Part shown: piece after piece, positions 1 through 64,000 of the stretch
Position numbering within the stretch: position 1 is the stretch's first letter
How the letters are laid out: the number at the start of each line of letters is the position of its first letter
Assembly (NCBI GenBank): GCA_035556695.1
Contig: DATMFR010000060.1
Span: 84-64,083, forward strand
Source of the DNA: Roseomonas sp.
Lineage (GTDB): Bacteria; Pseudomonadota; Alphaproteobacteria; Acetobacterales; Acetobacteraceae
Direction of reading: 5' to 3'
Length of the DNA: 64,000 nt
Notes under the pieces: generated by a model
The model's input: only the letters and a program-made list of their open reading frames with translations
What the model was told of the DNA's origin: nothing
Database searches by the model: none
Translations under genes and position numbers: made by a program

Positions 1-14
1 AGGAAGAATCCCCT

Positions 15-305
15 ATGCACAACGGAAGGCTGCTCGGGCCCCTCCTCCTTCTGGCCGGCGGCATCGCGCTGGCACTTCCGGAAACTTTGGAACAGCAGGC
101 GGGCCTGCCGCTGACCAGCGCGGAGATTGGCTATGGCAGCCAGGCACTGGCCACGCTTGGGCTGTTGCTGGCGCTGCAAGGCTGGCGCGCCGGCTTGATA
201 CGGGCATCCTTCTCTGGCTGGGCTGCATTGCGGCAGGCGACGGGCCGATCCGCCGGGATCGGGCCTGCCAAACGGATGAAAATCCGCATACGGTGCGCGC
301 GCTGA
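15..305 (+). CDS. hypothetical small membrane protein
   Basis: 96-aa ORF after an AGGA-like RBS; two hydrophobic stretches; no recognised motif. Confidence 0.4.
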   Translation: MHNGRLLGPLLLLAGGIALALPETLEQQAGLPLTSAEIGYGSQALATLGLLLALQGWRAGLIRASFSGWAALRQATGRSAGIGPAKRMKIRIRCAR

Positions 306-377
306 CGGAGCAGGACAGGAGAATTGCCGGAACGTCCTGCGATTGCTGCTCCTGCCTCCAGAATGGAAGGACAAGAA

Positions 378-602
378 ATGAGTGATCCCCTGAACGGCCG
401 CGAGATCTGGGTGGTCTGGGGCGGGATCTTCCGCGATACGAGCTTCGCGGAGTTGGAACCAGGCACTGAGGAGCTGCATGGCCCCTTCCACAGCATGGAA
501 GCCGCCGAGAAGGCTTGGCTGGAGCGCATGCGCCGGATGGTAGATATCGCCTCCCACCGCCTTTTCGTGCTGCGTGCCCTTCCGGCGCCGGGCAAGCCGT
601 GA
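378..602 (+). CDS. DUF4170-family protein
   Basis: ATG at 378 after GGAAGGA; WVVWGGIFRDTSFAELEPGTEELHGPF...AWLERMRRMVD resembles the DUF4170 pattern (GG.y.DTsF..l.pG.eE..GPF). Confidence 0.65.
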   Translation: MSDPLNGREIWVVWGGIFRDTSFAELEPGTEELHGPFHSMEAAEKAWLERMRRMVDIASHRLFVLRALPAPGKP

Positions 603-889
603 CCCCGGGCGGCGCCTTGGCCCTCCTGATGCCGGCCTGGGCGCCGCGCCTTTCAGCGGCCGGGCGCGCTGCCTGGACTTGGCGGCACCGTTGCCTTGCT
701 CTGGAGCAGACACTGAACGAGCTTACCGACCGGCTGGCGCGTACGGAGATTGCCCTGTGCCGCGAGGAGCAGGCCAGCCAGCAGGCTCAGCTCCGGCTGG
801 CCGAGGCGGAGGATGCGCTGATCAGGGTCCAGTCCACTTTGGATAGGTTCCGGCAGTCCCGGGCCGAGGCCTCGCAAACCACGCCCTGA
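599..889 (+). CDS. hypothetical coiled-coil protein
   Basis: GTGA overlap with upstream stop; heptad-rich LEQTLNELTDRLARTE...LAEAEDALIRVQ. Confidence 0.5.
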   Translation: MTPGGALALLMPAWAPRLSAAGRAAWTWRHRCLALEQTLNELTDRLARTEIALCREEQASQQAQLRLAEAEDALIRVQSTLDRFRQSRAEASQTTP

Positions 890-914
890 GCGGCGGAGCC
901 GCGGCGAGAGGCTG

Positions 915-1112
915 TTATTCGCGGAAAACGCGGGCGAAGCGCTCCGCCCTTTCAGCCGGCAGAAGAGCGCCATAACGCCCTTCCGCGCAGGGAGAAGCGC
1001 AGGCGGCCGGCTGTACGGGCACCCCGAGAGAAGCATAGCCAGCCAGCAGCAGAACACCGCCGGTGCTTCCAAGAACCAGCAGGGCAAACAGGGCGAGAAG
1101 GCGAAGGGGCAT
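915..1112 (-). CDS. hypothetical small membrane/secreted protein
   Basis: 65 aa with a long N-terminal hydrophobic segment; divergent from the 1353 ORF across an AT-rich spacer. Confidence 0.45.
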   Translation of the reverse strand: MPLRLLALFALLVLGSTGGVLLLAGYASLGVPVQPAACASPCAEGRYGALLPAERAERFARVFRE

Positions 1113-1352
1113 GGCAAAGGCCTCGCGTTCAGGCCTTCTGGCCGATGGACAAAAATAGTCTAATTTTTATTAATTTAATAATCAATCGTAAATTTTGATA
1201 CCAACGCGAAAAATGAGGCACGCTGAAGGGCGCTGAAATGGTGCAGGGCGGCTAACTTCCCCCCAGCAGCGCGGACCTCTCTTCATGCTGGAATCAACGC
1301 CCTTCCTGTTCCGCTTCCTCGCCGCTCCTCTCCGTCAAGGAGGCGCTGTGCG

Positions 1353-2057
1353 ATGAGCAAAGCCCAGACTCCCCGCTTCATTGCTCCCCATTTTGTCGAG
1401 ATCGAGGGCAGCTCGGATGTTCCCGGTCCGGTGCGCAGGGCCTGCGCCTTCACCACAGCCGCACCGGGCTGGCCGCGTGATGCAAGCGGCGCAACGCATC
1501 ACCATTTCTGTGTGCTGTTTTCTGAAACCGGGCGCTGGCATGAGACGGGCGCAGTCCAGTGGCGCACCGAGAGTCGCGCCCTCTCCTCCGGTGCCCTGCC
1601 CCGCATTGCTATCGGGCGGGCCCCCGACCTGATGCGTGGCATCGTGGCGGCGCTGGGCGCGGCTCATACACCGTTGCACCCGCGGGATGATGCAACGCTG
1701 CCGGCTGCCGTAGTGCTCTGCATCGCGCCAGCCTTTGTCGCCATGATACGCGAGAGGGGCTTGCCTGATGTCTGGGTCTGCAGTCACCTGAATGCGGCGG
1801 GGCCGGTCTCGGCGGAGCAGCCCTGGAGCCATCTGCAGACCGCCTTTATCCGGGCTTGGCCGGGTGGCAACGGTCCGGCTTTCCGGTGCGAGCTCGAGAC
1901 ATTGCCCTTTTCCGCGGTCATGTCAGGCACGGCGGGCGCCGGATCGGCAGAGCGCGAAACCACCTTCTGGTCGGCAGAAAGTCTGGAGGAGGCGATGCGC
2001 GGTTGCCTCGCCCGCATCTTTGCGCCGCGTGCAGCGGCAGTGAGGGGCAAGCTATAG
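1353..2057 (+). CDS. hypothetical protein
   Basis: 234-aa ORF with AGGAGG RBS; protein-like composition; no family recognised. Confidence 0.55.
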   Translation: MSKAQTPRFIAPHFVEIEGSSDVPGPVRRACAFTTAAPGWPRDASGATHHHFCVLFSETGRWHETGAVQWRTESRALSSGALPRIAIGRAPDLMRGIVAALGAAHTPLHPRDDATLPAAVVLCIAPAFVAMIRERGLPDVWVCSHLNAAGPVSAEQPWSHLQTAFIRAWPGGNGPAFRCELETLPFSAVMSGTAGAGSAERETTFWSAESLEEAMRGCLARIFAPRAAAVRGKL

Positions 2058-2102
2058 GAAATTAATCATAATCCGCTTATCTTTGCGAAACTTCCTGACT
2101 TT

Positions 2103-2840
2103 ATGGATGCACTGGATGTGCACATCCATGGATGTTCAGGAGGTGTTTTGCCCTTTCCCGCCTGTGCGGGGCTTCTGGCCCGCGGACTGGTTCCTGTTCT
2201 ACTGCTCTGGCTTGGCAACAGCCAGGCACGAGCTTCCCCCGAGAATGACTGCCTGCAGGCCACCTTGCTGACTGAGCGACAGGCAGGCCTGCCCCGTGGC
2301 CTGCTGCTGGGCATCGCCCTGGTCGAGAGCGGGCATGACGGGCGGCCACATGCGGCCGCGCTGCGGGGCCGGGATGGCAGCAGCCACTGGGGCAGCGAGG
2401 CCTGGCGTCAGGTCCGCCGGGGCGGCCTGAAGCATGCGCATCTCGGCTGTATGCAGCTTTCCGTCCTCTGGCATGGCGACCAGTTCCCAGACCAAGCCGC
2501 CATGCTCGATCCAGCGCGCAACGTCGCCTATGCGGCGGCCTACTTGCAGAAATTGCGTGGCCGCAAAGGATCGTGGCGCAAGGCGGTGTTGCACTACCAC
2601 GGCGGCAAGACGGCTGCATCGGCGGCCTATTTGTGCCGCGTCCATGCAGCACTGGTGGCGCTTGAGGCCCCGGCCGCCCCGCTGCTCCGGCGCCGCCGCT
2701 GCGCCGAGCTGCCAGTGGTGGATGGTGCGCTGCGCCTGCGGTTCCGGATGAGCCTCTCCGGTGCGGAGGCCGGGCGCCATCGTTCCGGCACGCCGCGCAC
2801 CGGAGAAGTGGAGGCTTTACGGCGCGTTCCTAAGCCATAA
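2103..2840 (+). CDS. lytic transglycosylase (SLT domain)
   Basis: LLLGIALVESG (catalytic Glu), LGCMQL, MLDPARNVAYAAAYL, WRKAVLHYH motifs; start uncertain. Confidence 0.8.
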   Translation: MDALDVHIHGCSGGVLPFPACAGLLARGLVPVLLLWLGNSQARASPENDCLQATLLTERQAGLPRGLLLGIALVESGHDGRPHAAALRGRDGSSHWGSEAWRQVRRGGLKHAHLGCMQLSVLWHGDQFPDQAAMLDPARNVAYAAAYLQKLRGRKGSWRKAVLHYHGGKTAASAAYLCRVHAALVALEAPAAPLLRRRRCAELPVVDGALRLRFRMSLSGAEAGRHRSGTPRTGEVEALRRVPKP

Positions 2841-2841
2841 A

Positions 2842-2873
2842 GTCAACTGTCAACTAATAAAGTTGACGTTGAC
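2842..2873. promoter_or_regulatory. inverted-repeat operator upstream of parA
   Basis: GTCAAC-T-GTCAACT-AATAA-AGTTGAC-GTTGAC: two GTCAAC units per arm; includes TTGAC -35-like sequences. Confidence 0.55.
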
Positions 2874-2900
2874 GGAAATGACTGAAGGCGGCAGCTTGTT

Positions 2901-2926
2901 CCTGTGTTCTGACGTCAGAACACAGG
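2901..2926. other. perfect palindrome, candidate parS copy 1
   Basis: CCTGTGTTCTGACGTCAGAACACAGG (26 bp) just upstream of parA. Confidence 0.6.
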
Positions 2927-2947
2927 GGGATCACGGGGGTGAGCCAC

Positions 2948-3970
2948 ATGGATGGTGAAGCGCTGCGCCTGCTGCGGCAGCAGCTCAGGCAGAGCCAGTC
3001 GGAACTGAAAGAGGCTCTGAACCAAGCCTTGGGGCGATCCTACGATAAGCCGCGCATCTCCCGCTGGGAGAACGGCCGCGAGCCGATCCCGGAGGAGGTG
3101 GCGCGCGCCGTGCAGGCCATGGCCAGCGGCCAGCCGCGCCATGCCCGCATCCTGGTGCTGGCCAACCAGAAGGGCGGCGTCGGCAAGACCACCTCCGCCC
3201 TCAACCTGGCCTGCGGCCTGGCGCGCCAGGGCCGGCGGGTGCTGCTGGCCGATCTCGATCCGCAGGCCACCGCCTCGGTCGCGCTGATGGCCGGCAACAC
3301 CGTCGAGGCCTATCGCCAGGGTCGTACCATGGCGCAGGTGATCCTGCGCGATCTGCCCCTGGAACAGGCTATTTTCAGCCATGCCGACCCGTTGCTGGTT
3401 GGCCGTGGCGGCTTCGACCTGGTGCCAAGCCATATTGACCTCGCCGAGACCGATGGGCGGCGCGAGCCGGGCTTCGACGTGGCACTGCGCGAGGCGCTGG
3501 AGGCTGTCCGTGACCGCTATGACGTCATCGTGCTGGATGCTCCGCCCAATCTCGGCATGCTGACGGTGATGGGCCTCGCCGCGGCGGATGAGGTGATCAT
3601 CCCCGTGCGTACGGAGCCCTATGACAGCATGGGCGTTGGGCTGATCCTGGCCACCATTGGCAAGGTGCAGCGGCGGCTCAACCCGGCGCTGCGCCTGGGC
3701 GGCATCCTGCCCACCCAGTTCGGCCCTCGGAAGTCGGTGGACCGCGAGGTGCTGGAGCAACTGGTCAGCGTGATGGCCGGCAAGGCGCCGGTGCTGGAGC
3801 CGGTGCCGGCCAGCGCCGTCTTCGGGCATGCCGCGCGCAATGGTCGCATTGCGCTGGAGGCATCGCCCAGCACGGCTGCCGTGGCGGTCTACGGACGGCT
3901 GGCGGCGGCGCTGGCGGCGGGCGAGCCGTTGCCGCAGGCGGAACTGCTCATGCCCGCCGAGGAGGGCTGA
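2948..3970 (+). CDS. parA: ParA-family partition ATPase with N-terminal XRE-type HTH
   Basis: deviant Walker A KGGVGKTT, DLDPQ, LDAPPNLG; N-terminus LRQSQSELKEALN...ISRWENGREPIP is XRE-HTH-like; alternative GTG start at 2939. Confidence 0.92.
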   Translation: MDGEALRLLRQQLRQSQSELKEALNQALGRSYDKPRISRWENGREPIPEEVARAVQAMASGQPRHARILVLANQKGGVGKTTSALNLACGLARQGRRVLLADLDPQATASVALMAGNTVEAYRQGRTMAQVILRDLPLEQAIFSHADPLLVGRGGFDLVPSHIDLAETDGRREPGFDVALREALEAVRDRYDVIVLDAPPNLGMLTVMGLAAADEVIIPVRTEPYDSMGVGLILATIGKVQRRLNPALRLGGILPTQFGPRKSVDREVLEQLVSVMAGKAPVLEPVPASAVFGHAARNGRIALEASPSTAAVAVYGRLAAALAAGEPLPQAELLMPAEEG

Positions 3971-3973
3971 GCC

Positions 3974-4810
3974 ATGCCGCCCTCCCGCAAGCCCGCCTCG
4001 CCCGTGCTGGGCGCCGCCATCTCGGCCATCGGAGCCGCCAGCGACGGGCTGGTGCCGGGCGACAGCCGCTTCCGCCACTCCTTCGAGGCGCCGCTGGCGC
4101 GCATCCGTCCCGATCCCGGCCAACCGCGCAAGCGCTTCGAGCCGGCCGAGATCGCCGCCCTGGCAGCCACCATGGCCGCCGAGGGGCAGTTGCAGCCGGT
4201 GCTGCTGCGGCGCGACCCGGAACAGCGCGGCGGCTGGATCCTGGTTGCCGGCGAGCGTCGCTGGCGCGCCGCAAGGCACAATGGATGGACCAGCCTGCTG
4301 GCCATCGAGCACGCCGGAGATGCGGCGCTCGCGGCCCTGCTGGAGAACCTGCAGCGCGTGGACCTGACCCCCGCCGAGGAGGCGCGCGGCCTGCAACGCC
4401 TGCTGGCGGAGCGGGGCATGAGCCAGGCGGCCGCCGCCACCCTGCTGGGCCGCAGCCCGGCCGAGATCAGCGCCACGTTGCGGCTGCTGACCCTGCCGGA
4501 GGATTTCCTGGACCGGGCGGGCAATCTGCCGCGCAACCTGCTGGTGGAACTGGCGCGGCTGGAGCCGGGCCCCTTGCGTGACCGGATGCTGCGCCAGGCG
4601 GAGTCGGGCAGCCTGACCGTGCGTGCGCTGCGGGCGGCGCGTGCCGCGCCGGCTCCCGCGCCGAAGCCGCCATCCTCCCTCGGCGTCACGCTGAAGGGTT
4701 TGGCGGCGAAGCTGGAGCGCCGGAAAGCAGAGGGGCGGCCCCTGGCAGAAGAGGAGCGCGCGCATCTCACCGCGCTGCGGCAGCGGATCAACGCGCTGCT
4801 CGACTTCTGA
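3974..4810 (+). CDS. parB: ParB/RepB/Spo0J-family partition protein
   Basis: IRPDPGQPRKRF, GQLQPVLL, GERRWRAA, ENLQRVDL, HTH SQAAAATLLGRS; follows parA by 3 bp. Confidence 0.92.
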   Translation: MPPSRKPASPVLGAAISAIGAASDGLVPGDSRFRHSFEAPLARIRPDPGQPRKRFEPAEIAALAATMAAEGQLQPVLLRRDPEQRGGWILVAGERRWRAARHNGWTSLLAIEHAGDAALAALLENLQRVDLTPAEEARGLQRLLAERGMSQAAAATLLGRSPAEISATLRLLTLPEDFLDRAGNLPRNLLVELARLEPGPLRDRMLRQAESGSLTVRALRAARAAPAPAPKPPSSLGVTLKGLAAKLERRKAEGRPLAEEERAHLTALRQRINALLDF

Positions 4811-4820
4811 CGTCAGAAGT
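4803..4820. other. perfect palindrome, candidate parS copy 2
   Basis: ACTTCTGACGTCAGAAGT overlapping the parB stop codon. Confidence 0.6.
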
Positions 4821-4922
4821 TCCGAGGTCCCAACCTGGGGCCGAAGGGAACACTGCCCCCCTTGGAAACCCTATCGGGATGGCCACGGCCACCCCGAACT
4901 GCGCGGCAAGGACGGGGGATCG

Positions 4923-4942
4923 AAGTTCTGACGTCAGAACTT
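4923..4942. other. perfect palindrome, candidate parS copy 3
   Basis: AAGTTCTGACGTCAGAACTT, 120 bp after copy 2. Confidence 0.6.
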
Positions 4943-5151
4943 TGGCCTACCCCTGGAGCCCTCTCCTTGTTTGCCCGTTTTCGGGTCTGCCTCCGGCGAT
5001 GGCTTTCCATCACTGTGCTGACGGTAGCAGTCGCGGGGCGGCTTCCACCCCGGCCTACTTGCGCTCCGCCAGCGCGGCAGAACTGGCAGGAAAGAGAAGA
5101 TGGGGTCTGGGGGAGAATGAACTCTCCTTCGGTTCTGCTTCTGGCCAGTGT

Positions 5152-6552
5152 CTAAGGATACGTCCCCTGCACTGCCGCCGGGGAAGTGCCTCCGGCTGCC
5201 GCGTGCAGGTTGCGGATATTCTCCTGCACGGCCTGCAACAGCTTCGTGGTGCGGCTGGCGAAAGCAGGAGGAAGGATCTGCTGCGGCATGGTTGCCGCCT
5301 CTTGCAGCAACCGTGCCGCCTCGGCCTCCACCGTGCCAAGCTGCTCCAACGTTGCGCGCATTGTCGGAGGTAGCGGCTGCGTCCCGTCCAGTCGCTGCTG
5401 GATTGAATGCAGACTATGGGTCAGCTCCGCCATCGCCGTCACCTGTTGCCGCAGGGTGTTCAACTCCTCACGCAAAGGCGCGGTCTCCGCCTCACGGCTG
5501 CCGGTAATGCTGATCATCGCCTGCAGCCGCACCGCATGTGTCTCCAGCGCGGCGAGACCTCCGGTGAAGCGGTCCGTCGTCTCGGTCAGGTAGCGGGCAG
5601 CATCGCCAAGTGTCGCCTCGTTGCGGAGCACGCGCTCGACATGATTTCCTAGACTGCGCACCAGCTCCTCCAGCCGCTCGGCTGGCGCCGTGCTGTTCTG
5701 GGCCGGGCTGTCGCCCAGGCGACCCATCGCCTCTTCGAGCAATCCTTCCATCACAGACGATTGCAACTGCACCGCTTTGCTCTGCTCACCCAGCGCCTGC
5801 GCGGCGGCGGACAGTGAGCGGGTGCTGTCCGGCAGATGATCCAGCGCCCGGGCGGCCACCTCCAACCGCTCTGCGCCCGCAGCCATCCGGACCGCCGCAG
5901 CGGGAAGGGCCTGCAGCATGCCCTCGGCCGCCGCCACGGCCACCGCACTCCGCTGAAGGTGTTGGCTGCTCTCCTCCATCCGGTGCGCGAGGGCGGGCAG
6001 GGTCAGCAGCTTGTCGCCGATGCTCTCGGCTTGCCGCGCACAGGCTTCGAGGCGCGTAAGCATCGCTTCGGACCTTGGGCTCTCCAGCCGCCCCGGCAAG
6101 GCTATGGAAGCGACGCCGGAGACAGCATGCTCCAGCGTCTGGCGGAACTGCTTTTCGACATCATGCGCAAGTCCTGAAAGCTGTGCGGCGGTAGCCACAG
6201 CACGGCTCGCCGCCGCAGCGGCCTCATGCACCTGCCATTGTTGCTCCTCCAGCAACTGGCGCAGCCCGGTGATCAGTTCTCGCGCCTCCGCGTTGTCTGA
6301 AGCCGGATCCTCGGCGGCGCCGCACAGCAGGGCACGCAGTGTGTGCAGGCCGCTGCCGAGCGCGAGCAGGGCGGCCGCCGCCATGGCAGCCAGCGCAACC
6401 TCGCCATTCCAGGCCGAAGCCGCGGCCTCTGCCCCTCCAGTCTGCGGCAGCCACAGCAGGACCGCGCCGGATGTCAGCAGTGCCAAGGCCAGTTTCCACG
6501 GCCAGCCCATGAGGGTGACCAGTTCTCCCCAGCGGAGATCTTCCTGTCTCAT
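5152..6552 (-). CDS. membrane-anchored long coiled-coil hypothetical protein
   Basis: start MRQEDLRWGE after AGGAGG; two hydrophobic segments followed by long Ala/Leu/Glu-rich helical sequence with L..LP repeats. Confidence 0.6.
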   Translation of the reverse strand: MRQEDLRWGELVTLMGWPWKLALALLTSGAVLLWLPQTGGAEAAASAWNGEVALAAMAAAALLALGSGLHTLRALLCGAAEDPASDNAEARELITGLRQLLEEQQWQVHEAAAAASRAVATAAQLSGLAHDVEKQFRQTLEHAVSGVASIALPGRLESPRSEAMLTRLEACARQAESIGDKLLTLPALAHRMEESSQHLQRSAVAVAAAEGMLQALPAAAVRMAAGAERLEVAARALDHLPDSTRSLSAAAQALGEQSKAVQLQSSVMEGLLEEAMGRLGDSPAQNSTAPAERLEELVRSLGNHVERVLRNEATLGDAARYLTETTDRFTGGLAALETHAVRLQAMISITGSREAETAPLREELNTLRQQVTAMAELTHSLHSIQQRLDGTQPLPPTMRATLEQLGTVEAEAARLLQEAATMPQQILPPAFASRTTKLLQAVQENIRNLHAAAGGTSPAAVQGTYP

Positions 6553-6726
6553 CGTTCCGGCCTCCTGCCGGGATAAAGGTTCCTGGTCGCTGCGCCAGAT
6601 CAGGGGGTACTGCCCGCCTCGAACGCTGCCCGCTTGCTGGCAGCGCCGCCTCGGGAAACCGCCAGGGAGATGCAGGCGAACCAAGCCTAGCCTTCTGCCA
6701 GGTTATGCGAAATTCGGCATGAATAA

Positions 6727-6736
6727 TGCGAAAAAT
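6727..6736 (+). promoter_or_regulatory. TGCGAAAAAT motif upstream of epimerase
   Basis: exact copy, with variant TGCGAAAT at 6706 (21 bp earlier). Confidence 0.5.
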
Positions 6737-6948
6737 TACTATAAAGGCAAGCGGAATGCCGGCGGGGCGACGACTTGTGCTTTCAGGCGGTCATAGGCCG
6801 ATCGCGCTACCTCGGCAGCACAGGACCGCCTTCAGATTGGCCGATGCGGCGAGGCGGCGTAGAAGCAGGGTGCGGGACGGGCCGGACGCTTCCGCGGGGA
6901 AGACGGCTTTCGCGCCGGCGGCATCGGGAAGAAGCAGGAGAGGACGGA

Positions 6949-7956
6949 ATGGAGCGCATTCTCGTCACCGGCGCGGCGGGCTTTGTCGGCCATGCGGTCT
7001 GCGCACAGTTGTTGCGGGACGGGTTCACCGTGCTCGGCCTCGACAACCTCACGCCCTACTACGATGTCCGGCTGAAGCAGGCGCGGCTGCAGAAGCTTGA
7101 GGACCACCCGGGATTCTCCTTCCGCCACCTCGACCTGGCCGATGCGGCGACAACCCGGGAGGCTTTCGGGACCTTCCAGCCGGAGGCGGTGGTGCATCTC
7201 GCGGCGCAGGCGGGGGTGCGCTACTCGCTCGACAATCCGGCCGCCTACACCTCCGCCAATGTCGACGGCTTCCTGTCCGTGCTGGAGGCCTGCCGTGCCC
7301 ATCCGGTGCGGCACCTGGTCTATGCCTCCTCCTCCTCCGTCTATGGCGCCAACACCAAGGTTCCCTTCTCGGAGAAGGACCCGGTGGACCGGCCGGTCTC
7401 GCTTTATGCCGCGACCAAGCGGGCCAATGAGCTGATGGCGCAGACCTATGGCCACCTGTTCCGCATCCCCGCCTCGGGGTTGCGCTTCTTCACGGTCTAT
7501 GGGCCATGGGGCCGGCCGGACATGGCCTATTACAAGTTCACCGACGCGATCTTCGCTGGCCGGCCCATCGATCTCTACAATCACGGCCGCATGGCGCGCG
7601 ACTTCACCTATATCGACGAGGTGGTGGAGGCGATCCGCCGGCTCACCCTGCAGCCGCCCGCTGACCGCGTCGCCGGCGAGGAGCCGGGCCGCATCGATCC
7701 CGGTGTGCCGCACCGTGTCTTCAACATCGGCAATCACACGCCGGTGGAACTGGAGCGCTTCGTTGACGTGCTGGAGGCGGCGATCGGCCGCAGGGCAGAG
7801 CGCCGCCTGCGGCCGATGCAGCCCGGCGACGTGGAGCGGACCTATGCCGATGTGGAGGCGCTGCGCCAGGCCGTGGACTTCGCGCCGCGCACCTCGATCG
7901 AGGAGGGGTTGGCGCGCTTCGTCGCCTGGTACCGCACCTACCACCAGCCCGCCTAG
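6949..7956 (+). CDS. NAD-dependent epimerase (UDP-glucuronate 4-epimerase-like)
   Basis: ILVTGAAGFVG, HLAAQAGVRYS, YASSSSVYG, YAATK (YxxxK), RFFTVYGPWGRPDMA, RDFTYID. Confidence 0.9.
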   Translation: MERILVTGAAGFVGHAVCAQLLRDGFTVLGLDNLTPYYDVRLKQARLQKLEDHPGFSFRHLDLADAATTREAFGTFQPEAVVHLAAQAGVRYSLDNPAAYTSANVDGFLSVLEACRAHPVRHLVYASSSSVYGANTKVPFSEKDPVDRPVSLYAATKRANELMAQTYGHLFRIPASGLRFFTVYGPWGRPDMAYYKFTDAIFAGRPIDLYNHGRMARDFTYIDEVVEAIRRLTLQPPADRVAGEEPGRIDPGVPHRVFNIGNHTPVELERFVDVLEAAIGRRAERRLRPMQPGDVERTYADVEALRQAVDFAPRTSIEEGLARFVAWYRTYHQPA

Positions 7957-7958
7957 GG

Positions 7959-8032
7959 AATGGCGGGGTCCGGGGGGATACTATCCCCCCGGCTGGCCCC
8001 CCGGTGGGGTCTCAGGGGCGGAGCCCCTGGCC
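7959..8032 (+). repeat. REP-like double-hairpin element, family A copy 1
   Basis: AATGGCGGGGTCCGGGG..CCCCGG..GGGGTC(T)CAGGGG..CCCCTGGCC; related copy inverted at 29854-29923. Confidence 0.6.
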
Positions 8033-9099
8033 GTGTCCCAGATCGTGCGGGTCGGGTTGTTGCGCCAGAGATCGGCCGGCCGGAGATAGCCGAGCGCCAC
8101 TTCGGCGGAGCGGTGCCGGGTCTGGCGCATGACCTGGGCGAGGTCGGCGCCGGCCTCGCCGGCCGCGGTCGCCAGCCCGGCCCGCAGGGAATGGCCGGAG
8201 AAGCGTTCCGGTTCCGGCAGCCCGGAGGCTCGGGCGGCGTCCTTCACCAGCCGCCACACCGCCTTGTCCGAGAGCTGGTTGGCGCTGAGCCGGCCGGCCT
8301 TGCTCATCCCGACGAAGAGCGGCCGCTCGGCATCCGAGGCGGCGCCGGCGAGGTCGCCAGCCTGCCGCCGGAAATGCAGCCAGGCTTCCAGCGCCGCCAG
8401 GGGGCAGAAGGCCGGCTCGGCCGGATTGGCCCAGACCGCGACCTCCTGCCCGGCGCCGCGCGGGTCGGTCTTGGAGCGGCGGATCAGCAGCCGCAGGCCG
8501 CGCCCGGGGACCATTTCTACATCCCCGAGCGCCAGGCCGGCCAGTTCGCTCCGGCGCAGCGCCGCGCCGAAGCCGAGCAGCAGCAGCGCGCGGTCCCGCG
8601 CGCCGAGGGGGGTATCGGCGGCACGGCGGGTCGCCAGCATCAGGCGGAGCACATCGGGTCCGGCGGCGGCGGCCCGGCGGCGTGGCCGGGTTCCCTTGCT
8701 GCGGGCGATGCCTTCCAGAACCATTGCCAGCCGCGCATCGCGCAGATCGAGGGCGATGCCGGCCAGCCGGTGAGCGGCCTGGATGGCGGCGAGATGGACG
8801 CGCAGGGTGGCGAGGCTGAGGCCTCGGTCGGCGCAATGCACGGCGTAGAGGGCCAGGGTATCGGGGTCGCCGCCCAGGGGCGCGCGGCCGAGCGCCTCGC
8901 ACCAGGCCTCATAGGTCTTCCAGGCCGAGCGATAGGCCCGGCGGGTGCCCTCGCCACGGGCGCGGGTGGCATAGACGGCGGCACGGGCGGAGAGCGCCTG
9001 CAGTTCCGCCGCCCGTGCGGCGCCGCCGGGGATGGTGAGCTCGCCCAGCAGGCTGGTGTGGAGGGTCAGGGAATTCCCGGGCTGCGGCTCTTGGGACAT
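7981..9099 (-). CDS. Cre-like tyrosine recombinase / site-specific integrase
   Basis: intact catalytic set: ALRRSEL (R), RSKTD (K), GHSLRAG (HxxR), TRHRS (H), ALGY (Y); N-terminal TRRAYRSAWKTYEAWC core-binding domain; frame stays open up to 9366. Confidence 0.9.
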   Translation of the reverse strand: MSQEPQPGNSLTLHTSLLGELTIPGGAARAAELQALSARAAVYATRARGEGTRRAYRSAWKTYEAWCEALGRAPLGGDPDTLALYAVHCADRGLSLATLRVHLAAIQAAHRLAGIALDLRDARLAMVLEGIARSKGTRPRRRAAAAGPDVLRLMLATRRAADTPLGARDRALLLLGFGAALRRSELAGLALGDVEMVPGRGLRLLIRRSKTDPRGAGQEVAVWANPAEPAFCPLAALEAWLHFRRQAGDLAGAASDAERPLFVGMSKAGRLSANQLSDKAVWRLVKDAARASGLPEPERFSGHSLRAGLATAAGEAGADLAQVMRQTRHRSAEVALGYLRPADLWRNNPTRTIWDTARGSAPETPPGGQPGG

Positions 9100-9496
9100 G
9101 CGGCAGGCTAGGGGGCATAAGAACGTGATTGGCAAGGGCTTTATCGCGCCGCCTGGTTGTTTCCGCGCCGCGGCGATGCGGGGAATGCCCAGGAGATCCA
9201 CGAGGAGTTCGACGGCCCCACTCTCTTCAAAGGCCGCTGCGATGTGCGCTTCGATCGCCCGCTTGCCCGCCGTACCGGCGGCGCTGTGCACATGCGCGAT
9301 CGTGTCGATGCGCGTGTAAGACGTGGTCATGAACTGGCAAACGGTTTCTTCGGTACGGCAGGTCATTCTGGCTGCCTCTTGAGTCGTTGTGCCTGGCTTC
9401 CTGCGCTGCCGGCCCTGGCCTGATCGTGGCCATGACTGTTGCTGTGCGGCCCATCCATGACAGTGCGTCGAACTCTATGGCACGGCAGCTAATCCG

Positions 9497-9528
9497 TTTT
9501 GTCCGAAAAATCTTATTAGCGGACAAAA
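9497..9528. other. candidate recombinase crossover site (13-6-13)
   Basis: TTTTGTCCGAAAA-ATCTTA-TTAGCGGACAAAA; arms match 11/13 as inverted repeats; upstream of the recombinase. Confidence 0.45.
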
Positions 9529-10029
9529 TTATGCGGAGAAAAGCGAACGGTCTGATGCTCAAGAGGCGGAGCGCGGCGCCCTGGCACTGTTATGAAACCA
9601 AGGGCGGAATTGCTTTTCAGCGGGAACTTTGAACTGCAGATTTTTCAGTAATTCGGGCGGAAGGCGCAAGGGCAAGCCAATCGTACCGATAAGTCTGCCC
9701 AGTCTCCGATAAAGCGAGACAGTGTCGAGCTTCCAAGCCTCTCATTCTCCGCTCCCACCAGCCCAGCAGGGTGCTGGGCGCGCGATCTGACGGTTCCCTC
9801 CCAACGACTTTGTATGTCCGGCGAGGCCGCAACAGCCTCTCTGAGGCCGCATGCAGAAGGGGAACATACTCTCCGGGGTTAATCCAATCGAGAAAATATC
9901 TGAGGGTTCCATAGTAAATGGTGCGGAAATTATGGGTGAATTCATATGTTGTTTAAATTGAATCGAGATTCATTTTAATAGAAGACGTAGTGTTGCTTTC
10001 GTGTTCATGTTCAATCTTGCGGTATCGGG

Positions 10030-10272
10030 ATGATGCAAGCCATTGGACTGCCTGATCCTCTTGCGCAGGCTGAGCGGCAGGCTCGGGAGGCCGGAGATCG
10101 CGTCGCCCGGCAACGGGCCATGATCATGGCCTTGCAGAGGGGTGGCCACCGATGTGAGGCGCGCTTGGCCGGCAAAGTGCTGGCGAAGTTCGAGAGCCAT
10201 CTCAGACAAGCACAGGAGGAAGTGCTGCTCGAACGCTGGGTCCATGACTGGCTGGATGGCGTTGGTCCTTGA
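10030..10272 (+). CDS. small hypothetical helical protein
   Basis: 80-aa ORF DPLAQAERQAREAGDRVARQRAMI...; no family recognised. Confidence 0.45.
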   Translation: MMQAIGLPDPLAQAERQAREAGDRVARQRAMIMALQRGGHRCEARLAGKVLAKFESHLRQAQEEVLLERWVHDWLDGVGP

Positions 10273-10401
10273 AGGCTGCCCGGACAGGCGAGCTCTGCGG
10301 CAGTCCGAGCGCGGGCAAGGGGTTCGGGCAAAAGCCCGGAGTCGGATAGGGCAAGCTGCCCATCATGTTTTCTCCGCCACGAAAATGTTTTGGAGGGAAA
10401 A

Positions 10402-11145
10402 ATGGCCGTCATCTTTGGTGGGAACGGTAACGACCAAATCAACGGCTTGGCCGAATCCGACACGATCCACGGCGGCAACGGCGATGACACGCTGGCGGGC
10501 GGAGGCGGTGACAACTGGATCTACGGCGACAACGGCAACGACAGGATTTTCGGAAGCGGCCAGGAGTTCGTGTTCGGGCACAACCATCTTTTCGGCGGCA
10601 ACGGCAACGATTTCCTTTCTGGCGCCATCGGCAACGACACCCTGGATGGGGGCAATGGCGACGACATCCTGATCGGCGGCGATTATGCCTACGAACGGGG
10701 TACGGCCGGCGGTGACCTGCTGCTGGGCGGCAACGGCAACGACCTGCTGGACGGCGGCGGCGGCGTTGATACGCTGGTGGGAGGGAGAGGAGCCGACACC
10801 TTCCGCTTCGGCGTGGCCGGCGACATCGTTCCCATCGCTGGCACCGGAACCGGCGCGGGCAACCGCGACATGGTCCTCGATTTCGAGCAAGGCCGGGACA
10901 TCATCGATCTCTCGAACTACCAGAATTACGTGCACTTCGATTTCCAGGCGGCGCCGGTCTTCCTGGGCACCGGCAGCTTCGGGCAGAGCAACGGATTGCA
11001 GGTGCGCTACGACATCCAGGGCGACCACACGATCATTCAACTGATCGGTACGGTCCATCCGTCCTCCCCCTGGCCCGCGCCTGCGGGGGAGATCGATCTG
11101 GCCGGCGTGTTCCACCTCACCGCCAGCGACTTCCACCTGGTCTGA
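10402..11145 (+). CDS. RTX / hemolysin-type calcium-binding repeat protein
   Basis: many GGxGxDxL/I nonapeptides (GGNGNDQI, GGNGDDTL, GGNGNDLL, GGRGADTF); C-terminal DFEQGRDIIDLS; GGAGGG RBS. Confidence 0.88.
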   Translation: MAVIFGGNGNDQINGLAESDTIHGGNGDDTLAGGGGDNWIYGDNGNDRIFGSGQEFVFGHNHLFGGNGNDFLSGAIGNDTLDGGNGDDILIGGDYAYERGTAGGDLLLGGNGNDLLDGGGGVDTLVGGRGADTFRFGVAGDIVPIAGTGTGAGNRDMVLDFEQGRDIIDLSNYQNYVHFDFQAAPVFLGTGSFGQSNGLQVRYDIQGDHTIIQLIGTVHPSSPWPAPAGEIDLAGVFHLTASDFHLV

Positions 11146-11314
11146 CGCCGGGAGCGATGCCGCCGAAGGCGGGGGCGGTACGGCCCATTTCCCTCCTCAC
11201 CATGAGGCGGAAGGCCGGATCTCCTTGAACGCGGCGCGCCGGCGCGTTGTAAGTGCTGCCGGCGCCCGCCCTTTCCAGCCGCAGGGCGGTTGCCGGCAAG
11301 CAGGGGGAAGGCCG

Positions 11315-12457
11315 ATGCCCGCCGACATCTTGGACGACCTGGGACCCTGGCCGGATGAGGAAGCCTGGCAGGGGGAGGAACGGGAGCCGGAAGCGCCCTG
11401 GCGCCGCAGCCGGCCCCCCGCCGCCGAACCGGACCCTGCAGCCCTCCTGCAACCCCTCTCCGCGGCCGATGATGTGCTCTCCCGCCTCGACGCGCTGGCC
11501 GGCGCGGCCTCCCCCGCCCTGCGGGAGGGGTTGGTGGCGCGGCTCGCCTTTGCCGAGGCCAGCGGCTGGCTGGTCCAGGAGGGTGTCCAGGTGCATCCGC
11601 GCGACCTCGCCTTGCGGGCCAACCGCCTCACGGGCTCCTACACGGCGGCCGCCATGCTCGGGCGGCTGGAGCGGGAGTTGCCGGAGACCTGGCGGGATAC
11701 GCCGGGCCCGGCCGGCGCCGTCGGGGCGGAGCACATGATCGAGCAGGCGCTGGCCTTGGCCCGGCTCCTGCAGCGACTGGCCACCTTGCGCACCGTCGAT
11801 CCGCTGGATGACCGGCAGGGCTTCGCCCGTGCGCTGGGAAGCCTGGGGAGCAGCCTCTGGCCGGCTGAGCTGCAGGCTGCCGGCGCTGCACCGCCGGATT
11901 TTGGGGCATGGCGCCGGAACTGGCTGGGCGCGGAACGCCAGGAGCCCGCCCTGCTCGCGGCCGCTCGGGGCGCCGCCCGCTGGATGCAGCAGGCGGGGGC
12001 AGGGGACGTCGCCAGTCCCGGATTGCAGCAGGCCCTCTTCCTCGCCGCGGTGCTGCTGCGGCGACGCGGGCGGCTCCACCATGTGCCGCTGCCCTTCTGG
12101 TCAGCGGGGCGGGTGGGCCGGCGACCGCTGCGGCGCCCGTCCGGTGACCCGGCCGGCTGGCCGCTGGCCTTCCTGGAGCGGGTCCAGGCGGCGACGCTCA
12201 GGGCACTGGACGAGCTGGACCGGCTGGAGGGCCTGGCGGAAAAGGCGGCGCAGCTGGCGGCAGGACGCCGCACCTCGTCCTCGCTGGCGGCGGCGCATGA
12301 CCTGGCGCTGCGCCTGCCGGTGCTGACGGCAGGCGTCCTGGCGGACAAGCTGGACCTGACCCCACAAGGCGCCCTTCTCGTCCTGAATCAACTGGCCAAG
12401 GAAGGGCTGGTGCGCGAGGCCACGGGGCGGGCGCGCTTCCGCGCCTATGTCGCCTGA
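11315..12457 (+). CDS. DUF1612 / RHE_PE00001-like protein with C-terminal HTH
   Basis: PLSAADDVLSRLD...EASGWL...VHPRDLAL N-terminus and C-terminal HTH ending REATGRARFRAY, as in plasmid DUF1612-HTH proteins. Confidence 0.65.
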   Translation: MPADILDDLGPWPDEEAWQGEEREPEAPWRRSRPPAAEPDPAALLQPLSAADDVLSRLDALAGAASPALREGLVARLAFAEASGWLVQEGVQVHPRDLALRANRLTGSYTAAAMLGRLERELPETWRDTPGPAGAVGAEHMIEQALALARLLQRLATLRTVDPLDDRQGFARALGSLGSSLWPAELQAAGAAPPDFGAWRRNWLGAERQEPALLAAARGAARWMQQAGAGDVASPGLQQALFLAAVLLRRRGRLHHVPLPFWSAGRVGRRPLRRPSGDPAGWPLAFLERVQAATLRALDELDRLEGLAEKAAQLAAGRRTSSSLAAAHDLALRLPVLTAGVLADKLDLTPQGALLVLNQLAKEGLVREATGRARFRAYVA

Positions 12458-12485
12458 GGCGGCACTCCGGCGGGGAAGGCCGGTT

Positions 12486-12914
12486 TCAGACTTCCGGCTC
12501 CTGGGTGGCGCTGTGGCCATAGATGCGGCCTGGCACGTCGGCGGCATGCAGGTCCGGGTCGCCGCCCCCCGCCGCTTCGAGATGCGACTTCAAGCTTTGC
12601 AACGCCGCCTCGGCGCTGAACCGCGCGGCATCTTCTGGCGTCTCTGGCCCCGTGGGATCGGCGGCGGGCGCGGTGTCGCGCGTCAGGTGCAGCGTGAGCT
12701 GCGTCACACCTTGCACGGCCCGCACGCGCCATTCACCGGCAGGGTTGAAGGACCAGCGGATGATGCCGGCTTTCGGATCACTCTTCAGCCCGCTGGTCGG
12801 CAGGTCGGTTTCCTCACGCCGCAACTGCGGCAGCCAGTCACGCAGGTGGGCGGGGTCCGCCAGATAGGCGAAGACCTCGCCGGCCGGACGGGCGATGGTG
12901 ATCTGCTGCTCCAT
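12486..12914 (-). CDS. SRPBCC-family protein
   Basis: ITIARPAGEVFAYLADPAHLRDWLP N-terminal signature. Confidence 0.7.
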   Translation of the reverse strand: MEQQITIARPAGEVFAYLADPAHLRDWLPQLRREETDLPTSGLKSDPKAGIIRWSFNPAGEWRVRAVQGVTQLTLHLTRDTAPAADPTGPETPEDAARFSAEAALQSLKSHLEAAGGGDPDLHAADVPGRIYGHSATQEPEV

Positions 12915-13045
12915 GCCCGCGCAACGCCTCAGGCGGGGCGGGGTTGCGGCTAAGTATCCTTGATCCGCAAGGCGCGGGGCATGTTTCGGGAAACTGCCGG
13001 GCGCTTCCGGCGTCACTCCCAGAGCAGCGGGAGTGACACGCGACG

Positions 13046-13855
13046 ATGATGCCGCCCTCCTGGCCCCAGCCCAGCGTGGTTCTGCCCTGCCTCGCCCGAC
13101 AGGGTGAGGGGCTGACGGCCGATCTGCGGGCGGTGCCGGAGGAGACCGCTGTGGCGCTGACCTATGGCAGTGCCACCCACGCCGTGATGATGGCGACCCC
13201 CGCCGACCTGCCGGAGCTCGGCCTCGGCTTCAGCCTGACGGAAGGGCTGATCACGCATCCCGATGAACTCACCGGTCTGGAGCTCCTGCCGCGTCCAGGC
13301 GGCATCGAGATCCGCATGGATCTCGCCGCCCCGCGAGAGGAGGCCTTCGCGCGCCGCCGGCGGCGCCTGGCCGGGCCGCTGGGCTGCGGCCTCTGCGGCA
13401 TCGAGAGCCTCAGCGAGGCCACGCGTGACCTGCCCAGCCTCATCGCCCCGACGCGCCTGCCGGCCACCGAGGTCGGCGCGGCGATGGCGGCGCTGTCCGG
13501 TGGGCAGGCGCTGCATCACGAGACCCATGCGGTGCATGCCGCCGGCTTCTGGCACCCTGGCCACGGCCTCGTGACGCTGCGCGAGGATGTCGGCCGGCAC
13601 AACGCGCTGGACAAGTTGGCCGGTGCCTTGCTGCGGCAGGCGGTGCCGCCCGTCGAGGGCGCGGTGGTGCTGACCAGCCGTGTCTCCGTCGAGATGGTGC
13701 AGAAGACCGCCCTGCTCGGTGCGCCCATCCTGCTTGCCGTCTCCGCGCCGACCGCGCTCGCGATCCGGGTGGCGGAGGGCTGCGGCATCACCCTGGTAGC
13801 GCTGGTGCGCGGCGAGAGGTTTGAGGTCTTCACCCATCCCGGGCGCATCGCCTGA
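13046..13855 (+). CDS. fdhD: formate dehydrogenase accessory sulfurtransferase FdhD
   Basis: VPEETAVALTY, MMATPADL, CGLCG, VHAAG, REDVGRHNALDKLAG, SRVSVEMVQK, AVSAPT. Confidence 0.93.
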   Translation: MMPPSWPQPSVVLPCLARQGEGLTADLRAVPEETAVALTYGSATHAVMMATPADLPELGLGFSLTEGLITHPDELTGLELLPRPGGIEIRMDLAAPREEAFARRRRRLAGPLGCGLCGIESLSEATRDLPSLIAPTRLPATEVGAAMAALSGGQALHHETHAVHAAGFWHPGHGLVTLREDVGRHNALDKLAGALLRQAVPPVEGAVVLTSRVSVEMVQKTALLGAPILLAVSAPTALAIRVAEGCGITLVALVRGERFEVFTHPGRIA

Positions 13856-13970
13856 AGGCCACAGGCCTGGAGCCGCACGCAGGCCGCGCCTATCCTGTGG
13901 CTTTCCAGCCGCCGGATCTTTTCGCCTGATGCGCTCTCCCTCCCTCAGCCATTCCCTCCGGGCCTGACGC

Positions 13971-14513
13971 ATGGCGCAGCAGGACCCAGGCGGCTTCACG
14001 CAGCAGGAGAAAGGCGGCGGCGCGGTGTTGTTCACCGTGCGGCCGGCTCGCGCCTCGCCGGCCTTCCTGGCGGCGACGGTGCTGCTGGGCGCCTTGTTCG
14101 GCCTGCCGGCACTGGCCGTGCTGCTCGATCCGCGGCGCCACGACGCCGTTTCCCTGGCAGCCGCCTCCTGCGCCCTGCTGATCCTGCTCGGCGCTGCCAT
14201 GGCTTTCCGCCGGGCGCGGCGCGGCCGGGGGGAGCGCCGTATCCGCGTCGGGCCTACGGGGATCACGCTGCCGGAGCAGCATGTGCCCTGGTCCGCGTTT
14301 CGGGAGCTGCGCGTCGAGCAGCCGGCGACGGAGCGGCTGCCGGCGCTCGGCATCTATGGCCTGGCCGCCAATGTCGCGGCCCAGCAGCGCGCGGCCGAGG
14401 CGCGCCTGCTGCTCGATGGCACGGAGAGCACCGAGCCGCTGTTGGTCGCGGGCGGACTGGGCACCGCCGTGGCCGAGCGGCTGCGCACGGCTATCCTTCG
14501 GCTGCGGCCGTAA
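13971..14513 (+). CDS. hypothetical membrane protein
   Basis: two transmembrane-like segments followed by a small beta-rich domain (IRVGPTGITLP...VPWSAFREL). Confidence 0.55.
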   Translation: MAQQDPGGFTQQEKGGGAVLFTVRPARASPAFLAATVLLGALFGLPALAVLLDPRRHDAVSLAAASCALLILLGAAMAFRRARRGRGERRIRVGPTGITLPEQHVPWSAFRELRVEQPATERLPALGIYGLAANVAAQQRAAEARLLLDGTESTEPLLVAGGLGTAVAERLRTAILRLRP

Positions 14514-14562
14514 GAAGGCTGGGGAATGAAGGCGCGTCCTTGAACCTCTGGCTGAAGCGGAA

Positions 14563-14747
14563 GTTTGGGGGAGGGAACTCCCCCAAACCCCCTCCTTCTT
14601 CTGTCAGTTTTCGGCTCCGCCCGAGGTGAGGGCATCGCCTGCCCATTTGCGGCGGCTTTCGCCCCGGCGTGAGCGCGTGCCGCCCGCGCGGCAAAACTGA
14701 CAAAAAAGAAGAAGAGGGGGTTCCGGGGGAGAATTCATTCTCCCCCG
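14563..14747. repeat. inverted pair of REP-like elements, family B
   Basis: 14563-14611 (minus) and 14693-14747 (plus) share AAACTGACA..GAAGAAG.AGGGGGTT..GGGGGAG..CTCCCCC; third copy at 24045. Confidence 0.6.
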
Positions 14748-14800
14748 CTTCCGCCCTTCGGCAGATTCGAGGACAGATCTGAATTCTCCCCCGGACCACC

Positions 14801-14824
14801 GGAACTTCTGACGTCAGAAGTTCC
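14801..14824. other. perfect palindrome, candidate parS copy 4
   Basis: GGAACTTCTGACGTCAGAAGTTCC immediately after the flgH stop. Confidence 0.6.
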
Positions 14825-14827
14825 GCG

Positions 14828-15607
14828 TCAGTAGGGCAGCACCCTGTCCATCAGCTGTTGGCCCCAGCGTGGCCGCTGCAGGTCGCTCGAAACGCCGCGC
14901 CCGCCATAGGCGATGCGCCCCTCGGCGATCTTCTCCGAGGCGATGCGGTTGTTGGGGCGGATGTCCTCCGGCCGCACCAGCCCGCGCAGCTGCAACTCGC
15001 GCAGCTCGTTGTTCACGCGGATTTCCTGCGAGCCGGCGATCTCCAGGTTGCCGCTCGGCAGCACGCGCACCACGGTCGCGGCCACCTGCAGGCGGATCTT
15101 CTCGTTGCGGCGGATCTTGCCGGTGCCGTTGGCGGTGCTGCTGCCGCCCAGTTCCGCCGCCGGATCCAGGTCGCCGCCAAAGGCCTTGCCCAGTACCCCC
15201 TGCAGACCGAACAGGAAGGGCACCTTGAAGTCCTGGCTGCCCTTGTGCTCCAGCTCGGTCTTGTTGTCGAACTGCGCGCTGTCGTCGATCTCGATCTCGA
15301 CGGTCAGCAGGTCGCCCACCGCGCGGGCGCGCTGGTCGCGGAAGAAGGTGCGGCTGCCCGGCCGCCACAGCGAGCCCACCATGGCCGGGCCGCCATGCAT
15401 CGGCCGCGGCCGGGTCGCCACGTCCATCGGACTGTCCACCATCTCCTCGGCTGGAATGCTGTTCATCGCTCCAGGGGCCGAGATCGGCGGCGGCTGCTGG
15501 AAATGACCCCAGCTATCGCAGCCGGCGAGGCCGAGCAGCAGGGCCGCGCCAGCAAGGCCGCGGGCCGTCGAAATCCGGCCTGGATGCATCGGCTTGTCTC
15601 CGTTCAT
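14828..15607 (-). CDS. flgH: flagellar L-ring lipoprotein FlgH
   Basis: lipobox LLGLAGC; GSLW, FFRDQRARAVGDLLTVEI, GNLEIAGSQEIRVNNE, GLVRPEDI, IAEGRIAYGGRG. Confidence 0.93.
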   Translation of the reverse strand: MNGDKPMHPGRISTARGLAGAALLLGLAGCDSWGHFQQPPPISAPGAMNSIPAEEMVDSPMDVATRPRPMHGGPAMVGSLWRPGSRTFFRDQRARAVGDLLTVEIEIDDSAQFDNKTELEHKGSQDFKVPFLFGLQGVLGKAFGGDLDPAAELGGSSTANGTGKIRRNEKIRLQVAATVVRVLPSGNLEIAGSQEIRVNNELRELQLRGLVRPEDIRPNNRIASEKIAEGRIAYGGRGVSSDLQRPRWGQQLMDRVLPY

Positions 15608-16056
15608 GGCGCGCCGCGCACCTCGGCCGTGCCCTCGGCCACCACCACGGCGCGGACGGTGCGGCTGCTGCCGGGATTGTGCACCCGGATCTCCTCGCCC
15701 ACCGCGCCGCTCTCCACGGCGCGGCCTTCCATTTCGAGCGTCACGCCGCCGCTCTTCCAGAACACCCGCACCATATCGGTGGAGTGCACCGCCAGCGGCT
15801 CGCCGACATCGCGGTCCCGCAGCGGCATGCCGTCGCGCACGCGGCGGCGCAGCTCCTGGCCGACGAGGTCGCGCTCCGCCTCGATGAAGGCGGGGTTGTC
15901 GCGGCGCGGCGCCATCGCCTCCAGGTCCTGCGGCCGCAGGATGTCGCCGCGCTCCAGGGTGCGGGCGGCATGCCACACCTCCCGCGCCAGGGCCGGCGCC
16001 GGAGTGGCCCCCGCCAGCAGCAGTGCCGCCGCGGCGAGGGGGGAGAGAAGGCGCAT
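15604..16056 (-). CDS. flgA: P-ring assembly chaperone FlgA
   Basis: signal peptide, SAF-like LERGDIL, GGVTLEMEGRAVESGAVGEEIRVHNPGSSR; lies between flgG and flgH. Confidence 0.85.
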   Translation of the reverse strand: MRLLSPLAAAALLLAGATPAPALAREVWHAARTLERGDILRPQDLEAMAPRRDNPAFIEAERDLVGQELRRRVRDGMPLRDRDVGEPLAVHSTDMVRVFWKSGGVTLEMEGRAVESGAVGEEIRVHNPGSSRTVRAVVVAEGTAEVRGAP

Positions 16057-16067
16057 CGCCGCTGCCC

Positions 16068-16850
16068 TCAGCGCACGTTGTTCGCGGTCTGCAGCATCTG
16101 GTCGGTCGCCTCGATGACCTTCGAGTTCATTTCATAGGCCCGCTGCGCCGCGATCAGCTGCGTGATCTCCTGCACCACGTTGACGTTGGACGCCTCCAGG
16201 TACCCCTGTCGGATTTTCGCAAAACCGGGATCGGAGGGCAGGCCGGTGGTCGGCTGGCCGGAGGCGTCGGTCTCCAGGAACTTGTTGCCGCCGGTCGCCT
16301 CCAGGCCCGCTTCGTTCGGGAACATGTACAGCTCCAGCCGGCCGACATTCTGCTGCTGGCCATTGGCGTCGGTGACCAGAACCTCGCCGGCCTGGTTCAC
16401 CGTCACATCCTTGGCGTCGGCGGGTACGGTGATGGCGGGATTGACCGGATAGCCCTCGGTGGTGACGAGCTGGCCCTCGGGGGAGAGCTTGAAGCTGCCG
16501 TCGCGGGTATAGGCGACGGTACCGTCCGGCAGGGTGAGGCCGAAATAGCCGCGGCCCTCAAGCGCCAGGTCATAGCGGTTGCCGGTGTCGGTCAGCGAGC
16601 CCTGCAGGGTGATGCGGTTCACCGCCGAGTTGCGCACGCCAAGTCCCACCTGCGTGCCCACCGGCAGCACCGTTCCTGCCTCGGAGGAGGAGGAGCCGAC
16701 GCGTTCGGAGGACTGGTAGATCAGGTCCTGGAACTCCGCCTTGCGCCGGGTGAAGGCGGTGGTGGAGACGTTGGCGATGTTGTTGGCGATGACCTCGACA
16801 TTGGTCTGCTGGGCCTGCATGCCGGTGGCCGCGATGCTCATGGCGCGCAT
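16068..16850 (-). CDS. flgG: distal rod protein FlgG
   Basis: AATGMQAQQTNVEVIANNIANVST, FQDLIYQ, YTRDGSF, GYLEASNVNVVQEITQLIAAQRAYEMNSK. Confidence 0.95.
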   Translation of the reverse strand: MRAMSIAATGMQAQQTNVEVIANNIANVSTTAFTRRKAEFQDLIYQSSERVGSSSSEAGTVLPVGTQVGLGVRNSAVNRITLQGSLTDTGNRYDLALEGRGYFGLTLPDGTVAYTRDGSFKLSPEGQLVTTEGYPVNPAITVPADAKDVTVNQAGEVLVTDANGQQQNVGRLELYMFPNEAGLEATGGNKFLETDASGQPTTGLPSDPGFAKIRQGYLEASNVNVVQEITQLIAAQRAYEMNSKVIEATDQMLQTANNVR

Positions 16851-16906
16851 GGTGTGTGTCCTTCTGAAGCCGCGCGTGGGTCAGGGGAGGCCAGGGGGAC
16901 GGCGGG

Positions 16907-17659
16907 TCAGTTCGAGCGCCCCAGGGTCTCTATCATTTTTCGCACACGATCGTCGTCATCGGCAACGATCCGCTGCATGCTTTCATAGGCCCGCTGGATC
17001 AGCGTCAGGTTGGAGAGCTCCTGCACCGGCTGCACGGTGGAGGCCTCCAGCGCGCCCTGATGCAGGCGCACTCCCGGCGCATTGGCCGGCACCGGCTGCA
17101 CGTCGGCGGTCGGGATCTCCAGCAGACCGTCGCCGCCTTTGCGGATGCCGCGAGGATCGCCGCCGCGGAACAGGCCCAGGCGCCCGGCCTGCTCGATCCG
17201 TCCGTCCACGGTGGCCAGGATGGTGCCGTCGGTGCGGATCTCGACCTTGCTGACCTGCTCCGGCATCAGGATGGGCGCGCCGCCCTCGTCGAGCACCGGG
17301 CGGCCGCCGCTGTTCACGAGGGTATTGTCCGGGGCGATATGCATCCGGCCGTCGCGCGTGTAGCCGCGGCCGCCGCCCTGGCGTTCCACCGCCAGATAGG
17401 CATCGCCCTCGATCGCCACGTCGAGCGGGTTGCCGGTCGCCGCGATCGTGCCGGCGCGGGTGTCGAGATAGGTGGCGCGGTCCTGCACGAAGGCGACCTC
17501 CCGCCCCGGCACCTCCAGGCGGCTGACATGGGTCTGGAACAGGGTGCGGTCGCCGCGGAATCCGGTGGTGTTGGCATTGGCCAGGTTGTTGGCGGTGACG
17601 TCGAGCTGCTGGCGCAGCGCCATCTGTCCGGAGAGGCTGACGATGCTGGGGCTGTCCAT
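16907..17659 (-). CDS. flgF: proximal rod protein FlgF
   Basis: LDVTANNLANANTTGF, TGNPLDVAIEG, YTRDG, QGALEASTV; start MDSPSIVSL at 17659. Confidence 0.9.
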   Translation of the reverse strand: MDSPSIVSLSGQMALRQQLDVTANNLANANTTGFRGDRTLFQTHVSRLEVPGREVAFVQDRATYLDTRAGTIAATGNPLDVAIEGDAYLAVERQGGGRGYTRDGRMHIAPDNTLVNSGGRPVLDEGGAPILMPEQVSKVEIRTDGTILATVDGRIEQAGRLGLFRGGDPRGIRKGGDGLLEIPTADVQPVPANAPGVRLHQGALEASTVQPVQELSNLTLIQRAYESMQRIVADDDDRVRKMIETLGRSN

Positions 17660-17660
17660 C

Positions 17661-20207
17661 TCAGTTCTTCCGTGTCTCCGGCAGCAGCTTCTCGATCTGC
17701 CGGCTGCGCGCGATGGCCGCCCGCATGGCCGCCACGCCGTTCGCCGGTGCCGCCGCATGGCCCGCGCTGAGCTGCAGCAGCGCCGCCGTGCCATTCTGCG
17801 GCGCCAGCAGTTCGGCGGGCACGGCGGGGCGCTGGCGCGCCAGGGCGGCGGCGCTGGCCAGCCGGGTGGTGGCCTCGCCGCGTGCTGCCGGCTCCAGCGC
17901 CGGGTCGCGCAGCAGCTCGGCATAGGCTGCGGCGGCCTCCGGCCAGGCCTTGGCCTGGAACAGCAGCGCGGCGCGCGCCTGACGGTCGGCCAGGCCGGAG
18001 AGGCCCGCCAGTTCGGCGGCGGCCTGCTGGATCTGTCCCATCCGCGCCAGGGCGGCGCTGGCGGCACGGTGCACCTCCGCCGAAGGCGGCAGGGCGCGCA
18101 GCAGCGCCATGGCCCGTTGCACGTCGCCCTGCGAGGCGCCCGCCTCGGCACGGGCCACCAGCAGCATCGCCTCGGGCTGCTGCTGCGTGGCGGGGGTGAG
18201 CTGCCGCGCGGTGTCCAGCGCGGCATCGGCCAGCCCCTCGTCCAGCATCAGGCGCAGCGCGCCCTTGCGGATGTCGTCGCCGCGCTCGCCCGGCGTGGCA
18301 TAGCCCTCATACTGCCAGTACAGCGCCAGCCGCTCGCTCGGCGGCGGCAGCGCCATGCCCTTGGCATCCACCAGCAGCAGGCGCAGCGCCTGTGCCGCCA
18401 GCCGGGCGCCGCGGCTCTCCATGCTGGGCCGCAGCGAGGCCTGGCTGGCGCCATCGGCCACCGCAAGGGCGCCGCCCAGGTCGCCGCGCTCCAGCAGGCG
18501 CTGGCCGTAGAGGATAGCGGCCTCCTCGCCGAGGGAGTCGAAGCGGTAGGTGCGGCTGACGTCGAGCAGCTGCTGCTCCGCCCGCTGCCCCTCCATTCCC
18601 GGGCGGTCGAAGTTCAGCGCCGCCAGCCGGGCGCGGGCACGCAGCGCGGGCACCCAGCGCCCGGCCTGGATGGCCTTCTGCAGGTACAGCACCTCATCGG
18701 CGCGGTTGCCCTCCAGCCGGGCCAGCCGTGCCAGCAGCCAGCTGCGCAGCGCCGCCTGGTCCGGGCGCAGATCGCTTGCGGTGCGGATGGCGCCGACCAG
18801 GCCGCGCAGCGTCTCGGCATCCTCCTCCACCGCATCGGCCATGATGCCGACGAAAGCGATGCGCAGGTCCTGCGGCACGTCGCGCAGTGCGGTGCGGATG
18901 GCCGGCGCGAGGCGCGCCAGCACCGTCGTTTCGCCGCCGAGCGCCGCCACCAGCCCGCGCCACAGCGGCAGGTCGGGCCGGGTGCAGTCCGCCGCCTCGG
19001 TGAGCAGGGGGGAGGCGGGATCGATCGGCTGCCGCGCCAGCAGCCGCGCCACGTCGCGCACCCGCTGCAGCTGTTCCAGCGTCTCGCCGCCGGGCTGCTC
19101 GTTCAGCGGTGCGGACAGCACCTCCAGCGCCTCGGGGGCCAGTTCGTGGCCGGCATAGAAGGCGGCGAGGGTGGCTGTCTCGGCGGCGCCCTGGTCGGAT
19201 TTGGCCAGCGCGGTGCGCAGGGTCACCAGCCGGTCCGTGAAGCCTTCCGTGCCGGCCCAGCCCTGCAGGCTGAAGGAAGCGGCGAGGCAGGCCGGCTTGG
19301 CAACGTCCTCAGGCGGCGGCGCGAAGCGGGGGTTGGGCGCGGGACCGGCGGCACGGGCGGGAGAGGGGGGGGAAGCTGGCACCGCCGGCACCTGTGCCCC
19401 GTTCAGCAGCGCGAGCTTGCGCACCATCTCCTCGCGAAGCCCCGCCAGGTCGTCGCTTGCACCGGCCGTCTTCCCTCCGCCGGTCTGGCCTGCGGCCACG
19501 GCGGTGCCCGGTGCGGGCGCAGGTGCCTCGGCGGGAGCCGCAGCGGAAACAGGCGCTGGCGCCGGAGCGGAAGGTGCCATGGCGCTGGACGTGGCGACCG
19601 GAGCGGGCGCCACAACAGGAGCGGACGGTTCAGGGGCGGCCACGGGTGCCGCGGCTCCGCCGGACGCGGTCGCGCGTGCGGTGCCGCGCAGCAGGGTGAT
19701 GGCCTGCTGCTGGCTCATCAGGCCGAGCTTGACCGCGTCGTCCAGCAGGCGGCGCCGCGCGGCGGCGAGCTGGGCCGGGCTCTGCGCCTCGCGCGGCGGT
19801 TCGCTGGCCGCCGGTCGCAGGTCGATATAGAGCATGCCGTCGAAGGCGCCCGTCTCGGCCACGCAATCGCAGGCCAGGCGCAGCCGCAGCACGGTTTCGC
19901 CATTCTCCTGCCGCGTCTCGGTACCGGCCAGCTCGTTGATGCGGCGAAGTTCGGAGGCATCCAGCCGGTACTGGCCGCGCAGCCGCAACTCCCAATCGTC
20001 GCCGGCACGCCGCAGCGTGTAGGGCGGGATGCGACCGAGATGCAGCACGACGCGGCCACGATCGACATGCTGGCCGCTGCGCAGGCGCACCGGCGTGGCC
20101 GCTTCGGCGCGGGCGGCAGTGGTGGCCGGCGAGGCTTCCTGGGCCTGTCCGGGCAGGGCGAGCAGCGGCGGCAGCGCCAGGCTGGCCAGCAGGAGGGCGG
20201 GGCGCAT
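17661..20207 (-). CDS. large exported helical-repeat (TPR-like) protein co-transcribed with motA
   Basis: 848 aa, signal peptide MRPALLLASLAL, N-terminal beta domain (VRLRSGQHVDRGRVVL), Ala/Pro linker, long helical C-terminus; between motA and flgF. Confidence 0.7.
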   Translation of the reverse strand: MRPALLLASLALPPLLALPGQAQEASPATTAARAEAATPVRLRSGQHVDRGRVVLHLGRIPPYTLRRAGDDWELRLRGQYRLDASELRRINELAGTETRQENGETVLRLRLACDCVAETGAFDGMLYIDLRPAASEPPREAQSPAQLAAARRRLLDDAVKLGLMSQQQAITLLRGTARATASGGAAAPVAAPEPSAPVVAPAPVATSSAMAPSAPAPAPVSAAAPAEAPAPAPGTAVAAGQTGGGKTAGASDDLAGLREEMVRKLALLNGAQVPAVPASPPSPARAAGPAPNPRFAPPPEDVAKPACLAASFSLQGWAGTEGFTDRLVTLRTALAKSDQGAAETATLAAFYAGHELAPEALEVLSAPLNEQPGGETLEQLQRVRDVARLLARQPIDPASPLLTEAADCTRPDLPLWRGLVAALGGETTVLARLAPAIRTALRDVPQDLRIAFVGIMADAVEEDAETLRGLVGAIRTASDLRPDQAALRSWLLARLARLEGNRADEVLYLQKAIQAGRWVPALRARARLAALNFDRPGMEGQRAEQQLLDVSRTYRFDSLGEEAAILYGQRLLERGDLGGALAVADGASQASLRPSMESRGARLAAQALRLLLVDAKGMALPPPSERLALYWQYEGYATPGERGDDIRKGALRLMLDEGLADAALDTARQLTPATQQQPEAMLLVARAEAGASQGDVQRAMALLRALPPSAEVHRAASAALARMGQIQQAAAELAGLSGLADRQARAALLFQAKAWPEAAAAYAELLRDPALEPAARGEATTRLASAAALARQRPAVPAELLAPQNGTAALLQLSAGHAAAPANGVAAMRAAIARSRQIEKLLPETRKN

Positions 20208-20212
20208 CGGCG

Positions 20213-21106
20213 TTACTCCCCGCCGCCCTCGCCGTCCGTCTTGGCGCGCCCGGCCTCGCGCAGCTGCTCCTCCATCTGGTCGAAGCTCGGCTGCAGCTTG
20301 GTCGGCACCGACTGCCGGCCGACCTCGACGCAGATCTGCGGCGAGAGGTTCTCGAGATAGCTGGTGATCACCGAGCGGGTGACGTCGAGCATCCGCCGCT
20401 CCTCCTCGAAGATCGCCTTCAGCCGCGCGGCCATCGGCCCGACCAGACCGTAGGAGAGGAAGACGCCGAGGAAGGTGCCGACCAGCGCCGAGCCGATCAT
20501 GTGGCCCAGGATTTCCGGGCTCTCGCTGATCGCGCCCATCGCCTTGATGACGCCGAGCACCGCGGCGACGATGCCAAGCGCGGGGAAGGCGTCGGCCATG
20601 GTCTGGATCGCCTTGGCCGGCTTCAGGTTCTCCGCGTGGCGCTTGTCGATGGAGGTTTCCATCATCTCGCCGATGCGGTGCGGGTCCTTGTTGTTCAGCG
20701 TGACGGTGCGCAGCGTATCGCAGATCGTCGCGCGCAGCGCCGGGTCCTGCATCAGGCGCGGATAGCGGCTGAAGATTGCCGAGCTTTCCGGCTGCTCGAT
20801 ATGCTTTTCGAGCTTCGCCGCGCCCTCCTTCTGATGGGTGCGCAGCAGCAGGTAGAGCAGGCAGAGCAGGTCGGAGAAGTCCTTCCGCTGCCAACTCGAA
20901 CCCTTGAACACCTTGCCGAAGGCCTTGAGCGTCTTGGCGAGCAGCGCACCGTCGCCGCCGATCAGCAGCGTCATGAAGCCGCTGCCGCCGATGACGAGCA
21001 GTTCCGGGCCGAGGGCGCCGAGAATGACGCCCATCTTGCCACCGGCGATCAGGTAGCCGCCGAAGACGGCGAGGAAAACTCCGAAGATTCCGGCGATCTG
21101 GATCAT
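20213..21106 (-). CDS. motA: flagellar stator protein MotA
   Basis: GGYLIAGG, PELLVIGG, ADAFPALGIVAAVLGVIKAM, ALVGTFLGVFLSYGLVGP. Confidence 0.95.
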   Translation of the reverse strand: MIQIAGIFGVFLAVFGGYLIAGGKMGVILGALGPELLVIGGSGFMTLLIGGDGALLAKTLKAFGKVFKGSSWQRKDFSDLLCLLYLLLRTHQKEGAAKLEKHIEQPESSAIFSRYPRLMQDPALRATICDTLRTVTLNNKDPHRIGEMMETSIDKRHAENLKPAKAIQTMADAFPALGIVAAVLGVIKAMGAISESPEILGHMIGSALVGTFLGVFLSYGLVGPMAARLKAIFEEERRMLDVTRSVITSYLENLSPQICVEVGRQSVPTKLQPSFDQMEEQLREAGRAKTDGEGGGE

Positions 21107-21197
21107 CGACTGGGACAGCCCCGCAGGTTGCGACGGTCGGCGCTGAAGCTCACCGATGCGTTGCTCTTATCATTTCGCATCCTGTCGTGCTATGAGC

Positions 21198-21207
21198 ATT
21201 TTTCGCA
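21198..21207 (-). promoter_or_regulatory. TGCGAAAAAT motif upstream of motA
   Basis: exact copy on minus strand; variant at 21172-21179. Confidence 0.55.
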
Positions 21208-21229
21208 AAAGCGACAGAAAGGCCTGACC

Positions 21230-22228
21230 ATGCCGACCTCCGTTGCCCTCCAGGCCGCCCTGGAGAAGACCGGCCTGAGCGCCACCCGCCCGCGCACCGA
21301 GACGCTGGGCCGCTACAAGGTGGACAGCGCCGTCACCGGCGCGCTGCGCAACGCCGCGCAGGCGACCGGGATGGATTTCGAGGTGTTGGCCGCCAAGGCG
21401 GCGATGGAGAGCGGCTTCCGCGCCGATGCGCAGGCCTCCACCTCCTCCGCCCGCGGCCTGTTCCAGTTCATCGACCAGACCTGGCTGGGCGTGGTGCAGG
21501 CGCACGGCGCCGAGCACGGCCTGGGGGATGAGGCGGCGGCGATCACCCGCCAGGGCAGCCGCCTCACCGTCTCCGATCCCGCGCTGCGCGGCCGCATCCT
21601 GGCGCTGCGCGACGACCCGGAGATCGCCGCCCGGCTCGGCGCCGAGCATCTGAAGGACCTGACGGATACGCTGGCCTCGAATATCGGCCACCGGCCGGAC
21701 GCGACCGAACTGTATCTCGGTCACTTCCTCGGCCTGCGCGGGGCGAGCGAGCTGCTGCAGAAGGCCGCCTCCGACCCGCAGATGGCGGCCAGCCAGGTTC
21801 TGCCCGACGCCGCGCATGCCAATCCCGCGATCTTTCGCGGCAGCGACGGGGCGCCGCTCTCGGTGCAGCAGGTGATCGACAAGCTGCGCGACCGGGTGAA
21901 CCAGACCTATGCGCAGCTCGGCCTGGAGGCGCCGAGCGGCCCAGTGACGATCGACCCCGCCACCCTGGCGCAAACCTCGAAATCCGGCGCGGCGGTGGCC
22001 AGCAACGAGCCGTTCTGGTGGGGCAGCGGCGCGCCGGCGCGGGTGGCGCATGCGCCCGAGCAGGCGATGCTCTCGACCCTGATGGAGGTGTTCACGCGCA
22101 TGAACAAGGCGGGCGCGCAGCGCAGCTCCGGCGAGGATCCGCGCGCCCTGCCGGCCGATGTGGTGGCGGCGATGCGCCAGAGCGGCGACACGGCGGCCGA
22201 GGCACGCAAGGCTTACGGCGCCGGCTGA
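21230..22228 (+). CDS. flagellar-cluster lytic transglycosylase (SLT domain)
   Basis: LAAKAAMESGF, STSSARGLFQFIDQTW, ELYLGHFLG, AAHANPAIF motifs; divergent from motA. Confidence 0.85.
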   Translation: MPTSVALQAALEKTGLSATRPRTETLGRYKVDSAVTGALRNAAQATGMDFEVLAAKAAMESGFRADAQASTSSARGLFQFIDQTWLGVVQAHGAEHGLGDEAAAITRQGSRLTVSDPALRGRILALRDDPEIAARLGAEHLKDLTDTLASNIGHRPDATELYLGHFLGLRGASELLQKAASDPQMAASQVLPDAAHANPAIFRGSDGAPLSVQQVIDKLRDRVNQTYAQLGLEAPSGPVTIDPATLAQTSKSGAAVASNEPFWWGSGAPARVAHAPEQAMLSTLMEVFTRMNKAGAQRSSGEDPRALPADVVAAMRQSGDTAAEARKAYGAG

Positions 22229-22239
22229 GGGCCTCTCTC

Positions 22240-22274
22240 CCGCCGGCGCCCGCTGGGCGGGCGCCGGCGGCTTT
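22240..22274 (+). terminator. putative intrinsic terminator
   Basis: 14-bp stem CCGCCGGCGCCCGC / GCGGGCGCCGGCGG with 3-nt loop followed by CTTT. Confidence 0.5.
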
Positions 22275-22280
22275 CCGGGT

Positions 22281-22589
22281 TCAGGCCTGGGCCGCCACGG
22301 CCATCATCGGCGGGCTGGCCAGCCGCCCCGCCCGGCGCCGGCGCCCCTCGCGCCGCACATCGGCGCCATGCACATGCCCCGCCGCGTAGCAATGACGCAT
22401 CGCGGCCAGCAGGACGTCGGGAACCGGCATTTCCCGCAACCCCGGCAGGTCGGCGGTGCCGGCGATGTCACGGTGCAGTCCCTGCAGGCCATCCCGCCGG
22501 CCCAGCGCCACGGCGCGCCCTAGCAACGCTTCGGCAAGGCCTTCCCAGTCCAGGGCGGGGGAGAAAAGCGCGAGTCCATTGTCGGGCAT
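22281..22589 (-). CDS. small hypothetical protein
   Basis: 102-aa helical ORF MPDNGLALFSPALDWEG...; preceded by a co-oriented TGCGAAAAAT at 22685-22694. Confidence 0.5.
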   Translation of the reverse strand: MPDNGLALFSPALDWEGLAEALLGRAVALGRRDGLQGLHRDIAGTADLPGLREMPVPDVLLAAMRHCYAAGHVHGADVRREGRRRRAGRLASPPMMAVAAQA

Positions 22590-22684
22590 GGGGGGGAGGC
22601 TCCGGGAGGGGATGGGAAACGGACCGGCATCTCGGGGCCGACCGTCCAAGGACATACTGTCGTTTCCGCAGTCACGTATCAAGA

Positions 22685-22694
22685 ATTTTTCGCA
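22685..22694 (-). promoter_or_regulatory. TGCGAAAAAT motif
   Basis: exact copy; variant TGCGGAAAC at 22662-22670. Confidence 0.5.
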
Positions 22695-23297
22695 TGACTT
22701 TGTAATGCCACGCCCGGCCCCGGGTGAGGGTCTCTCCAGCCCTGTACCAGCAGGCTGGAGCGGCGCAGCGGGATCATCAGCATGACACCCTCCCCCCTCC
22801 CCCGGAGCGCCTCTTCGCTTCCCTGCCCCTGCTGGGCGGCCGCCCATCCCGGGTGGCCATCCGCCAGGGTGAGATGCGCGCCCGCGAAGCCGAAGCGGAC
22901 CACGTCCGCATCCAGGCATGGGAGATGCCGCAGGCACTCGCTGGAGCCCGGCATGGGGACTGGCACGACGCGCAGCGGCAGGGTGGCGTGTTCTCCCGCG
23001 ATGCTGGGACGGGCAAATAGGCCCGGCGCAGGCTCATCCGTGCCGCCGGATCGGCCTCGGCCGCCAGTTGCTCCGCCAATCCCAGAAAGGCAATCGTACC
23101 CTCCTGGCGAAGCGCCCACAGGCGGCGCAGCCGTACCAGGGGGCACGGCCAACCCAGGCGCCGGCGCCCGGTGCGACGGAATCGAGCAGCAAGGAAAGGG
23201 GCGCGGCCGTCGTGCTGGAGCGGAGGGTTTCCATGCGGCGAAAATCGCATGTGCCTGGCCGAGCCGAACAGAGGATGGTGCCAGGCCGGAAAGGATT

Positions 23298-23308
23298 TGC
23301 GAAAAATT
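23298..23308 (+). promoter_or_regulatory. TGCGAAAAAT motif
   Basis: exact copy 65 bp upstream of the 23363 ORF; variant TGCGAAG at 23320. Confidence 0.5.
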
Positions 23309-23362
23309 GTGGAATTCCGTGCGAAGCCTGTGCTTCTGTCAGGCTCCCGCGGAGAAGTCGCC

Positions 23363-24034
23363 ATGCCGCAGCATCTTTCTCTCATCCGGCCGCTTCCGGC
23401 GGCCACCCTGCTGGGGATGGCGGGGCTGGGTGCCGGCCTGGGCGCCGGACCCGTGCTTCCCGCGCTCGGCTGGCACAGCCTCGCGGCACTGGCCGCCGGT
23501 GCCGCCGCCGCTGTCTGGCTGGGCCGGCGCGACCGCGCGATGCGGCGCCGCTTCGCCGCGCTGCGGCTGCAGGTGGAGCCGTTGCCGGACGGCCCACAGA
23601 CCCTGGCCGGCGTGGTCCGCTTCGCCAGCACGGCTCCGCTGGCCTGGTGCGCCCGGCAGGGGGAATGGTGCCTGGACCTGGCGCGCACGGAGGCGAGTGA
23701 CCTTCCCTGGCGGCTGGACCTGCGCCGCGCCAGCCCGCCGGACGCACCGATGCCTCTGGCGCAGGCGGCCACGCTGGATGCCGTGCTCACCCTCTCGCGG
23801 CGCCTTTTCACGGGACAGGGCGCTGCCCAGGCCAGCGATCCTGCTTTGCGGGAGGCGGCTGGCCTGCTGGATTGCGACCTGGAATTCGTGCTGCCCGCGC
23901 CGCAGGGGCGGATCACGGCCCTGGCCGAGGGCGGCTATGCCCTGCACGATGCCAGCGGCAGCCGCGCCCTCTGTGCCGTGGCCGCGGATACGCTGCTGGG
24001 CGAGACCAGCCGGATCCGCTCCGGCGAGGCCTGA
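23363..24034 (+). CDS. hypothetical membrane-anchored protein
   Basis: GGAGA RBS; N-terminal hydrophobic segments then soluble domain; no family recognised. Confidence 0.55.
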   Translation: MPQHLSLIRPLPAATLLGMAGLGAGLGAGPVLPALGWHSLAALAAGAAAAVWLGRRDRAMRRRFAALRLQVEPLPDGPQTLAGVVRFASTAPLAWCARQGEWCLDLARTEASDLPWRLDLRRASPPDAPMPLAQAATLDAVLTLSRRLFTGQGAAQASDPALREAAGLLDCDLEFVLPAPQGRITALAEGGYALHDASGSRALCAVAADTLLGETSRIRSGEA

Positions 24035-24044
24035 GCGCCCGCCC

Positions 24045-24093
24045 AAACTGACAAAAGGAAGATGGAGGGTTCGGGAGGAATTCCTTCCTCCCG
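24045..24093 (+). repeat. REP-like element, family B copy 3
   Basis: AAACTGACAAAAGGAAGATGGAGGGTTCGGGAGGAATTCCTTCCTCCCG between convergent genes. Confidence 0.55.
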
Positions 24094-24113
24094 ATCTTTT
24101 CCGCCTGCGTGCG

Positions 24114-24815
24114 TCAGGGTACCGGAGTGCGGAAGGCTTCCCGGCGCCCGGCGATTTCCTGCGTCACCGCCAGCGCCGCCGGCGGCTCCATCTGCGCCAG
24201 GATCGGACCGGCCTGCCGCTCGGGGATCTTCAACAGGATCACCGCGGCGCGCGGCGCCTCCAGCCGCTCCAGCACCTTCGCCGCCTGCTGCGGCCGCATG
24301 TTCACGTAGAGCGCGACCAGTGAATCGATGTCGCCTTCGGCGGCCGTGCTCTCGCGCGCCACCATCTGCTCCACCTCCTGGCGCAGCCGCGCCAGTTCGG
24401 TGATCTGCGCACGGGCCATCTCCTCCGCCGCCTGCAGGCGGGCTTCGCGCGCCTCCAGGTCGCGCGCGCGCTGGTCGATCTCGGACTGCCGGCGGGAGAC
24501 TTCCATCAGCAGCCGGCCCTCCCCAGGGCGTTCCTCGCCCAGGGGGTTAGGGCGCACCGCACCGGCCAAAACCGGCGAGATGGTGGGGCGGGCGACCACG
24601 CCCTCGCGCAGCGCCATAGGGACCGGGGCAGTGGGAGCTTCCCGCGCCTGCAGCAGCGTGGTGCCGAGGCGCGGCAGAGAGAATCCGCTCTCGGTCAGGC
24701 CGGCGATGCGGCCGGGCAGCAGGGCGGCCAGGCTCAGCGCCATCAGCGGCAGGCCGGCGAGTGATCGCAACCGCCGGCGTGGCGTGGAGAGGTCGAAAGC
24801 GGGCGCAGGGGTCAT
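24114..24815 (-). CDS. motE: MotE-family (FlbB-like) flagellar protein
   Basis: coiled coil LEAREARLQAAE followed by LVALYVNMRPQQAAKVL...AGPILAQMEP MgtE-N-like repeat. Confidence 0.8.
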   Translation of the reverse strand: MTPAPAFDLSTPRRRLRSLAGLPLMALSLAALLPGRIAGLTESGFSLPRLGTTLLQAREAPTAPVPMALREGVVARPTISPVLAGAVRPNPLGEERPGEGRLLMEVSRRQSEIDQRARDLEAREARLQAAEEMARAQITELARLRQEVEQMVARESTAAEGDIDSLVALYVNMRPQQAAKVLERLEAPRAAVILLKIPERQAGPILAQMEPPAALAVTQEIAGRREAFRTPVP

Positions 24816-24820
24816 GCGGC

Positions 24821-25417
24821 TCAATCCAGCTTCACGCGGATGGTGCGCGCCTCGGGCACCGGGGTCGCCGGGCTGGCGAAGAGCAGCTCCGCCGCCAGCA
24901 CGCTGCGCAGCGGCGGCTCCTCCGGAATGGCGGGCGCCAGCGCCTCGGGCGCGGCGGGAAGGGTCAGCAGCGGCGGCCCGAAGACGGCGGCGGGCTCGGT
25001 CAAGGCGGGCATTGGCCGCCCGGCCAGGCGCTCGGCCAGGCCCAGCGGCTCCACCAGCTCGCGCGGCGGCGCGGCGGCACGGGCGCTCTGCAGCTTGCGG
25101 TTCTGCCGCAGCGCCAGGTCCAGCCGGGTGGCCACCTCCTCGGCCTGGCGCGAGGCGGTGGACAGCTCCTGCACCAGCCGCCGGCAGGCGCCGAGCTTGC
25201 TGTCCACCTCGCCGATGCCGTCGCGCACCTTCTGCACGATGCCGCCGGCCACGTTGTCGAGCCGGCACGAGGCCTCGTCGAGCTGGCCGATCACGTCGCC
25301 GGCGCCCTCCAGCGCCACGCGCAGCCGGCCCATCCGGCGATAGAGCAGGCCGATCCATCCGGCCTGGGCAACCAGCGCCGCCAGGGCGGAGGCGTCGAGG
25401 ATCTGTGTCAGCGTCAT
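24821..25417 (-). CDS. DUF6468-like membrane-anchored coiled-coil protein
   Basis: N-terminal TM then LYRRMGRLR and coiled coil; located between fliM and motE. Confidence 0.5.
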   Translation of the reverse strand: MTLTQILDASALAALVAQAGWIGLLYRRMGRLRVALEGAGDVIGQLDEASCRLDNVAGGIVQKVRDGIGEVDSKLGACRRLVQELSTASRQAEEVATRLDLALRQNRKLQSARAAAPPRELVEPLGLAERLAGRPMPALTEPAAVFGPPLLTLPAAPEALAPAIPEEPPLRSVLAAELLFASPATPVPEARTIRVKLD

Positions 25418-25427
25418 GGGATTTTCC

Positions 25428-26483
25428 TCAGGCGTCCTGGCTGGGCGCGCTGCCCGGCCAGCTTCTGTCGATCACGCACTCCTCCACGCGCAGCACCACG
25501 CGCTCGTCCTTGCTGGCGATCGCCGCGCGGCAGACCATCAGCCCCTGGCAGTACACCTCGATCGGGTCCTCCTGCCGCCGGTCGAGCACGAAGACCGAGC
25601 CGGGCTGCCAGGCGGCGACCTCCGAGAAGGGCATGACGCGCCGCTCGATGACGGCGGTCAGCTCGATGCCGGCGCGCGGCAGTTCCTCGGCGAGGTGGTT
25701 GCGCCAGATGCTGTCGCCGCCCTGCTTCTTGCCGAGCACTTCCTGGCTCAGCAGGTCGCGCACCGGCTCGATCGAGGTGTAGGGCAGCAGGAAGTCGATG
25801 TAGCCGCCGCGCCCTTCCATGGTGATCTCGGCGCGAAAGGTCAGCGCCGCGGCGGTCGGCTTGGTGATCATCGCGTAGCCCGGCGTGATCTCGAACCGCT
25901 CCAGCCTGAATTCGGCGGGCGAGACCGATTCGAAGGCCTTGCTCATGTCCTGCGCGATGATCGAGACGAACTTCTCGACGAAGGTGCGCTCGATCGGCGT
26001 GTAGGGGCGCCCCTCGATCGGCTGCAGCGCGTTGCGCCGGCCGCCGAGCAGGATGTCGACGATCGAACCGATCAGCCGTGAATCCAGCGCGGCCAGGCAG
26101 TAGCCGTCCCATTCCTCGATGCGGATGACGCCGATCAGCGCCGGCAGGGTGATGGTGTCGAGAAAGGCGCCGACGCGCACCGGCCGGATGCGGTCGATGA
26201 CGACATCGGCATTGTCGGCGGTGAACTTGCGGCTGGAGGTGGTCATCAGCCGCGCCAGGCGGTCCACCACGATCTCCAGCATCGGCAGCCGCTCGTAGCG
26301 CACCGCCCCGCCGACCAGCGCCTCCAGTCCGCGGCGCGGGCCTTCCTCGGCCGCCGGTTCCGGGCCGCCGAACAGGTCGTCGATGTCGCCCTGGCCCATG
26401 GCGACGCCGGCGGCGCCCCAATCGGCCATGGCATCGGCCATCGGATCGGGCTCGGCGCCGCCGGTCTCGTTCGTCTCGCTCAT
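25428..26483 (-). CDS. fliM: flagellar C-ring protein FliM
   Basis: GQGDIDDLFG (CheY-binding-like), ERLPMLEIVVDRLARL, GGRR...IEGRPYTPIE, LLPYTSIEPVRDLL, C-terminal SpoA-like domain. Confidence 0.93.
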   Translation of the reverse strand: MSETNETGGAEPDPMADAMADWGAAGVAMGQGDIDDLFGGPEPAAEEGPRRGLEALVGGAVRYERLPMLEIVVDRLARLMTTSSRKFTADNADVVIDRIRPVRVGAFLDTITLPALIGVIRIEEWDGYCLAALDSRLIGSIVDILLGGRRNALQPIEGRPYTPIERTFVEKFVSIIAQDMSKAFESVSPAEFRLERFEITPGYAMITKPTAAALTFRAEITMEGRGGYIDFLLPYTSIEPVRDLLSQEVLGKKQGGDSIWRNHLAEELPRAGIELTAVIERRVMPFSEVAAWQPGSVFVLDRRQEDPIEVYCQGLMVCRAAIASKDERVVLRVEECVIDRSWPGSAPSQDA

Positions 26484-26486
26484 GCC

Positions 26487-27020
26487 TCAGGCCACCACGA
26501 AGCCGGTGATCAGCACGTCGCGCACGCGGCCCGGGCCGAGCACCAGGTCGAGCCGCCGGTGCAGGTCGCCGCGCAGCCGGTCCATGGCTAGCGCGCCCTC
26601 CATCTCGCTGTCGTGCAGGGTGCGCAGGTAGAGCACCAGGCTGTCATAGATGCGGGGGCTGAGCAGGTCGGCCTGCACCAGAACGGGGTCGCCGTTGATC
26701 TCGACCGCCAGCTTCAGCCGGAGCTGCCGCGGGCGGCCGCCATTCGGCAGGGAGAGGGTCATCTCCGGGAACTCGACGAAGCTGGGCTTGCCCGGCAGCG
26801 GCAGCGCGGCGGCCGCGGCGCCCTCCTCCGGCGCGGCGTCCAGGCCGGCCAGGTGGCGCACGGCATCCGCCGCGCCGGGGATGAGGAACCAGGTGCCCGC
26901 CACACCGCCGCCGAGCAGCAGGGGCAGCAGGAGGAGGACCAGGAGCAGGCGGCGCCTGCCGCCCTTGCGTCCCGGCTTTTCCGGATTTTTCGCGGACTTC
27001 TCCGCGGAGGGTGAGGCCAT
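26487..27020 (-). CDS. fliL: flagellar basal-body protein FliL
   Basis: basic N-terminus, TM, FVEFPEMTLSL, LYLRTL..SEMEGA..M.RLR.DL..RL, VRDVLITGFVV. Confidence 0.85.
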   Translation of the reverse strand: MASPSAEKSAKNPEKPGRKGGRRRLLLVLLLLPLLLGGGVAGTWFLIPGAADAVRHLAGLDAAPEEGAAAAALPLPGKPSFVEFPEMTLSLPNGGRPRQLRLKLAVEINGDPVLVQADLLSPRIYDSLVLYLRTLHDSEMEGALAMDRLRGDLHRRLDLVLGPGRVRDVLITGFVVA

Positions 27021-27255
27021 GCAGCGGATCTCCCGGCGATTGCGATTTTTCGCGCGACAAGCGGAGTGGGCGAAGGTATAAACCGACGCGTCTTCGCATG
27101 CCATGCTAAAAACATCCGTTCCGGGATGTTCGCACGGGATGGCAGGCGAGTGGGAACGGGGTCTGGGTGTCACGCCCGGCTGCCCTGGCGCGTCGGCCAA
27201 GGATGCGCCGGAAGGCCGGGTGGGGCGCGCGCCAGCATGAGGCGATAGAAGGTCG

Positions 27256-28854
27256 ATGCAGCAAGTTCGGACCCTGGGGCCTGGTTTCGATCTGGGGGGG
27301 CTGGGCGCCACGCTCAGGCGGCTCGGCCCTGCGAAAATCGGTGCTCTGGTGGCGGTGGGACTGGCGGCGCTGATCGCCGTGATCCTGGTGGCGCGCTCCG
27401 CCAATGCGCCGGATGGCCTGCTCTATGCCGGGCTGGAGCCCGCCGAGGCCGGGCGGATCGCCACCCGGCTGGAGGAGTTGAAGGTCCCTGTCCAGGCGCG
27501 CGGCGACGGCGCCATCTTCGTGCCGGCCGAGCAGGTGGCGCGGCTGCGCATGCAGCTTGCCGCCGAGGGCCTGCCGCGCCAGGGCGGCGCCGGCTACGAG
27601 CTGCTCGACCAGGCCAGCCCGATGCAGATGACCTCCTTCATGCAGCGCGTGCAGCGGTTGCGGGCGTTGGAGGGCGAGCTGGCGCGCACCATCATCACCA
27701 TGCAGGGGGTACGCTCCGCGCGGGTGCACATCGTGCTGCCGGAGCGCGAGAGTTTTTCGCGCGACGCGCCGCCGCCGACCGCCTCGATCACCGTCACCAC
27801 CCAGGCCGGGCAGCGGCTCGGCGCCGCGCAGGCGGCGGCGATCCGGCTGCTGGTGGCCGGCGCCGTGCCGCGCTTGCGGCAGGAAGACGTGTCGGTGGTC
27901 GACCCAAACGGCATCGTGCTGGCGGCCGATGGCGGGCTGGGTGCCGCCGCTGGTCGTATCGGGGAAATTCGCATTGCCCAGGAGCAGGCGCTCCAGAAGG
28001 CGGTGCTCGATCTGCTGGAGCCGATCCTCGGCCGCGGCAAGGTGCGCGCGGTGGCCTCGATCGACGTCGAGGGCGCCCGCACCGTGGCGCGCGAGGAGAC
28101 CTATGACCCCCTCGGCCAGGTCGAGCGCGGCCGGCAGACCCAGACCGAGCAGGAGAACAGCGACGACGGCCGCGGCCAGGCGCCGGTGACGGTCGGGCAG
28201 AACCTGCCGAACCAGCAGGTCGGCAACAACGCCACACGCAGCACCTCCTCCAGCCAGCGCCGCAACGAGACGGTGAATTTCGAGATCTCCTCGAAGGTCG
28301 AGGAGACGGTGCGCGAGCCCGGTGCGGTGAAGCGCGTCAGCGTCGCCGTGGTGGTGGACGAGGCCGCCGATGCCGCGGGAAAGACGGTGCCGCGCCCGAA
28401 GGAAGAGCTGGACCGCCTGGCGGCGCTGGTGCGCTCCGCGGTTGGCTTCAACGAGAAGCGCGGCGACATCGTGACGGTCGAGACGCTGCGCTTCCTGCCG
28501 GAAGAGGGGCTCGGCACGCTGGCCTCGGCCGATGCCGACGGGGTGCTGCTGAGCGGCCGGCAGATCGCGATGATCGCGGGCGGGCTGGTGCTGGCCCTGG
28601 TCGCCGCCAGCCTGCTGTTCCGCCGCCGCCAGCGCCGCCTGGTGGCCGAGGCCGCCGCGGCTGCGACTGCCGCGGCCGCCGCCGCCGCCGCTGCGGCCCA
28701 GGCGGACAGCATGGACGACGCCATCGCCACGGTCGGGCAGGACATCCAGATCCGGCTGTCCTCCCTTTCCGCCTTGCAGGAGATCATCGACCAGCGGCCG
28801 GATGAGGCCCTGGCGGTGGTCCGCTCCTGGATCGAGGAAGGGACGCCGGCATGA
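27256..28854 (+). CDS. fliF: MS-ring protein FliF
   Basis: [79 protein letters not shown]. Confidence 0.95.
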
Positions 28855-29534
28855 TGCTGCGCCCCTACCAGCCGCCCGCGCTGCTGGCGCTGGTCGCCGA
28901 TGAGGATGGCAGCGCCGCCGCGCGCCTGCGGGCCGAGGAGCGGATCCGCGCCACGGCAATGGAGGCCGGGCGGCAGCGCGGCCTGGAGGAGGGCCTGGCG
29001 CGGGGCCGCGCCGAAGGCGAGGCCGAGGGTCGCGCCGCGGCGGAGCAGGCGCTGCGGGCCGAGATGGCGCAGCGCAGCCGCCAGGGTGCGGCGGCGGCCG
29101 CCACGGCGCTGGAAAGGTTGCTGGCGGACCGCGTCGAGGAGCGGCGGCGGCTCGACACCGAACTGCGCGCCACGGTGGTGGCGGCGCTGGAGACGCTCTT
29201 CCCCGTGTTGCTGGCGCACGCCGTCGGCGGCGAGGTGGCGGCGCTGCTGGCCGCGGCGCTGACCGAGCGCGAGGCCGACGCCATCACCCTGCGCGCCCAT
29301 CCCGACACCCTGGCCGCCGCGCAGGCGGAGGGCTTCCCGGGCGAGCCGCATGCCGGCCGGCTGCGGCTGCTGCCCGATGACACCATGCCGCCGGGGCAGG
29401 CCGAGGCCGCCTGGGCCGATGGCGGCCTTGTCTACGATCCGGCCGTGCTGCGGGCGCAGGTGCTCGCCATCCTCGGCGCCTCCGCCCCCACCCAGACAGA
29501 CGCGGCCATGGCCGCACAGGAGAACCAGTCGTGA
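28851..29534 (+). CDS. fliH: FliH-like export apparatus protein
   Basis: GxxxG repeats (GRQRGLEEGLARGRAEG), ITLRAHPD, LLPDDTMPPGQAEAAWADGG; follows fliF. Confidence 0.75.
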   Translation: MMLRPYQPPALLALVADEDGSAAARLRAEERIRATAMEAGRQRGLEEGLARGRAEGEAEGRAAAEQALRAEMAQRSRQGAAAAATALERLLADRVEERRRLDTELRATVVAALETLFPVLLAHAVGGEVAALLAAALTEREADAITLRAHPDTLAAAQAEGFPGEPHAGRLRLLPDDTMPPGQAEAAWADGGLVYDPAVLRAQVLAILGASAPTQTDAAMAAQENQS

Positions 29535-29812
29535 GTGAGAGCGCCACGCCCGAAAACCCGTTCCTGACCGAGCGCAAGCCACGCATCATGGACATTCCGG
29601 TGAATGTGCAGGTGGTGCTGGGCAGCAAGCGCCTGCCGATGGCGGCGCTGTTCAACCTCAGCCGCGGCTCGGTCATCGAGTTCGACAAGAAGGTCGGCGA
29701 GCCGGTGGACCTGATGGCCAATGAGCGGCTGATCGCCCGCGGCGAGATCCAGATCACCGATGACGGGCGGCTGTCGATCTCGATCACCGAGATCGTTTCC
29801 TCCGCCGGCTGA
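29531..29812 (+). CDS. fliN: flagellar motor switch protein FliN
   Basis: IMDIPVNVQVVLGSKRL, GSVIEFDKKVGEPVDL, LIARGEI. Confidence 0.92.
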   Translation: MSESATPENPFLTERKPRIMDIPVNVQVVLGSKRLPMAALFNLSRGSVIEFDKKVGEPVDLMANERLIARGEIQITDDGRLSISITEIVSSAG

Positions 29813-29827
29813 GAAACACCCCCTCCG

Positions 29828-30781
29828 ATGGCGCGCAGAATGCCGCTCGCGATGGCCAGGGGAGGCGCTGCCTCCCCTGGACCCCTCCGCCGGGGTGACC
29901 GTGTCACCCCGGACCCCGCCATTTGTCCGGAAGGTCCAGGAAACCCGGTTTCCTGGTGGGGGGCGTTTGAGGGGGGCAAAGCCCTCCTCAAGGCCGCCTT
30001 CCTGGCGCTTGGATTTCTGTTGATGGCCGCGCCCGCCTGGGCGCAGAGCGTCTCGCTGAGCCTCGGCCCGCAGGGTGCCCAGGCGGCGGCGAGCGGCGGG
30101 CAGAGCCTGACCACCAACGTGGTCGGCCTGATCGTCGCCACCACGCTGCTGGCCATCGCTCCCGGCATCCTGGTGGTGGCGACCTCCTTCACCCGCATCG
30201 TCGTCGTGCTCTCCATGCTGCGCACCGCGCTCGGGCTGCAGCAGTCGCCACCGAACACGGTGATCGTCAGCCTCTCGCTGTTCCTCTCGGCCTTCGTCAT
30301 GGCGCCGGTGCTGGAGCATGTCTGGAACGACGCCGGACGGCCGCTGCTCGACGGCGCCATCACCGAGGAGATGGCGGCGGAGCGGGCCATCCAGCCCTTC
30401 CGCGGCTTCATGGAGGCCAATGTGCGGCCGCATGACCTGGCGCTGTTCATCGACATCGCCAAGTGGCAGCCGCCGGAGAGCGCGGAGGGGGTGCCGTCGG
30501 AGGAGGCGGTGAAGGATGCCAAGCTGCGCGCCGTGGTGCCGCTGCACATCCTCTCCGCCGCTTTCATCATCTCGGAGCTGAACAAGGCTTTCCAGATCGG
30601 CTTCTTGCTGTTCCTGCCCTTCCTGGCGATCGACATCGCTATCAGCTCGGTGCTGATGGGCATGGGCATGATGATGCTGCCGCCCGTCGTGGTGAGCATG
30701 CCCTTCAAGCTGATCTTCTTCGTGCTGGTGGATGGCTGGTCGCTGGTGGCCGGCGCCCTGACGCGGAGCTTCACCACATGA
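29828..30781 (+). CDS. fliP: export gate protein FliP (true start probably downstream, near 29990-30023)
   Basis: TSFTRIVVVLSMLRTALG.QQSPPN, LFLSAFVMAP, AFIISEL..AFQIGF, SSVLMGMGMMMLPP, FKLIFFVLVDGW; 5' part of the ORF is a REP-like element. Confidence 0.93.
   Translation: MARRMPLAMARGGAASPGPLRRGDRVTPDPAICPEGPGNPVSWWGAFEGGKALLKAAFLALGFLLMAAPAWAQSVSLSLGPQGAQAAASGGQSLTTNVVGLIVATTLLAIAPGILVVATSFTRIVVVLSMLRTALGLQQSPPNTVIVSLSLFLSAFVMAPVLEHVWNDAGRPLLDGAITEEMAAERAIQPFRGFMEANVRPHDLALFIDIAKWQPPESAEGVPSEEAVKDAKLRAVVPLHILSAAFIISELNKAFQIGFLLFLPFLAIDIAISSVLMGMGMMMLPPVVVSMPFKLIFFVLVDGWSLVAGALTRSFTT
29854..29923 (-). repeat. REP-like double-hairpin element, family A copy 2
   Basis: reverse complement AATGGCGGGGTCCGGGGTGACACGGTCACCCCGG..GGGGTCCAGGGGAGGCAGCGCCTCCCCTGGCC matches 7959-8032 in the stems. 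Confidence 0.6.
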
Positions 30782-31098
30782 GCGGCGCGGCCGCCGCCCC
30801 GCCCCGCCCGCGCCGCCGCCGCGCCCTGGCCTCGGGGCTGCGCCTCACGCTGGCGCAGGACGCTGTGGCGGACAGTGCTGCGCTGGAGGAGCGTCTGCGC
30901 GGCATCGCCGCCAGCCAGGGCACGCTGCTGCCGCCCGAGGCCGACCTGCCCGAGATGCTGGCCCGACTGGAACCTGGCGGCGGCCTGCCGCCCGAGCTGC
31001 CGGCCCTGCTCGCCACCCTGCTGCTGCCCCTGTTCCGCCCCGATCCCGCCGAGCCGCGGACGCGGCCAGAATCCCCGCTGCGGAGTGCTCCCCGATGA
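30778..31098 (+). CDS. small hypothetical protein between fliP and fliG
   Basis: ATGA overlaps with both neighbours; 106 aa; no family recognised. Confidence 0.5.
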   Translation: MSGAAAAPPRPRRRRALASGLRLTLAQDAVADSAALEERLRGIAASQGTLLPPEADLPEMLARLEPGGGLPPELPALLATLLLPLFRPDPAEPRTRPESPLRSAPR

Positions 31099-32123
31099 AA
31101 GCCCCTGAATCGCGCCGCGCGGTGCGCCCTGTCGAGAAGGCCGATCCTCTGGCCGATGTCGCCGTGCTGTTCATGGCGCTCGACGAGGAGCGCATCCAGA
31201 GCCTGTTCGACCGGCTGGACGAGCCCGAGATCCGCATCGTCAGCCGCGCCATGGCCAATCTCGGCAAGGTGGACATCGACCAGGTCGAGCGCGTCATCAA
31301 CCGCTTCCGCAGCGAGGTCGGCCGCACCGGCGCGGTGATCGGCACCGCCGAGAGCACCGAGCGCCTGCTGCGCCGCCTGCTGCCGAACGAGAAGGTCAGC
31401 GAGATCATGGACGAGATCCGTGGTCCCGAGGGCAAGACGATGTGGGAGAAGCTGGCCAACATCTCGCCCGAGGTGCTGGCCACCTATCTCCGCACCGAGC
31501 TGGCGCAGACCGCGGCCGTCATCCTCGCCAAGCTGCCGGCGCAGCACGCGGCGCGCGTCCTGGCGCTGCTGCCCAAGGCCTCGGTGGACGAGATCATCCT
31601 GCGCATGGTGCGGATGGACAGCATCCAGAAGGGCGTGCTGCAGGACATCGAGCAGACGCTGCAGAAGGAGTTCATCACCAACCTCAACCGCAGCTACGAG
31701 CGCGACAGCTCGCAGATCGTGGCGGAGATCATGAACCGCGCCGACAAGTCGCTGGTCGATCAGCTGATGAAGCAGATCGAGGCGCGCGAGCCGCATGCCG
31801 CCTCGCGCATCAAGCGCATCATGTTCACCTTCGACGACCTGATCCGCGTCGACCGCTCGACCTTCGCCACGCTGGTCGCCGAGTGCCCGGTGGACAAGCT
31901 GCAGATCGCCCTCACGGCCGCCTCGCCGGACCTGCGCGACCTGTTCCTCGGCAGCATGTCGGCCCGCGCGGCGACACTGATGCGCGAGGAGATCGAGAAC
32001 ATGCCTGCCCAGCGCCGCAAGACGGTGGAGGACGCGCAGGCCGACATCATCACCATCGCCAAGCGCCTCTCCGACGAGGGACGCATCTTCATCCTCGAGG
32101 AGGATGAGATCGGGGAGGAGTGA
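31095..32123 (+). CDS. fliG: rotor protein FliG
   Basis: AVLFMALDEE, MDEIRGP.G.TMWEKL, AEIMNR, IKRIMFTFDDL, MSARAA..MREEI, VEDAQ..II. Confidence 0.95.
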   Translation: MKAPESRRAVRPVEKADPLADVAVLFMALDEERIQSLFDRLDEPEIRIVSRAMANLGKVDIDQVERVINRFRSEVGRTGAVIGTAESTERLLRRLLPNEKVSEIMDEIRGPEGKTMWEKLANISPEVLATYLRTELAQTAAVILAKLPAQHAARVLALLPKASVDEIILRMVRMDSIQKGVLQDIEQTLQKEFITNLNRSYERDSSQIVAEIMNRADKSLVDQLMKQIEAREPHAASRIKRIMFTFDDLIRVDRSTFATLVAECPVDKLQIALTAASPDLRDLFLGSMSARAATLMREEIENMPAQRRKTVEDAQADIITIAKRLSDEGRIFILEEDEIGEE

Positions 32124-32139
32124 GGAAGGGCGGTGCCCC

Positions 32140-32850
32140 ATGAGCTCGGAGAAGGCACTCTCTCCTGTCCTGCCCGTCGCCGCGCCGGCGGAGCGCGAGG
32201 CGGGCGCCGGCTATGCCGCCGCTGCCCGCGCGCTGAGCGCCCTGCCGCCGCGCGGCGAGGCGGAGGCGCCGTTGCAGCCGGCCGCGCATCCGCGGCTCGA
32301 CGCGGCGGCGCTGCGGTTGGCCGGGCTGGAGGCGCTGCTGCCAGGCGGCTCCGCCGGCCTCGTGCTGCCCCTGGCGCTGGCGATGCTGCGGCCGGATGTG
32401 CGCCGCTGGCTCGGGCCCGAGCGGCTGCAGGCCCTGGCCGGCCTGCTGGACCTGCCACAGCGGGAGGTGGCGGCGGTGCTCGACGCGCCGCCGCCGCCGC
32501 CTGCCACGCTGGGCGACCCGGCGCGCTGGAGCGGGCGGCAGGTGCCGCTGCTGACGCCCCAGGGCGGCCTGGCCTGGCTGGACCTGTTCTGGCGGCCGGA
32601 CATGGCGCGGCGCCAGCGGCTGCGGGACCGGCATGTGCTGGCGGCCCGCCTGAGCTTGCCGGCCACCGGCCGCATCGAGGTGCGGGCGCGGCTGGAGGAT
32701 GCACGGCTGGACGCGGTGATGGAAACCGCCCATGCGCTGCCCCGCGCCGTGACGGCCGACCTGTCGGACGCCTTCGCGGCCCTGCTGCAGCGGCTGCGGC
32801 TGCAGGGCAGCCTGACGGTGCGGCACACGCAACAGGATCGTGGCACTTGA
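32140..32850 (+). CDS. protein with FliK-like C-terminal (T3S4) domain
   Basis: WSGRQVPL..WLDLFW...LSLPATGRIEVRARL...LDAVMET...FAALL...GSLTV pattern; short N-terminus. Confidence 0.5.
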   Translation: MSSEKALSPVLPVAAPAEREAGAGYAAAARALSALPPRGEAEAPLQPAAHPRLDAAALRLAGLEALLPGGSAGLVLPLALAMLRPDVRRWLGPERLQALAGLLDLPQREVAAVLDAPPPPPATLGDPARWSGRQVPLLTPQGGLAWLDLFWRPDMARRQRLRDRHVLAARLSLPATGRIEVRARLEDARLDAVMETAHALPRAVTADLSDAFAALLQRLRLQGSLTVRHTQQDRGT

Positions 32851-32852
32851 AA

Positions 32853-32862
32853 TGCGAAAAAC
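32853..32862 (+). promoter_or_regulatory. TGCGAAAAAC motif upstream of motB
   Basis: 58 bp upstream of motB ATG; overlaps a TGGCAC-N5-ATGC sigma54-like arrangement. Confidence 0.5.
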
Positions 32863-32910
32863 GGTGGTAGTAAAGATGAGCCTCGCCCCGCAGAGAGGCC
32901 AGCCCGCCGC

Positions 32911-33840
32911 ATGAGCGCTGACGACCATCCGAAACGCCCGATCATCGTCAAGCGCCACCACGGCGAGCACGAGGAGGAGCATGGCGGTCAGTGGAAGATC
33001 GCCTACGCCGACTTCGTCACGGCGATGATGGCCTTCTTCCTGGTGATGTGGCTGCTTTCCTCGACCACTGAGTCGCAGCGTGAGGGCATCGCGCAGTTCT
33101 TCACCTCCTCCAGCATCCTCGACCTGCCCGCCGGCAACGGCGTGCTGGAGGGCGGGCGCTCGGTGCTGGTGGCCGGTGAATCCCGCCAGGATTCCCTGAC
33201 GCCCGTGAGCGATGGCGGGCTGCGTCAGGATCGCGAAGGCGGTGAGGCGGCGGGCGAGGGCGAGGCGCCGCAGGCTGCGGTGACCACCGCGAGCGAGGCG
33301 GCGGCGCGTGACCCCATCGAGCGCCAGCGCTTCGACGCGCTGAAGGCCGAACTGGAGCGCCAGATGCAGTCCGACAGCCTGCGCGAATTCGCCCAGAACA
33401 TCCAGCTTGAGATGACGCCGGAGGGGCTGCGGCTGCAGGTCTTCGACCGCGACGGCGCGGCGATGTTCCAGCCCGGCAGCGCCGAGCCGACGCCGCGCCT
33501 GGCGCGTATCCTGGAGGTGGTCGGCAGCGTGCTGGCCACCGTGCCGAACGAGGTCGTGGTCGCCGGCCATACCGATGGGCAAGGCTTCTCGCGCGGCGGC
33601 TACGGCAATTGGGAACTCTCCGCCGACCGCGCCAATGGCGCCCGCCGCGCGCTGGAGCGGTCCGGCCTGCCGGCGCGGCGGATGTTCCGCGTCGAGGGCA
33701 AGGCGGCGGTGGAGCCGCTGCTGCCCGAGACGCCCGACGATCCGCGCAACCGGCGGATCGCCATCACCGTGCTCCGGTCCGACGTGGTGGCCGAGGCGCG
33801 CGCGGCAGCACGCCGCAATTCCAGTGAGCCGCGGCGGTGA
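32911..33840 (+). CDS. motB: flagellar stator protein MotB
   Basis: WKIAYADFVTAMMAFFLVMWL (conserved Asp), GHTD, NWELSADRAN.AR, NRRIAITVL. Confidence 0.96.
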   Translation: MSADDHPKRPIIVKRHHGEHEEEHGGQWKIAYADFVTAMMAFFLVMWLLSSTTESQREGIAQFFTSSSILDLPAGNGVLEGGRSVLVAGESRQDSLTPVSDGGLRQDREGGEAAGEGEAPQAAVTTASEAAARDPIERQRFDALKAELERQMQSDSLREFAQNIQLEMTPEGLRLQVFDRDGAAMFQPGSAEPTPRLARILEVVGSVLATVPNEVVVAGHTDGQGFSRGGYGNWELSADRANGARRALERSGLPARRMFRVEGKAAVEPLLPETPDDPRNRRIAITVLRSDVVAEARAAARRNSSEPRR

Positions 33841-33951
33841 AACCCCGCGCAGCCTCCGGTTCGCCGGCAGAAGCCGGCGCCGGTCCCCAACCGACCAGGG
33901 CCGGCCGCCGCCGGCCGCCCCCGCACCGCACCGTTTCCTGAGGGACCGCCG

Positions 33952-35415
33952 ATGACGGCCATCAACGCACTCCGCACCAGCACCTCCGGCCTGAACGCCC
34001 AGGCGCAGAAGCTGGCCGGCATTTCCAACAACATCGCGAACAGCTCGACCGTCGGCTACAAGCGGGTCGATACGCAGTTCTCCAGCCTGGTGCTGGAAGG
34101 CAGCAGCAACGGCTCCGCCGCGCTGGCAGGCACGGCGGCGCAGAACCGCATCGAGATCAGCAAGGTCGGCCAGGTGCAGAGCACCGGCATCGACACCGAC
34201 ATCGCGGTGAACGGCAACGGCTTTCTGGTGGTGAACGAGGAGAGCGCCAGCGGCGGCAAGTACCTGGCCACCCGCGCCGGCTCCTTCCGCCCCGACGCCA
34301 ATGGCAACCTGGTGAACGCCGCCGGCTACTATTTGCAGGGCGTGCCGCTTGGCGCCGATGGCATGCCGGTCGGCAATCTGGGCGACAACAACCTGGAAAG
34401 CCTGAGCACCGTCAACATCAGCAACACCAGCGTTGCCTCCTCGCCGACGACGCAGATGACCTTCTGGGCCAATCTGCCTTCCGCACAGACCGCGCCGAGC
34501 CTGACCCCGCCGGACCACAACGCCTTCATCAGCAGCGTCGACTACTACGACGCGCTGGGCGCCAGCCAGACCCTGACTTACCGCTTCACGCCGGTGGTGC
34601 AGGATCCCGGCGCCGGTGCCGCCAATACCAACACCTGGACGCTGGAGATCTTCGACAGCGCGACGGGCAGCGGCGCCACGGCGACCGACGACGGCCACAT
34701 CGTCGGCCGGATCGGCATCGAGTTCTGGGACGAGACTGCGGGCGCCAACAAGGCCGGCACGATCAAGGCCCTGACGGATATCGACGGCACCTACAGCAAG
34801 GCCGCCGGTACCGTTGCGGGCGATGTGCCCAATCCGGCCACCTATGGCCAGGACCGCACCAGTTCTGATCCCCTGAAGACCGCGACCGTCAGTGCCCTCG
34901 GCGACTACGACCCGATCACCGGCACGCTGAACATCAAGGTGGCGGGCAATGCGGTGGACCTGCCGATCAAGATCGGCGTCCCCGACAGCGTCTCCGGCAT
35001 GACCCAGCTCGCCGGCAACTACACGCCGGTGAAGGTCGAGAAGGACGGCTCCGCCTTCGGCCTGCTGGAGCGCGTCTCGGTGCAGGACGACGGCAAGGTC
35101 ATCGCCACCTTCTCGAACGGCCAGTCGCGGGCGATCTACCAGCTCAAGCTCGCCGTCTTCCCGAATGCGGACGGGCTGAACCCGGTGCGCGGCGACGCCT
35201 ACGAGATGTCGCGCGAGGCAGGATCGGTGCGCCTTCTGACGGCGGGTGAGGGCGCGGCCGGCACCACCTCGGGCGGTGCGCTGGAATCCTCCAACGTCGA
35301 TATCGGCACCGAGCTGACCAACCTGATCGAGACGCAGCGGGCCTACAGCTCCAATGCCTCGGTGGTCCGCACCGCCGACCAGATGCTTGAGGAAGCCACC
35401 AACCTGAAGCGCTGA
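33952..35415 (+). CDS. flgE: hook protein FlgE
   Basis: ISNNIANSSTVGYK, TDIAVNGNGFLVV, TRAGSFRPDANGNLVN, GALESSNVDIGTELTNLIETQRAY. Confidence 0.95.
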   Translation: MTAINALRTSTSGLNAQAQKLAGISNNIANSSTVGYKRVDTQFSSLVLEGSSNGSAALAGTAAQNRIEISKVGQVQSTGIDTDIAVNGNGFLVVNEESASGGKYLATRAGSFRPDANGNLVNAAGYYLQGVPLGADGMPVGNLGDNNLESLSTVNISNTSVASSPTTQMTFWANLPSAQTAPSLTPPDHNAFISSVDYYDALGASQTLTYRFTPVVQDPGAGAANTNTWTLEIFDSATGSGATATDDGHIVGRIGIEFWDETAGANKAGTIKALTDIDGTYSKAAGTVAGDVPNPATYGQDRTSSDPLKTATVSALGDYDPITGTLNIKVAGNAVDLPIKIGVPDSVSGMTQLAGNYTPVKVEKDGSAFGLLERVSVQDDGKVIATFSNGQSRAIYQLKLAVFPNADGLNPVRGDAYEMSREAGSVRLLTAGEGAAGTTSGGALESSNVDIGTELTNLIETQRAYSSNASVVRTADQMLEEATNLKR

Positions 35416-35426
35416 GCCCGCCGGGA

Positions 35427-35453
35427 CGCGGCGGTGGCCTGTCCACCGCCGCG
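35427..35453 (+). terminator. hairpin after flgE
   Basis: CGCGGCGGTGG-CCTGT-CCACCGCCGCG followed by CTTT, abutting the TGCGAAAAAT motif at 35457. Confidence 0.45.
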
Positions 35454-35456
35454 CTT

Positions 35457-35466
35457 TGCGAAAAAT
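35457..35466 (+). promoter_or_regulatory. TGCGAAAAAT motif upstream of flgK
   Basis: exact copy 47 bp before flgK ATG. Confidence 0.55.
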
Positions 35467-35503
35467 AGACGCAGGACCACGACCAGCCACCGGAAGCCGA
35501 GAC

Positions 35504-36961
35504 ATGAGCATTCAAGGCGCCCTTTCCAACGCCCTGTCCTCCCTGGCGGCCGAGCAGCGCCAGTCGATGATCCTGGCGAACAACATCGCCAACGCCAACA
35601 CGCCCGGCTATGTGCGGCGGGAGATGCCGCGCAGCGAGCGGCTGGTCGCCGGGGTCGGCGCCGGGGTCAGCACCGGCGCCACCACGCGCGCCGCCGATGC
35701 TGCGCTGGCCGCCACCTCCCGCGCCGCCGATGCCAGCGAGGCCTATGCGCTGCGCATGCAGACGACGCTGGAGGCCTATACCGGCGCGATCGGCCAGCCC
35801 GCCGACGCGCGCTCGCTCTCCTCGCGCCTCGGCGCCTTCCGCGAGGCGATGACCACCCTCTCCTCCGCCGCCGACAACACCGTGGCGCAGTCGCAGGCGC
35901 TCTCCGCCGCGCAGGACCTGGTGGATACGCTGCACGCCATGGACGGCGCCGTTTCCGCCGCGCGGACCCAGGCGGACCTCGGCATCGCCAGGGATGTGGC
36001 GGCGGTGAACACCGCGCTCGACCGTCTGGCCGAGGTGGACCGCGGCATGGCGCAGGCCAGCGCCCGCGGCGCCTCCACCGCCGAATACGAGGACCAGCGC
36101 GACACGCTGCTGGCCGAGATCAGCGCCAAGCTGCCGGTGCGCGTCCATGACAACGGACCTGGCCGGCTGGTGCTGATGACCGAGGGCGGCAGCACGATCT
36201 ATGACAGCACCACGGTCCATCATCTCGACTTCACCCACACCGCCTCGATCCCGACGGAGGCGCGCTATCCGGCGCAGCTCTCCGGCATCACGGTCGGGGG
36301 GCAGCCGCTGCGCCTCTCGGACAGCGGTTCCATCGCCGCCTCCCTGAAGCTGCGCGACGAGACCCTGCCGCAGTTCGCCGACATGCTGGACCAGGTGGCC
36401 GGCCGCCTGGTGGACGCCTTCCAGGAGGCCGACCCGACGCTCGGCAGCGCCACGCCGAAGCCCTTCGGCCTGTTCACCCGGCCGACCGAGACGAGCTGGG
36501 ACCCGGCGAGCAGCCCGGTGCTCGGCCTGGCGCGCGACATCGCCATCAATCCCGCCGCCGATCCGGAACGGGGCGGTGCGCTCTGGCACCTGCGCACCGG
36601 CATGAACGCCGGCAGCGAAGGGCTGGCCACCGACAACGGCTTCATCCTGGGCGCGCTCGACGCGATGGATGCCGATCGCGGCTACGCCGCCGCGAGTGGC
36701 CTGCCCGGCAGCATGACGCTGTCGGAGGCGGCTTCCCAGAGCGTCGGGCTCATGCAGGGCGCGCGCGCCGTCTGGACCGACCGGGCGGAGACCCGCTCCA
36801 GCCTGGCGCTGGAGGCGCGCCAGGACCTGACCAACAAGACCGCCGTGAACATCGATGACGAGCTGCAGCGCCTGTTGCTGGTGCAGCAGACCTATTCGGC
36901 TTCCGTACAGGTCATCAAGGCCGCCGGCAGCATGCTGGACGAGCTGACGCAGATCCGCTGA
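35504..36961 (+). CDS. flgK: hook-associated protein FlgK
   Basis: LANNIANANTPGYVRR, DQRD.LL..IS, VNIDDELQRLL..QQTY.AS..VI. Confidence 0.93.
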   Translation: MSIQGALSNALSSLAAEQRQSMILANNIANANTPGYVRREMPRSERLVAGVGAGVSTGATTRAADAALAATSRAADASEAYALRMQTTLEAYTGAIGQPADARSLSSRLGAFREAMTTLSSAADNTVAQSQALSAAQDLVDTLHAMDGAVSAARTQADLGIARDVAAVNTALDRLAEVDRGMAQASARGASTAEYEDQRDTLLAEISAKLPVRVHDNGPGRLVLMTEGGSTIYDSTTVHHLDFTHTASIPTEARYPAQLSGITVGGQPLRLSDSGSIAASLKLRDETLPQFADMLDQVAGRLVDAFQEADPTLGSATPKPFGLFTRPTETSWDPASSPVLGLARDIAINPAADPERGGALWHLRTGMNAGSEGLATDNGFILGALDAMDADRGYAAASGLPGSMTLSEAASQSVGLMQGARAVWTDRAETRSSLALEARQDLTNKTAVNIDDELQRLLLVQQTYSASVQVIKAAGSMLDELTQIR

Positions 36962-36983
36962 CGGCGCGGCAAGGAGCAAGGTG

Positions 36984-38069
36984 ATGGTTGATCGTGTCGC
37001 TCCCATGGGGGTTTCGCTCGGGCGCCAGGCCCAGCTGCGCGACCTGCAGAACAATCTGGCGGTGCTGACCGCCGAAATGTCCTCCGGCCGCAAGGCCGAT
37101 CCGGCGCGCGAACTCGGGGTTGGCGCCTCGCTGCTCTATAAGCTCTATGACGACGTGCAGCAGGGCGAGGCCGTGAAGAACGGGACGAGCCTGGCCGGGC
37201 AGAAGCTGACCGCGATGCAGACGGCGCTGACCTCGGTGGGCGAGCTGATGGACCAGATGTCGCCCGAGATCCTCAAGGTCGATGCGCTGAAGGGCAATGG
37301 CTACGACATCATCGCCAGCAATGCGCGCGAGATGCTCGCCAGCATGACGAACCTGCTGAACACGAGCTGGGACGGCCAGAACCTGTTCGCCGGCACCGAC
37401 AGCGCCTTCCCGCCGTTGAAGGACTCCGCGAACCTCACGGGCTGGGCGCAGGACCGGCTGGATGCCGCCGCGAGCGCGGCCGGCGGCCCGCTGGACGCGA
37501 CCGAGGCAGCGGCCCTGATTGGCGATTTCGACGCCATGTTCGCCAATGCCGACCGCGATGCCAGCGGCGGCACCTCCTTCTACGGACTGGTCTACCAGTC
37601 CACCAGCCGCACCAGCATGGCCGGCAGCAGCGACGCGGAATCCGATGCGCCCTCGCTGGTCCGCATCGGAGCGGGCGAGACGCTGAGCTACAACATCCGC
37701 GCCGACAACCCGGCCTTCAAGGACGCCTTCAAGGCGCTCTCGCTGCTCTCCACGCTGGATGCGCCGGACAGCAAGCTTTCCGATGATGCGAAGAAGGCGC
37801 TGCTCGACCAGGCGGGCGAGCTGATGCGCGGCGCCCGTTCGCAGCTCACCGTCGTCGCCGGCGTGCTCGGCAGCAAGCAGCAGCGGCTCGACAGCGTGGC
37901 GCAGATCCAGGATCGCGCCGTCAGCGCCGCGACCGCGCAGATCAACGATCTGGAAGGCGTCGACTACTACACCGTCTCCGACCGGATCAACACGCTGCAG
38001 ATCCAGCTGCAGGCGACCTACTCGATCACCGCCCAGCTCTCGAAGCTGAGCCTGGTGAACTACCTCTGA
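36984..38069 (+). CDS. flgL: hook-associated protein FlgL
   Basis: EMSSGRK, NTSWDGQNLFAG, C-terminal LEGVDYY...LQ.QLQATY.IT.QLSKLSLVNYL; follows flgK. Confidence 0.88.
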   Translation: MVDRVAPMGVSLGRQAQLRDLQNNLAVLTAEMSSGRKADPARELGVGASLLYKLYDDVQQGEAVKNGTSLAGQKLTAMQTALTSVGELMDQMSPEILKVDALKGNGYDIIASNAREMLASMTNLLNTSWDGQNLFAGTDSAFPPLKDSANLTGWAQDRLDAAASAAGGPLDATEAAALIGDFDAMFANADRDASGGTSFYGLVYQSTSRTSMAGSSDAESDAPSLVRIGAGETLSYNIRADNPAFKDAFKALSLLSTLDAPDSKLSDDAKKALLDQAGELMRGARSQLTVVAGVLGSKQQRLDSVAQIQDRAVSAATAQINDLEGVDYYTVSDRINTLQIQLQATYSITAQLSKLSLVNYL

Positions 38070-38098
38070 TCATCCCGACACGAACGGAGAAGCCGGAC

Positions 38099-38446
38099 AT
38101 GAACACGCTCCCCGCTCACACCGAGGCGCAGCCCTTCGTCCCCCTCGCATTGGAGGAGGAGGACCTCGCCGTCTATGCCAGCATTGGTACCGCGCTGGAC
38201 TGCGGCACCGAGATCTGCGCCGAGGCCTTCATGCTGGCCACGCCGGCCGCGCGCGACACCGCCGTGCGGCTCTGGCAGGCGGTGCAGCTGCTGAACACGC
38301 CGCGGGAGGGCGGCCCCGACCTGCGCGCGCAGTGGCAGCTGCAGGCGCGGCAGGCGCTGGAGGCGATGCGCGCACTCCTCGGCCTCGACCCCGAGCGGAT
38401 GCCGACTGCCGCCCTCGCCGCTGCCGGCCTGCGCTACAGCGCCTGA
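38099..38446 (+). CDS. small hypothetical protein between flgL and flgI
   Basis: GGAGA RBS; 115 aa helical; no family recognised. Confidence 0.55.
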   Translation: MNTLPAHTEAQPFVPLALEEEDLAVYASIGTALDCGTEICAEAFMLATPAARDTAVRLWQAVQLLNTPREGGPDLRAQWQLQARQALEAMRALLGLDPERMPTAALAAAGLRYSA

Positions 38447-38451
38447 AGGGG

Positions 38452-39582
38452 ATGGCCATGCCTCGCCCCTCTCGCACCGCGCTGCTGCTGGCGGCGGCGC
38501 TGTCCTTCGGGGCCCTGCTCCCGGCAGGGGCGGCGCAGGCCCAGGTCCGGCTCAAGGACGTCGTCAGCATCGAAGGCGTGCGCGGCAACCAGCTGATCGG
38601 CTACGGGCTGGTGATCGGCCTGCAGGGCACCGGCGACCAGCTGCGCAACACCCCCTTCACCCAGCAGAGCCTCGCCGCGATGCTGGAGCGGATGGGCATC
38701 AACGTGGCGGATGCGCGGGTGCAGACCCGCAACACCGCCGCCGTCATCGTCACCGCCACCCTGCCGGCCTTCGCGCGGCAGGGATCGCCGATCGACGTGC
38801 AGGTCTCCTCCCTCGGCGACGCCAAGAGCCTGAACGGCGGCACGCTGATCGTCACGCCGCTGATGGGCGCCGATGGCGAGGTCTATGCCGTGGCACAGGG
38901 GCCGGTGGTGGTCGGCGGGTTCCAGGCGGCGGGGCAGGCGCAGAGCATCTCCAGCGGCGTCACCACCCAGGGCAAGGTGCCCGGCGGCGGGCTGGTGGAG
39001 CGCGAGGTGCCGGTGAACCTGCGCGACTTCGAGACCATCCGCCTGGCGCTGCGCTCGCCGGACTTCACCACCGCGGTGCGCGTCGAAGAGGCGATCAACA
39101 CTCGCTTCGGCGCCGGTGCCGCCACGGCGCTCGATCTCGGCACGGTGGAGATGCGGGTGCCACCCGGCTATCGCGACCGGCTGCCGAACCTGGTGGCGCA
39201 GATGGAATCCCTCTCCATCCGGCCGGAGACGCCGGCCCGGGTGGTGGTGGACGAGCGCACCGGCACCATCGTCGTCGGCGCCCAGGTGCGTATCGACCCG
39301 GTGGCCATCACGCACGGCAACCTGGTGATCCGCGTCACCGAGAGTCCGATCGTCAGCCAGCCCGCGCCCTTCTCCAATGGCGAGACCACCGTGGTGCCGC
39401 GCACCCAGGTGGAGGTGGACGACCAGCGCGGCCGGCGCCTCGCCACCCTGCCGCGCGCGACGACGCTGAAGGACGTGGTGGACGGGCTGAACGCGCTGGG
39501 CCTTGCCCCACGCGACCTGATCTCCGTGCTCACCGCCCTGAAGGCTGCGGGCGCGCTGCACGCGGAGCTGCAGTTCATCTGA
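38452..39582 (+). CDS. flgI: P-ring protein FlgI
   Basis: VRLKDVV..EGVR.NQLIGYGLVIGL.GTGD, AAVIVTATLP, SSLGDAKSL.GGTL, VVVDERTGTIV, KAAGALHAEL. Confidence 0.96.
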   Translation: MAMPRPSRTALLLAAALSFGALLPAGAAQAQVRLKDVVSIEGVRGNQLIGYGLVIGLQGTGDQLRNTPFTQQSLAAMLERMGINVADARVQTRNTAAVIVTATLPAFARQGSPIDVQVSSLGDAKSLNGGTLIVTPLMGADGEVYAVAQGPVVVGGFQAAGQAQSISSGVTTQGKVPGGGLVEREVPVNLRDFETIRLALRSPDFTTAVRVEEAINTRFGAGAATALDLGTVEMRVPPGYRDRLPNLVAQMESLSIRPETPARVVVDERTGTIVVGAQVRIDPVAITHGNLVIRVTESPIVSQPAPFSNGETTVVPRTQVEVDDQRGRRLATLPRATTLKDVVDGLNALGLAPRDLISVLTALKAAGALHAELQFI

Positions 39583-39603
39583 GCCGGCGTGGCATTCGGC
39601 CGG

Positions 39604-39942
39604 TCAGCAACGGCCAGCCGGGCGCTTCCAGCCTGGATGCGCCAGCTCGCCCAGATGCTCCTCCAGCCCCGCGGCACGCAGGGCGGCGATGCTGGCCCAG
39701 CCGCCGGGGCGGTCGATGGTGACGGGGTGCAGGATCAGCTCCGCCTGCGCCTCATCCTCCGGCCAGCCGCCTTCCCACAGCTCGACATGCCAGCGGGCCA
39801 GTGCCTCCGAGGGGAAGGTGGCGACTGCGTCGCGCCCGCCGGCATCCAGCTTGGACCAATAGGACAGGCTGGGCGTGCGCCCCACATAGAGCCCGAGGGC
39901 CGCATGCACGACCACGAACCCTTTTCCATAAACCTGCGGCAT
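39604..39942 (-). CDS. hypothetical protein
   Basis: 112 aa, GGGGAAG RBS, aromatic-rich YWSKLD...ATF motif; no family recognised. Confidence 0.55.
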   Translation of the reverse strand: MPQVYGKGFVVVHAALGLYVGRTPSLSYWSKLDAGGRDAVATFPSEALARWHVELWEGGWPEDEAQAELILHPVTIDRPGGWASIAALRAAGLEEHLGELAHPGWKRPAGRC

Positions 39943-40119
39943 TGCGTCTTCCCCGGCGCGTGATGGGCCGGGCCGCGTGATCCCGGCCCTGGCGAACCCG
40001 GAGCATACTGGCCGCACCAGAGGTGGGTATAAAATAGAGACAGTGTCTCAAAAATTGTATTGACTGGAAGGTGAGGCGAAGTTCCTCTGGCCAGGGAGGC
40101 GCCTTGCGCCCGCCGCGGC

Positions 40120-40512
40120 TCAGCGCAAGCTGCCGAAGCCGTTCCGGCTCCATCCGTCGCTGAACATCCCCTTGCCCGGGCCACGCATGGCCGTGCTGCT
40201 CCCGCCCGGAGCACTGGGCAGGGGCGCTAGGCTTGCCTCCTGATGGCTTCCCGTTCCGGCGGCGGGCTGCGCCTTCCCGTCCTTCGGTGCCATCGCGGCG
40301 ACCGCCGGAGCAGCGGAGGAGGGCAGCCCCAGCGGGTCAAAGGCGCGCACGTCGAAGCTGTCGGAGCTTAGCGGAATGGAGGCAACCGGCGGCAGTTGGC
40401 GCGGCACTTCAGGCCCCTGCGCCCAGGCGCTGCTGGCTCCTGCCAGCGACAGGGCGGCCACAGCTGCCCGCAGGCCGTAGGTGAGGAGGGAGGAGGGGGC
40501 GGCGCGGGGCAT
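40120..40512 (-). CDS. small secreted Pro/Ala-rich protein
   Basis: signal peptide ending SSAWA; low-complexity remainder. Confidence 0.5.
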   Translation of the reverse strand: MPRAAPSSLLTYGLRAAVAALSLAGASSAWAQGPEVPRQLPPVASIPLSSDSFDVRAFDPLGLPSSAAPAVAAMAPKDGKAQPAAGTGSHQEASLAPLPSAPGGSSTAMRGPGKGMFSDGWSRNGFGSLR

Positions 40513-40775
40513 GTGCGGAACTGCTCACTTGGTTGATTGACGCAAAAGAGCCTCAACGGCGCCGTGCGGGTCACGAGGAGCAACGTCCATAGCCTCCCCG
40601 CCGTTCCAATGCCTCACACGGCTTTGTGCCATCTTGCCGCGCCTGAAAGGCTGATCAGCCTTTGTTAAGGCTTGTTCGTCATACTTCCACCATTCGCTGA
40701 ATGCGGAGAGCAAGCCAGAATGGCGGCACCACTCGCCCCCCTGCGTCCTGCTTCGCTTCAGGCATGGAGGTGCTG

Positions 40776-41453
40776 ATGTCGCTTGGTCTGAACCTGTTGC
40801 TGAACGCCGCCGGCAATGCGCTGGACCAGCTCTGGATGCTTCGGCTAGGGCGCGACATCGGCGTGCTGCTGCCGGATTACCTCGACCCGGGCCGGGTCTG
40901 CCCGGTGGAGGGTCCGGCTTCGGCCGAGGAGACCGCGCTGCGCGAGACCTTGCTGCAGATCGGCCGACAGATGCAGGCCATCGGCGCAGCCGCCGTGGCG
41001 CGGGCCGTATTGCAGGCGCCACTGCCAGATCGGCGCCGCGCGGCGCTGCTGGCGCTGGCCGGCAGCGATGCCTGGGAGGATGTTGAGGGCCAGCCGGGGC
41101 TGCAGCAGCGCAAGGGGAGGCACGGGCGGCGCTATCTCCTCTCGAGCCAGGCCGCAGGCGGGGCAGCGCATGCGCCGCACGCCATCCGGGCCTATCGCCA
41201 GCAGCTCTGGGTTCTGGACCGCACGGCCGGGTCCGCCAAGCCGCCGGGCACCACGCCCTGCCTGTCACGGGAGGATGCGGCGGACTGCCTGTCGCTCGAT
41301 CTGGCGCTGGAGGAGGTGGGCCTGGCCCTGCGCGAGAGCGGTGAGGGGGGCTTGGCGGCACAGGTGACGGCGCTGCGCGGCTGCGCCGGAACGCTCGCCC
41401 TGCCGATGCCGGCATCCACAGCGGTTTACCATCGCGAGCCCGCCGCCGCCTGA
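40776..41453 (+). CDS. hypothetical protein
   Basis: GGAGG RBS; 225 aa; no family recognised. Confidence 0.55.
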   Translation: MSLGLNLLLNAAGNALDQLWMLRLGRDIGVLLPDYLDPGRVCPVEGPASAEETALRETLLQIGRQMQAIGAAAVARAVLQAPLPDRRRAALLALAGSDAWEDVEGQPGLQQRKGRHGRRYLLSSQAAGGAAHAPHAIRAYRQQLWVLDRTAGSAKPPGTTPCLSREDAADCLSLDLALEEVGLALRESGEGGLAAQVTALRGCAGTLALPMPASTAVYHREPAAA

Positions 41454-41473
41454 CCGGCCTGCCGCGGAGCGCC

Positions 41474-42307
41474 TCAGCACGAGATCCGGCGCGTGGCCCG
41501 GGCGGCGCGAGCCTGCACGGCGCGCCAGTCCGGTGTGGCCGCCGCCGCGGCGGTGCGGAACAGCGGCGCCACGCCGGCGCGGGCCAGGAACTCGCGCAGG
41601 TCTTCCAGCGGGACGACGGAGGTGAAGCCACGTGCCCCGGCATAGACCACGCCGACCACATTGCCTGCCGCGTCCAGCACCGGGCCGCCGGAACTGCCGC
41701 CGCTGGAGGACGCGTCGATCTCCAAGCGCCAGCGCAGGCGATCCGCCTTGTCGGCGCCGAAATAGCGCAGCCCGTCCTCCCAGCGCGCGGGGATCTCATG
41801 GCCGTCGCGGTCGGTCATGACGAAGCTGATGGCGCGGCCGGTCTCCGGGTCATGCACCGTCAGGGCTGCACGGCGGATCTGGCCGGACGTGGCCTGCAGC
41901 AGGCCGGCTCCCCCGTCGCGGACAGGATAGCCCAGGACCAGCACGGGCATGCCGGGCGGCAGACGCTGCGCGGCGGAGAGGGGAAGCGGCGCCTCATCCA
42001 GGGCCGGCCCGGCGAGCAGGGCCAGATCGGTGCTGGGGTCCTCGGTCAGCACCCGCCAGGTGCCGGGCAGGCCTGCCACCTCCAGGGGGCGGGCCTGCCC
42101 CCGGCAGCGTAGCGCCACATGGGCATTGGTCACCAGCAGGCCGGGCGCCACCAGGAAGGCCGAGCCGCCGACCCGTTCCTGGGCTTCCGCGGGCAGCGGG
42201 AGGGAGACCGGTCGGGCCGCCCGGCCCGGCCCCGCCAAGCCGATCGCCATAGTGGCCATGACCGTGATCCCCAAGCCTGGAACCAGCCAGCGCAGCCAAG
42301 CTCCCAT
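41474..42307 (-). CDS. trypsin-like (S1) serine protease, exported
   Basis: GSAFLV, TNAHV (His), DLALL (Asp), GSSGGPV (Ser); N-terminal TM/signal; start uncertain (42307/42337). Confidence 0.85.
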   Translation of the reverse strand: MGAWLRWLVPGLGITVMATMAIGLAGPGRAARPVSLPLPAEAQERVGGSAFLVAPGLLVTNAHVALRCRGQARPLEVAGLPGTWRVLTEDPSTDLALLAGPALDEAPLPLSAAQRLPPGMPVLVLGYPVRDGGAGLLQATSGQIRRAALTVHDPETGRAISFVMTDRDGHEIPARWEDGLRYFGADKADRLRWRLEIDASSSGGSSGGPVLDAAGNVVGVVYAGARGFTSVVPLEDLREFLARAGVAPLFRTAAAAATPDWRAVQARAARATRRISC

Positions 42308-42323
42308 TCGGCCTCGACCCCTT

Positions 42324-42333
42324 TGCGAAAAAC
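42324..42333 (+). promoter_or_regulatory. TGCGAAAAAC motif upstream of fliJ
   Basis: 86 bp before fliJ; an opposite-strand copy at 42401-42410 points at the protease. Confidence 0.5.
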
Positions 42334-42409
42334 GCATAATTTCTATCATGGCGTTTTGTCGAGGGCCAGAGCTGCCTTGCGGCTGCGCGATCTGCAAAGG
42401 AATTTTCGC

Positions 42410-42814
42410 ATGCGTAGCCTTCCTCTCCTGATCCGGTTGGCGCGGCAGCGCGCCGATGAGCGGCGGCTGGTGCTGGCTGTGGCCGAGCAGGCGCGGTTGG
42501 CAGCGGAGGCGGCGCTGACGGAACAGGAGGCGCGGATGGCCACCGAGCGGGCGCAGGCGGCTGGCGATCCCGAGGCCATGGCCCGCTGGGGAGAATGGTC
42601 ACGCGCCGCCGCGCGGCAGCGGCGGCGCCTACTAGAGGGGTTGGGGGCGCGACAGGAGCGCGAGGAGGCGATCCGCGCGGCGCTGGCGGAGGACTTCGCC
42701 GCCCTCAAGCGGCTGGAGCTTGCCCTGCAGGCGCAGCAGCGGAACGCGGCGCGCGAGAGGGAGCGCAAGGCGGAGAAGGCGGCAGAGGATACAGAGTTGC
42801 GGCGGCTCCGCTGA
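42410..42814 (+). CDS. fliJ: FliJ-like export protein
   Basis: MRSL..LIRLARQRADERR..L, coiled coil, F..LKRLE, D at C-terminus; size 134 aa typical. Confidence 0.75.
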   Translation: MRSLPLLIRLARQRADERRLVLAVAEQARLAAEAALTEQEARMATERAQAAGDPEAMARWGEWSRAAARQRRRLLEGLGARQEREEAIRAALAEDFAALKRLELALQAQQRNAARERERKAEKAAEDTELRRLR

Positions 42815-42833
42815 AGCGGGCCGCGCCCCGCCG

Positions 42834-44579
42834 TCAGGCCGGCAGGCTGAGCCGCTCCAGGTCCGGCTTTTCCTTGAACCGGCTCCAGGCGCTCAGCAGC
42901 TCGCGCAGCTGCTCCTCCTGGCTGGTGCGCTCGCGCCGCAGGACCTGCATGCGGCGGCGCAGTTCCAGGATCAGGTGGCCGCGCGGCAGGTCGGCGCCGC
43001 TCTCGAAGCGCTCCAGGAAGATGCGGCCCAGCTCGGGATCGTCGCGCTCGATGCAGTAGGCGGCATAGGTCAGCACCGAGCCGCGGCCAAACTCGATCAT
43101 CTTGCGGCCGAAGGTGCGCAGCTCCAGCAGGCGCGGGTGCTGCTCGACGATGCGCATCACCTCCGCCGGCGTCGGCTTGGCGTTGCGCGTCCCTGCCGGC
43201 TTCAGCTCGCGCTTCCACAGCAGCACGGCGGCGGCGGCGATCAGCGGCTTGTCGCCGAAGCCGTCGAAGGCGGCGCCGAGCTGCGGCCCCTTCTTGGCGT
43301 GGATGTCGTAGGTGTCGTAGGCCTCCTCGGGGAGGTTGCGCATGACCGGCACCTCGATCGCCTCGCCCGCCTGGATCACGGCGGAGAGCCGGTGCTGGCC
43401 GTTCAGCAGCCGCCCCGAGCGGCTGAAGCAGATCGGCTGCGCGTTCATCATCCAGTTGCCGGCGCGGATGTCGCGGGCGATGGCGTCCACATGCGCGGCG
43501 ACGATTTTGCGGTTGCGTGTGTTGTGGCCGAGATAGGCCTCCGCCAGCTGCGGCGAGATAGTCTCGATCACCAGCGGAAAAACGTTCTCCTCCTGCACCA
43601 GGCGCTCGACCGCCTCGCGCAGCTTGCGCGCGGTCTCCTCGGTATCATCCGCATGGCCAGGATCGTTCAGCCCGGGGTAGCCCTGAAGCGCCGGGAACTC
43701 CTCGCCCTTGGTCGGGTTGGAGGTCTTGTCGATCCAGGTATAGGAGCGCAGATGCTCGCCGGTGAAGGTGGCGTTCAGCGCCTTGATACAGAGGGCGAAG
43801 AGCATTACCGGCTTGAGCCGTGTCGCCGGATCGCCGCGGGTGATGTCGATCAGGTCGCGGATGCGCGCGCCCGGCTCCATCGGCGAGTACTTCTCCGGCC
43901 AGGCGACGGCGTCGAGGAAGCGGCGCGTCGCCGTCTTGTCCACCCGGAATCCCATGAACAGCAGCGGCGTGCGCACCGCCTCGGAAAGCACGGTCGCCTC
44001 GCTTTCCAATGACATCTTCACCGCCTGCTCCAGGTCGGGATTGGCGCGCAGCACGCGGTCCATGCGCGACCAGGAGGCGGTGCCGGCGCCGCGCAGCATC
44101 TTGCCGTCGTCGTAGCGGATCAGCTTCACCAGCGCGGATTGCAGCGCATGCGCATGCGGCACGCCGCGTGCCTCCAGCACGCCGGCGAAGGAGCGGCGGC
44201 GCTGCTGGTCGATGGTGTGCAGCACGTCGTCGGGGATGTTCTGCGCCAGCACGGTGAGGAAGGGAACGCCGGCCTTGATACAGGCGCGCAGCCGCTGCAC
44301 GCCGTCGAGCAGCACGCCGGTGCGCGAGAGGATGAGGGGCATGCCGTTGAGGATCCAGCGGCCCTCCCGCATCGCCTCGGCATAGGCGTTGATGGCGTTG
44401 GGGTTCTCGGCGGCACTCGGGCGCTTGCGCTGCAGCAGCTCGGTCGCGCCTTCCGGCGTGACCAGCTCGACCGAGAAGGCGGGCCCATCGGGATTCTGGC
44501 CCTGGACCTGCACGATCCTGCCGCTCGGCGTGCGCGCTGCGGTCTTGCTCTTGCGTGCCGCCCCGTTCGCCCGTGCCAT
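42834..44579 (-). CDS. protein with two tandem ParB/sulfiredoxin-like (DGQHR-like) domains
   Basis: domain 1 VTPEGATELL..YAEAMREGRWILNG.P..LLDGVQRL; domain 2 ISPQLAEAYL.HNTRNRK..IARDI.AGNW.MN..PI..LLNGQHRL. Confidence 0.75.
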   Translation of the reverse strand: MARANGAARKSKTAARTPSGRIVQVQGQNPDGPAFSVELVTPEGATELLQRKRPSAAENPNAINAYAEAMREGRWILNGMPLILSRTGVLLDGVQRLRACIKAGVPFLTVLAQNIPDDVLHTIDQQRRRSFAGVLEARGVPHAHALQSALVKLIRYDDGKMLRGAGTASWSRMDRVLRANPDLEQAVKMSLESEATVLSEAVRTPLLFMGFRVDKTATRRFLDAVAWPEKYSPMEPGARIRDLIDITRGDPATRLKPVMLFALCIKALNATFTGEHLRSYTWIDKTSNPTKGEEFPALQGYPGLNDPGHADDTEETARKLREAVERLVQEENVFPLVIETISPQLAEAYLGHNTRNRKIVAAHVDAIARDIRAGNWMMNAQPICFSRSGRLLNGQHRLSAVIQAGEAIEVPVMRNLPEEAYDTYDIHAKKGPQLGAAFDGFGDKPLIAAAAVLLWKRELKPAGTRNAKPTPAEVMRIVEQHPRLLELRTFGRKMIEFGRGSVLTYAAYCIERDDPELGRIFLERFESGADLPRGHLILELRRRMQVLRRERTSQEEQLRELLSAWSRFKEKPDLERLSLPA

Positions 44580-45019
44580 CGGTTTCTCTCTCCGTCCCGC
44601 TACGCTGTGCTGGTCAGACCCCTGGCCGGGGCCGGGCAGCGAATAATCGCCTGGGTGATCGCCGGCGGTTTCGCCCGTTTAGAGTTTTTTCGCTCTTTAA
44701 GCTAGATGCAAAAATCTCCAACAGGAAAAAGATTTTCTCTGGATGGCTTTTCGCAGAAGAATGCTGCGGCGAAGCCAAGTTCAACAAGATCAAAGGGTAA
44801 CCCGTTCGGATAAGATCTGACCTTAGGGATTTCTTCACCATGTTCTCAAACCTCGGAATAGAAGCTTGTCCTGCATGATGCTAAATACGATGGGCTTTCT
44901 GATGAAAACGCATTTCGTGCAGTAAGGCAGGCCGGGCGCGCCTCCCTCCGAGGGCGCCGACAGCCTGTGCGCGCCATGCACCTGATCCCTCGTCCCCGCA
45001 GGAAGGAGAATCCCTCCCC

Positions 45020-45346
45020 ATGACCGGATCCAGCCCCTTCTTCGTCAACCACACTATCCGCCTGAGCCGCGCTGAGGTGCTTGAGGCCCTGCGTGGCGCC
45101 GCGCTGGCGCGGGCGCGCGAGGCGCTGCGCCTGGTGGAGCCCGCCCCGCGCGGCGTGGAGATGGAAACCCGTCTGCTCTCCGGCTCGGTGGTGGAGATCG
45201 ATGGTGCCACCATCGTGATTGAAGGCCGTTTGCCGGATGACTTGGCCGCGCTGCTGCGCACGGCACCGGCGAGCACCGTTCCGGCCGCTCCCCTGCCGAC
45301 CGCGGCCATTGCCGAGCCGGTGGACGAGCCGCTGGTCGCCGCCTGA
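45020..45346 (+). CDS. hypothetical protein
   Basis: GGAAGGAGA RBS; 108 aa; no family recognised. Confidence 0.6.
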   Translation: MTGSSPFFVNHTIRLSRAEVLEALRGAALARAREALRLVEPAPRGVEMETRLLSGSVVEIDGATIVIEGRLPDDLAALLRTAPASTVPAAPLPTAAIAEPVDEPLVAA

Positions 45347-45577
45347 CGGCCTCGCCGCATCGCGTCCCTTTTCGGGGGCGCGGTGCCCTTGCGCCCTGCT
45401 CCCAGGGCGCCGGCTTTGCTGTGCATGGCGTTCATGGTCATGCGAAATACCACAATTTAGTTGGTTCGCGCGCCTGCCCCTGGGGCTCGGCTGCATTTTG
45501 CGGTGCCGATCGCACAAGACCCTTGCCTTGACCCGCCGGGATCGGTCTTCTGCTCACACTAATGTGAGGCTGGCGAT

Positions 45578-46489
45578 ATGCTGACGCGCGTGCGTCCGGG
45601 ACAGGATGGAAGCTGGCAGGCCGTGCTGGGCCAGGCCGCCATGGGCTTCGGCCGTGACGGCTTTCCCGACCGTGCCGCCGCGGAGGACTGGGCGGCGCGC
45701 GCCGGTCTGGCCGCCCGCGAGTGTACCATCCGCATCGGCAGCAAGCGTTTCCTGGGCACCGCCGCCGAAGCGCTCCGCCGCTGGGCGATCGACCAGGGTA
45801 CCCTGCCCCGTGCCGAGGGCGGCACCCAGGTGGCGCCGCTGCAGCGCCTGGCACCACTGCTGGAGGACTCCGACTGCGCCCTTCCTCTGGCCGTGTTGTC
45901 GCCCGAGGATCTCTCGGCCCTGCGCCGCCGACGGCTGGTTGCCCTGCAGGACACCGCCGCCATGCTGGCTGAGCAGGCCGCCATGGCGGCGGCGCTGGAG
46001 CAGTTCCGCGACTTCCACCTGCCGGCGCTGGACGATCCTTTCGGCGAGATTGCGCCGGATGGCTTGTGCGTGCTGGACGAGCCGAGCTGCGCCCAGGCCA
46101 TCGGTTGGGCCGGACAAATGAGCGAGGCCTGGGGGCGCTTCGTCGCCCTGTTGCTGCTCACGGGCGCGCCCGTTCCCACGCTGCTTGGCGCCTGCTGCGG
46201 GCATGCGGATGCACGGAGCGGCCGGCTGCATCTGCCGGGCGGCCCGGTGCTGACGCCGCCACCTGACCTGTTCCCCGCCCCCGCCGCGGCACCCGAAGCG
46301 CCATTGCTGCCTGGTCTGCAGGCGGCGGGAGTGGTCGCTGAGGGAATGCGGGAGATCGGCAGGCGCCTGCAGCGTCCGGGGCTGCGACCGGAGGCGCTGC
46401 AGCTGACGGCGCTGGTGGCCGCCCTGAACCAGGGACAGCACCTGGACGAGATCCTGATCCTTGCGGGTGCCCTGAAGAGGGCACGGTAG
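45578..46489 (+). CDS. tyrosine-recombinase-fold protein lacking catalytic residues
   Basis: integrase-like WQA..FPDRAAAEDWA, AEALRRW, LSPEDLSALRRRRL; catalytic boxes degenerate: LLTGAP (for TGMR), GLRPEALQL (for GLRFHDLRH), LAGA (for SGH); ends before the Tyr. Confidence 0.6.
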   Translation: MLTRVRPGQDGSWQAVLGQAAMGFGRDGFPDRAAAEDWAARAGLAARECTIRIGSKRFLGTAAEALRRWAIDQGTLPRAEGGTQVAPLQRLAPLLEDSDCALPLAVLSPEDLSALRRRRLVALQDTAAMLAEQAAMAAALEQFRDFHLPALDDPFGEIAPDGLCVLDEPSCAQAIGWAGQMSEAWGRFVALLLLTGAPVPTLLGACCGHADARSGRLHLPGGPVLTPPPDLFPAPAAAPEAPLLPGLQAAGVVAEGMREIGRRLQRPGLRPEALQLTALVAALNQGQHLDEILILAGALKRAR

Positions 46490-46513
46490 AGGGCGATTTG
46501 TCGCCACAGATTG

Positions 46514-46546
46514 TGCGAAAAAGTTTGCGGAAAGAGCGCGAAAAAA
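46514..46546 (+). promoter_or_regulatory. three tandem TGCGAAAA-like motifs upstream of bactofilin
   Basis: TGCGAAAAAG (46514), TGCGGAAA (46526), CGCGAAAAAA (46537); about one helical turn apart. Confidence 0.55.
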
Positions 46547-46604
46547 GTAGAAGGGGATGGCGGTGCGGTCCACCTGCACCAGGCCTCCTAGAACGGGATT
46601 GCAC

Positions 46605-47381
46605 ATGAGCTTCTTCGGAAAGCCAAGCGGTGGAGAGCCGCGCATCACTTACGAGCGCATCGACCTCGCGGCCGAACCGCCCGGTGCGCCGGTGGAGCCC
46701 CTGCCTCTAGCCGGCGCACGCAGCCTGGCGGACCGGCTGGAGCCGCGCATCGATCGTGCGAAAACAAATCATGATGCGCCTGCCGAAGCGGGCATGATGC
46801 TGGTGTCTGCCGACAGCGAGGTGGAAGGCGAGCTGCGCAGCCGCGGCGCGGTGCGCGTCGAGGGCGTGCTGCGGGGCAGCCTGCATGCACCCCTGCTGCT
46901 GCTGGAACCGGGTGGGCTGGTGGAGGGCACGGTGCATGTGGAGCGCGCGCGCCTCTGCGGCACCCTGCGCGGCACTCTGATCGCCCGCGAGGTGGAAGTG
47001 GTCCGCACCGCTGCGCTGGACGCCGAACTGGTCTATGACGAGATCAGCATCGAGCGCGGCGCACGCGTGCGCGGCCTGCACCGCCAGCGCGACCCCGAGC
47101 CGGCGGCCGAAGTGGCGCCGGAGGCCCTGGTTCTGCCGGAGGCGGAGGCGGAGGCCGAGGCGGACAGGCCGGATCCGGCGCTGCTGGCCGCTGCGGCGGC
47201 TAGCACGGCGGCGCTGGTGGCAGAGGCGGAGGCAGCCCTTCAGGAGCTCGCGCAGGCCACCCAGGCGGCCGCGGGCGCGGTGACCGAGCTGGCTCAGGAC
47301 GGCATCCAGGATCTGGTCGATCTGGAGGCCGAGCTGCGCGAGACGCCGGAGAAGATGTTGCGCGACCCGCTCGCCGCCTGA
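46605..47381 (+). CDS. bactofilin (polymer-forming cytoskeletal protein)
   Basis: VSADSEVEGEL...VRVEGVLRGSL...GLVEGTV...LCGTLRGTL...AELVYDEISIERGARVRG beta-helix repeats; acidic helical tail. Confidence 0.88.
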   Translation: MSFFGKPSGGEPRITYERIDLAAEPPGAPVEPLPLAGARSLADRLEPRIDRAKTNHDAPAEAGMMLVSADSEVEGELRSRGAVRVEGVLRGSLHAPLLLLEPGGLVEGTVHVERARLCGTLRGTLIAREVEVVRTAALDAELVYDEISIERGARVRGLHRQRDPEPAAEVAPEALVLPEAEAEAEADRPDPALLAAAAASTAALVAEAEAALQELAQATQAAAGAVTELAQDGIQDLVDLEAELRETPEKMLRDPLAA

Positions 47382-47464
47382 CGCCGCCGCGCGCCCTCAG
47401 AAGGCCGGAGACGCCTCGGGCAGCCCCGGGGGGGTCTTCGGCCTCCTCGTTTCCGGCGGACGGT

Positions 47465-47884
47465 TCAGCGGTACAGCGGCGTCAGGCCGGGATAGGGTAT
47501 TTCCGCCAGCCCACGTTCCCGCAGTAGCCGGTTGGCGGCACGCGCCACTTCCTTCGGCCCAGCCTCGAAGCCATCCAGCACATAGTAGCCGTTGCGCAGC
47601 GGCCGCACGCGGTGGCCCAACAGCCCGCAGGCATACTGCAGCGGCGTCATCTCCTCATCCGCCTCCTTGAAGCCGCTGATGAACGGCGACTGCTCGTCAT
47701 CCTTGCTGACGCGGCTCAACACACGCTTGGCCCGGCGCTGCGCATACCAGGGCTCGATCCCGAAGATGCGCGCCAGGCTGTTCACCTCCTCCCCGGCCAG
47801 CAGGCGGCGATCGAACTCGCCGCGCAACTCGACCGCCAGGGCACGGCGGCGGATCTGGTGGCGCCGCTTCGGCCTGGATTCCAT
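47465..47884 (-). CDS. small protein with putative N-terminal HTH
   Basis: RLLAGEEVNSLARIFGIEPWYAQRRAKR resembles an HTH; C-terminal YYVLDG..P..V..AANR.L...G...IPYP. Confidence 0.55.
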   Translation of the reverse strand: MESRPKRRHQIRRRALAVELRGEFDRRLLAGEEVNSLARIFGIEPWYAQRRAKRVLSRVSKDDEQSPFISGFKEADEEMTPLQYACGLLGHRVRPLRNGYYVLDGFEAGPKEVARAANRLLRERGLAEIPYPGLTPLYR

Positions 47885-48008
47885 CGACAGAGCTTCATCC
47901 TCGCCCACGGCGTCGGTTCCTCATTCCCGCATTTCGCGGCTGGGGTCTGCTCCTTCTGGAGACGCAAGGAGCCATCGCTTCTCGAGGCCGGGTTGATGCA
48001 CGATGTTA

Positions 48009-48019
48009 TGCGAAAATTT
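48009..48019 (+). promoter_or_regulatory. TGCGAAAATTT motif upstream of flgJ-flgN
   Basis: 80 bp before flgJ ATG. Confidence 0.55.
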
Positions 48020-48088
48020 GCTGATGGCTCGCTAACATCCAGGGTGAGGCGCAGCGAAACATGCCGCGCCGGGCAAGAAGGCCAACCG

Positions 48089-48352
48089 ATGGAACCTGGA
48101 ACCCTTTCACCCCTGCCGCAGACACGGCAGCTGGCGCGGCAGCTGGAGACGAGTTTTGCGGCCGAACTGCTGCGCGCGGCGCGCCCGCAGCAGAAAGCCA
48201 GTGGCTTCGCCGGGCGCGGCACCGGCGGCGACGCTTTCGACAGCTTCATGGACGAAGCGCTGGGCGCGGCGATGGTGGCCCGGGGCGGGCTGGGCCTGGC
48301 ACCGGCACTGGAGAAGGCGATCGCCGGTCGCAGCCAGGGGGTGCCGCGATGA
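48089..48352 (+). CDS. flgJ: FlgJ-like rod-binding protein (no hydrolase domain)
   Basis: ARQLETSFAAELL..A...GG.G.DAF.SFMDEALG..MV..GGLGLA. Confidence 0.8.
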   Translation: MEPGTLSPLPQTRQLARQLETSFAAELLRAARPQQKASGFAGRGTGGDAFDSFMDEALGAAMVARGGLGLAPALEKAIAGRSQGVPR

Positions 48353-48717
48353 GCGCGCTGCTGGAAGCCGCCGGCCGGCTGCGCATGGTGCTGCTGCGGG
48401 AGGCGGCGGCGGCGCGCCAGGCGATGCTGCCCGAGCTGGTGCAGCTGATCGGCGAGAAGCGTGTGGCGCTCTCCGATCTCGCCGCGGCGGGCATGCCGCA
48501 GAGTGAGGCCGAGCGGCAGGCTGTCGCCGCCATGATGCGCGCGGCGGAGGAGAATGCGCTGGCGCTGGGCGCCGTGGCCGGGGCGCTGGAGGGCGTGCGC
48601 GACCGGCTGCGGCGCGACGTCTCGGAGGCGGCTGACCCGGGCGTCTACGGCCCGGTCGCCGCGCGCCGGCGGCCGCTGCGCCACACTCTCGCAGCGAGTC
48701 TGGATCAGCAGGCGTGA
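48349..48717 (+). CDS. flgN: FlgN-like export chaperone
   Basis: helical 122 aa (L..L..EK..L, A.EN..AL.A...G); position between flgJ and flagellin. Confidence 0.6.
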   Translation: MSALLEAAGRLRMVLLREAAAARQAMLPELVQLIGEKRVALSDLAAAGMPQSEAERQAVAAMMRAAEENALALGAVAGALEGVRDRLRRDVSEAADPGVYGPVAARRRPLRHTLAASLDQQA

Positions 48718-48768
48718 GAGTCACAGGCAACCGGCAATGACATCGGCGCAGTGAGGCACCGATTGGCT

Positions 48769-48780
48769 TGCGAAAAATTT
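48769..48780 (+). promoter_or_regulatory. TGCGAAAAATTT motif upstream of flagellin
   Basis: 122 bp before the flagellin ATG. Confidence 0.6.
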
Positions 48781-48890
48781 TGCCGCGACGCTAGAAATGC
48801 TGGCCGCAGTCGGACCGACCCTGGGCCGTGCGCAGCGAGATCCGCGTCAGAAGGCGCTCCCCAGAACCGGAACCCTTGAAGGGCGCAATT

Positions 48891-51392
48891 ATGGTCAGCT
48901 CGATCCTTACCAATAACGGCGCGATGACGGCGCTGCAGTCGCTGAAGGCGACCCAGAAGAACCTGCTCGACACGCAGAACCGCATCTCCACCGGCCTGAA
49001 GGTGGGCACGGCGAAGGACAATGCGGCGACCTGGGCCGTGGCGACCTCGATGCGCAGCGACATTGCCAACTTCAAGCAGGTCAGCGAGAATCTCTCGGTC
49101 TCCTCCGGCGTGGTGAAGACCGCTTCGACCGGCACCGAACAGATCGCCAGCCTGATCTCCAAGATCCGCGAGCAGGTCACCTCCGTCCAGGACGGCGTGA
49201 AGGACGCCAAGACGGTTCAGGCGACCATCAACGAATATGTCGGCCAGATCCAGGGCATCATCGGCAGCTCGTCCTACAAGGGCGTCAACCTGATCAACAA
49301 CAGCCAGAGCGGCAACACGCAGGTTCTGGCCTCGGTCAATGCCGATGGCGACAAGCTGAACCCCTCCTACATCAGCATCGCCTCGCAGAACCTGACGATG
49401 GAATCCGGTGGCCAGCTCGCCGCCCTGTCCCGCCTGACGGTCGAGCGCGCCGAGAGCAGCTACTCCTATGCGCCGGCGACCGGCACGGTCGCCACCAATG
49501 ACAAGCTGAGCTTCACCTTCAAGGTGAACGGCGTCGAGCGCGTGGCGACCTATGCCGCGAAGGCGGGCGACACCGCCGCCGACATGATGACCGGCCTGAA
49601 GGACGAGATCAACGCGCGGGCCGGCAGCGGCAACGCCTTCGCCGACATTGACGTGAACGGCAAGCTGGTGGTCAAGGCCGGCTCGGCGGCGGATGTGGTG
49701 ACCTTCGATGGCGAGACCGCGCTGAAGAAGGTGACGGGTGCCGGCCTGACGCTGGGCGCCAAGACCGATCTGGCTCCGGCCGCGCCGAAGTACTCCTATG
49801 GCCTGGGCGGCACCGCGCCGGCGGAAGGCGAGGTTTACTCCTTCCAGTTCAAGGTGGATGGCCAGGAGAAGACGGCCGAGTACACTGTCCTCACGGGCGA
49901 CGACGCCGCCGCGGTGATGAAGGGCCTGAAGGACGCGATCAACTACGCGGCCGGCACGGGCAACGAGATCGCCAATGTCGATCCGAACACCGGCAAGCTG
50001 ATGGTGGATGCCTCCCTCAGCGCCAGCGCGATCACCTTCGAGGGTGACAGCGCGCTGAAGGTGAAGTCCGACCTGGATGGCGCTGTCTCCGTCATGGCGC
50101 AGTCCTCCGCGACCAAGGCGAGCTTCGACACCGCTGCCTGGGGTGGCAGCGTCACTGCCGGCGACAAGCTGAACTTCACCTTCACGCTCAATGGCGCGAC
50201 GGTGGTCGCTGAGGGTGCGGGCTCCGGTGGTACGGCCGTTGCCATCAAGTCGAGCGCGACCAGCGCGCTGGTGGCCGACATCAACAGCAAGGCCGGCTAC
50301 AACATCGCCTATCTCGACAGCGCTGGTAAGATGGTGGTGGACGCGGGCGTTGCGGGCTCCGCGGTGAGCTTCAATGCCAGCTCGGCGCTGAAGGGCGTTG
50401 ACGCGGACAACAGCACCGCGACGGTTGCCGCCTCCACCGCCGATACCTGGGCCTCGGCCTCTGACTTCCCGCTCTTCACCGCGGGCGACTCGCTGGAGTT
50501 CACCTGGACGGTCAACGGTGCGACTGTCACGGACACGGCCTCGGGTGCTGATGCTGCCACGGCGCTGACCAACCTGGCGACGGCGATGAACGCCCGCCTG
50601 GCCACTGCCGGCATCACTGGCGCCACCATCGACTACGGCACCACCGCGGCGGGTTCGCTGACCGTTGACCTGAGCGGTGCCACGGGCGGTACCGCGACGA
50701 AGGTCGATGCTTCGGCCATGAAGGTCGTGGACAACGACGCCAGTGGCCTCGGTGGCATCAGCGGCACGGCCGTCGCCGTGGCGAACAAGAGCATCGTCTA
50801 CACGGCCAACGATGCCGACCGCCTGGACAAGCTCTCCCTGGTGATGACCTCCGGCGGCACCAGCCCGGTCGAGGTGACACGTCAGGCGGGCGAGACCAAC
50901 AAGGAGATGCTGGTGCGCTTCGCCGCCGCCATCAACAGCGCCTCCACCGATGCGAAGGACATCGCCTTCATCGACAAGGAAGGCAGTCTGGTGATCGATG
51001 CCGACCGCGCCACCACCACGGCGGTTGCGATCAACCGGACTTCTGCGCTCACGGTGACCAGCGCCACCACCGCCGGCGCCAGCACCAAGGAGACCCCCGC
51101 CTCCAGCACCGACTACTCGGACCTGCTGGCGACGCTGAAGACGGTGGAGACCTCGGTGCTCGCCGCCGGTGCCGCCTTCGGCGCGGCGCAGACCCGCATC
51201 GACCTGCAGAAGGACTTCATGGACAAGCTGGTCGACACCCTGACCAGCGGCGTCGGCGCCCTGGTGGATGCCGACATGTCCGAGGAGGCTGCCCGCCTGC
51301 AGGCCCTGCAGGTGCAGGAGCAGCTCGGCACCCAGGCGCTCTCGATCGCCAACCAGGCGCCGCAGAGCATCCTGTCGCTGTTCCGCGGCTGA
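48891..51392 (+). CDS. fliC: flagellin, 833 aa, with five internal repeats
   Basis: SILTNNGAMTALQSL, RISTGLKV..AKDNAA.W; C-terminal GVGALVDADMSEEAARLQALQVQEQLGTQALSIANQAPQSILSLFR. Confidence 0.96.
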   Translation: MVSSILTNNGAMTALQSLKATQKNLLDTQNRISTGLKVGTAKDNAATWAVATSMRSDIANFKQVSENLSVSSGVVKTASTGTEQIASLISKIREQVTSVQDGVKDAKTVQATINEYVGQIQGIIGSSSYKGVNLINNSQSGNTQVLASVNADGDKLNPSYISIASQNLTMESGGQLAALSRLTVERAESSYSYAPATGTVATNDKLSFTFKVNGVERVATYAAKAGDTAADMMTGLKDEINARAGSGNAFADIDVNGKLVVKAGSAADVVTFDGETALKKVTGAGLTLGAKTDLAPAAPKYSYGLGGTAPAEGEVYSFQFKVDGQEKTAEYTVLTGDDAAAVMKGLKDAINYAAGTGNEIANVDPNTGKLMVDASLSASAITFEGDSALKVKSDLDGAVSVMAQSSATKASFDTAAWGGSVTAGDKLNFTFTLNGATVVAEGAGSGGTAVAIKSSATSALVADINSKAGYNIAYLDSAGKMVVDAGVAGSAVSFNASSALKGVDADNSTATVAASTADTWASASDFPLFTAGDSLEFTWTVNGATVTDTASGADAATALTNLATAMNARLATAGITGATIDYGTTAAGSLTVDLSGATGGTATKVDASAMKVVDNDASGLGGISGTAVAVANKSIVYTANDADRLDKLSLVMTSGGTSPVEVTRQAGETNKEMLVRFAAAINSASTDAKDIAFIDKEGSLVIDADRATTTAVAINRTSALTVTSATTAGASTKETPASSTDYSDLLATLKTVETSVLAAGAAFGAAQTRIDLQKDFMDKLVDTLTSGVGALVDADMSEEAARLQALQVQEQLGTQALSIANQAPQSILSLFRG

Positions 51393-51534
51393 TCCCGACG
51401 GGGGCGCGGCCGGTGCCGCGCCCTCCCCGAGGAGGTGGCCCTGGCCGCGCGGCCGGGGCCATCGCCCGAAGCCCTGCCCAAGGCACCCGCGCCCGGCCGC
51501 GCAACCGGCCCAGCCGTGACTGAGGAAGAATCCA

Positions 51535-51960
51535 ATGCTGAGCGTCGTCCAGGAATCCCCCTCGCCCGCGCCCCTCATGCGGCCCCGCGGCATCGCCGCC
51601 GCCTACAGCTCCGTCATCCGTGGCACCGAAGACCCGCGCGAGATCGAGTACCGCGTGCTGGCCCGCGCCACTGCTCTGCTGGAAGGCGCCGGCCTGCCGA
51701 ATGCCGGCCCTGCCGACCTGCCCACCGCCATCCATGAGAACCGCATGGTCTGGACCGCCTTCGCGGCCGATCTGGCGGCGCCGGAGAATGGCTGGGAGGC
51801 GGCGACGAAGGCCCGCCTGCTGTCCCTGGCCCGCTGGATCTTCGCCGAAAGCGACCGCGTGATCCGCGAGAACAGGCCGCTGCATGCGCTGATCGATGTC
51901 AACCGCGCCGTCATGACCGGCCTGAAGCCCGGCACTGTCGCGCAGCCGGAAGCCAGCTGA
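51535..51960 (+). CDS. flaF: flagellar biosynthesis regulator FlaF
   Basis: PREIEY, AIHENR.VW..F..DL..PEN, LLSLA.W, LIDVNRAVM.GL. Confidence 0.9.
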   Translation: MLSVVQESPSPAPLMRPRGIAAAYSSVIRGTEDPREIEYRVLARATALLEGAGLPNAGPADLPTAIHENRMVWTAFAADLAAPENGWEAATKARLLSLARWIFAESDRVIRENRPLHALIDVNRAVMTGLKPGTVAQPEAS

Positions 51961-52469
51961 TGTCCCTGATCCTGAAGCTCGCCCCCGGTGAGCGCCTGTT
52001 CATCAACGGCGCCGTGGTCACCAATGGCGACCGCCGTGCCTATCTGATGGTGGAAACCCGCGCGCAGATCGTCCGGGAAAAGGACGTGATGCTGCCGGAG
52101 GATGCCGTCACCCCGGTGCGCCGCGCCTATTTCGCCGCACAAAGCGTGCTGCTGAACGCGCAGCCCGCGCTTGGCTCGATGGAGGCCTTCCACGAGCAGA
52201 TGGCGCGGCTGCGCACCGTCTTCATCAAGCGCGAGCATGTGCAGCAGCTTGACGAGGCGGAGCAGCACATGCGCGAGGGCAACACCTACCGCGCCCTCTC
52301 GGCGCTGCGCGACCTGGTGCTGTACGAATCCGCGCTGCTCGACATGGAGCCGCCCCAGCGCTTCCGGCGCAACGGTTCCGTGCCACGCGCCGAGGCCGCC
52401 GAGGAGATGCCGGTGCGGAGCAGCACGCTGCGTCTGCCGCCCAGCCGGAGTGAGGCACATACGGGCTGA
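51960..52469 (+). CDS. flbT: flagellar biosynthesis repressor FlbT
   Basis: LILKLAPGERLFINGAVVTNGDRR, REKDVMLPEDA.TP.RR.YF, Y.ALSALRDL..YE. Confidence 0.92.
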   Translation: MSLILKLAPGERLFINGAVVTNGDRRAYLMVETRAQIVREKDVMLPEDAVTPVRRAYFAAQSVLLNAQPALGSMEAFHEQMARLRTVFIKREHVQQLDEAEQHMREGNTYRALSALRDLVLYESALLDMEPPQRFRRNGSVPRAEAAEEMPVRSSTLRLPPSRSEAHTG

Positions 52470-52551
52470 CGCGGCAGCTTCAGTCCGCGCCAGAAACGGA
52501 TCGAGCCAGAATCCCATCCCCCCCGATGCGAAAGGCAAGGAACCCCCGCCG

Positions 52552-52863
52552 ATGATCGATCCCACTCCGGCGCTGAAGCCGCGCCATGGTGGCGCCGAGG
52601 CGTCCGCCACGCCCGCCGCGCGCCCCGAGGCGGAGGATCCCAAGGCGCCCGCCCGTCCCGGCGAGGTGCAGACCGCGGAACGGCAGAAGCAGGTCGTCCC
52701 CGCCGGGCCAACCTTCGACGTGCGGCTGGATGGCGAGACCATGCGGCTCTATTCCGAACTGCGCGACCCGGTGACCGATCGCGTGCTGATGCGCCTGCCC
52801 GCCGGCTACGAGCCGGGCAAGGACGAGCCGCCGGCGCCGCCTGGCGCCCCGACCGAAGCATGA
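52552..52863 (+). CDS. flaG: FlaG-like protein
   Basis: low-complexity N-terminus then FDVRLDGETMRLYSELRDPVTDRVLMRLP. Confidence 0.55.
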   Translation: MIDPTPALKPRHGGAEASATPAARPEAEDPKAPARPGEVQTAERQKQVVPAGPTFDVRLDGETMRLYSELRDPVTDRVLMRLPAGYEPGKDEPPAPPGAPTEA

Positions 52864-54326
52864 GCGTCAGCCTTGTCGGCGTCGGGCTGCCGACCGGCAT
52901 GGCCGGCTGGAAGCTGCTGCAGAACAAGACGCCGACGGACTTCAAGGCCTTCAGCAAGGACCCAATCCTGCAGCGCGACCTTGCCTATTTGCGCGAGACG
53001 CTGCCGGGCAAGCTGACCTCGAAGGATCTGCTCGGCGACCGGCGCCTGCAGGAGATGGTGCTGAAAGCCTATGGGCTGGACGCGCAGGTCGGCATGAACG
53101 CGCTGATGGGCAAGGTGCTCGACAGCGACCCCACCGACACCGGCTCGGTCGCCTACCGCATGACGGACAGCCGCTATCGGCAGATCGCCAGCGACTTCAA
53201 CTATGGTGGCCTCTCGGTGCCTGCGGTTCCGGCGGTGCCGAGCACCGCCCGGGTGGCGGTCGAGGGGCTGCGCATCGGGGCGGGCTTCGCCGGCTTCAGC
53301 GGCAGCTTCGGCGGCGTCACCGTGAAGGATCTCTCCCTGCGCGACGTGCAGAGCTATTCGCAGCTCGCCGCGCGCCTGCAATCCGCCTTCCGCGCCGCCG
53401 ATGGCGGCAACGGCGACATCCGTGTCGTGGCCGCCGGGCCAGAGCTGGTCTTCACCGACGCCAAGGCACGCGCGCAGTCCCCCGCCCTCGACTTCACGCC
53501 CGTCGCGGGCAGCTCGGTCACCACGAAGGTGTCCGGGAACACCGTCACGGTCAACGGACCGGTCGCCACGGGCTCGGCCTTCGCCAGCTTCAGCGGCAGC
53601 TTCGCCGGCGTCACCGTGCAGGGCTTGGCGCTGGACGGCGCGGCGAACCTGGCAGCGGTGGCCAGCACGCTGCAATCGGCCTTCCGTGCCGCCGATGGCA
53701 AGCGCAGCGACATCAGCGTCACCGCCGACGGTTCGAAGCTGGTCTTCACGGATGCGAAGGCGCGTAACAACGCGGTCCTGAGCTTCATGCCGGCCATTGG
53801 CAGCCGGGCCAGCGCGACGGTGACCGAGAACACCAGCGGCACCCCGGGCACTGCCGCCCAGGGCGGTCCCAACGTCACCCGCTCGGACTTCGTGGAGCAG
53901 ATTGTCCAGCGCTATACCCAAGCGCGCTTCGAGGAATCCCTCGGAAACACCTCCGAGACGCTGCGCAAGGCGATCTATGCCAAGCGCAGCCTGCCGCAGA
54001 TCACCAGCTGGTACAGCATCATCGCCGACCGCAACCTGGCCGAGGTGGTTCAGTCCACACTTGGCCTGCCGGACAGCTTCGGCCGGCTCGACGTGGACCG
54101 GCAGAAGGAAATCCTGGAGAGCCGCATGTCGCTCTCCGATTTCAAGGATCTGGCGAAGCTCTCGAAGCTGCTCGACCGCTACGTGGCGCAGACCAGCGTG
54201 GCGGAGGCCAAGGCGTTGAGCAGCAGCTCGGGCATCCTGTCGCTGGTGCAGCCGGTGGGCTGGCGGCAGGACAGTTTCTCCGGCGCCAGCGGTGCGGCCC
54301 TGTTCTCCATCCTGGGCAGCCGCTGA
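52860..54326 (+). CDS. DUF1217-family flagellar protein with two inserted repeats
   Basis: LLGDRRL.E.VLKAYGL, MTDSRY, FEE.LG..SETLR.AIYA.R, WYSII.DR.L..VV...LGLP..FGRLDVD.Q. Confidence 0.8.
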   Translation: MSVSLVGVGLPTGMAGWKLLQNKTPTDFKAFSKDPILQRDLAYLRETLPGKLTSKDLLGDRRLQEMVLKAYGLDAQVGMNALMGKVLDSDPTDTGSVAYRMTDSRYRQIASDFNYGGLSVPAVPAVPSTARVAVEGLRIGAGFAGFSGSFGGVTVKDLSLRDVQSYSQLAARLQSAFRAADGGNGDIRVVAAGPELVFTDAKARAQSPALDFTPVAGSSVTTKVSGNTVTVNGPVATGSAFASFSGSFAGVTVQGLALDGAANLAAVASTLQSAFRAADGKRSDISVTADGSKLVFTDAKARNNAVLSFMPAIGSRASATVTENTSGTPGTAAQGGPNVTRSDFVEQIVQRYTQARFEESLGNTSETLRKAIYAKRSLPQITSWYSIIADRNLAEVVQSTLGLPDSFGRLDVDRQKEILESRMSLSDFKDLAKLSKLLDRYVAQTSVAEAKALSSSSGILSLVQPVGWRQDSFSGASGAALFSILGSR

Positions 54327-54370
54327 CGGGCGTATTCCCGGGGTGTGGGTGCCCCCGGGAAGCGCCCGCC

Positions 54371-55723
54371 TCAGCCCTCCTGCAGGATCTGCTGAAGCCG
54401 GGCGAAGGAGTCCTGCGCCGCGCTGCGCTCATCCAGCCCCTGGTTCAGGAAGGCCTCCAGCGCCGGCTGCAGCCGGATCGCCGTGTCCACCTGCGGGTCG
54501 CTGCCGCTGCGATAGGCCCCAAGCCGGATCATTTCCGCCATGTCGGCATAGCTGGCGAGGTGCCGCCGCGCCCCGGCGAGCAAGGCATTCTGCCCGGCAT
54601 CATGGCAGCGCGGCAGGGCGCGGCTGACCGAGCGCAGGATGTCGATCGCCGGCCAGCGGCCGCGCTCGCCGATGCGCCGGTCGAGCACGATATGGCCGTC
54701 CAGGATGCCGCGCACCGCGTCGGCGATCGGCTCGTCATGATCGTCGCCATCGACCAGCACGGTGAAGATGGCGGTGATGTCGCCCTCCCCCTCCGGCCCG
54801 GGCCCGGCGCGCTCCAGCAGCGCCGGCAGCTCGGTGAAGACGGAAGGGGTGTAGGAGCGAGCGGTGGCCGGCTCGCCGGCGGCCAGGCCGACCTCGCGCT
54901 GCGCATGCGCCAGGCGGGTGACGGAATCCAGCAGCAGGAAGACCTGCTTGCCCTCGGCGCGGAAATGCTCGGCGACGGCGAGCGTCGCCTGCGCCGCGCG
55001 GCGGCGGGCCAGGGCCGGCTGGTCGGAGGTGGAGACCACCACCACGGTGCGGCGCCGCCCTTCCTCGCCAAGCGTGTGGTCGAGGAACTCGCGCACCTCG
55101 CGCCCGCGCTCGCCGATCAGCCCGACGACGATGACGTCGGCCTCCACGCCGCGCGCCAGCATGCCCATCAGCGTGGACTTGCCGACGCCGGAGGCGGCGA
55201 AGATGCCCAGGCGTTGGCCGCGGCAGATCGGGGTGAAGACGTCGAGCGCGCGCAGGCCGGTTTCCAGCTTGGCGCCGACCAGGCGGCGGCGCATCGCGTC
55301 CGGCGCCGGCTGGCGCAGCGGCACGCCGCGCTGCCCCTGCGGCAGCGGTCCCCGGTCGTCGAGCGGCTGGCCCGTGCTGTCGATCACCCGCCCCATCCAG
55401 GCCTCGCTCGGGTAGAGCATCAGCGGCGGCTCCAGCCAGACCCGGCTGCCGGGACTCAGCCCCTCGATGCCGCCTTCCGGCATGCCCAGCGCGGCCTCCG
55501 CGGTGAAGGCGACGAACTCGCCGAGAACCGGCCGGGCCAGGTCCTGCCGCTGCACCCGCATACGGTCGCCGATCGAGACGCCCTCGCCCAGCCCGGTGAC
55601 CGAGAGCGCCGCGCCACGCACGCTGGCCAGAGTGCCGAAGCGTTGCCAGCGCGGCAGACGGCCGAGTTGCGCGGCCAGGTCGCTGGGCGGCGCGGCAATG
55701 GAAGAGGGGTGGGGAACAGTCAT
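54371..55723 (-). CDS. fliI: flagellar export ATPase FliI
   Basis: GQRLGIFAASGVGKS, LIGERGREV, LLDSVTR.A.AQRE.GLA.GEP, LLERAG, ILDGHIVL, PAIDIL.SVSR. Confidence 0.96.
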   Translation of the reverse strand: MTVPHPSSIAAPPSDLAAQLGRLPRWQRFGTLASVRGAALSVTGLGEGVSIGDRMRVQRQDLARPVLGEFVAFTAEAALGMPEGGIEGLSPGSRVWLEPPLMLYPSEAWMGRVIDSTGQPLDDRGPLPQGQRGVPLRQPAPDAMRRRLVGAKLETGLRALDVFTPICRGQRLGIFAASGVGKSTLMGMLARGVEADVIVVGLIGERGREVREFLDHTLGEEGRRRTVVVVSTSDQPALARRRAAQATLAVAEHFRAEGKQVFLLLDSVTRLAHAQREVGLAAGEPATARSYTPSVFTELPALLERAGPGPEGEGDITAIFTVLVDGDDHDEPIADAVRGILDGHIVLDRRIGERGRWPAIDILRSVSRALPRCHDAGQNALLAGARRHLASYADMAEMIRLGAYRSGSDPQVDTAIRLQPALEAFLNQGLDERSAAQDSFARLQQILQEG

Positions 55724-55830
55724 GCGAAAAATTTGCCTTGTGACGGCAGAACGGCGTTCCGTCCCGGCTTTCAGGGCTGCACGGTGCGGGCATTCTCCGC
55801 CAGGGCATTGGAAAATGCTATGCGAAAAAT
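55723..55830 (+). promoter_or_regulatory. two TGCGAAAAAT motifs in the fliI/flgB divergent region
   Basis: exact copies at 55723 (overlapping the fliI start codon) and 55821, both oriented toward flgB. Confidence 0.55.
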
Positions 55831-55894
55831 ATCGACATGCGGCGCGGGCGCGGCTATTGCTGCGGGAGCACCGCCAGAGGGGCCCCGAAATCCC

Positions 55895-56299
55895 ATGCTC
55901 GACGGCATCGACGTCTTCCGCATCACCGGCGCGCGCATGCACCAGCTGGCGGAGCGGCAGAATGTGCTCTCGCAGAACATCGCCAATGCGGACACGCCGC
56001 ATTACCGCGCGCGCGACGTGAAGCCGTTCAGCTTCGACAGCACCCTGCTGCGTCAGCAGGCCGGCCTGCCGCCGCTGCGCCTCGCCGCGACCCGTCCGGG
56101 CCATCTCGGCCTTGCCTCCGGCGGCGCGGATGTCACGGCCGACCGCGCCCGCTCCTACAGCGAGGACCCGGACGGCAACACCGTCAATCTGGAGGAGCAG
56201 ATGGTGAAGCAGGCGGATGTGGCGAAGGCCTATGACCTCGCCACGCTGGTCTACAAGCGCAGCACGGCGCTGCTGCGCACGGCTGCGGGGGGCCGCTGA
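55895..56299 (+). CDS. flgB: rod protein FlgB
   Basis: RQNVLSQNIANADTP.YRARD, DGNTVNLEEQM. Confidence 0.93.
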   Translation: MLDGIDVFRITGARMHQLAERQNVLSQNIANADTPHYRARDVKPFSFDSTLLRQQAGLPPLRLAATRPGHLGLASGGADVTADRARSYSEDPDGNTVNLEEQMVKQADVAKAYDLATLVYKRSTALLRTAAGGR

Positions 56300-56739
56300 T
56301 GCTGCGTATCGCCCCCGTCACGGGCTCGGGGCCGCTGGTCCAGGCCATGGCCACCGCCGCCTCCGGCATGAGCACGCAGGCAACGCGCATGCGCGTGGCG
56401 GCGGAGAACATCGCCAACGCGCAGTCCACCGCCGCCGTCCCGGGCGGCGATCCCTATCGCCGCAAGCTCGTCACCTTCGGCCAGATGGTCGATCGCGGCA
56501 CCGGCGCCGAGCTGGTCCGGCTCGACAATGTCCGCAGCGACCCGCGCGGCTTCCGCACGGTCTTCGACCCCGCCCACCCGGCGGCGGACGAGCGCGGCTA
56601 CGTCAAGCTGCCGAATGTCGATCCGCTGATCGAGCAGGCCGACATGCGCACCGCCGCGCGCAGCTACGAGGCCTCCATCTCGGTGATGCAGCAGGCCCGC
56701 ACGCTCTACAGCAAGACACTCGACATCCTGAGGTCCTGA
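56299..56739 (+). CDS. flgC: rod protein FlgC
   Basis: ASGM..Q..RM...AENIANA, PYRRK, FDPAHPAADE.GYVKLPNV, ARSYEA. Confidence 0.95.
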   Translation: MLRIAPVTGSGPLVQAMATAASGMSTQATRMRVAAENIANAQSTAAVPGGDPYRRKLVTFGQMVDRGTGAELVRLDNVRSDPRGFRTVFDPAHPAADERGYVKLPNVDPLIEQADMRTAARSYEASISVMQQARTLYSKTLDILRS

Positions 56740-56743
56740 CCGC

Positions 56744-57037
56744 ATGTCCGAGCCCATCGCCGCCATCCCCCCGCTCTCCGCCGCGGTCCGCGCCTATGGC
56801 GCGAGCGGCGCATCCTCCGTCGGCGACTTCGGCACCATGGTGGGCGATGCCGCCCGCGCCTCGCTGGCCACGCTGCGCAACGCCGAGGTGACCGCCGCGC
56901 GCGGCGTCGCCGGCATGGCGGACGTGCAGGAGGTGGTGCAGGCCGCCGCCAATGCCGAGCTGACCGTGCAGACCATGACGCAGCTGCGCGACAAGGTCGT
57001 CGGCGCCTACATGGACGTGCTGCGCATGGCCGTCTGA
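56744..57037 (+). CDS. fliE: FliE
   Basis: F..MV, DVQEVV.A...AEL.VQT...LRDKVV.AY..VLRM.V. Confidence 0.92.
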   Translation: MSEPIAAIPPLSAAVRAYGASGASSVGDFGTMVGDAARASLATLRNAEVTAARGVAGMADVQEVVQAAANAELTVQTMTQLRDKVVGAYMDVLRMAV

Positions 57038-57064
57038 GCCGCCCAGCGCGCCGGAGAATCCGCG

Positions 57065-57328
57065 ATGAATGAAGGCGACGTGGTCGAGGTGCTGCGCGGC
57101 GGCTTCTACACCACCATGATGGTGGCCGGGCCACCGCTGCTGGCGGCGCTGCTGACCGGCGTCACGGTCTCGGTGCTGCAGACGCTGACGCAGATCCAGG
57201 AAATGACCCTGTCCTACGTGCCGAAGATCGTGGTGACGCTGGTCGTCACCATGCTCTCCCTGCCCTTCGGCTTTGCCGCGCTGCGCTCCTACATGGAGGA
57301 GATCGCGCAGTTGATCGTCGGGCTTTAG
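57065..57328 (+). CDS. fliQ: FliQ
   Basis: P.L.ALL.G..VS.LQ.LTQIQEMTLSYVPKI. Confidence 0.95.
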   Translation: MNEGDVVEVLRGGFYTTMMVAGPPLLAALLTGVTVSVLQTLTQIQEMTLSYVPKIVVTLVVTMLSLPFGFAALRSYMEEIAQLIVGL

Positions 57329-57331
57329 CCG

Positions 57332-59389
57332 ATGGAACTCCTCCGCAAGCTGCGCGCCGGCCTGGGCCACCAGGACCTGCTCTTCGCCGCCGCGATGGTG
57401 GTGCTGCTCTCCGTGCTGGTGCTGCCGATGCCGCGCTGGCTGGTCGATCTCGGCCTCTCCACCTCGATCACCCTCTCCGTGCTGATCCTGATGGTCGCCA
57501 TCTGGATCGAGCGGCCGCTCGACTTCTCCGCCTTCCCCACGGTGCTGCTGGTCGCCACCATGCTGCGCCTGGCGCTGAACCTCGCCACCACGCGGCTGAT
57601 CCTGGCCGACGGGCACCGCGGCCTCGACGCCGCAGGCAGCGTCATCCACGGCTTCGCCTCCTTCGTCGTGGGCGGCGACTTCGTCATCGGCGTGATCGTC
57701 TTCGCCATTCTGATCATCGTCAACTTCATCGTCGTCACCAAGGGCGCCGGGCGCATCGCCGAGGTCGCCGCGCGCTTCAGCCTGGACGCCATGCCGGGCA
57801 AGCAGATGGCGATCGACGCCGACCTCGCCGCCGGCTCGATCGACGATGCCGAGGCGAAGCGCCGCCGGCGCGAGCTGGAGGACGAGAACGGCTTCTTCGG
57901 CGCCATGGACGGCGCCTCGAAATTCGTCCGCGGCGATGCCGTCGCCGCCATCATCGTCACCATCGTCAACGTGCTCGGCGGCATCGTCGTCGGCACGCTG
58001 CGGCACGACATGGCGCTGGCCAATGCCGCCGCCACCTATGTCACCCTGGCCGTCGGCGACGGCATCGTCTCGCAGATCCCCGGGCTGATCGTCTCGATCG
58101 GCGCCGGCATGCTGGTCTCCAAGGGCAATGTGCGCGGCTCGACCGACAAGGCGCTGATCGGCCAGCTCGGCGCGCAGCCGAAGCCGCTCTATCTCGCCGC
58201 CGGCCTCGCCGGGCTCTTCGCCGTGCTGCCGGGCCTGCCCTTCCTGCCCTTCCTGGTGCTCGGCAGCATTGCCGCCGGCGGCGGCTGGCTGGCCAGCCGC
58301 AGCGCCAAGCGCGCCGCCACGGAGGCCGTTGCCGCGCCGGCCGATGCGGCGCCGCGCGAGGAGACCATGGCCGAGCTGATCCGGGTGGACGATGTCCGCC
58401 TGGAGCTCGGCATGGGGCTGGTCTCGCTCACCTCGGGGCGGCAGGGCGGCCTGTCTGAGAAGATCAAGAAGCTGCGCCGCGCCTTCGGGCTGGAGTTCGG
58501 CTTCGTGCTGCCGGCGGTGCGCATCAAGGACAACATGGATCTCGGCTCGGGCGAGTACTCGGTCCAGGTGCAGGGCGTGGAGGTGGCGCGCGAGACGCTG
58601 ATGCTCGGGCGCCTGCTGGCCTTCGCCCCCGGCGGGCAGGAGATCACCGTGCCCGGCATCGACACGCAGGAGCCTTCCTTCCACATCAAGGCGCGCTGGA
58701 TCGAGCCGGCGCTGCGCGAGATGGCGATGGCGCAGGGCCTGACGGTGGTGGACATCGAGACGGTGCTGACCACCCACCTCTCCGAGGTGCTGAAGGGCTA
58801 CATGGCCCAGTTGCAGACCTATGCGGCGACGCAGAAGCTGCTGGACGGGCTGGAGAAGGAGCATCAGCGCCTGATCGGCGACCTGATCCCTTCGGTGCTG
58901 CCGCTGGCGACGGTGCAGAAGGTGCTGGCGGCGCTGCTGGCCGAACGGATCTCGATCCGCAACCTGCCGCTGATCCTGGAGGCGCTGCACGAGGCGGCAG
59001 GCTTCACCCGCAACGTCTCGCTGCTGGCCGAGCATGTGCGCCAGCGGCTTTCGCTGCAGATCTGCCGCGGCCTGACGCAGGAGGACGGCTACATCACCGC
59101 CCTGCTGCTCTCGCCGGAATGGGAGCAGGAGGTGGGGGGCGCCATCGTCGAGGAGGGCGACCAGCGCTCCTTCGCCATGGCACCTTCCAAGGTGCAGGAG
59201 CTGGTCAGCGCGACCCGCGCGCGCATCGCCGAGGCCGCCGCCAGGGGCGACTGGCCGGCGGTGCTGACCTCGGCCGTGGCGCGCCCCTTCGTGCGCCACC
59301 TGGTGGAGCGCATCAACCCGACCATCGCGGTGATCAGCCACGCCGAGGTGCATCAGCGCGCCAAGCTGCGCACCGTCGGCCAGATCTGA
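57332..59389 (+). CDS. flhA: export apparatus protein FlhA
   Basis: FSAFPTVLL, LNLATTRLIL, TKGAGRIAEVAARFSLDAMPGKQMAID, FFGAMDGASKFVRGDA, GDGIVSQIP. Confidence 0.97.
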   Translation: MELLRKLRAGLGHQDLLFAAAMVVLLSVLVLPMPRWLVDLGLSTSITLSVLILMVAIWIERPLDFSAFPTVLLVATMLRLALNLATTRLILADGHRGLDAAGSVIHGFASFVVGGDFVIGVIVFAILIIVNFIVVTKGAGRIAEVAARFSLDAMPGKQMAIDADLAAGSIDDAEAKRRRRELEDENGFFGAMDGASKFVRGDAVAAIIVTIVNVLGGIVVGTLRHDMALANAAATYVTLAVGDGIVSQIPGLIVSIGAGMLVSKGNVRGSTDKALIGQLGAQPKPLYLAAGLAGLFAVLPGLPFLPFLVLGSIAAGGGWLASRSAKRAATEAVAAPADAAPREETMAELIRVDDVRLELGMGLVSLTSGRQGGLSEKIKKLRRAFGLEFGFVLPAVRIKDNMDLGSGEYSVQVQGVEVARETLMLGRLLAFAPGGQEITVPGIDTQEPSFHIKARWIEPALREMAMAQGLTVVDIETVLTTHLSEVLKGYMAQLQTYAATQKLLDGLEKEHQRLIGDLIPSVLPLATVQKVLAALLAERISIRNLPLILEALHEAAGFTRNVSLLAEHVRQRLSLQICRGLTQEDGYITALLLSPEWEQEVGGAIVEEGDQRSFAMAPSKVQELVSATRARIAEAAARGDWPAVLTSAVARPFVRHLVERINPTIAVISHAEVHQRAKLRTVGQI

Positions 59390-59399
59390 GCCGGCGGCG

Positions 59400-60161
59400 A
59401 TGCAGGCGGCGCTGAACCTCGACGGCTGGCTCTCGGCCGAGCTGTACCGGCTGTTCCTGGTGTTCTGCCGGGTTTCGGCGGCGCTGTTGCTGCTGCCGGG
59501 CGTGGGCGAGACGCAGGTGCCGGCGCGCATCCGCATCCTGGCCGGGCTGGTGGTGGCCTTCTGCATCGCCCCCCTGGCCGGCCCGGCGCTGCCCACGCCC
59601 CCGGTCTGGGTGGTGGCCGTCGCGGTTGGTACCGAGGTGGCCGCCGGGGCGCTGCTCGGCACCCTGGCGCGGCTGCTGCTCTCGGCGGTGCAGACGGCAG
59701 GCCAGTTGATCGGCCAGAGCATGGGCATCAGCAACGCCTTCATCTTCGGCATCGGCATGGACAATTCGGCGGTGATCGGCACCGCCATCTACGCCGCCTG
59801 CCTGGCCGCGCTGTTCGCCGTGGACGGCCACCATCCCGGCCTGCGCGCGCTGGTGGAGAGCTACACGCTGATCCCGCTCGGCGGCCCGCTGCCCACCGCC
59901 GCCGCGGCGCGCGTGACCACCGAGGGCCTGACCACCGCCTTCCGCCTGGCCATGCAACTCGCCATGCCCTTCCTGTTCCTGGCCATGCTGTTCAACGTGG
60001 TGCTGGCCGGGATCAACCGGGCCATGCCGGCCATGTCGGTCTTCATGATCGGTGCCCCCGCCTTGCTGATGGCCGGGCTTTCCCTGCTGGGCGTCACGGC
60101 GCCGGGCCTGGTGAGCGAAGTGCTGGGCGCCTATGGCGCCGTCTTCGTGCTGCCGCGCTGA
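59400..60161 (+). CDS. fliR: FliR
   Basis: LVFCRVSA...LPG.GE..VP.R.R, AG.LI..SMG, N...A.INR.MP. Confidence 0.92.
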   Translation: MQAALNLDGWLSAELYRLFLVFCRVSAALLLLPGVGETQVPARIRILAGLVVAFCIAPLAGPALPTPPVWVVAVAVGTEVAAGALLGTLARLLLSAVQTAGQLIGQSMGISNAFIFGIGMDNSAVIGTAIYAACLAALFAVDGHHPGLRALVESYTLIPLGGPLPTAAAARVTTEGLTTAFRLAMQLAMPFLFLAMLFNVVLAGINRAMPAMSVFMIGAPALLMAGLSLLGVTAPGLVSEVLGAYGAVFVLPR

Positions 60162-60170
60162 GGCCGCGCC

Positions 60171-61253
60171 ATGGCGGAGGAAAGCGGCCAGGAAAAAACC
60201 CTCGACGCCTCGCCGCGCAAGCTGCAGGAGGCGCGCGCGCGCGGCGACGTGCCGGTCTCGCGCGAGGGCTCCAGCTTCGGCGTCTATGCCGCGCTGCTGC
60301 TGGCGCTCGGCCTGGCCGGAGGGCTGGTCGCGCAGCGCTTTGCCGAGATCCTGCTGCCGCTGATCGAGCAGCCGGACGCCTTCCTGGAACTCACCGAGGA
60401 AGGCTACCGCCAGGCCGGCGCGGCCTTCCTCGGGGCGCTGGCGCTGGCGCTGCTGCCGGTCTTCGGGCTGCTGCTGGCCGGCAGTCTGCTGCCGCATCTG
60501 CTGCAGAACACCCTGGTGGTGGCGGGCGAGCGGCTGGAGCCGAAGCTCTCCCACCTCTCGCCGATGGCCGGCCTGAAGCGCGTCTTCGGCCTCAAGGCGC
60601 TGTTCGAGTTCGGCAAGGGCCTGCTGAAGGCGCTGGCCGTGGCCGGCGCCTGCTGGGTGGTGGGCAAGCCGCTCTATGACCGCAGTGGCCAGTTGGTGGG
60701 GCTGGACCCGGTGGTCTTCCCCGCCCTGGCGCATGAGCTGCTGATCAAGGTCCTCTTCGCCGTCACGCTGGTCGCGGCGGTGGTGGCGGTGATCGACATC
60801 AGCTTCCAGCGCTTCGAGTACAATCGCCGCCAGCGCATGACCCTGCAGGAGATGCGGGAGGAGATGCGCAGCACCGAGGGCGACCCGCATGTAAAGGCGG
60901 CGCTGCGCAAGAAGCGGCGGCAGATGTCGCAGCGGCGGATGATGGCCGAGGTGCCGAAGGCGACCGTGGTGATCACCAACCCCACCCATTTCGCCGTCGC
61001 CCTGCGCTACGAGCGTGGCCAGGACGAGGCGCCGGTCTGCGTCGCCAAGGGGGTGGACAAGATGGCGCTGCGGATCCGCGAAATTGCCCGGGAGGCCGGG
61101 GTGGCGGTCATGGAGGACCGCCCCCTTGCCCGCGCCCTGCACGCCTCGGTGGAGGTGGGGGAGGTCATCCCGCCGGCGCATTTCGAGGCGGTGGCCAAGA
61201 TCATCGGCATCGTCTGGGCGCAGAAGCGGCAGCGGGCGGGTGGCCGGACCTGA
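60171..61253 (+). CDS. flhB: FlhB
   Basis: EKT..ASPRKL..AR.RGDV, EMRSTEGDP.VK, VITNPTHFAVAL (autocleavage NPTH), AKG.D..A..IRE.A. Confidence 0.96.
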   Translation: MAEESGQEKTLDASPRKLQEARARGDVPVSREGSSFGVYAALLLALGLAGGLVAQRFAEILLPLIEQPDAFLELTEEGYRQAGAAFLGALALALLPVFGLLLAGSLLPHLLQNTLVVAGERLEPKLSHLSPMAGLKRVFGLKALFEFGKGLLKALAVAGACWVVGKPLYDRSGQLVGLDPVVFPALAHELLIKVLFAVTLVAAVVAVIDISFQRFEYNRRQRMTLQEMREEMRSTEGDPHVKAALRKKRRQMSQRRMMAEVPKATVVITNPTHFAVALRYERGQDEAPVCVAKGVDKMALRIREIAREAGVAVMEDRPLARALHASVEVGEVIPPAHFEAVAKIIGIVWAQKRQRAGGRT

Positions 61254-61346
61254 CGAGGGGTGCGTCGCAAAATTTGTACGATTTTCTTGACGCGTGACAT
61301 CGCGCTTGCGAAACAAGGCCCCTCCGGAACAGCGAGGCCCGCCCCC

Positions 61347-61766
61347 ATGATGTTTCCCCCCCTCCGACGCGCCCTGCTGACCGCCGCTGCCGCCGCGATG
61401 CTGCTGCCGGCGGTGCTGGGCTCCGCCCTGCCCGCCCATGCGGAGGAGGCGCCCAAGAAGGAATTCGAGTACGTCACGCTCGGCGATTTCACGGTCAACC
61501 TGCCGTCCGGCAGCCGCCGCATGTCCTATGTGGTGGTGTCGGTGACGCTGGAGACCAAGGCGGCGCAGACGCAGCAGTTCCGCGACCTCTCGCCGCGCCT
61601 GAAGCAGGCGGTGCTGCAGCGGCTGATGGCGATGTCGGTGCGGCAGGAGCTGCGCCCGGGCCGGACCGATCCGGGCGTGTTGCGCGACAACCTCTTCGAC
61701 AGCCTGGCCCAGCTGCAGGAGGAAGGCCTCAAGGACGTGGTCATCACCCGCCTGCTCTACAGCTGA
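61347..61766 (+). CDS. second FliL-like protein
   Basis: signal/TM then YVTLGDFTVNL, YVVVSVTLE, PRLKQAVL..L, DVVITRLL. Confidence 0.7.
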   Translation: MMFPPLRRALLTAAAAAMLLPAVLGSALPAHAEEAPKKEFEYVTLGDFTVNLPSGSRRMSYVVVSVTLETKAAQTQQFRDLSPRLKQAVLQRLMAMSVRQELRPGRTDPGVLRDNLFDSLAQLQEEGLKDVVITRLLYS

Positions 61767-61793
61767 GGCGAGGCGCGCCTCCCGCCGGCCGGG

Positions 61794-62492
61794 TCAGCCG
61801 GTGCCGAGGCGCGTGACGTCGCCCGCGCTCACCTGGGCACCGTTCTCCAGCACCAGCGAGACGCCGCCGTCGCTGCCGCGCCGCACCTCGGTGATCTTGC
61901 CGGAATTGCTGACCGTACCGGCGTTCTGCCGGGCGCCGCTGGCGTCGTCGCCGACCACCCGCACCTTGTAGGTGCCGGCCGCCAGCGCCATGCCGTTGCT
62001 GTCCTTGCCGTCGAAGGTCAGTTCGGTGGTGCCGGCCTTGAGGCTGAGCTTGCGCACCACGTTCCCCGAGCCGTCCAGCACCTCCAGCCGTGTGCCGGCC
62101 AGCGTGCCGGGATTCACCTGCGCGGTGAGCGGCACCGTCGCGCCGGCGCTGGAGAGGGTGATCTGCGAGAGCTGCGTCTGCACCGTGCGGCCGAGCAGCG
62201 CGGCATTCTCCGCCAGATTGGCGCTGCCGCTCACCGCGTCCAGGATCGACTTCAGGTAGGTGTTGCTCTTGGTCTGCTGCTCGACCTGGGAGAACTGCGC
62301 GAGCTGCGCCACGAACTGGGTGGGGTCCGTGGGCTGCATCGGGTCCTGGTACTTCATCTGCGCGGTCAGCAGCTTCAGGAAGCGGTCATAGTCCTGGCTG
62401 CTGTTGCCGGACAGCTGCGTCGTGGCGGTGCTGTTCGCGCCGGCCATCGCATTGGCCGTGCCGACGCCGCTGATGCTGGAAGTGGTGGCCAT
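61794..62492 (-). CDS. flgD: hook-capping protein FlgD
   Basis: DRFLKLLTAQMKYQDPMQP.D.TQFVAQLAQFSQVEQ, FDGKDSNG..L..G.YKV.V. Confidence 0.95.
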   Translation of the reverse strand: MATTSSISGVGTANAMAGANSTATTQLSGNSSQDYDRFLKLLTAQMKYQDPMQPTDPTQFVAQLAQFSQVEQQTKSNTYLKSILDAVSGSANLAENAALLGRTVQTQLSQITLSSAGATVPLTAQVNPGTLAGTRLEVLDGSGNVVRKLSLKAGTTELTFDGKDSNGMALAAGTYKVRVVGDDASGARQNAGTVSNSGKITEVRRGSDGGVSLVLENGAQVSAGDVTRLGTG

Positions 62493-62519
62493 CGGGATTC
62501 TCCGGTCGGGCGGGGGGTC

Positions 62520-64000
62520 TCAGGTGAGGATGTCGATCAGGCTGTCGGAGGCCGCGCGGCGGGGCGCGGCGGCGCCGGCCTGTGCCTCGGCGTCCGGCTC
62601 TGGTTCGGCCGCGGCGGGCCGGGCACTGGCGAAGGCTTCCTCCGGCGAGGGCTTCGGATGAGGCAGGGGGCCGTGCTGCAGGTCCAGCCCGCTGCCGCCA
62701 AGCTGCAGCCCGGCCTGCTCCATCTGCTGCACCAGGTTGTGTCGCTCATGCCGCAGCGCGTCGAAGGTCTCGGCCTGCTCGGCCCGCATCACCACCTGCA
62801 CCGCGCCGTCGCGGAAGGTCAGTTGCAGCTCGACGCGGCCGAGCTCCGGCGGGCGCAGATCGACGGAGATCGTCTCCACGCCGTCCTTCCGGGCGGCCTG
62901 TGCCATGCGCAGCACGAGCTGCGGCGCGGCTTCGGCGGCCAAGCGGTTCTGCGGCAGCGGCGCCTGCGCTGGCATGGCGGCGGGAGGGGGCACGGCCGGG
63001 CTGGTGCCCACGGCCTGACCCTGTCCGACCGACAGGAGCAGTGGCTCCGGTTCCGGCAGCGCCTCCACCAGGGCCGGCGCTGGTCCTGGCAGCGGGGTGC
63101 TGCCCGGTTCCGCCGTGGTCGTCTCGCTCACCGGCACGGCCGCGCCGGGATGGGCGGGAGAATGGAGGGCCACCTCGCCAGGCGGTGCGGCAGTGGTGAT
63201 GGCGGTCGGCAGCAGGACGGGGGCGGCCCACGGCGGCGTGGCGACTTCCTTGCTGGCTCCGGATGGTCCCTCGCTGAGGGCGGGGGTCGCCATCGCCGGC
63301 GTGCCGGGGCGGAGTTGTGGCTGCGGCGGGATCGCGGCGAGGGCCTGCGTCTCCTCGGGAAGGATCGACAGGGCCGGGGTGGCCAGCTCTGTGGGGCGCG
63401 GGAGCCTGCTCGTGACAGGTTCCGCCGCCGGCATGGCATCCGTTGGAGGACGAGGCGTGGCGTCGGGCGAAGGCACCGCTGCGGCCTGCGGCATGGCCTG
63501 AACCGGCAGGCTGGCAGGCGGTACGGAGGGCGGAATCTGCGTCGTGGCAGGCAATGGGTTGCCCGCTTTTGCCACGGCTTCCGCGGGTCCGGCCGGGAGA
63601 GGCGCCGGCGAGGGTGGCTGGGCGATGGCAGGCCTTTCGGACCGCGCTTCCGGCAAGGGTTGCTGAGGGCTGGCGTCCAAGGCCCCGCCCGGAATGATGC
63701 CCAGGGGCTGGGCGGCAGGCTGGGAAGGCGCCGCCGACGCCAGGGACGCCGGCGGCGTGGTTGGATCCGGTATCGCCACGCCTGGAGCTGCCATTTTTGG
63801 CATTCCATCCGGCAGGACCAGAAGGGTCGGAGGTGAAGCCGGTGCAGGGGCGGCGGGCAAGGTGGCCTCCGGCTCCTCCGGTATGGCGGCAGCCAGGGCG
63901 CCCTGCGGCATCTGGAAGGCCGCGGCCAGCCGGCCGGCCTCCTCGGCGGCGGCGGCCAGCGCGTCCCAGGGCAGCGCGCCTGTCCGTCCGGAGGGCGCCG
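62520..64000 (-). CDS. fliK: hook-length control protein FliK (5' end outside window)
   Basis: Pro/Ala-rich body with C-terminal ISVDLRPPELGRVEL...VVMRAEQAET..LR.E...L...M.QAGL; frame open to the window edge; upstream of flgD. Confidence 0.88.
   Translation of the reverse strand, partial: APSGRTGALPWDALAAAAEEAGRLAAAFQMPQGALAAAIPEEPEATLPAAPAPASPPTLLVLPDGMPKMAAPGVAIPDPTTPPASLASAAPSQPAAQPLGIIPGGALDASPQQPLPEARSERPAIAQPPSPAPLPAGPAEAVAKAGNPLPATTQIPPSVPPASLPVQAMPQAAAVPSPDATPRPPTDAMPAAEPVTSRLPRPTELATPALSILPEETQALAAIPPQPQLRPGTPAMATPALSEGPSGASKEVATPPWAAPVLLPTAITTAAPPGEVALHSPAHPGAAVPVSETTTAEPGSTPLPGPAPALVEALPEPEPLLLSVGQGQAVGTSPAVPPPAAMPAQAPLPQNRLAAEAAPQLVLRMAQAARKDGVETISVDLRPPELGRVELQLTFRDGAVQVVMRAEQAETFDALRHERHNLVQQMEQAGLQLGGSGLDLQHGPLPHPKPSPEEAFASARPAAAEPEPDAEAQAGAAAPRRAASDSLIDILT

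Follow-up and report, generated by a model that had tools for sequence, protein, structure and literature searches.

A directional sequence box at the promoters of a plasmid-borne flagellar cluster in Roseomonas

Results

Copies of the box across the locus

The window analysed here, a 64,000-nucleotide stretch of Roseomonas sp. DNA, lies on a circular replicon of ~72 kb (C60) that carries a flagellar cluster. Within the window the word TGCGAAAA occurs 18 times in exact form against ~0.85 copies expected, and 0 of 100 shuffles reached 18. A first, sequence-only reading had counted about 18 copies and judged the word rare; all 18 were recovered in place, its rarity was borne out, and the one-mismatch variants listed with them were all located (1205, 2084, 27054, 27104, 45441, 52527 and 61307). 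The consensus, TGCGAAAA(A)T, frequently has (G)TTA or CT just before it.

The copies had been described as mostly intergenic and pointing toward the next gene, and both features hold. Fourteen of the 18 exact copies lie between genes, with the start codon of the following gene 47-242 nt downstream, and when near-exact sites are included ~73% fall in intergenic DNA, which makes up 10.6% of the replicon. In tandem intergenic regions 12 of 13 sites point in the direction of transcription (p=0.003). The remaining four exact copies are within genes (16221, 27330, 46757 and 16944). The first three read xxT-GCG-AAA-A and are coding coincidences, since Ala-Lys codons spell the word; they lie in flgG (16214-16221, minus strand, codons Phe-Ala-Lys), in fliF (27330-27337) and at 46757-46764. 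The copy at 16944 is not conserved in relatives. Direct tandems are spaced 21 bp (6706/6727), 23 bp (46514/46537), 18 bp (65353/65371) and 28 bp (21179/21207). Tandems had been reported at 21-24 and 11-12 bp; the pairs at 21 and 23 bp stand, and the shorter spacings involve degenerate copies only.

In the first part of the window a plus-strand copy (6727-6734) precedes an epimerase/dehydratase gene, with the variant TGCGAAAT 21 bp upstream at 6706; this region is missing from the fetched relatives and lay outside the footprinting. The motA promoter (21172-21207, minus strand) holds two sites 28 bp apart, TGCGAAAA at 21200-21207, followed by a -35-like TTTGTAGCA, and TGCGAAAT at 21172-21179; both sites and their spacing are kept in relatives G013, G012 and G001. 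The same three genomes have orthologous sites for the minus-strand copy directed toward ORF 22281-22589 (22687-22694), which is followed by TTGATA-N17-CAGTAT, and conserved variants of the plus-strand copy upstream of ORF 23363-24034 (23298-23305). In the divergent fliL/fliF region (27047-27111), CGCGAAAA at 27047-27054 (minus) faces fliL and TGCTAAAA at 27104-27111 (plus) faces fliF, and four genomes share the block CTTGTCGCGCGAAAAATCGC without any change. The motB copy (32853-32860, plus) stands directly 3' of a conserved CTTGAA, with the ATG 54-58 nt downstream in five genomes. At flgK the copy (35457-35464, plus) adjoins the hairpin ending flgE, and relatives have 1-mismatch variants 29-58 nt upstream of the ATG.

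Further along, the fliJ copy (42324-42331, plus) sits in the promoter spacer after a conserved CTCGAC in five genomes; the copy directed toward a trypsin-like protease gene (42403-42410, minus) is not conserved in relatives. A gene for a 581-aa tandem ParB/Srx-like protein (42834-44579, minus) has two upstream copies (44687-44755, minus), AGCGAAAA at 44687-44694 and TGCGAAAA at 44748-44755, the inner one being part of a divergent pair, ATTTTTGC-N14-GCGAAAAA, conserved in five genomes. The variant TGCGAAAT lies upstream of ORF 45578-46489 (45441-45448, plus), and the bactofilin gene is preceded by a tandem pair (46514-46544, plus; TGCGAAAA at 46514 and CGCGAAAA at 46537) that has a similar counterpart in G009. 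A gene for a 147-aa HTH-like protein (47465-47908, minus) follows. The copy before ORF 48061/48349 (FlgN-like; 48009-48016, plus) forms ATGCGA-N18-TAACAT and is conserved in G020, G012, G001 and G009. The flagellin copy (48769-48776, plus) is placed at the -35 position, as cTTGCGA-N17/18-TAGAAA, 120-123 nt before the ATG; G020 and G009 have CTTGTGG at this position. Variant TGCGAAAG lies upstream of a flaG-like ORF (52527-52534, plus) and variant TGCGAAAC upstream of the second fliL (61307-61314, plus). The flgB promoter (55723-55828, plus), compared in six genomes, holds copies at 55723 and 55821, the proximal one reading TATGCGAAAAAT-N1-2-TCGACA-N17-TATTGC, and the positions of the two flgB boxes, ~75 and ~170 nt, also hold in the more distant loci L112 and L113. 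Several unknown ORFs past the end of the window are box-marked too.

Confinement and conservation

The first reading had proposed genome-wide frequency as a check, and the word is not equally common elsewhere: 24 of 43 copies lie on C60, which is 1.35% of the genome. All 14 copies of the 10-mer TGCGAAAAAT in the source genome are on this replicon, as are 15 of the 17 genome matches scoring >=22 bits with a position weight matrix. Two same-genus genomes that lack the flagellar cluster contain 0 copies of the 10-mer, and in carrier genomes it is restricted to the contig with FlhA; in G020 the contig bearing the other flagellar system, unrelated to this one, has none. A literature search for the word returned primer noise only.

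Footprinting across six genomes of the genus showed motif columns to be 92% identical against 50% in adjacent non-coding columns, and the distance from box to start codon is conserved gene by gene, so that conservation in orthologous promoters, a second proposed check, was also found. The same box occurs at the flgB, flagellin and flgJ-like promoters of L001, L111, L112 and L113. Proteins of these orthologous box-bearing clusters are just 51-69% identical to those of the source (L001 FlhA 69%; the ParB-like protein 51-55% in L001 and L111-L113). The cluster is of a mobile type found in Roseomonas, Pseudoroseomonas, Teichococcus and some other Acetobacteraceae, carried on plasmids in several species and on the chromosome in another.

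These data make it extremely improbable that the word is a functionless compositional or mobile-repeat artefact. The in-gene Ala-Lys copies are coincidences of the kind that such an artefact would produce, and in other Acetobacteraceae the 9-mer stands 2- to 5-fold above a reversed-word control, without clustering. Against this are the conservation at orthologous positions beside 50% flank identity, the cluster exclusivity and the orientation bias; moreover, sequences flanking different copies are mutually unrelated, and the copies therefore form no repeat family. Family-wide counts of the 9-mer were uninformative as a co-occurrence test because the background varies with GC content and the reversed word is an imperfect control. 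Likewise, an apparent enrichment in G064 proved to be dispersed background.

Since the box stands beside the core promoter of nearly every operon of the cluster, and almost nowhere else, we conclude from these comparisons that TGCGAAAA(A)T, confirmed as an element, appears to mark an undescribed, self-contained motility regulon of the plasmid-borne cluster, with its reader protein at the candidate stage. The earlier description as a flagellar regulon holds in that flagellar operons are marked and needs amending twice: the set is wider, including cheY/cheZ-like, minCDE, bactofilin and ParB-like genes, and it is specific to one mobile cluster type rather than to flagella across the genus.

Position of the box relative to core promoters

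With -35/-10 assignments inferred from conservation only, the box falls within about -50 to -15 of the putative promoters. Relative to sigma-70-like hexamers it coincides with the -35, lies about one helical turn upstream, or sits within the spacer; a single fixed geometry was rejected, as at least three architectures emerge when the promoters are aligned on the box. At the flagellin, minC, cheY and ORF 48061 promoters the geometry cTTGCGA-N17/18-TAnnnn is conserved, and at four promoters the box itself appears to supply the TTG of the -35. In the alignment the flagellin box takes the place of the -35 hexamer in G020 and G009, whose promoters lack the motif. A conserved -35-like hexamer distinct from the box follows it by ~11 bp at flgB, motA and orf66868, and at flgB conserved TnGACA-N17-TAT blocks lie downstream of the box; at motB and fliJ the box is downstream of such a hexamer. 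A site near the circular-contig junction (72075, window numbering) is accompanied by TTGATG-N17-TATGAT. TA steps are enriched at +7 to +24 only. Some sites come within 12-35 nt of a start codon (in G013 and G001 those of flgK and orf45020, and in L112 and L113 a third flgB site), and these match neither a classic activator nor a -35 role. UP elements, the sites of the alpha-CTD, are A/T-rich and lie at -40 to -60, upstream of the -35. Comparable placement is restricted here to the flgB, motA site 1 and orf66868 types, the remainder being on the -35 or in the spacer, and an invariant TGCG is no UP-element feature.

This variable position relative to the hexamers favours a transcription-factor site over a sigma element. 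It is unlikely, if not strongly so, that the factor is a cluster-specific repressor whose binding between about -50 and -10 would block RNA polymerase, its release de-repressing the motility operons. Occlusion tolerates variable position where most activation mechanisms do not; the box is found upstream of the -35, on it or in the spacer of reasonable sigma-70-like promoters, and several of these have fair core elements of their own (TCGACA-N17-TATTGC at flgB, TTGATG-N17-TATGAT at 72075). However, a simple operator could face either way, whereas 12 of the 13 sites open to this test point with transcription, and the TTG that the box contributes to four -35 hexamers is awkward for an operator. 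The first reading had offered the site of an unknown activator: an oriented, conserved, promoter-proximal cis element it is, but the activating sign does not follow, as a repressor fits the variable positions at least equally well.

We consider it distinctly unlikely that the box is a core-promoter element read by the holoenzyme, either as a -35 of a special type (cTTGCGA with an A-tract) or as an element resembling an extended -10 (TRTG-n-GAAAAAT), for a dedicated or unrecognised sigma-like factor. Strict directionality and the cTTGCGA geometry of the flagellin group would agree with it, the sites 12-35 nt from start codons would suit a -10 role, and the core xxCGAxAA resembles the sigma-28 -10 element GCCGATAA. 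Nevertheless, no one spacing to a second element is common to all promoters, the box changes sides of the -35-like hexamer between flgB, motA and orf66868 on the one hand and motB and fliJ on the other, column statistics revealed no conserved upstream partner, and the genome lacks FliA and the replicon any sigma-domain ORF.

It is highly improbable that the box works at the RNA level, in a 5'-UTR or between cistrons, where a post-transcriptional regulator (e.g. FlbT/FlaF-like) would bind it or an RNase would cut it. The sense orientation throughout, the many sites between co-directional genes, the variable distance to promoter-like hexamers and the sites right before ribosome-binding sites would all accord with it. 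Yet the box is the -35 at flagellin, minC and cheY and precedes conserved -35/-10 blocks at flgB, and would therefore be untranscribed there; the conserved flagellin leader begins well downstream of the box, and divergent regions hold divergent box pairs a few nt apart, as is typical of promoters.

Known flagellar control systems

A whole-genome search with the FliA/WhiG sigma profile TIGR02479 gave three sub-threshold matches, in long RpoD/RpoH-like frames, and no C60 ORF contains a sigma domain. For the geometry TAAA-N15-GCCGATAA, neither the column counts nor the anchored alignments showed a conserved partner 15-20 nt upstream. Sigma-28 is thus excluded, there being neither a FliA gene nor a TAAA partner element. 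The proposal of a dedicated sigma-factor promoter element is unlikely (no replicon sigma gene, no FliA, variable distance to -35/-10-like hexamers).

RpoN is encoded in the genome. The sigma-54 pattern GG-N10-GC (-24/-12) gave 2-mismatch matches only, and Pfam scans found no Sigma54_activat enhancer-binding protein among the window ORFs. Sigma-54 was rejected: a few copies do lie 12 nt 3' of a GG (e.g. motB, 32841), but this arrangement is unconserved in relatives, and the spacing at the flagellin and cheY promoters (GGCAC-N9/10-TGCG) is wrong. The CtrA box TTAA-N7-TTAA has 0 matches in the window up to one mismatch, in agreement with the sequence-only reading. Of Response_reg plus Trans_reg_C regulators, the Pfam scans of the window ORFs found none; the genome has 12 Trans_reg_C genes, none on C60. 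The published FtcR ChIP motif, TGTGGGCA (PMC9456535), differs in sequence from the box and was discarded.

Candidate reader proteins

The 581-aa ParB/Srx-like protein may be the reader of the box, a tentative assignment, and its link to the box, though the best among the candidates, is weak and circumstantial. It is present in every motif-bearing cluster and in 0 of 80 other FlhA loci, is 82-86% identical within the genus, and its gene has conserved upstream boxes of its own. It has no Pfam match at E<=1 and no match in a profile search of PDB sequences; some source records label it ParB/Sulfiredoxin, and by reading it contains GxxRxxA-like motifs (GVQRLRA, GQHRLSA). For its AlphaFold2 model (mean pLDDT 74.6) the top Foldseek match was M. 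xanthus ParB-CDP (7o0n; probability 0.95 but a weak E of 0.056), followed by PadC and SbnI. The bactofilin gene next to it points instead to a role in positioning, like that of PadC. G045 and G064 encode ~50% identical homologues outside flagellar clusters, with no local motif enrichment. ParB-family regulators normally bind palindromes; the TGCGAAAA box is asymmetric, with divergent pairs in divergent regions.

A further candidate, less strong, is the 147-aa HTH-like protein. As a universal reader it is weakened on several counts: it is restricted to Roseomonas-like genera, was not found near the ParB-like gene in L111-L113, is missing from the whole genome holding L001, and gave only weak HTH matches by fold. 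A chromosomal regulator is possible as well, the genome having 12 OmpR-family genes.

Discussion

The box TGCGAAAA(A)T is probably, though far from certainly, a DNA-level cis-regulatory element, an asymmetric site for a dedicated transcription factor whose gene moves with the cluster. It would act within or adjoining core promoters of the sigma-70 type, at nearly all operons of a single mobile flagellar cluster, and the factor would switch jointly the flagellar structural genes, motAB, the cheY/cheZ-like genes, minCDE, the bactofilin gene and its own gene. The lack of FliA and of a C60 sigma domain, together with the varying geometry, leads us to favour a factor over a sigma; the box is presumably read by a protein rather than by RNA polymerase itself, and we infer that this protein is encoded within the cluster.

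Flagellar gene hierarchies are textbook regulatory systems, and the searchable literature yielded no description of flagellar regulation in Acetobacteraceae. None of the usual switches is evident here: sigma-28 is missing from the genome, and the cluster lacks sigma-54-type promoters, an enhancer-binding protein, CtrA boxes and a response regulator. What it has is one box at ~20 promoters and essentially nowhere else in a 5-Mb genome. As the cluster is on plasmids in several species and on the chromosome in another, it offers a clean case, found in nature, of a large module for an organelle that apparently carries its own regulatory code in horizontal transfer. The box gives a directly testable route toward a new flagellar master regulator, and the presence of minCDE and the bactofilin gene in the regulon hints that motility is coupled with division-site placement and polar organisation.

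The CtrA-controlled flagellar regulons of alphaproteobacteria (e.g. Rhodobacter sphaeroides fla2; PMC6180460) likewise have one short box near or over the -35 at nearly every flagellar promoter, divergent ones included, and likewise lack sigma-28; sigma-54-type promoters and an enhancer-binding protein are absent here. In contrast to theirs, the present box is unrelated in sequence; it consists of one asymmetric 8-10-mer, is confined to one mobile cluster and does not occur in the second flagellar system that these genomes encode. The OmpR-type proteins Rem (Sinorhizobium) and FtcR (Brucella) are dedicated regulators of an alphaproteobacterial cluster with the same gene set (FlaF, FlbT, DUF1217). 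Some of our boxes are also direct tandems, but at 18, 21, 23 and 28 bp rather than as a fixed 10-11 bp repeat, and the replicon has no response-regulator or winged-helix gene. The Spo0A '0A box' (TGTCGAA) and the MarA/SoxS marbox are likewise short and asymmetric, present singly or in multiples and variably placed around promoters; these proteins and lineages are unrelated, and the likeness is analogy only.

Closest to the candidate reader are KorB (RK2), VirB (Shigella) and BisD (ICEclc), ParB/Srx-fold regulators that are encoded on mobile elements and control many element promoters; BisD is a ParB-domain activator and acts as master activator with an FlhC-like partner (bioRxiv 10.1101/2019.12.20.884213). 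Compared with these, the candidate is a tandem duplication of the module, is a putative member of the family, on a weak fold match, and would bind DNA, and the TGCGAAAA box is asymmetric where their sites are usually palindromic. It is rather doubtful that the mobile flagellar cluster has as its master regulator a tandem protein of the ParB/Srx fold, which might depend on an NTP as ParB and VirB do and would read TGCGAAAA at ~20 promoters. If true, it would make a plasmid-borne motility module regulatorily autonomous from its host, and would add a new class of flagellar master regulator to FlhDC, FleQ/FlrA, CtrA and Rem/FtcR.

Distribution of the box

The word TGCGAAAA, optionally extended by (A)T and here called the box, occurs 18 times on the two strands of the 64-kb window against ~0.85 copies expected at 70% G+C, and none of 100 shuffled sequences held 18 copies. 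Every copy had been placed correctly by the sequence-only reading, and its one-mismatch variants were likewise found where it had put them. Within the window, four of the exact copies are intragenic. Three of these read xxT-GCG-AAA-A, that is, as Ala-Lys codons, and are therefore regarded as coding coincidences; a minC copy past the window end is of the same kind, and the fourth (16944) has no conserved counterpart in relatives. Genome-wide, 24 of the 43 copies fall on C60, the contig of which the window is part and which makes up 1.35% of the genome. The C60 copies are extended as (G)TTA/CT-TGCGAAAA-AT, an extension missing from the scattered copies elsewhere in the same genome, and a genome scan with a position weight matrix gave 17 matches of at least 22 bits, 15 of them on C60.

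The clearest evidence of cluster specificity is the 10-mer TGCGAAAAAT. FlhA orthologues with 85-97% identity are present in 19 of the 22 other genomes of the genus. The 10-mer is absent from the whole genomes of two members that lack the cluster (G014 and G019), and where the cluster is present every copy lies with it: 14 of 14 on C60; in G013, 8 of 8 inside a 44-kb stretch of a 3.78-Mb contig; and, on the contig with FlhA, 12 of 12 in G003 and G017 and 10 of 10 in G020. The last genome also has another flagellar system, with an FlhA 51% identical, on whose contig no TGCGAAAAAT was found. The finding is real, and its specificity is greater than could be seen from the window alone. This additional system (FlhA ~51% identical) also occurs in G009, G015 and G016, and is the only flagellar system of G005.

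The source genome comprises 5.34 Mb in 61 contigs. The ends of C60 overlap by 141 bp, so this contig is circular, a replicon of ~72.15 kb that continues for 8 kb past the window. It carries a RepA-like gene, parAB, minCDE, cheY, a cheZ-like gene and a full complement of flagellar genes, FlaF, FlbT and DUF1217 included. By the names that homologous proteins bear, the organism falls among Roseomonas, Pseudoroseomonas and Teichococcus (Acetobacteraceae). R. marmotae, P. cervicalis and Rhodovastum atsumiense, whose genomes are complete, have the cluster on plasmids, and in G013 it is chromosomal, inside the 3.78-Mb contig; the cluster therefore moves between replicons.

Orientation and conservation

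Only 10.6% of the replicon is intergenic, yet ~73% of exact and near-exact sites lie there, in agreement with the mostly intergenic placement first described. A test of orientation is possible only where the flanking genes run in the same direction; of 13 such sites, 12 follow the direction of transcription (p=0.003), as had been claimed. The divergent regions between the genes for a ParB-like protein and orf45020, and between fliL and fliF, each contain a divergent pair of boxes, one per gene.

Orthologous cluster regions of 25-60 kb from five genomes of the genus were compared. Exact copies number 14-18 in each of four 60-kb regions and 5 in the 25-kb G020 region. When upstream regions of orthologues are aligned, identity to the window is 92% in the motif columns versus 50% in all other non-coding upstream columns, and each gene keeps its own spacing between box and start codon: 54-58 nt for motB, 58-61 nt for cheY, 70-76 nt for orf66868, 72-78 and 170-177 nt for the two flgB boxes, 89-101 nt for motA (with a second site 28 bp downstream) and 120-123 nt for flagellin. 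Much more distant clusters repeat the box at orthologous flagellin, flgB (two or three copies) and flgJ-like promoters; they come from L001, a metagenome-assembled genome in which FlhA is 69% identical, from the Rhodovastum plasmid L111 and from the metagenomic contigs L112 and L113.

Given the exclusive 10-mer, the orthologous conservation and the orientation, the proposal of a flagellar regulon marked by a directional motif is borne out in its flagellar part; its scope was drawn too narrowly, as chemotaxis genes and minCDE appear to belong to the same regulon. The oriented 8-10-bp box marks a self-contained regulon in the Acetobacteraceae, a mobile cluster of flagellar and chemotaxis genes and minCDE.

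Promoter architecture

Motif-anchored alignments gave three recurring architectures, with -35 and -10 hexamers assigned from conservation only. In type a (flagellin, minC, cheY and ORF 48061) the box is itself the predicted -35, as cTTGCGA-N17/18-TAnnnn. In type b (motA site 1, orf66868, 22694, the contig-junction site, and flgB, the last also in L112 and L113) the box ends 2-4 nt 5' of a separate conserved -35-like hexamer (TnGACA, TTGTAG or TTGAAA) with a -10-like TA ~17 nt beyond it, so that it would span roughly -46 to -37. In type c (motB, fliJ and fliL) a conserved CTTGAA, CTCGAC or CTTGTC is followed by the box, which fills the spacer. Predicted leaders are all ~25-30 nt, and this uniformity supports the assignments. 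Enrichment of TA steps is confined to +7 to +24, on the downstream side of the box.

Such heterogeneous geometry argues against a dedicated sigma factor with a fixed promoter element and favours a putative protein-binding site. The dedicated-sigma promoter element suggested in the sequence-only reading is thus not upheld, the genome also being without FliA. Direct reading of the box by RNA polymerase or a sigma factor is improbable for a similar reason, since the box changes position among the three architectures. The most likely mechanism, in which we have moderate confidence, is a dedicated DNA-binding regulator that would act on the box at core promoters. The box could instead be the operator of a repressor, which we consider unlikely.

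A few sites come within 12-35 nt of the start codon: those of flgK and orf45020 in some relatives, as well as a third flgB site in L112 and L113. The flgK box is just 29-35 nt from the ATG in G013 and G001, so there is no space for conventional -35 and -10 elements downstream of it; a GC-rich terminator-like hairpin at the end of flgE (35420-35456) adjoins this box. That the box works as an RNA element seems very improbable.

The flagellin promoters of G020 and G009 are without the motif, and CTTGTGG aligns exactly at the type a box position. At this promoter (48740-48776 in the window) both genomes have lost the box, with CTTGTGGC in place of CTTGCGAAAA and the -10 block kept; in G009 the -10 position is occupied by a box-like ATGCTAAAAAC. 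The pattern suggests that a single promoter was rewired in particular lineages. A conserved GGCAC stands 9-10 nt 5' of the box at the flagellin (48754-48758) and cheY (~65385, past the window) promoters, a spacing 3-4 nt longer than that of sigma-54 promoters. At the orf66868 promoter (~66830, past the window end) an (A/G)TGGCAC block, invariant in five genomes, lies ~30 nt 3' of the box, at the expected place of the -10 and unlike a -10 in sequence. The ~85-nt flagellin leader (48800-48890, GCGATGACCGCGTCAGAAGGCGCTCCC..AACCGGAACCCTTGAAGGGCGCAA) varies hardly at all among six genomes, unlike the diverged DNA immediately 5' of it; it is probably a target of the neighbouring FlaF/FlbT translational regulators.

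Candidate reader proteins

Among the unannotated ORFs a 581-aa ParB-like protein (42834-44579, minus strand) stands out. Its identity across the genus (82-86%) is about that of FlhA, and it is the sole unannotated ORF of the cluster with counterparts (51-55% identical) in all four distant motif-bearing clusters. Its gene was not present at any of 80 further FlhA loci from alphaproteobacteria (10 kb each side of FlhA), and conserved boxes precede the gene itself. The protein has no sequence match in Pfam or the PDB. Its AlphaFold model (mean pLDDT 74.6) has two tandem alpha/beta-plus-helical modules, for which the top structural match was M. xanthus ParB-CDP (probability 0.95, weak E of 0.056), followed by PadC and SbnI; GVQRLRA and GQHRLSA resemble ParB box II. 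This tandem ParB/Srx-like protein is the lead candidate for the box reader and a lead worth testing.

Some observations call for caution over this candidate. Homologues of ~50% identity from two other genera are encoded away from flagellar clusters, with no local motif enrichment. Tandem-domain homologues of 27-30% identity, all "hypothetical", are found on unrelated plasmids, namely Bifidobacterium megaplasmids and plasmids of Streptomyces, Arthrobacter and Mesorhizobium, and the protein looks like part of a wider plasmid-associated family. A 147-aa HTH-like protein (47465-47908, minus strand), restricted to Roseomonas-like genera and missing from the genome of L001, would be a weaker candidate.

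Comparison with known systems

A sigma-28 signal is ruled out by the lack of FliA. The genome has an RpoN gene; the cluster is without conserved -24/-12 promoters and without an enhancer-binding protein, which excludes a sigma-54 signal. A search of the window found no CtrA boxes, confirming the earlier observation. None of the genome's 12 OmpR-family genes is on C60, and the PGAP annotation of the P. cervicalis cluster lists no transcription factors. Among the distant clusters that carry the motif, OmpR-type response regulators and histidine kinases (L112 12154-12954 and 15425-16123; L113 15013-15717) are encoded no more than a few kb from the ParB-like gene; the Roseomonas cluster has none. 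The published motif of FtcR, TGTGGGCA, differs from the box (PMC9456535). The box is distinct from every flagellar control signal compared here.

A further caution over the ParB-like candidate is the bactofilin gene near it, which recalls the PadC-bactofilin positioning system. BisD of ICEclc, whose partner is the FlhC-like BisC, is a precedent for a ParB-domain protein as a transcription activator (bioRxiv 10.1101/2019.12.20.884213).

Follow-up and report, generated by a model that had tools for sequence, protein, structure and literature searches.

Proteins of the ParB type that are switched by CTP, such as ParB, Noc, and KorB, are homodimers that act at palindromic sites. KorB of plasmid RK2, for example, is a ParB-family global transcriptional regulator that works as a homodimer at a palindromic operator, with KorA and IncC as its partners. 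In Myxococcus, PadC is a CTP binder that connects ParA to BacNOP. The protein considered here, P0001, is encoded among flagellar genes, and the word TGCGAAAA recurs in the DNA around its gene. The literature search turned up no publication that deals with this word or with a ParB-like gene inside a flagellar cluster, and ParB goes unmentioned in a census of flagellar genes in the Rhodobacterales (PMC12363192).

The gene and its neighbors

The window, which is the whole stretch of 64,000 nucleotides of Roseomonas sp. DNA that was analyzed, comes from a contig (C60) that looks like a circular 72-kb flagellar plasmid. The gene and the genes on either side of it are the following:

42834..44579, minus strand: gene for the tandem ParB/Srx-like protein (P0001), 581 aa in a stop-free frame
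42410..42814, plus strand: convergent neighbor, a 134-aa coiled-coil protein with an Arg/Ala/Glu-rich helical sequence, probably FliJ
45020..47381, plus strand: divergent neighbors, namely orf108, a 303-aa dead-recombinase-fold protein (45578-46489), and a bactofilin (46605-47381)

The open reading frame of P0001 is a genuine gene. It shows a strong codon bias (GC3 0.92, GC2 0.46), and both the start ATGGCACGG and a GGAG-rich stretch 5' of it are kept in 11 orthologs. About 340 homologs are found, with orthologs at 82-96% identity in Pseudoroseomonas, Roseomonas, and Teichococcus and at about 53-55% in Rhodopila and Rhodovastum.

Two unequal units in one chain

The two halves of P0001 are homologous, as the original prediction had it. 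In BLASTP, residues 1-311 and 312-581 align with 54.3 bits (E 5e-13) and 39 identities in 120 positions, residues 8-124 being paired with 317-425, and hhalign of the two half-profiles gives a 98.5% probability over 208 columns (E 1.5e-15). The strings that match between halves 1 and 2 are VTPEGATELL and ISPQLAEAYL, YAEAMREGRWILNGMPLI and IARDIRAGNWMMNAQPIC, and LLDGVQRL and LLNGQHRL. All of the predicted strings are present, with one pattern, LL(D/N)G..(R/H)RL, having been written one residue too long; its correct form is LL(D/N)GxxRL. The units and their motifs, both of which lie within the ranges predicted for them, are placed as follows:

43680..44492, minus strand: unit 1, residues ~30-300, a ParB/Srx-like N-domain and a helical domain with a degenerate motif
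44292..44306, minus strand: DGVQR (D92-R96) of unit 1, the degenerate counterpart of the family GQHR motif
42846..43592, minus strand: unit 2, residues ~330-578, a canonical unit of the phrog_5931-type family
43389..43403, minus strand: NGQHR (N393-R397) of unit 2, invariant in orthologs and in single-unit relatives

The phrog_5931 profile matches P0001 in two stretches (E 7.4e-85), the better of which aligns residues 337-576 with profile positions 11-261 of 282. Both halves match this profile, each as a unit of about 260 aa, and this places P0001 in the family. The family is uncurated and without Pfam annotation, and it is large; at E<=1e-3, its cluster representatives number about 20,000. 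Unit 1 has an hmmsearch envelope of residues 30-300, and its modeled strands and helices are like those of unit 2. Fusions with an AT-hook/H1-like tail or with a RepB N-domain occur among some relatives.

Across diverse tandem relatives, GQHR is retained in 104/111 C-halves, in the form (N/D)GQHR, compared to 2/111 N-halves. The tandem pair is therefore asymmetric across the family, and the suggestion that only the second unit carries the canonical motif applies well beyond P0001. That suggestion went further and paired an active with an inactive domain. The asymmetry stands, but "inactive" is overstated for half 1 because D92, G93, Q95, and R96 show no variation in 26 orthologs; over the 111 tandem relatives, the middle two residues of DGVQR are variable. 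Purifying selection is strong on both halves.

A predicted fold of the ParB/Srx class

At the level of sequence, the proposed membership of the halves in the DGQHR-domain and ParB_N families fails, as neither the Pfam nor the NCBIfam models match. The Pfam scan at E<=1 returned zero families (ParB_N and DUF262 included), and the NCBIfam scan at E<=1 returned only two irrelevant sub-threshold matches and no DGQHR/DndB model. Searches of PDB sequences with the single sequence and with a profile gave nothing relevant, and when all six frames of the genome were searched with PF02195 at E<=10, the ParBs on contigs C1, C60, and C4 came up and the P0001 locus did not.

The predicted structure is more informative. 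A fold search with the model of full-length P0001 (pLDDT 75.5, pTM 0.50) gave nothing significant, SbnI (prob 0.63, rank 5) being the sole ParB/Srx-fold match, and the C-half was therefore modeled alone. In a Foldseek search of the PDB with the AF2 model of residues 312-581 (pLDDT 89.2, pTM 0.76), ranks 1-6 are all of the ParB family: 7bnr, 7bnk, 7o0n, two chains of 5k5d, and 7ol9. The top matches are ParB-CTPgammaS, pNOB8 ParB-N, and Noc, and the alignment to 7bnr has a prob of 1.00 and a TMt of 0.46 with a modest E of 7.5e-3. These six structures include the DNA-binding domain, and the second domain of the P0001 unit aligns there. Among viral proteins, single-unit relatives in BFVD match the unit with a TM of 0.6-0.77 (0.7 at an E of 1e-14), and the viral fold matches carry the annotations ParB/Srx, GmrSD-N, and DndB-like; those to viral GmrSD-N or "DNA-sulfur modification-associated" proteins are weak (E 2e-3 to 1e-2; for GmrSD-N, E up to 1.6e-2 and TM <0.3). 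The ParB/Srx-type fold of the original prediction is borne out by the C-half model and by the viral matches, and the predicted fold of the unit is of the ParB/Srx class.

A place among flagellar genes

Of about 35 loci with at least 50% identity and enough flank, nearly all have the tandem gene between fliJ and flgJ-flagellin-flaF-flbT. The FliJ-like neighbor, which has its own TGCGAAAA box at 42324, adjoins it in nearly all orthologous loci. Most orthologous loci at <=55% identity lack the divergent neighbors, and flgJ is directly next to the tandem gene there. In the Rhodobacteraceae, homologs at 35% identity adjoin motB, a sigma-factor gene, fliK, and flgD. The link to flagella that had been proposed is supported by this synteny and by the shared upstream word described below. 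The tandem gene is no general flagellar requirement, since FlaF is found in 161/201 of the sampled Acetobacteraceae and the tandem gene in about 5/201. It is also found in 1/151 sampled Rhodobacteraceae, and a search of 400 Alphaproteobacteria added one more genome (G407) with a very distant tandem relative, 32% identical.

Such a patchy distribution favors the idea that the gene is a phage or plasmid passenger with a role in maintenance, a partition-like process, DNA cleavage as a nuclease, or anti-defense, which rides mobile flagellar clusters. The single-unit family is phage-borne, as phrog_5931 and the BFVD matches indicate; plasmids carry orthologs in Roseomonas marmotae, Pseudoroseomonas cervicalis, and Rhodovastum; and a Paracoccus homolog sits among topoisomerase and SNF2 genes. 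A mere passenger is very unlikely, however, in view of the fliJ-flgJ position, which is held at 50% identity and also on chromosomal-size contigs of 0.4-1.1 Mb, and of the purifying selection on both halves. In addition, the plasmid already has its own ParAB, and a PADLOC search with P0001 gave no match.

The bactofilin gene, which is 2 kb away, raises the question of a spatial role. Bactofilin recurs near the tandem gene in Pseudoroseomonas, Belnapia, Rhodovastum, and some MAG loci, the N-terminus of P0001 is basic and disordered, and there is a precedent in PadC, a ParB/Srx-type protein tied to bactofilins in Myxococcus (PMC5703909). P0001 could be a PadC-like adaptor that tethers DNA or partners to a polar bactofilin scaffold, or it could be a marker that positions the flagellar locus. 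This would be rather improbable, as bactofilin is lacking in most of the orthologous loci at <=55% identity and in the Rhodobacteraceae loci, no ParA/MinD-type gene adjoins, and the co-occurrence of gene and box at non-flagellar loci (see below) would be left unexplained.

A directional box that travels with the gene

The word TGCGAAAA occurs in 18 copies in the window, compared to 0.85 expected from shuffles. Two features lie upstream of the P0001 gene:

44748..44755, minus strand: distal TGCGAAAA box, co-oriented with the P0001 gene and 168 nt 5' of the ATG
44676..44715, minus strand: conserved upstream block ATTTTTGC-N14-GAGCGAAAAAACTCTAAACG, with the proximal box variant GCGAAAA at 44687-44693

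The distal box is the co-oriented word that had been predicted here, on the minus strand like the gene, and it is conserved as (T/A)GCGAAA in close relatives. The block is the best-conserved non-coding stretch in an alignment of 12 upstream regions. With two copies of the box upstream, the proximal one within this block, it is possible that the P0001 gene is autoregulated.

On the plasmid, the box ttTGCGAAAAAt is found 30-170 bp 5' of most flagellar operons as well as of the P0001 gene, and its copies are mainly intergenic and oriented toward the next gene. Genome-wide, 24/43 copies of TGCGAAAA fall on the 72-kb plasmid, most of them 5' of a gene and in its orientation, and 17/19 genomic copies of TGCGAAAAA fall on this contig, itself 1.4% of the genome. 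The contig has no gene for a sigma factor (Sigma70_r2), a sigma-54 activator (Sigma54_activat), or a CtrA-type regulator (Trans_reg_C) and no CtrA, sigma-54, or sigma-28 promoter consensus. Two promoter models for the box were considered and rejected. The sigma-54 promoter pattern TGGCAC-N6-TGC matches the copy at 32853 and none of the others; as half of a two-box promoter, the box has no second conserved position within +/-25 nt across 138 sites.

The distribution of the box was followed with local composition-matched word tests. These took the place of genome-wide counts of TGCGAAAAA in 201 Acetobacteraceae, in which G+C content and genomes rich in the word, G085 among them, act as confounders. 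The median is 5 TGCGAAAA copies per 20 kb over about 20 distinct loci of Acetobacteraceae that have the tandem gene, related loci in these counts not being independent, and TGCGAAAA ranks first among 840 words of equal composition at 13 of 22 such loci listed. At 17 Acetobacteraceae flagellar loci without the tandem gene, the median is 0 and the word is never the top one. The count is 9-12 at Rhodobacteraceae loci that carry the gene and 0-2 (4 at one locus) at 20 flagellar loci of this family that do not. Enrichment is absent from the 37 flagellar loci that lack the gene. Three non-flagellar loci, in which the tandem gene is the sole gene shared with the plasmid, have 4-7 copies. The tandem gene travels with TGCGAAAA through at least three orders, and this tracking points to sequence-specific regulation, beyond the "sensor" first suggested. 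Enrichment is absent at the 32%-identical homolog in G407 and at closer paralogs (41-50%), namely a GAF-kinase fusion (G006) and three unfused proteins (L073, L074, and L086). A comparison of box-linked with box-free relatives for specificity-determining residues yielded only six scattered positions and was uninformative. The link between the protein and the box, its candidate operator, consists in full of this co-occurrence.

Of course, a different factor could read the box, be it a sigma or transcription factor of the host, the dead-recombinase-fold neighbor, or FlbT/FlaF acting at the RNA level on 5' UTRs. P0001 would then be a mere member of the regulon, for example a nucleotide-dependent ParB/Srx enzyme or sensor that acts on a flagellar component. 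The box lies 5' of the tandem gene just as it does of the structural genes. In the Rhodobacteraceae, it may end just ~30 nt 5' of the start codon with GGAG in between, a spacing that suits a -10-like/TSS-proximal element or one in the 5' UTR more than the classical upstream site of an activator, and these loci have their own sigma factor. Some Acetobacteraceae genomes without the tandem gene are rich in TGCGAAAAA (105 copies in G085 compared to 2 of the reversed control), and another factor may therefore read the word there. ParB/Srx folds also include enzymes such as SbnI, and the fusion of some P0001 relatives to a GAF-histidine kinase suggests a signaling module. Against this stands the distribution of the box, which is enriched at non-flagellar loci that have only the tandem gene in common with the plasmid and not at the 37 flagellar loci that lack it. 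Two of the candidate readers are themselves absent from many box-rich loci: the sigma factor of the Rhodobacteraceae loci is missing from the Acetobacteraceae loci and from the present genome, and the dead-recombinase-fold neighbor is missing from most box-bearing loci. The concentration of TGCGAAAAA on the plasmid would be odd for a host factor, and the second domain of the P0001 unit aligns with the DNA-binding domain of ParB. A separate reader is on balance unlikely.

A candidate flagellar regulator

The explanation preferred here, to which we give slightly less than even credence, is that P0001 is a pseudo-dimeric ParB-like regulator that binds the TGCGAAAA box. Its position in the plasmid flagellar cluster and its co-occurrence with TGCGAAAA make it a promising candidate for a flagellar regulator of a new kind. 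An old duplication fused two units of a ParB/Srx DNA-binding type, which is borne by phages and plasmids, into a single chain, the proposed "pseudo-dimer," in which a ParB-like N-domain leads each unit and a helical domain like the ParB HTH comes after it. Unit 2 retained the GQHR pocket, and unit 1 decayed to DGxxR while still under selection. The asymmetric protein could then bind the asymmetric, directional box ttTGCGAAAAAt; in this model, the operator is non-palindromic because the two halves differ. At 8-10 bp, the box is short for two HTH domains, which counts against the model. CTP or ATP at the canonical pocket of the C-half probably gates DNA binding or the closure of the two N-domains. 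P0001 would thus serve as the flagellar cluster's own global regulator, working as KorB does for RK2. The analysis shows the duplication, the class of fold, the asymmetry across the family, the flagellar synteny, and the co-occurrence of gene and box. We infer the binding of P0001 to the box, the regulation and its sign, and the nucleotide gating, and lean toward an activator given the absence of any other regulator and of canonical promoters.

A broader version of this proposal is possible, though doubtful: a fused asymmetric ParB/Srx pseudo-dimer may be the transcription factor in overall command of a flagellar regulon that moves horizontally and often sits on plasmids, reading a directional 8-10 bp box that replaces CtrA/sigma-54/sigma-28 logic, possibly under the control of CTP or another NTP. 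If true, master regulators of flagella would gain a new class, and the ParB switch would have a natural version in a single chain. In the cluster, the usual alphaproteobacterial regulators and promoters are absent, and there are one dominant directional word and one conserved protein of a predicted DNA-binding type. If protein and box are cognate, they would form a new portable regulatory module that serves flagella here and plasmid genes in other hosts, and this would help explain how plasmid flagellar clusters work after horizontal transfer, independent of host regulators. Also, a natural chain of two units with one canonical and one degenerate pocket would suit the study of asymmetric gating.

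Comparison with known systems

The DGQHR/DndB and DUF262 (GmrSD N-terminal) proteins share with P0001 the (D/N)GQ(H/Q)R signature and a ParB/Srx-type fold, and with the DGQHR domain only the five-residue signature NGQHR is held in common. No dnd, ssp, or restriction genes are found near P0001 in the window, and P0001 has no nuclease domain (DUF1524/HNH). The phage proteins of phrog_5931, such as those of the Mycobacterium phages Mercurio, Estes, and Baee, are annotated as "HTH DNA binding" or "ParB-like nuclease." They consist of a single unit of 260-320 aa, whereas P0001 represents a tandem form fixed in cellular flagellar clusters. Like PadC, P0001 is of the ParB/Srx type and has a bactofilin gene nearby; unlike PadC, it has this bactofilin link in only part of its clade, has no adjoining ParA, and has another domain architecture.

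The best structural matches of the unit are ParB of Myxococcus xanthus (PDB 7BNR), pNOB8 ParB, and Noc. Like ParB, the unit has a predicted ParB/Srx-like N-domain followed by a helical domain of a DNA-binding type. In an hhalign alignment of the family profile with the plasmid's own ParB as a single sequence, which is not significant (prob 0.1), NGQHR of unit 2 stands opposite GERRW, at the GERR position of ParB. P0001 lacks the GERRxR arginine patch of ParB and has GQHR (unit 2) or DGVQR (unit 1) there, and in place of a homodimer with a C-terminal dimerization domain, it has two fused unequal units. Neither a ParA/MinD-type gene nor a palindromic parS adjoins P0001, whose neighbors are flagellar, and a separate true ParAB is present on the same plasmid, with the ParB at ~4085-4354 of the window and parAB 38 kb from P0001. 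The distribution of the box would fit the concept of KorB and RK2, in which a plasmid encodes a ParB-type protein and carries a short operator at many promoters of its own replicon; unlike KorB, P0001 is a fused heterologous pair with a directional, non-palindromic candidate operator and putative flagellar targets.

A duplicated protein with unequal units

The tandem gene (P0001 is its product) is a 581-residue open frame by translation, and its codon signature (GC3 0.92 and GC2 0.46, in surrounding DNA of 70% G+C) marks it as a real gene. Its start codon and a GGAG-rich leader are kept among orthologs in the upstream alignment. The features next to it that matter here are as follows:

42410-42814: FliJ-like coiled coil, directly before the tandem gene in the gene order
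42834-44579, minus strand: tandem gene
44676-44715: best-conserved non-coding block upstream of the tandem gene, containing the proximal box variant GAGCGAAAAAAC
44748-44755, strand of the tandem gene: distal box copy TGCGAAAA

The original prediction of two homologous halves is borne out by sequence comparison. Residues 1-311 match residues 312-581 with 33% identity over 120 residues (BLASTP, E 5e-13), and profiles of the halves derived from 26 orthologs align over 208 columns (98.5% probability, E 1.5e-15 in profile-profile comparison), an extent which implies that the helical part was duplicated along with the N-domain. The motif strings quoted in that prediction are all present where it placed them, although one pattern was a residue too long. 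In distant tandem relatives, either half-profile matches each half across the whole unit of ~250 residues, and single-unit proteins (260-300 aa) match both half-profiles equally.

The units are not alike in their motifs. D92, G93, Q95, and R96 of the first unit and N393-R397 of the second are invariant in the 26 orthologs. Among 111 tandem representatives with a mutual identity of at most ~50%, 104 carry GQHR in the second unit. In first units the motif is DGxxR, where nearly any residue may fill the two middle positions and the canonical QH occurs in only 2 of the 111. In single-unit relatives, LL(N/D)GQHRL is invariant, and the duplication is thus old. On these alignments, the whole tandem family shares the asymmetry, with the second unit retaining the ancestral pocket and the first having specialised. 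The proposal of an active and an inactive domain therefore stands as to the asymmetry, but “inactive” is not proven for unit 1, since orthologs conserve it equally strongly.

A ParB-like fold and its relatives

Searches of curated collections with the tandem protein gave no Pfam family at E<=1, no relevant NCBIfam match, no PADLOC match, and no relevant PDB match by sequence or by profile. The ParB_N model had no match at the tandem locus at E<=10, in a search that recovers three true ParBs in the genome. Among profile matches, only that to phrog_5931 is strong (E 7.4e-85, in two stretches); this phage family is itself uncharacterised. Residues 351-415 match ParB-like PHROGs weakly (8e-5). The PGAP labels of orthologs are “ParB/RepB/Spo0J family partition protein” for some and “hypothetical” for others.

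AlphaFold's model of the full-length protein is of middling quality (pLDDT 75.5, pTM 0.50) and had no significant match in a structure search. The model of residues 312-581, built from 28 sequences, is confident (pLDDT 89.2, pTM 0.76), and its six best PDB matches are ParB-family structures without exception: M. xanthus ParB with CTPgammaS or CDP bound (7bnr, 7bnk, and 7o0n), two chains of pNOB8 ParB-N (5k5d), and Noc (7ol9), with 7bnr at probability 1.00, E 7.5e-3, and TM 0.36/0.46. The alignments to ParB structures are ~240 columns long and so take in the DNA-binding helical domain as well as the N-domain. Among predicted viral structures, single-unit phage proteins, some of them annotated “HTH DNA binding” or “ParB-like nuclease,” match the C-terminal half at TM 0.6-0.77 and E down to 4e-14; weaker matches are to ParB/Srx, GmrSD-N (DUF262), and DndB-like proteins. 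The predicted ParB/Srx affinity thus holds at the level of the fold but not as membership of a curated family.

In an exhaustive search the family numbers 20,149 cluster representatives at E<=1e-3, of which 153 remain at E<=1e-30, and the tandem form is discernible down to 27% identity. Variants join the module to GAF and a HisKA_2/HATPase_c kinase or to GAF only, carry a RepB N-domain ahead of it, or add AT-hook-like GRGRPRK repeats and a Lys/Ala-rich tail. The metagenomic tandem relative P0200 (1011 aa) has a long C-terminal tail in which repeats of the AT-hook-like KRGRGRPRKNPPP go with Lys/Ala/Pro-rich sequence resembling histone H1. A 50% identical paralog of 1014 aa in one sampled genome (G006; L038:9409-12453, contig C8) carries GAF and a HisKA_2 histidine kinase in the same chain, and it adjoins exosortase (EpsH), glycosyltransferase, and CBM60 genes rather than flagellar ones. 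The module may also act within a kinase controlling surface polysaccharide.

A probable flagellar plasmid lacking the usual regulators

The window is a flagellar cluster. The gene order up to the tandem gene is motB, flgE, flgK, flgL, flgI, small ORFs, a trypsin-like protease, and the FliJ-like coiled coil. After it come orf108, a gene for a 303-aa protein, bactofilin, orf147, flgJ-like, an FlgN-like ORF, an 833-aa flagellin, flaF, flbT, DUF1217, and fliI. Synteny was compared across 58 genome loci retrieved using the ortholog alignment. Almost all loci with at least 50% identity and enough flank share flgJ-(orf122)-flagellin-flaF-flbT-DUF1217-fliI on one flank and the FliJ-like gene on the other, an arrangement seen also in contigs of 0.4-1.1 Mb. 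The Rhodobacteraceae homologs (35% identity; Neptunicoccus, Amylibacter, and a Roseobacter sp.) immediately follow motB, and their cluster also includes flgG, flgA, flgH, flgD, fliK, and a sigma-70-family gene; the latter encodes a 246-aa protein between fliK and motB (L083:7344-8084, minus strand, with equivalents in loci L078-L080).

The tandem gene is rare, being found in about 5 of 201 sampled Acetobacteraceae (FlaF is in 161 of the 201), 1 of 151 Rhodobacteraceae, and 1 further genome among 400 Alphaproteobacteria. One could consider it a passenger of mobile elements, given such a distribution, but with flanks this constant that is very improbable. Another idea is that the protein is a spatial adaptor linked to bactofilin, resembling PadC. 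Bactofilin is a close neighbour here; the block of orf108, the 303-aa protein gene, and bactofilin is restricted to part of the clade, and a role of this kind is judged improbable. The orf108 ortholog (window 45020-45346) on the Pseudoroseomonas cervicalis plasmid, L097:11300-11635, encodes 111 aa and is named “methionyl-tRNA synthetase” in RefSeq, a name that is implausible for so small a protein in this setting and probably reflects an error of annotation.

The contig C60 (window = C60:84-64083) measures 72,291 bp and is probably a complete circular plasmid because its 141-bp ends are identical. It encodes a full flagellar gene set and its own ParAB. Relatives have this cluster on complete plasmids too, with orthologs on those of Roseomonas marmotae (102.7 kb), P. 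cervicalis (128.7 kb), and Rhodovastum atsumiense (220 kb). The P. cervicalis plasmid bears the whole flagellar gene set with RepA, ParAB, ParDE, and MinCD, and its annotation includes no flagellar regulator. C60 holds none of the genome's matches to Sigma70_r2 (0/10), Sigma54_activat (0/8), or Trans_reg_C (0/12), and thus lacks genes for sigma-70-family proteins, sigma-54 activators, and regulators of the OmpR/CtrA type. A scan of C60 found no TTAA-N7-TTAA (CtrA), TGGCAC-N5-TTGC (sigma-54), or sigma-28 consensus sites. The sole recurrent promoter-proximal signal on C60 is the box TGCGAAAA.

A directional box that accompanies the gene

The window has 18 copies of TGCGAAAA against 0.85 expected. 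C60, at 1.4% of the genome, holds 24 of the 43 genomic copies, and 17 of 19 and 19 of 22 for the longer forms TGCGAAAAA and GCGAAAAAT. Copies are mostly intergenic and aimed at the next gene, roughly 30-170 nt ahead of its start. Three groups of loci supplied 138 sites, whose consensus is ttTGCGAAAAAt, with no second conserved box within 25 nt on either side. Two copies lie upstream of the tandem gene: the proximal variant within 44676-44715, and the one at 44748-44755, on the gene's strand as in the original prediction. Another conserved stretch of non-coding sequence, TTTAGCATC...CCATTCCGGGGTTTGAGAACATGGTGAAG (44820-44880, minus-strand reading), separates the tandem gene from orf108; it may represent the promoter of orf108 or a short upstream ORF beginning at 44841.

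In each locus of ~20 kb, the TGCGAAAA count was ranked against 839 other words of the same composition.

Table. Copies of TGCGAAAA per locus and rank among words
Acetobacteraceae with tandem gene, 22 listed loci (about 20 distinct; one contig twice): median 5; top word in 13
Acetobacteraceae flagellar loci, genomes without tandem gene, 17: median 0; never top
Rhodobacteraceae with tandem gene, 4: 9-12; top in 4/4
Rhodobacteraceae flagellar loci without tandem gene, 20: 0-2 (one with 4); never top
Amorphus, Halovulum, Paracoccus plasmid: 5, 4, 7; top or near top
Paralog loci, 41-50% identical (G006 GAF-kinase fusion, L073, L074, L086): 0-1; not enriched
Genome G407, 32%-identical homolog: 1; not enriched

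Loci with the gene have more copies than those without it in both families (one-sided Mann-Whitney, Acetobacteraceae p 4e-7, Rhodobacteraceae p 1e-3), p-values which overstate the evidence because the loci are related to one another. The Amorphus, Halovulum, and Paracoccus loci matter most for the link. They are non-flagellar, with no flagellar genes of the query set within 10 kb, and the tandem gene is the only gene they have in common with C60. In the Paracoccus sp. ME4 plasmid (NZ_CP151277.1, 310141-331856), a 22-kb locus with seven TGCGAAAA, the 35%-identical homolog has topoisomerase, SNF2 helicase, VanY, and FtsH-like genes as neighbours. Neither the Acetobacteraceae loci nor the window's genome has an equivalent of the Rhodobacteraceae sigma factor, and the 303-aa protein gene is absent from most box-rich loci, so the tandem gene is the sole candidate reader present wherever the box is enriched. 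An Acetobacteraceae genome in which the tandem gene was not found, G085, has 105 copies of TGCGAAAAA against 2 of a reversed control word; they may belong to a repeat element or to some large regulon with the same word.

A candidate regulator

The most economical reading, put forward tentatively and at somewhat less than even confidence, is that a fused, unequal pair of ParB-type units binds the directional box and regulates, positively or negatively, the downstream operons. A heterologous pseudo-dimer would be expected to have a non-palindromic operator, a fixed orientation toward the promoter is what a regulator touching RNA polymerase would need, and the GQHR pocket of the second unit, placed at the ParB CTP site by fold comparison, makes nucleotide gating plausible. 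The reservation has several grounds: the linkage of gene and box is wholly correlative, two HTH domains would have little room on so short a box, and some genomes without the tandem gene are rich in the word. Also, some Rhodobacteraceae boxes end only ~30 nt ahead of the start codon, with GGAG in between, a spacing that looks more like that of a -10-like, TSS-proximal, or UTR element than that of a classical activator site. The box could instead be read by another factor, with the tandem protein a mere member of the regulon in another role, perhaps enzymatic or sensory; the box-rich genomes lacking the gene would fit this, the gene's presence at every enriched locus speaks for the tandem protein as reader, and the alternative is considered unlikely.

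The ParB/Srx superfamily is known; the tandem architecture, the flagellar context, and the candidate operator are new, and searches of the accessible literature found neither the tandem family nor the box described, nor any ParB-like gene reported from flagellar clusters. In function, the proposed role comes closest to that of KorB, a global regulator of the ParB family whose operators stand at many of its own plasmid's promoters.
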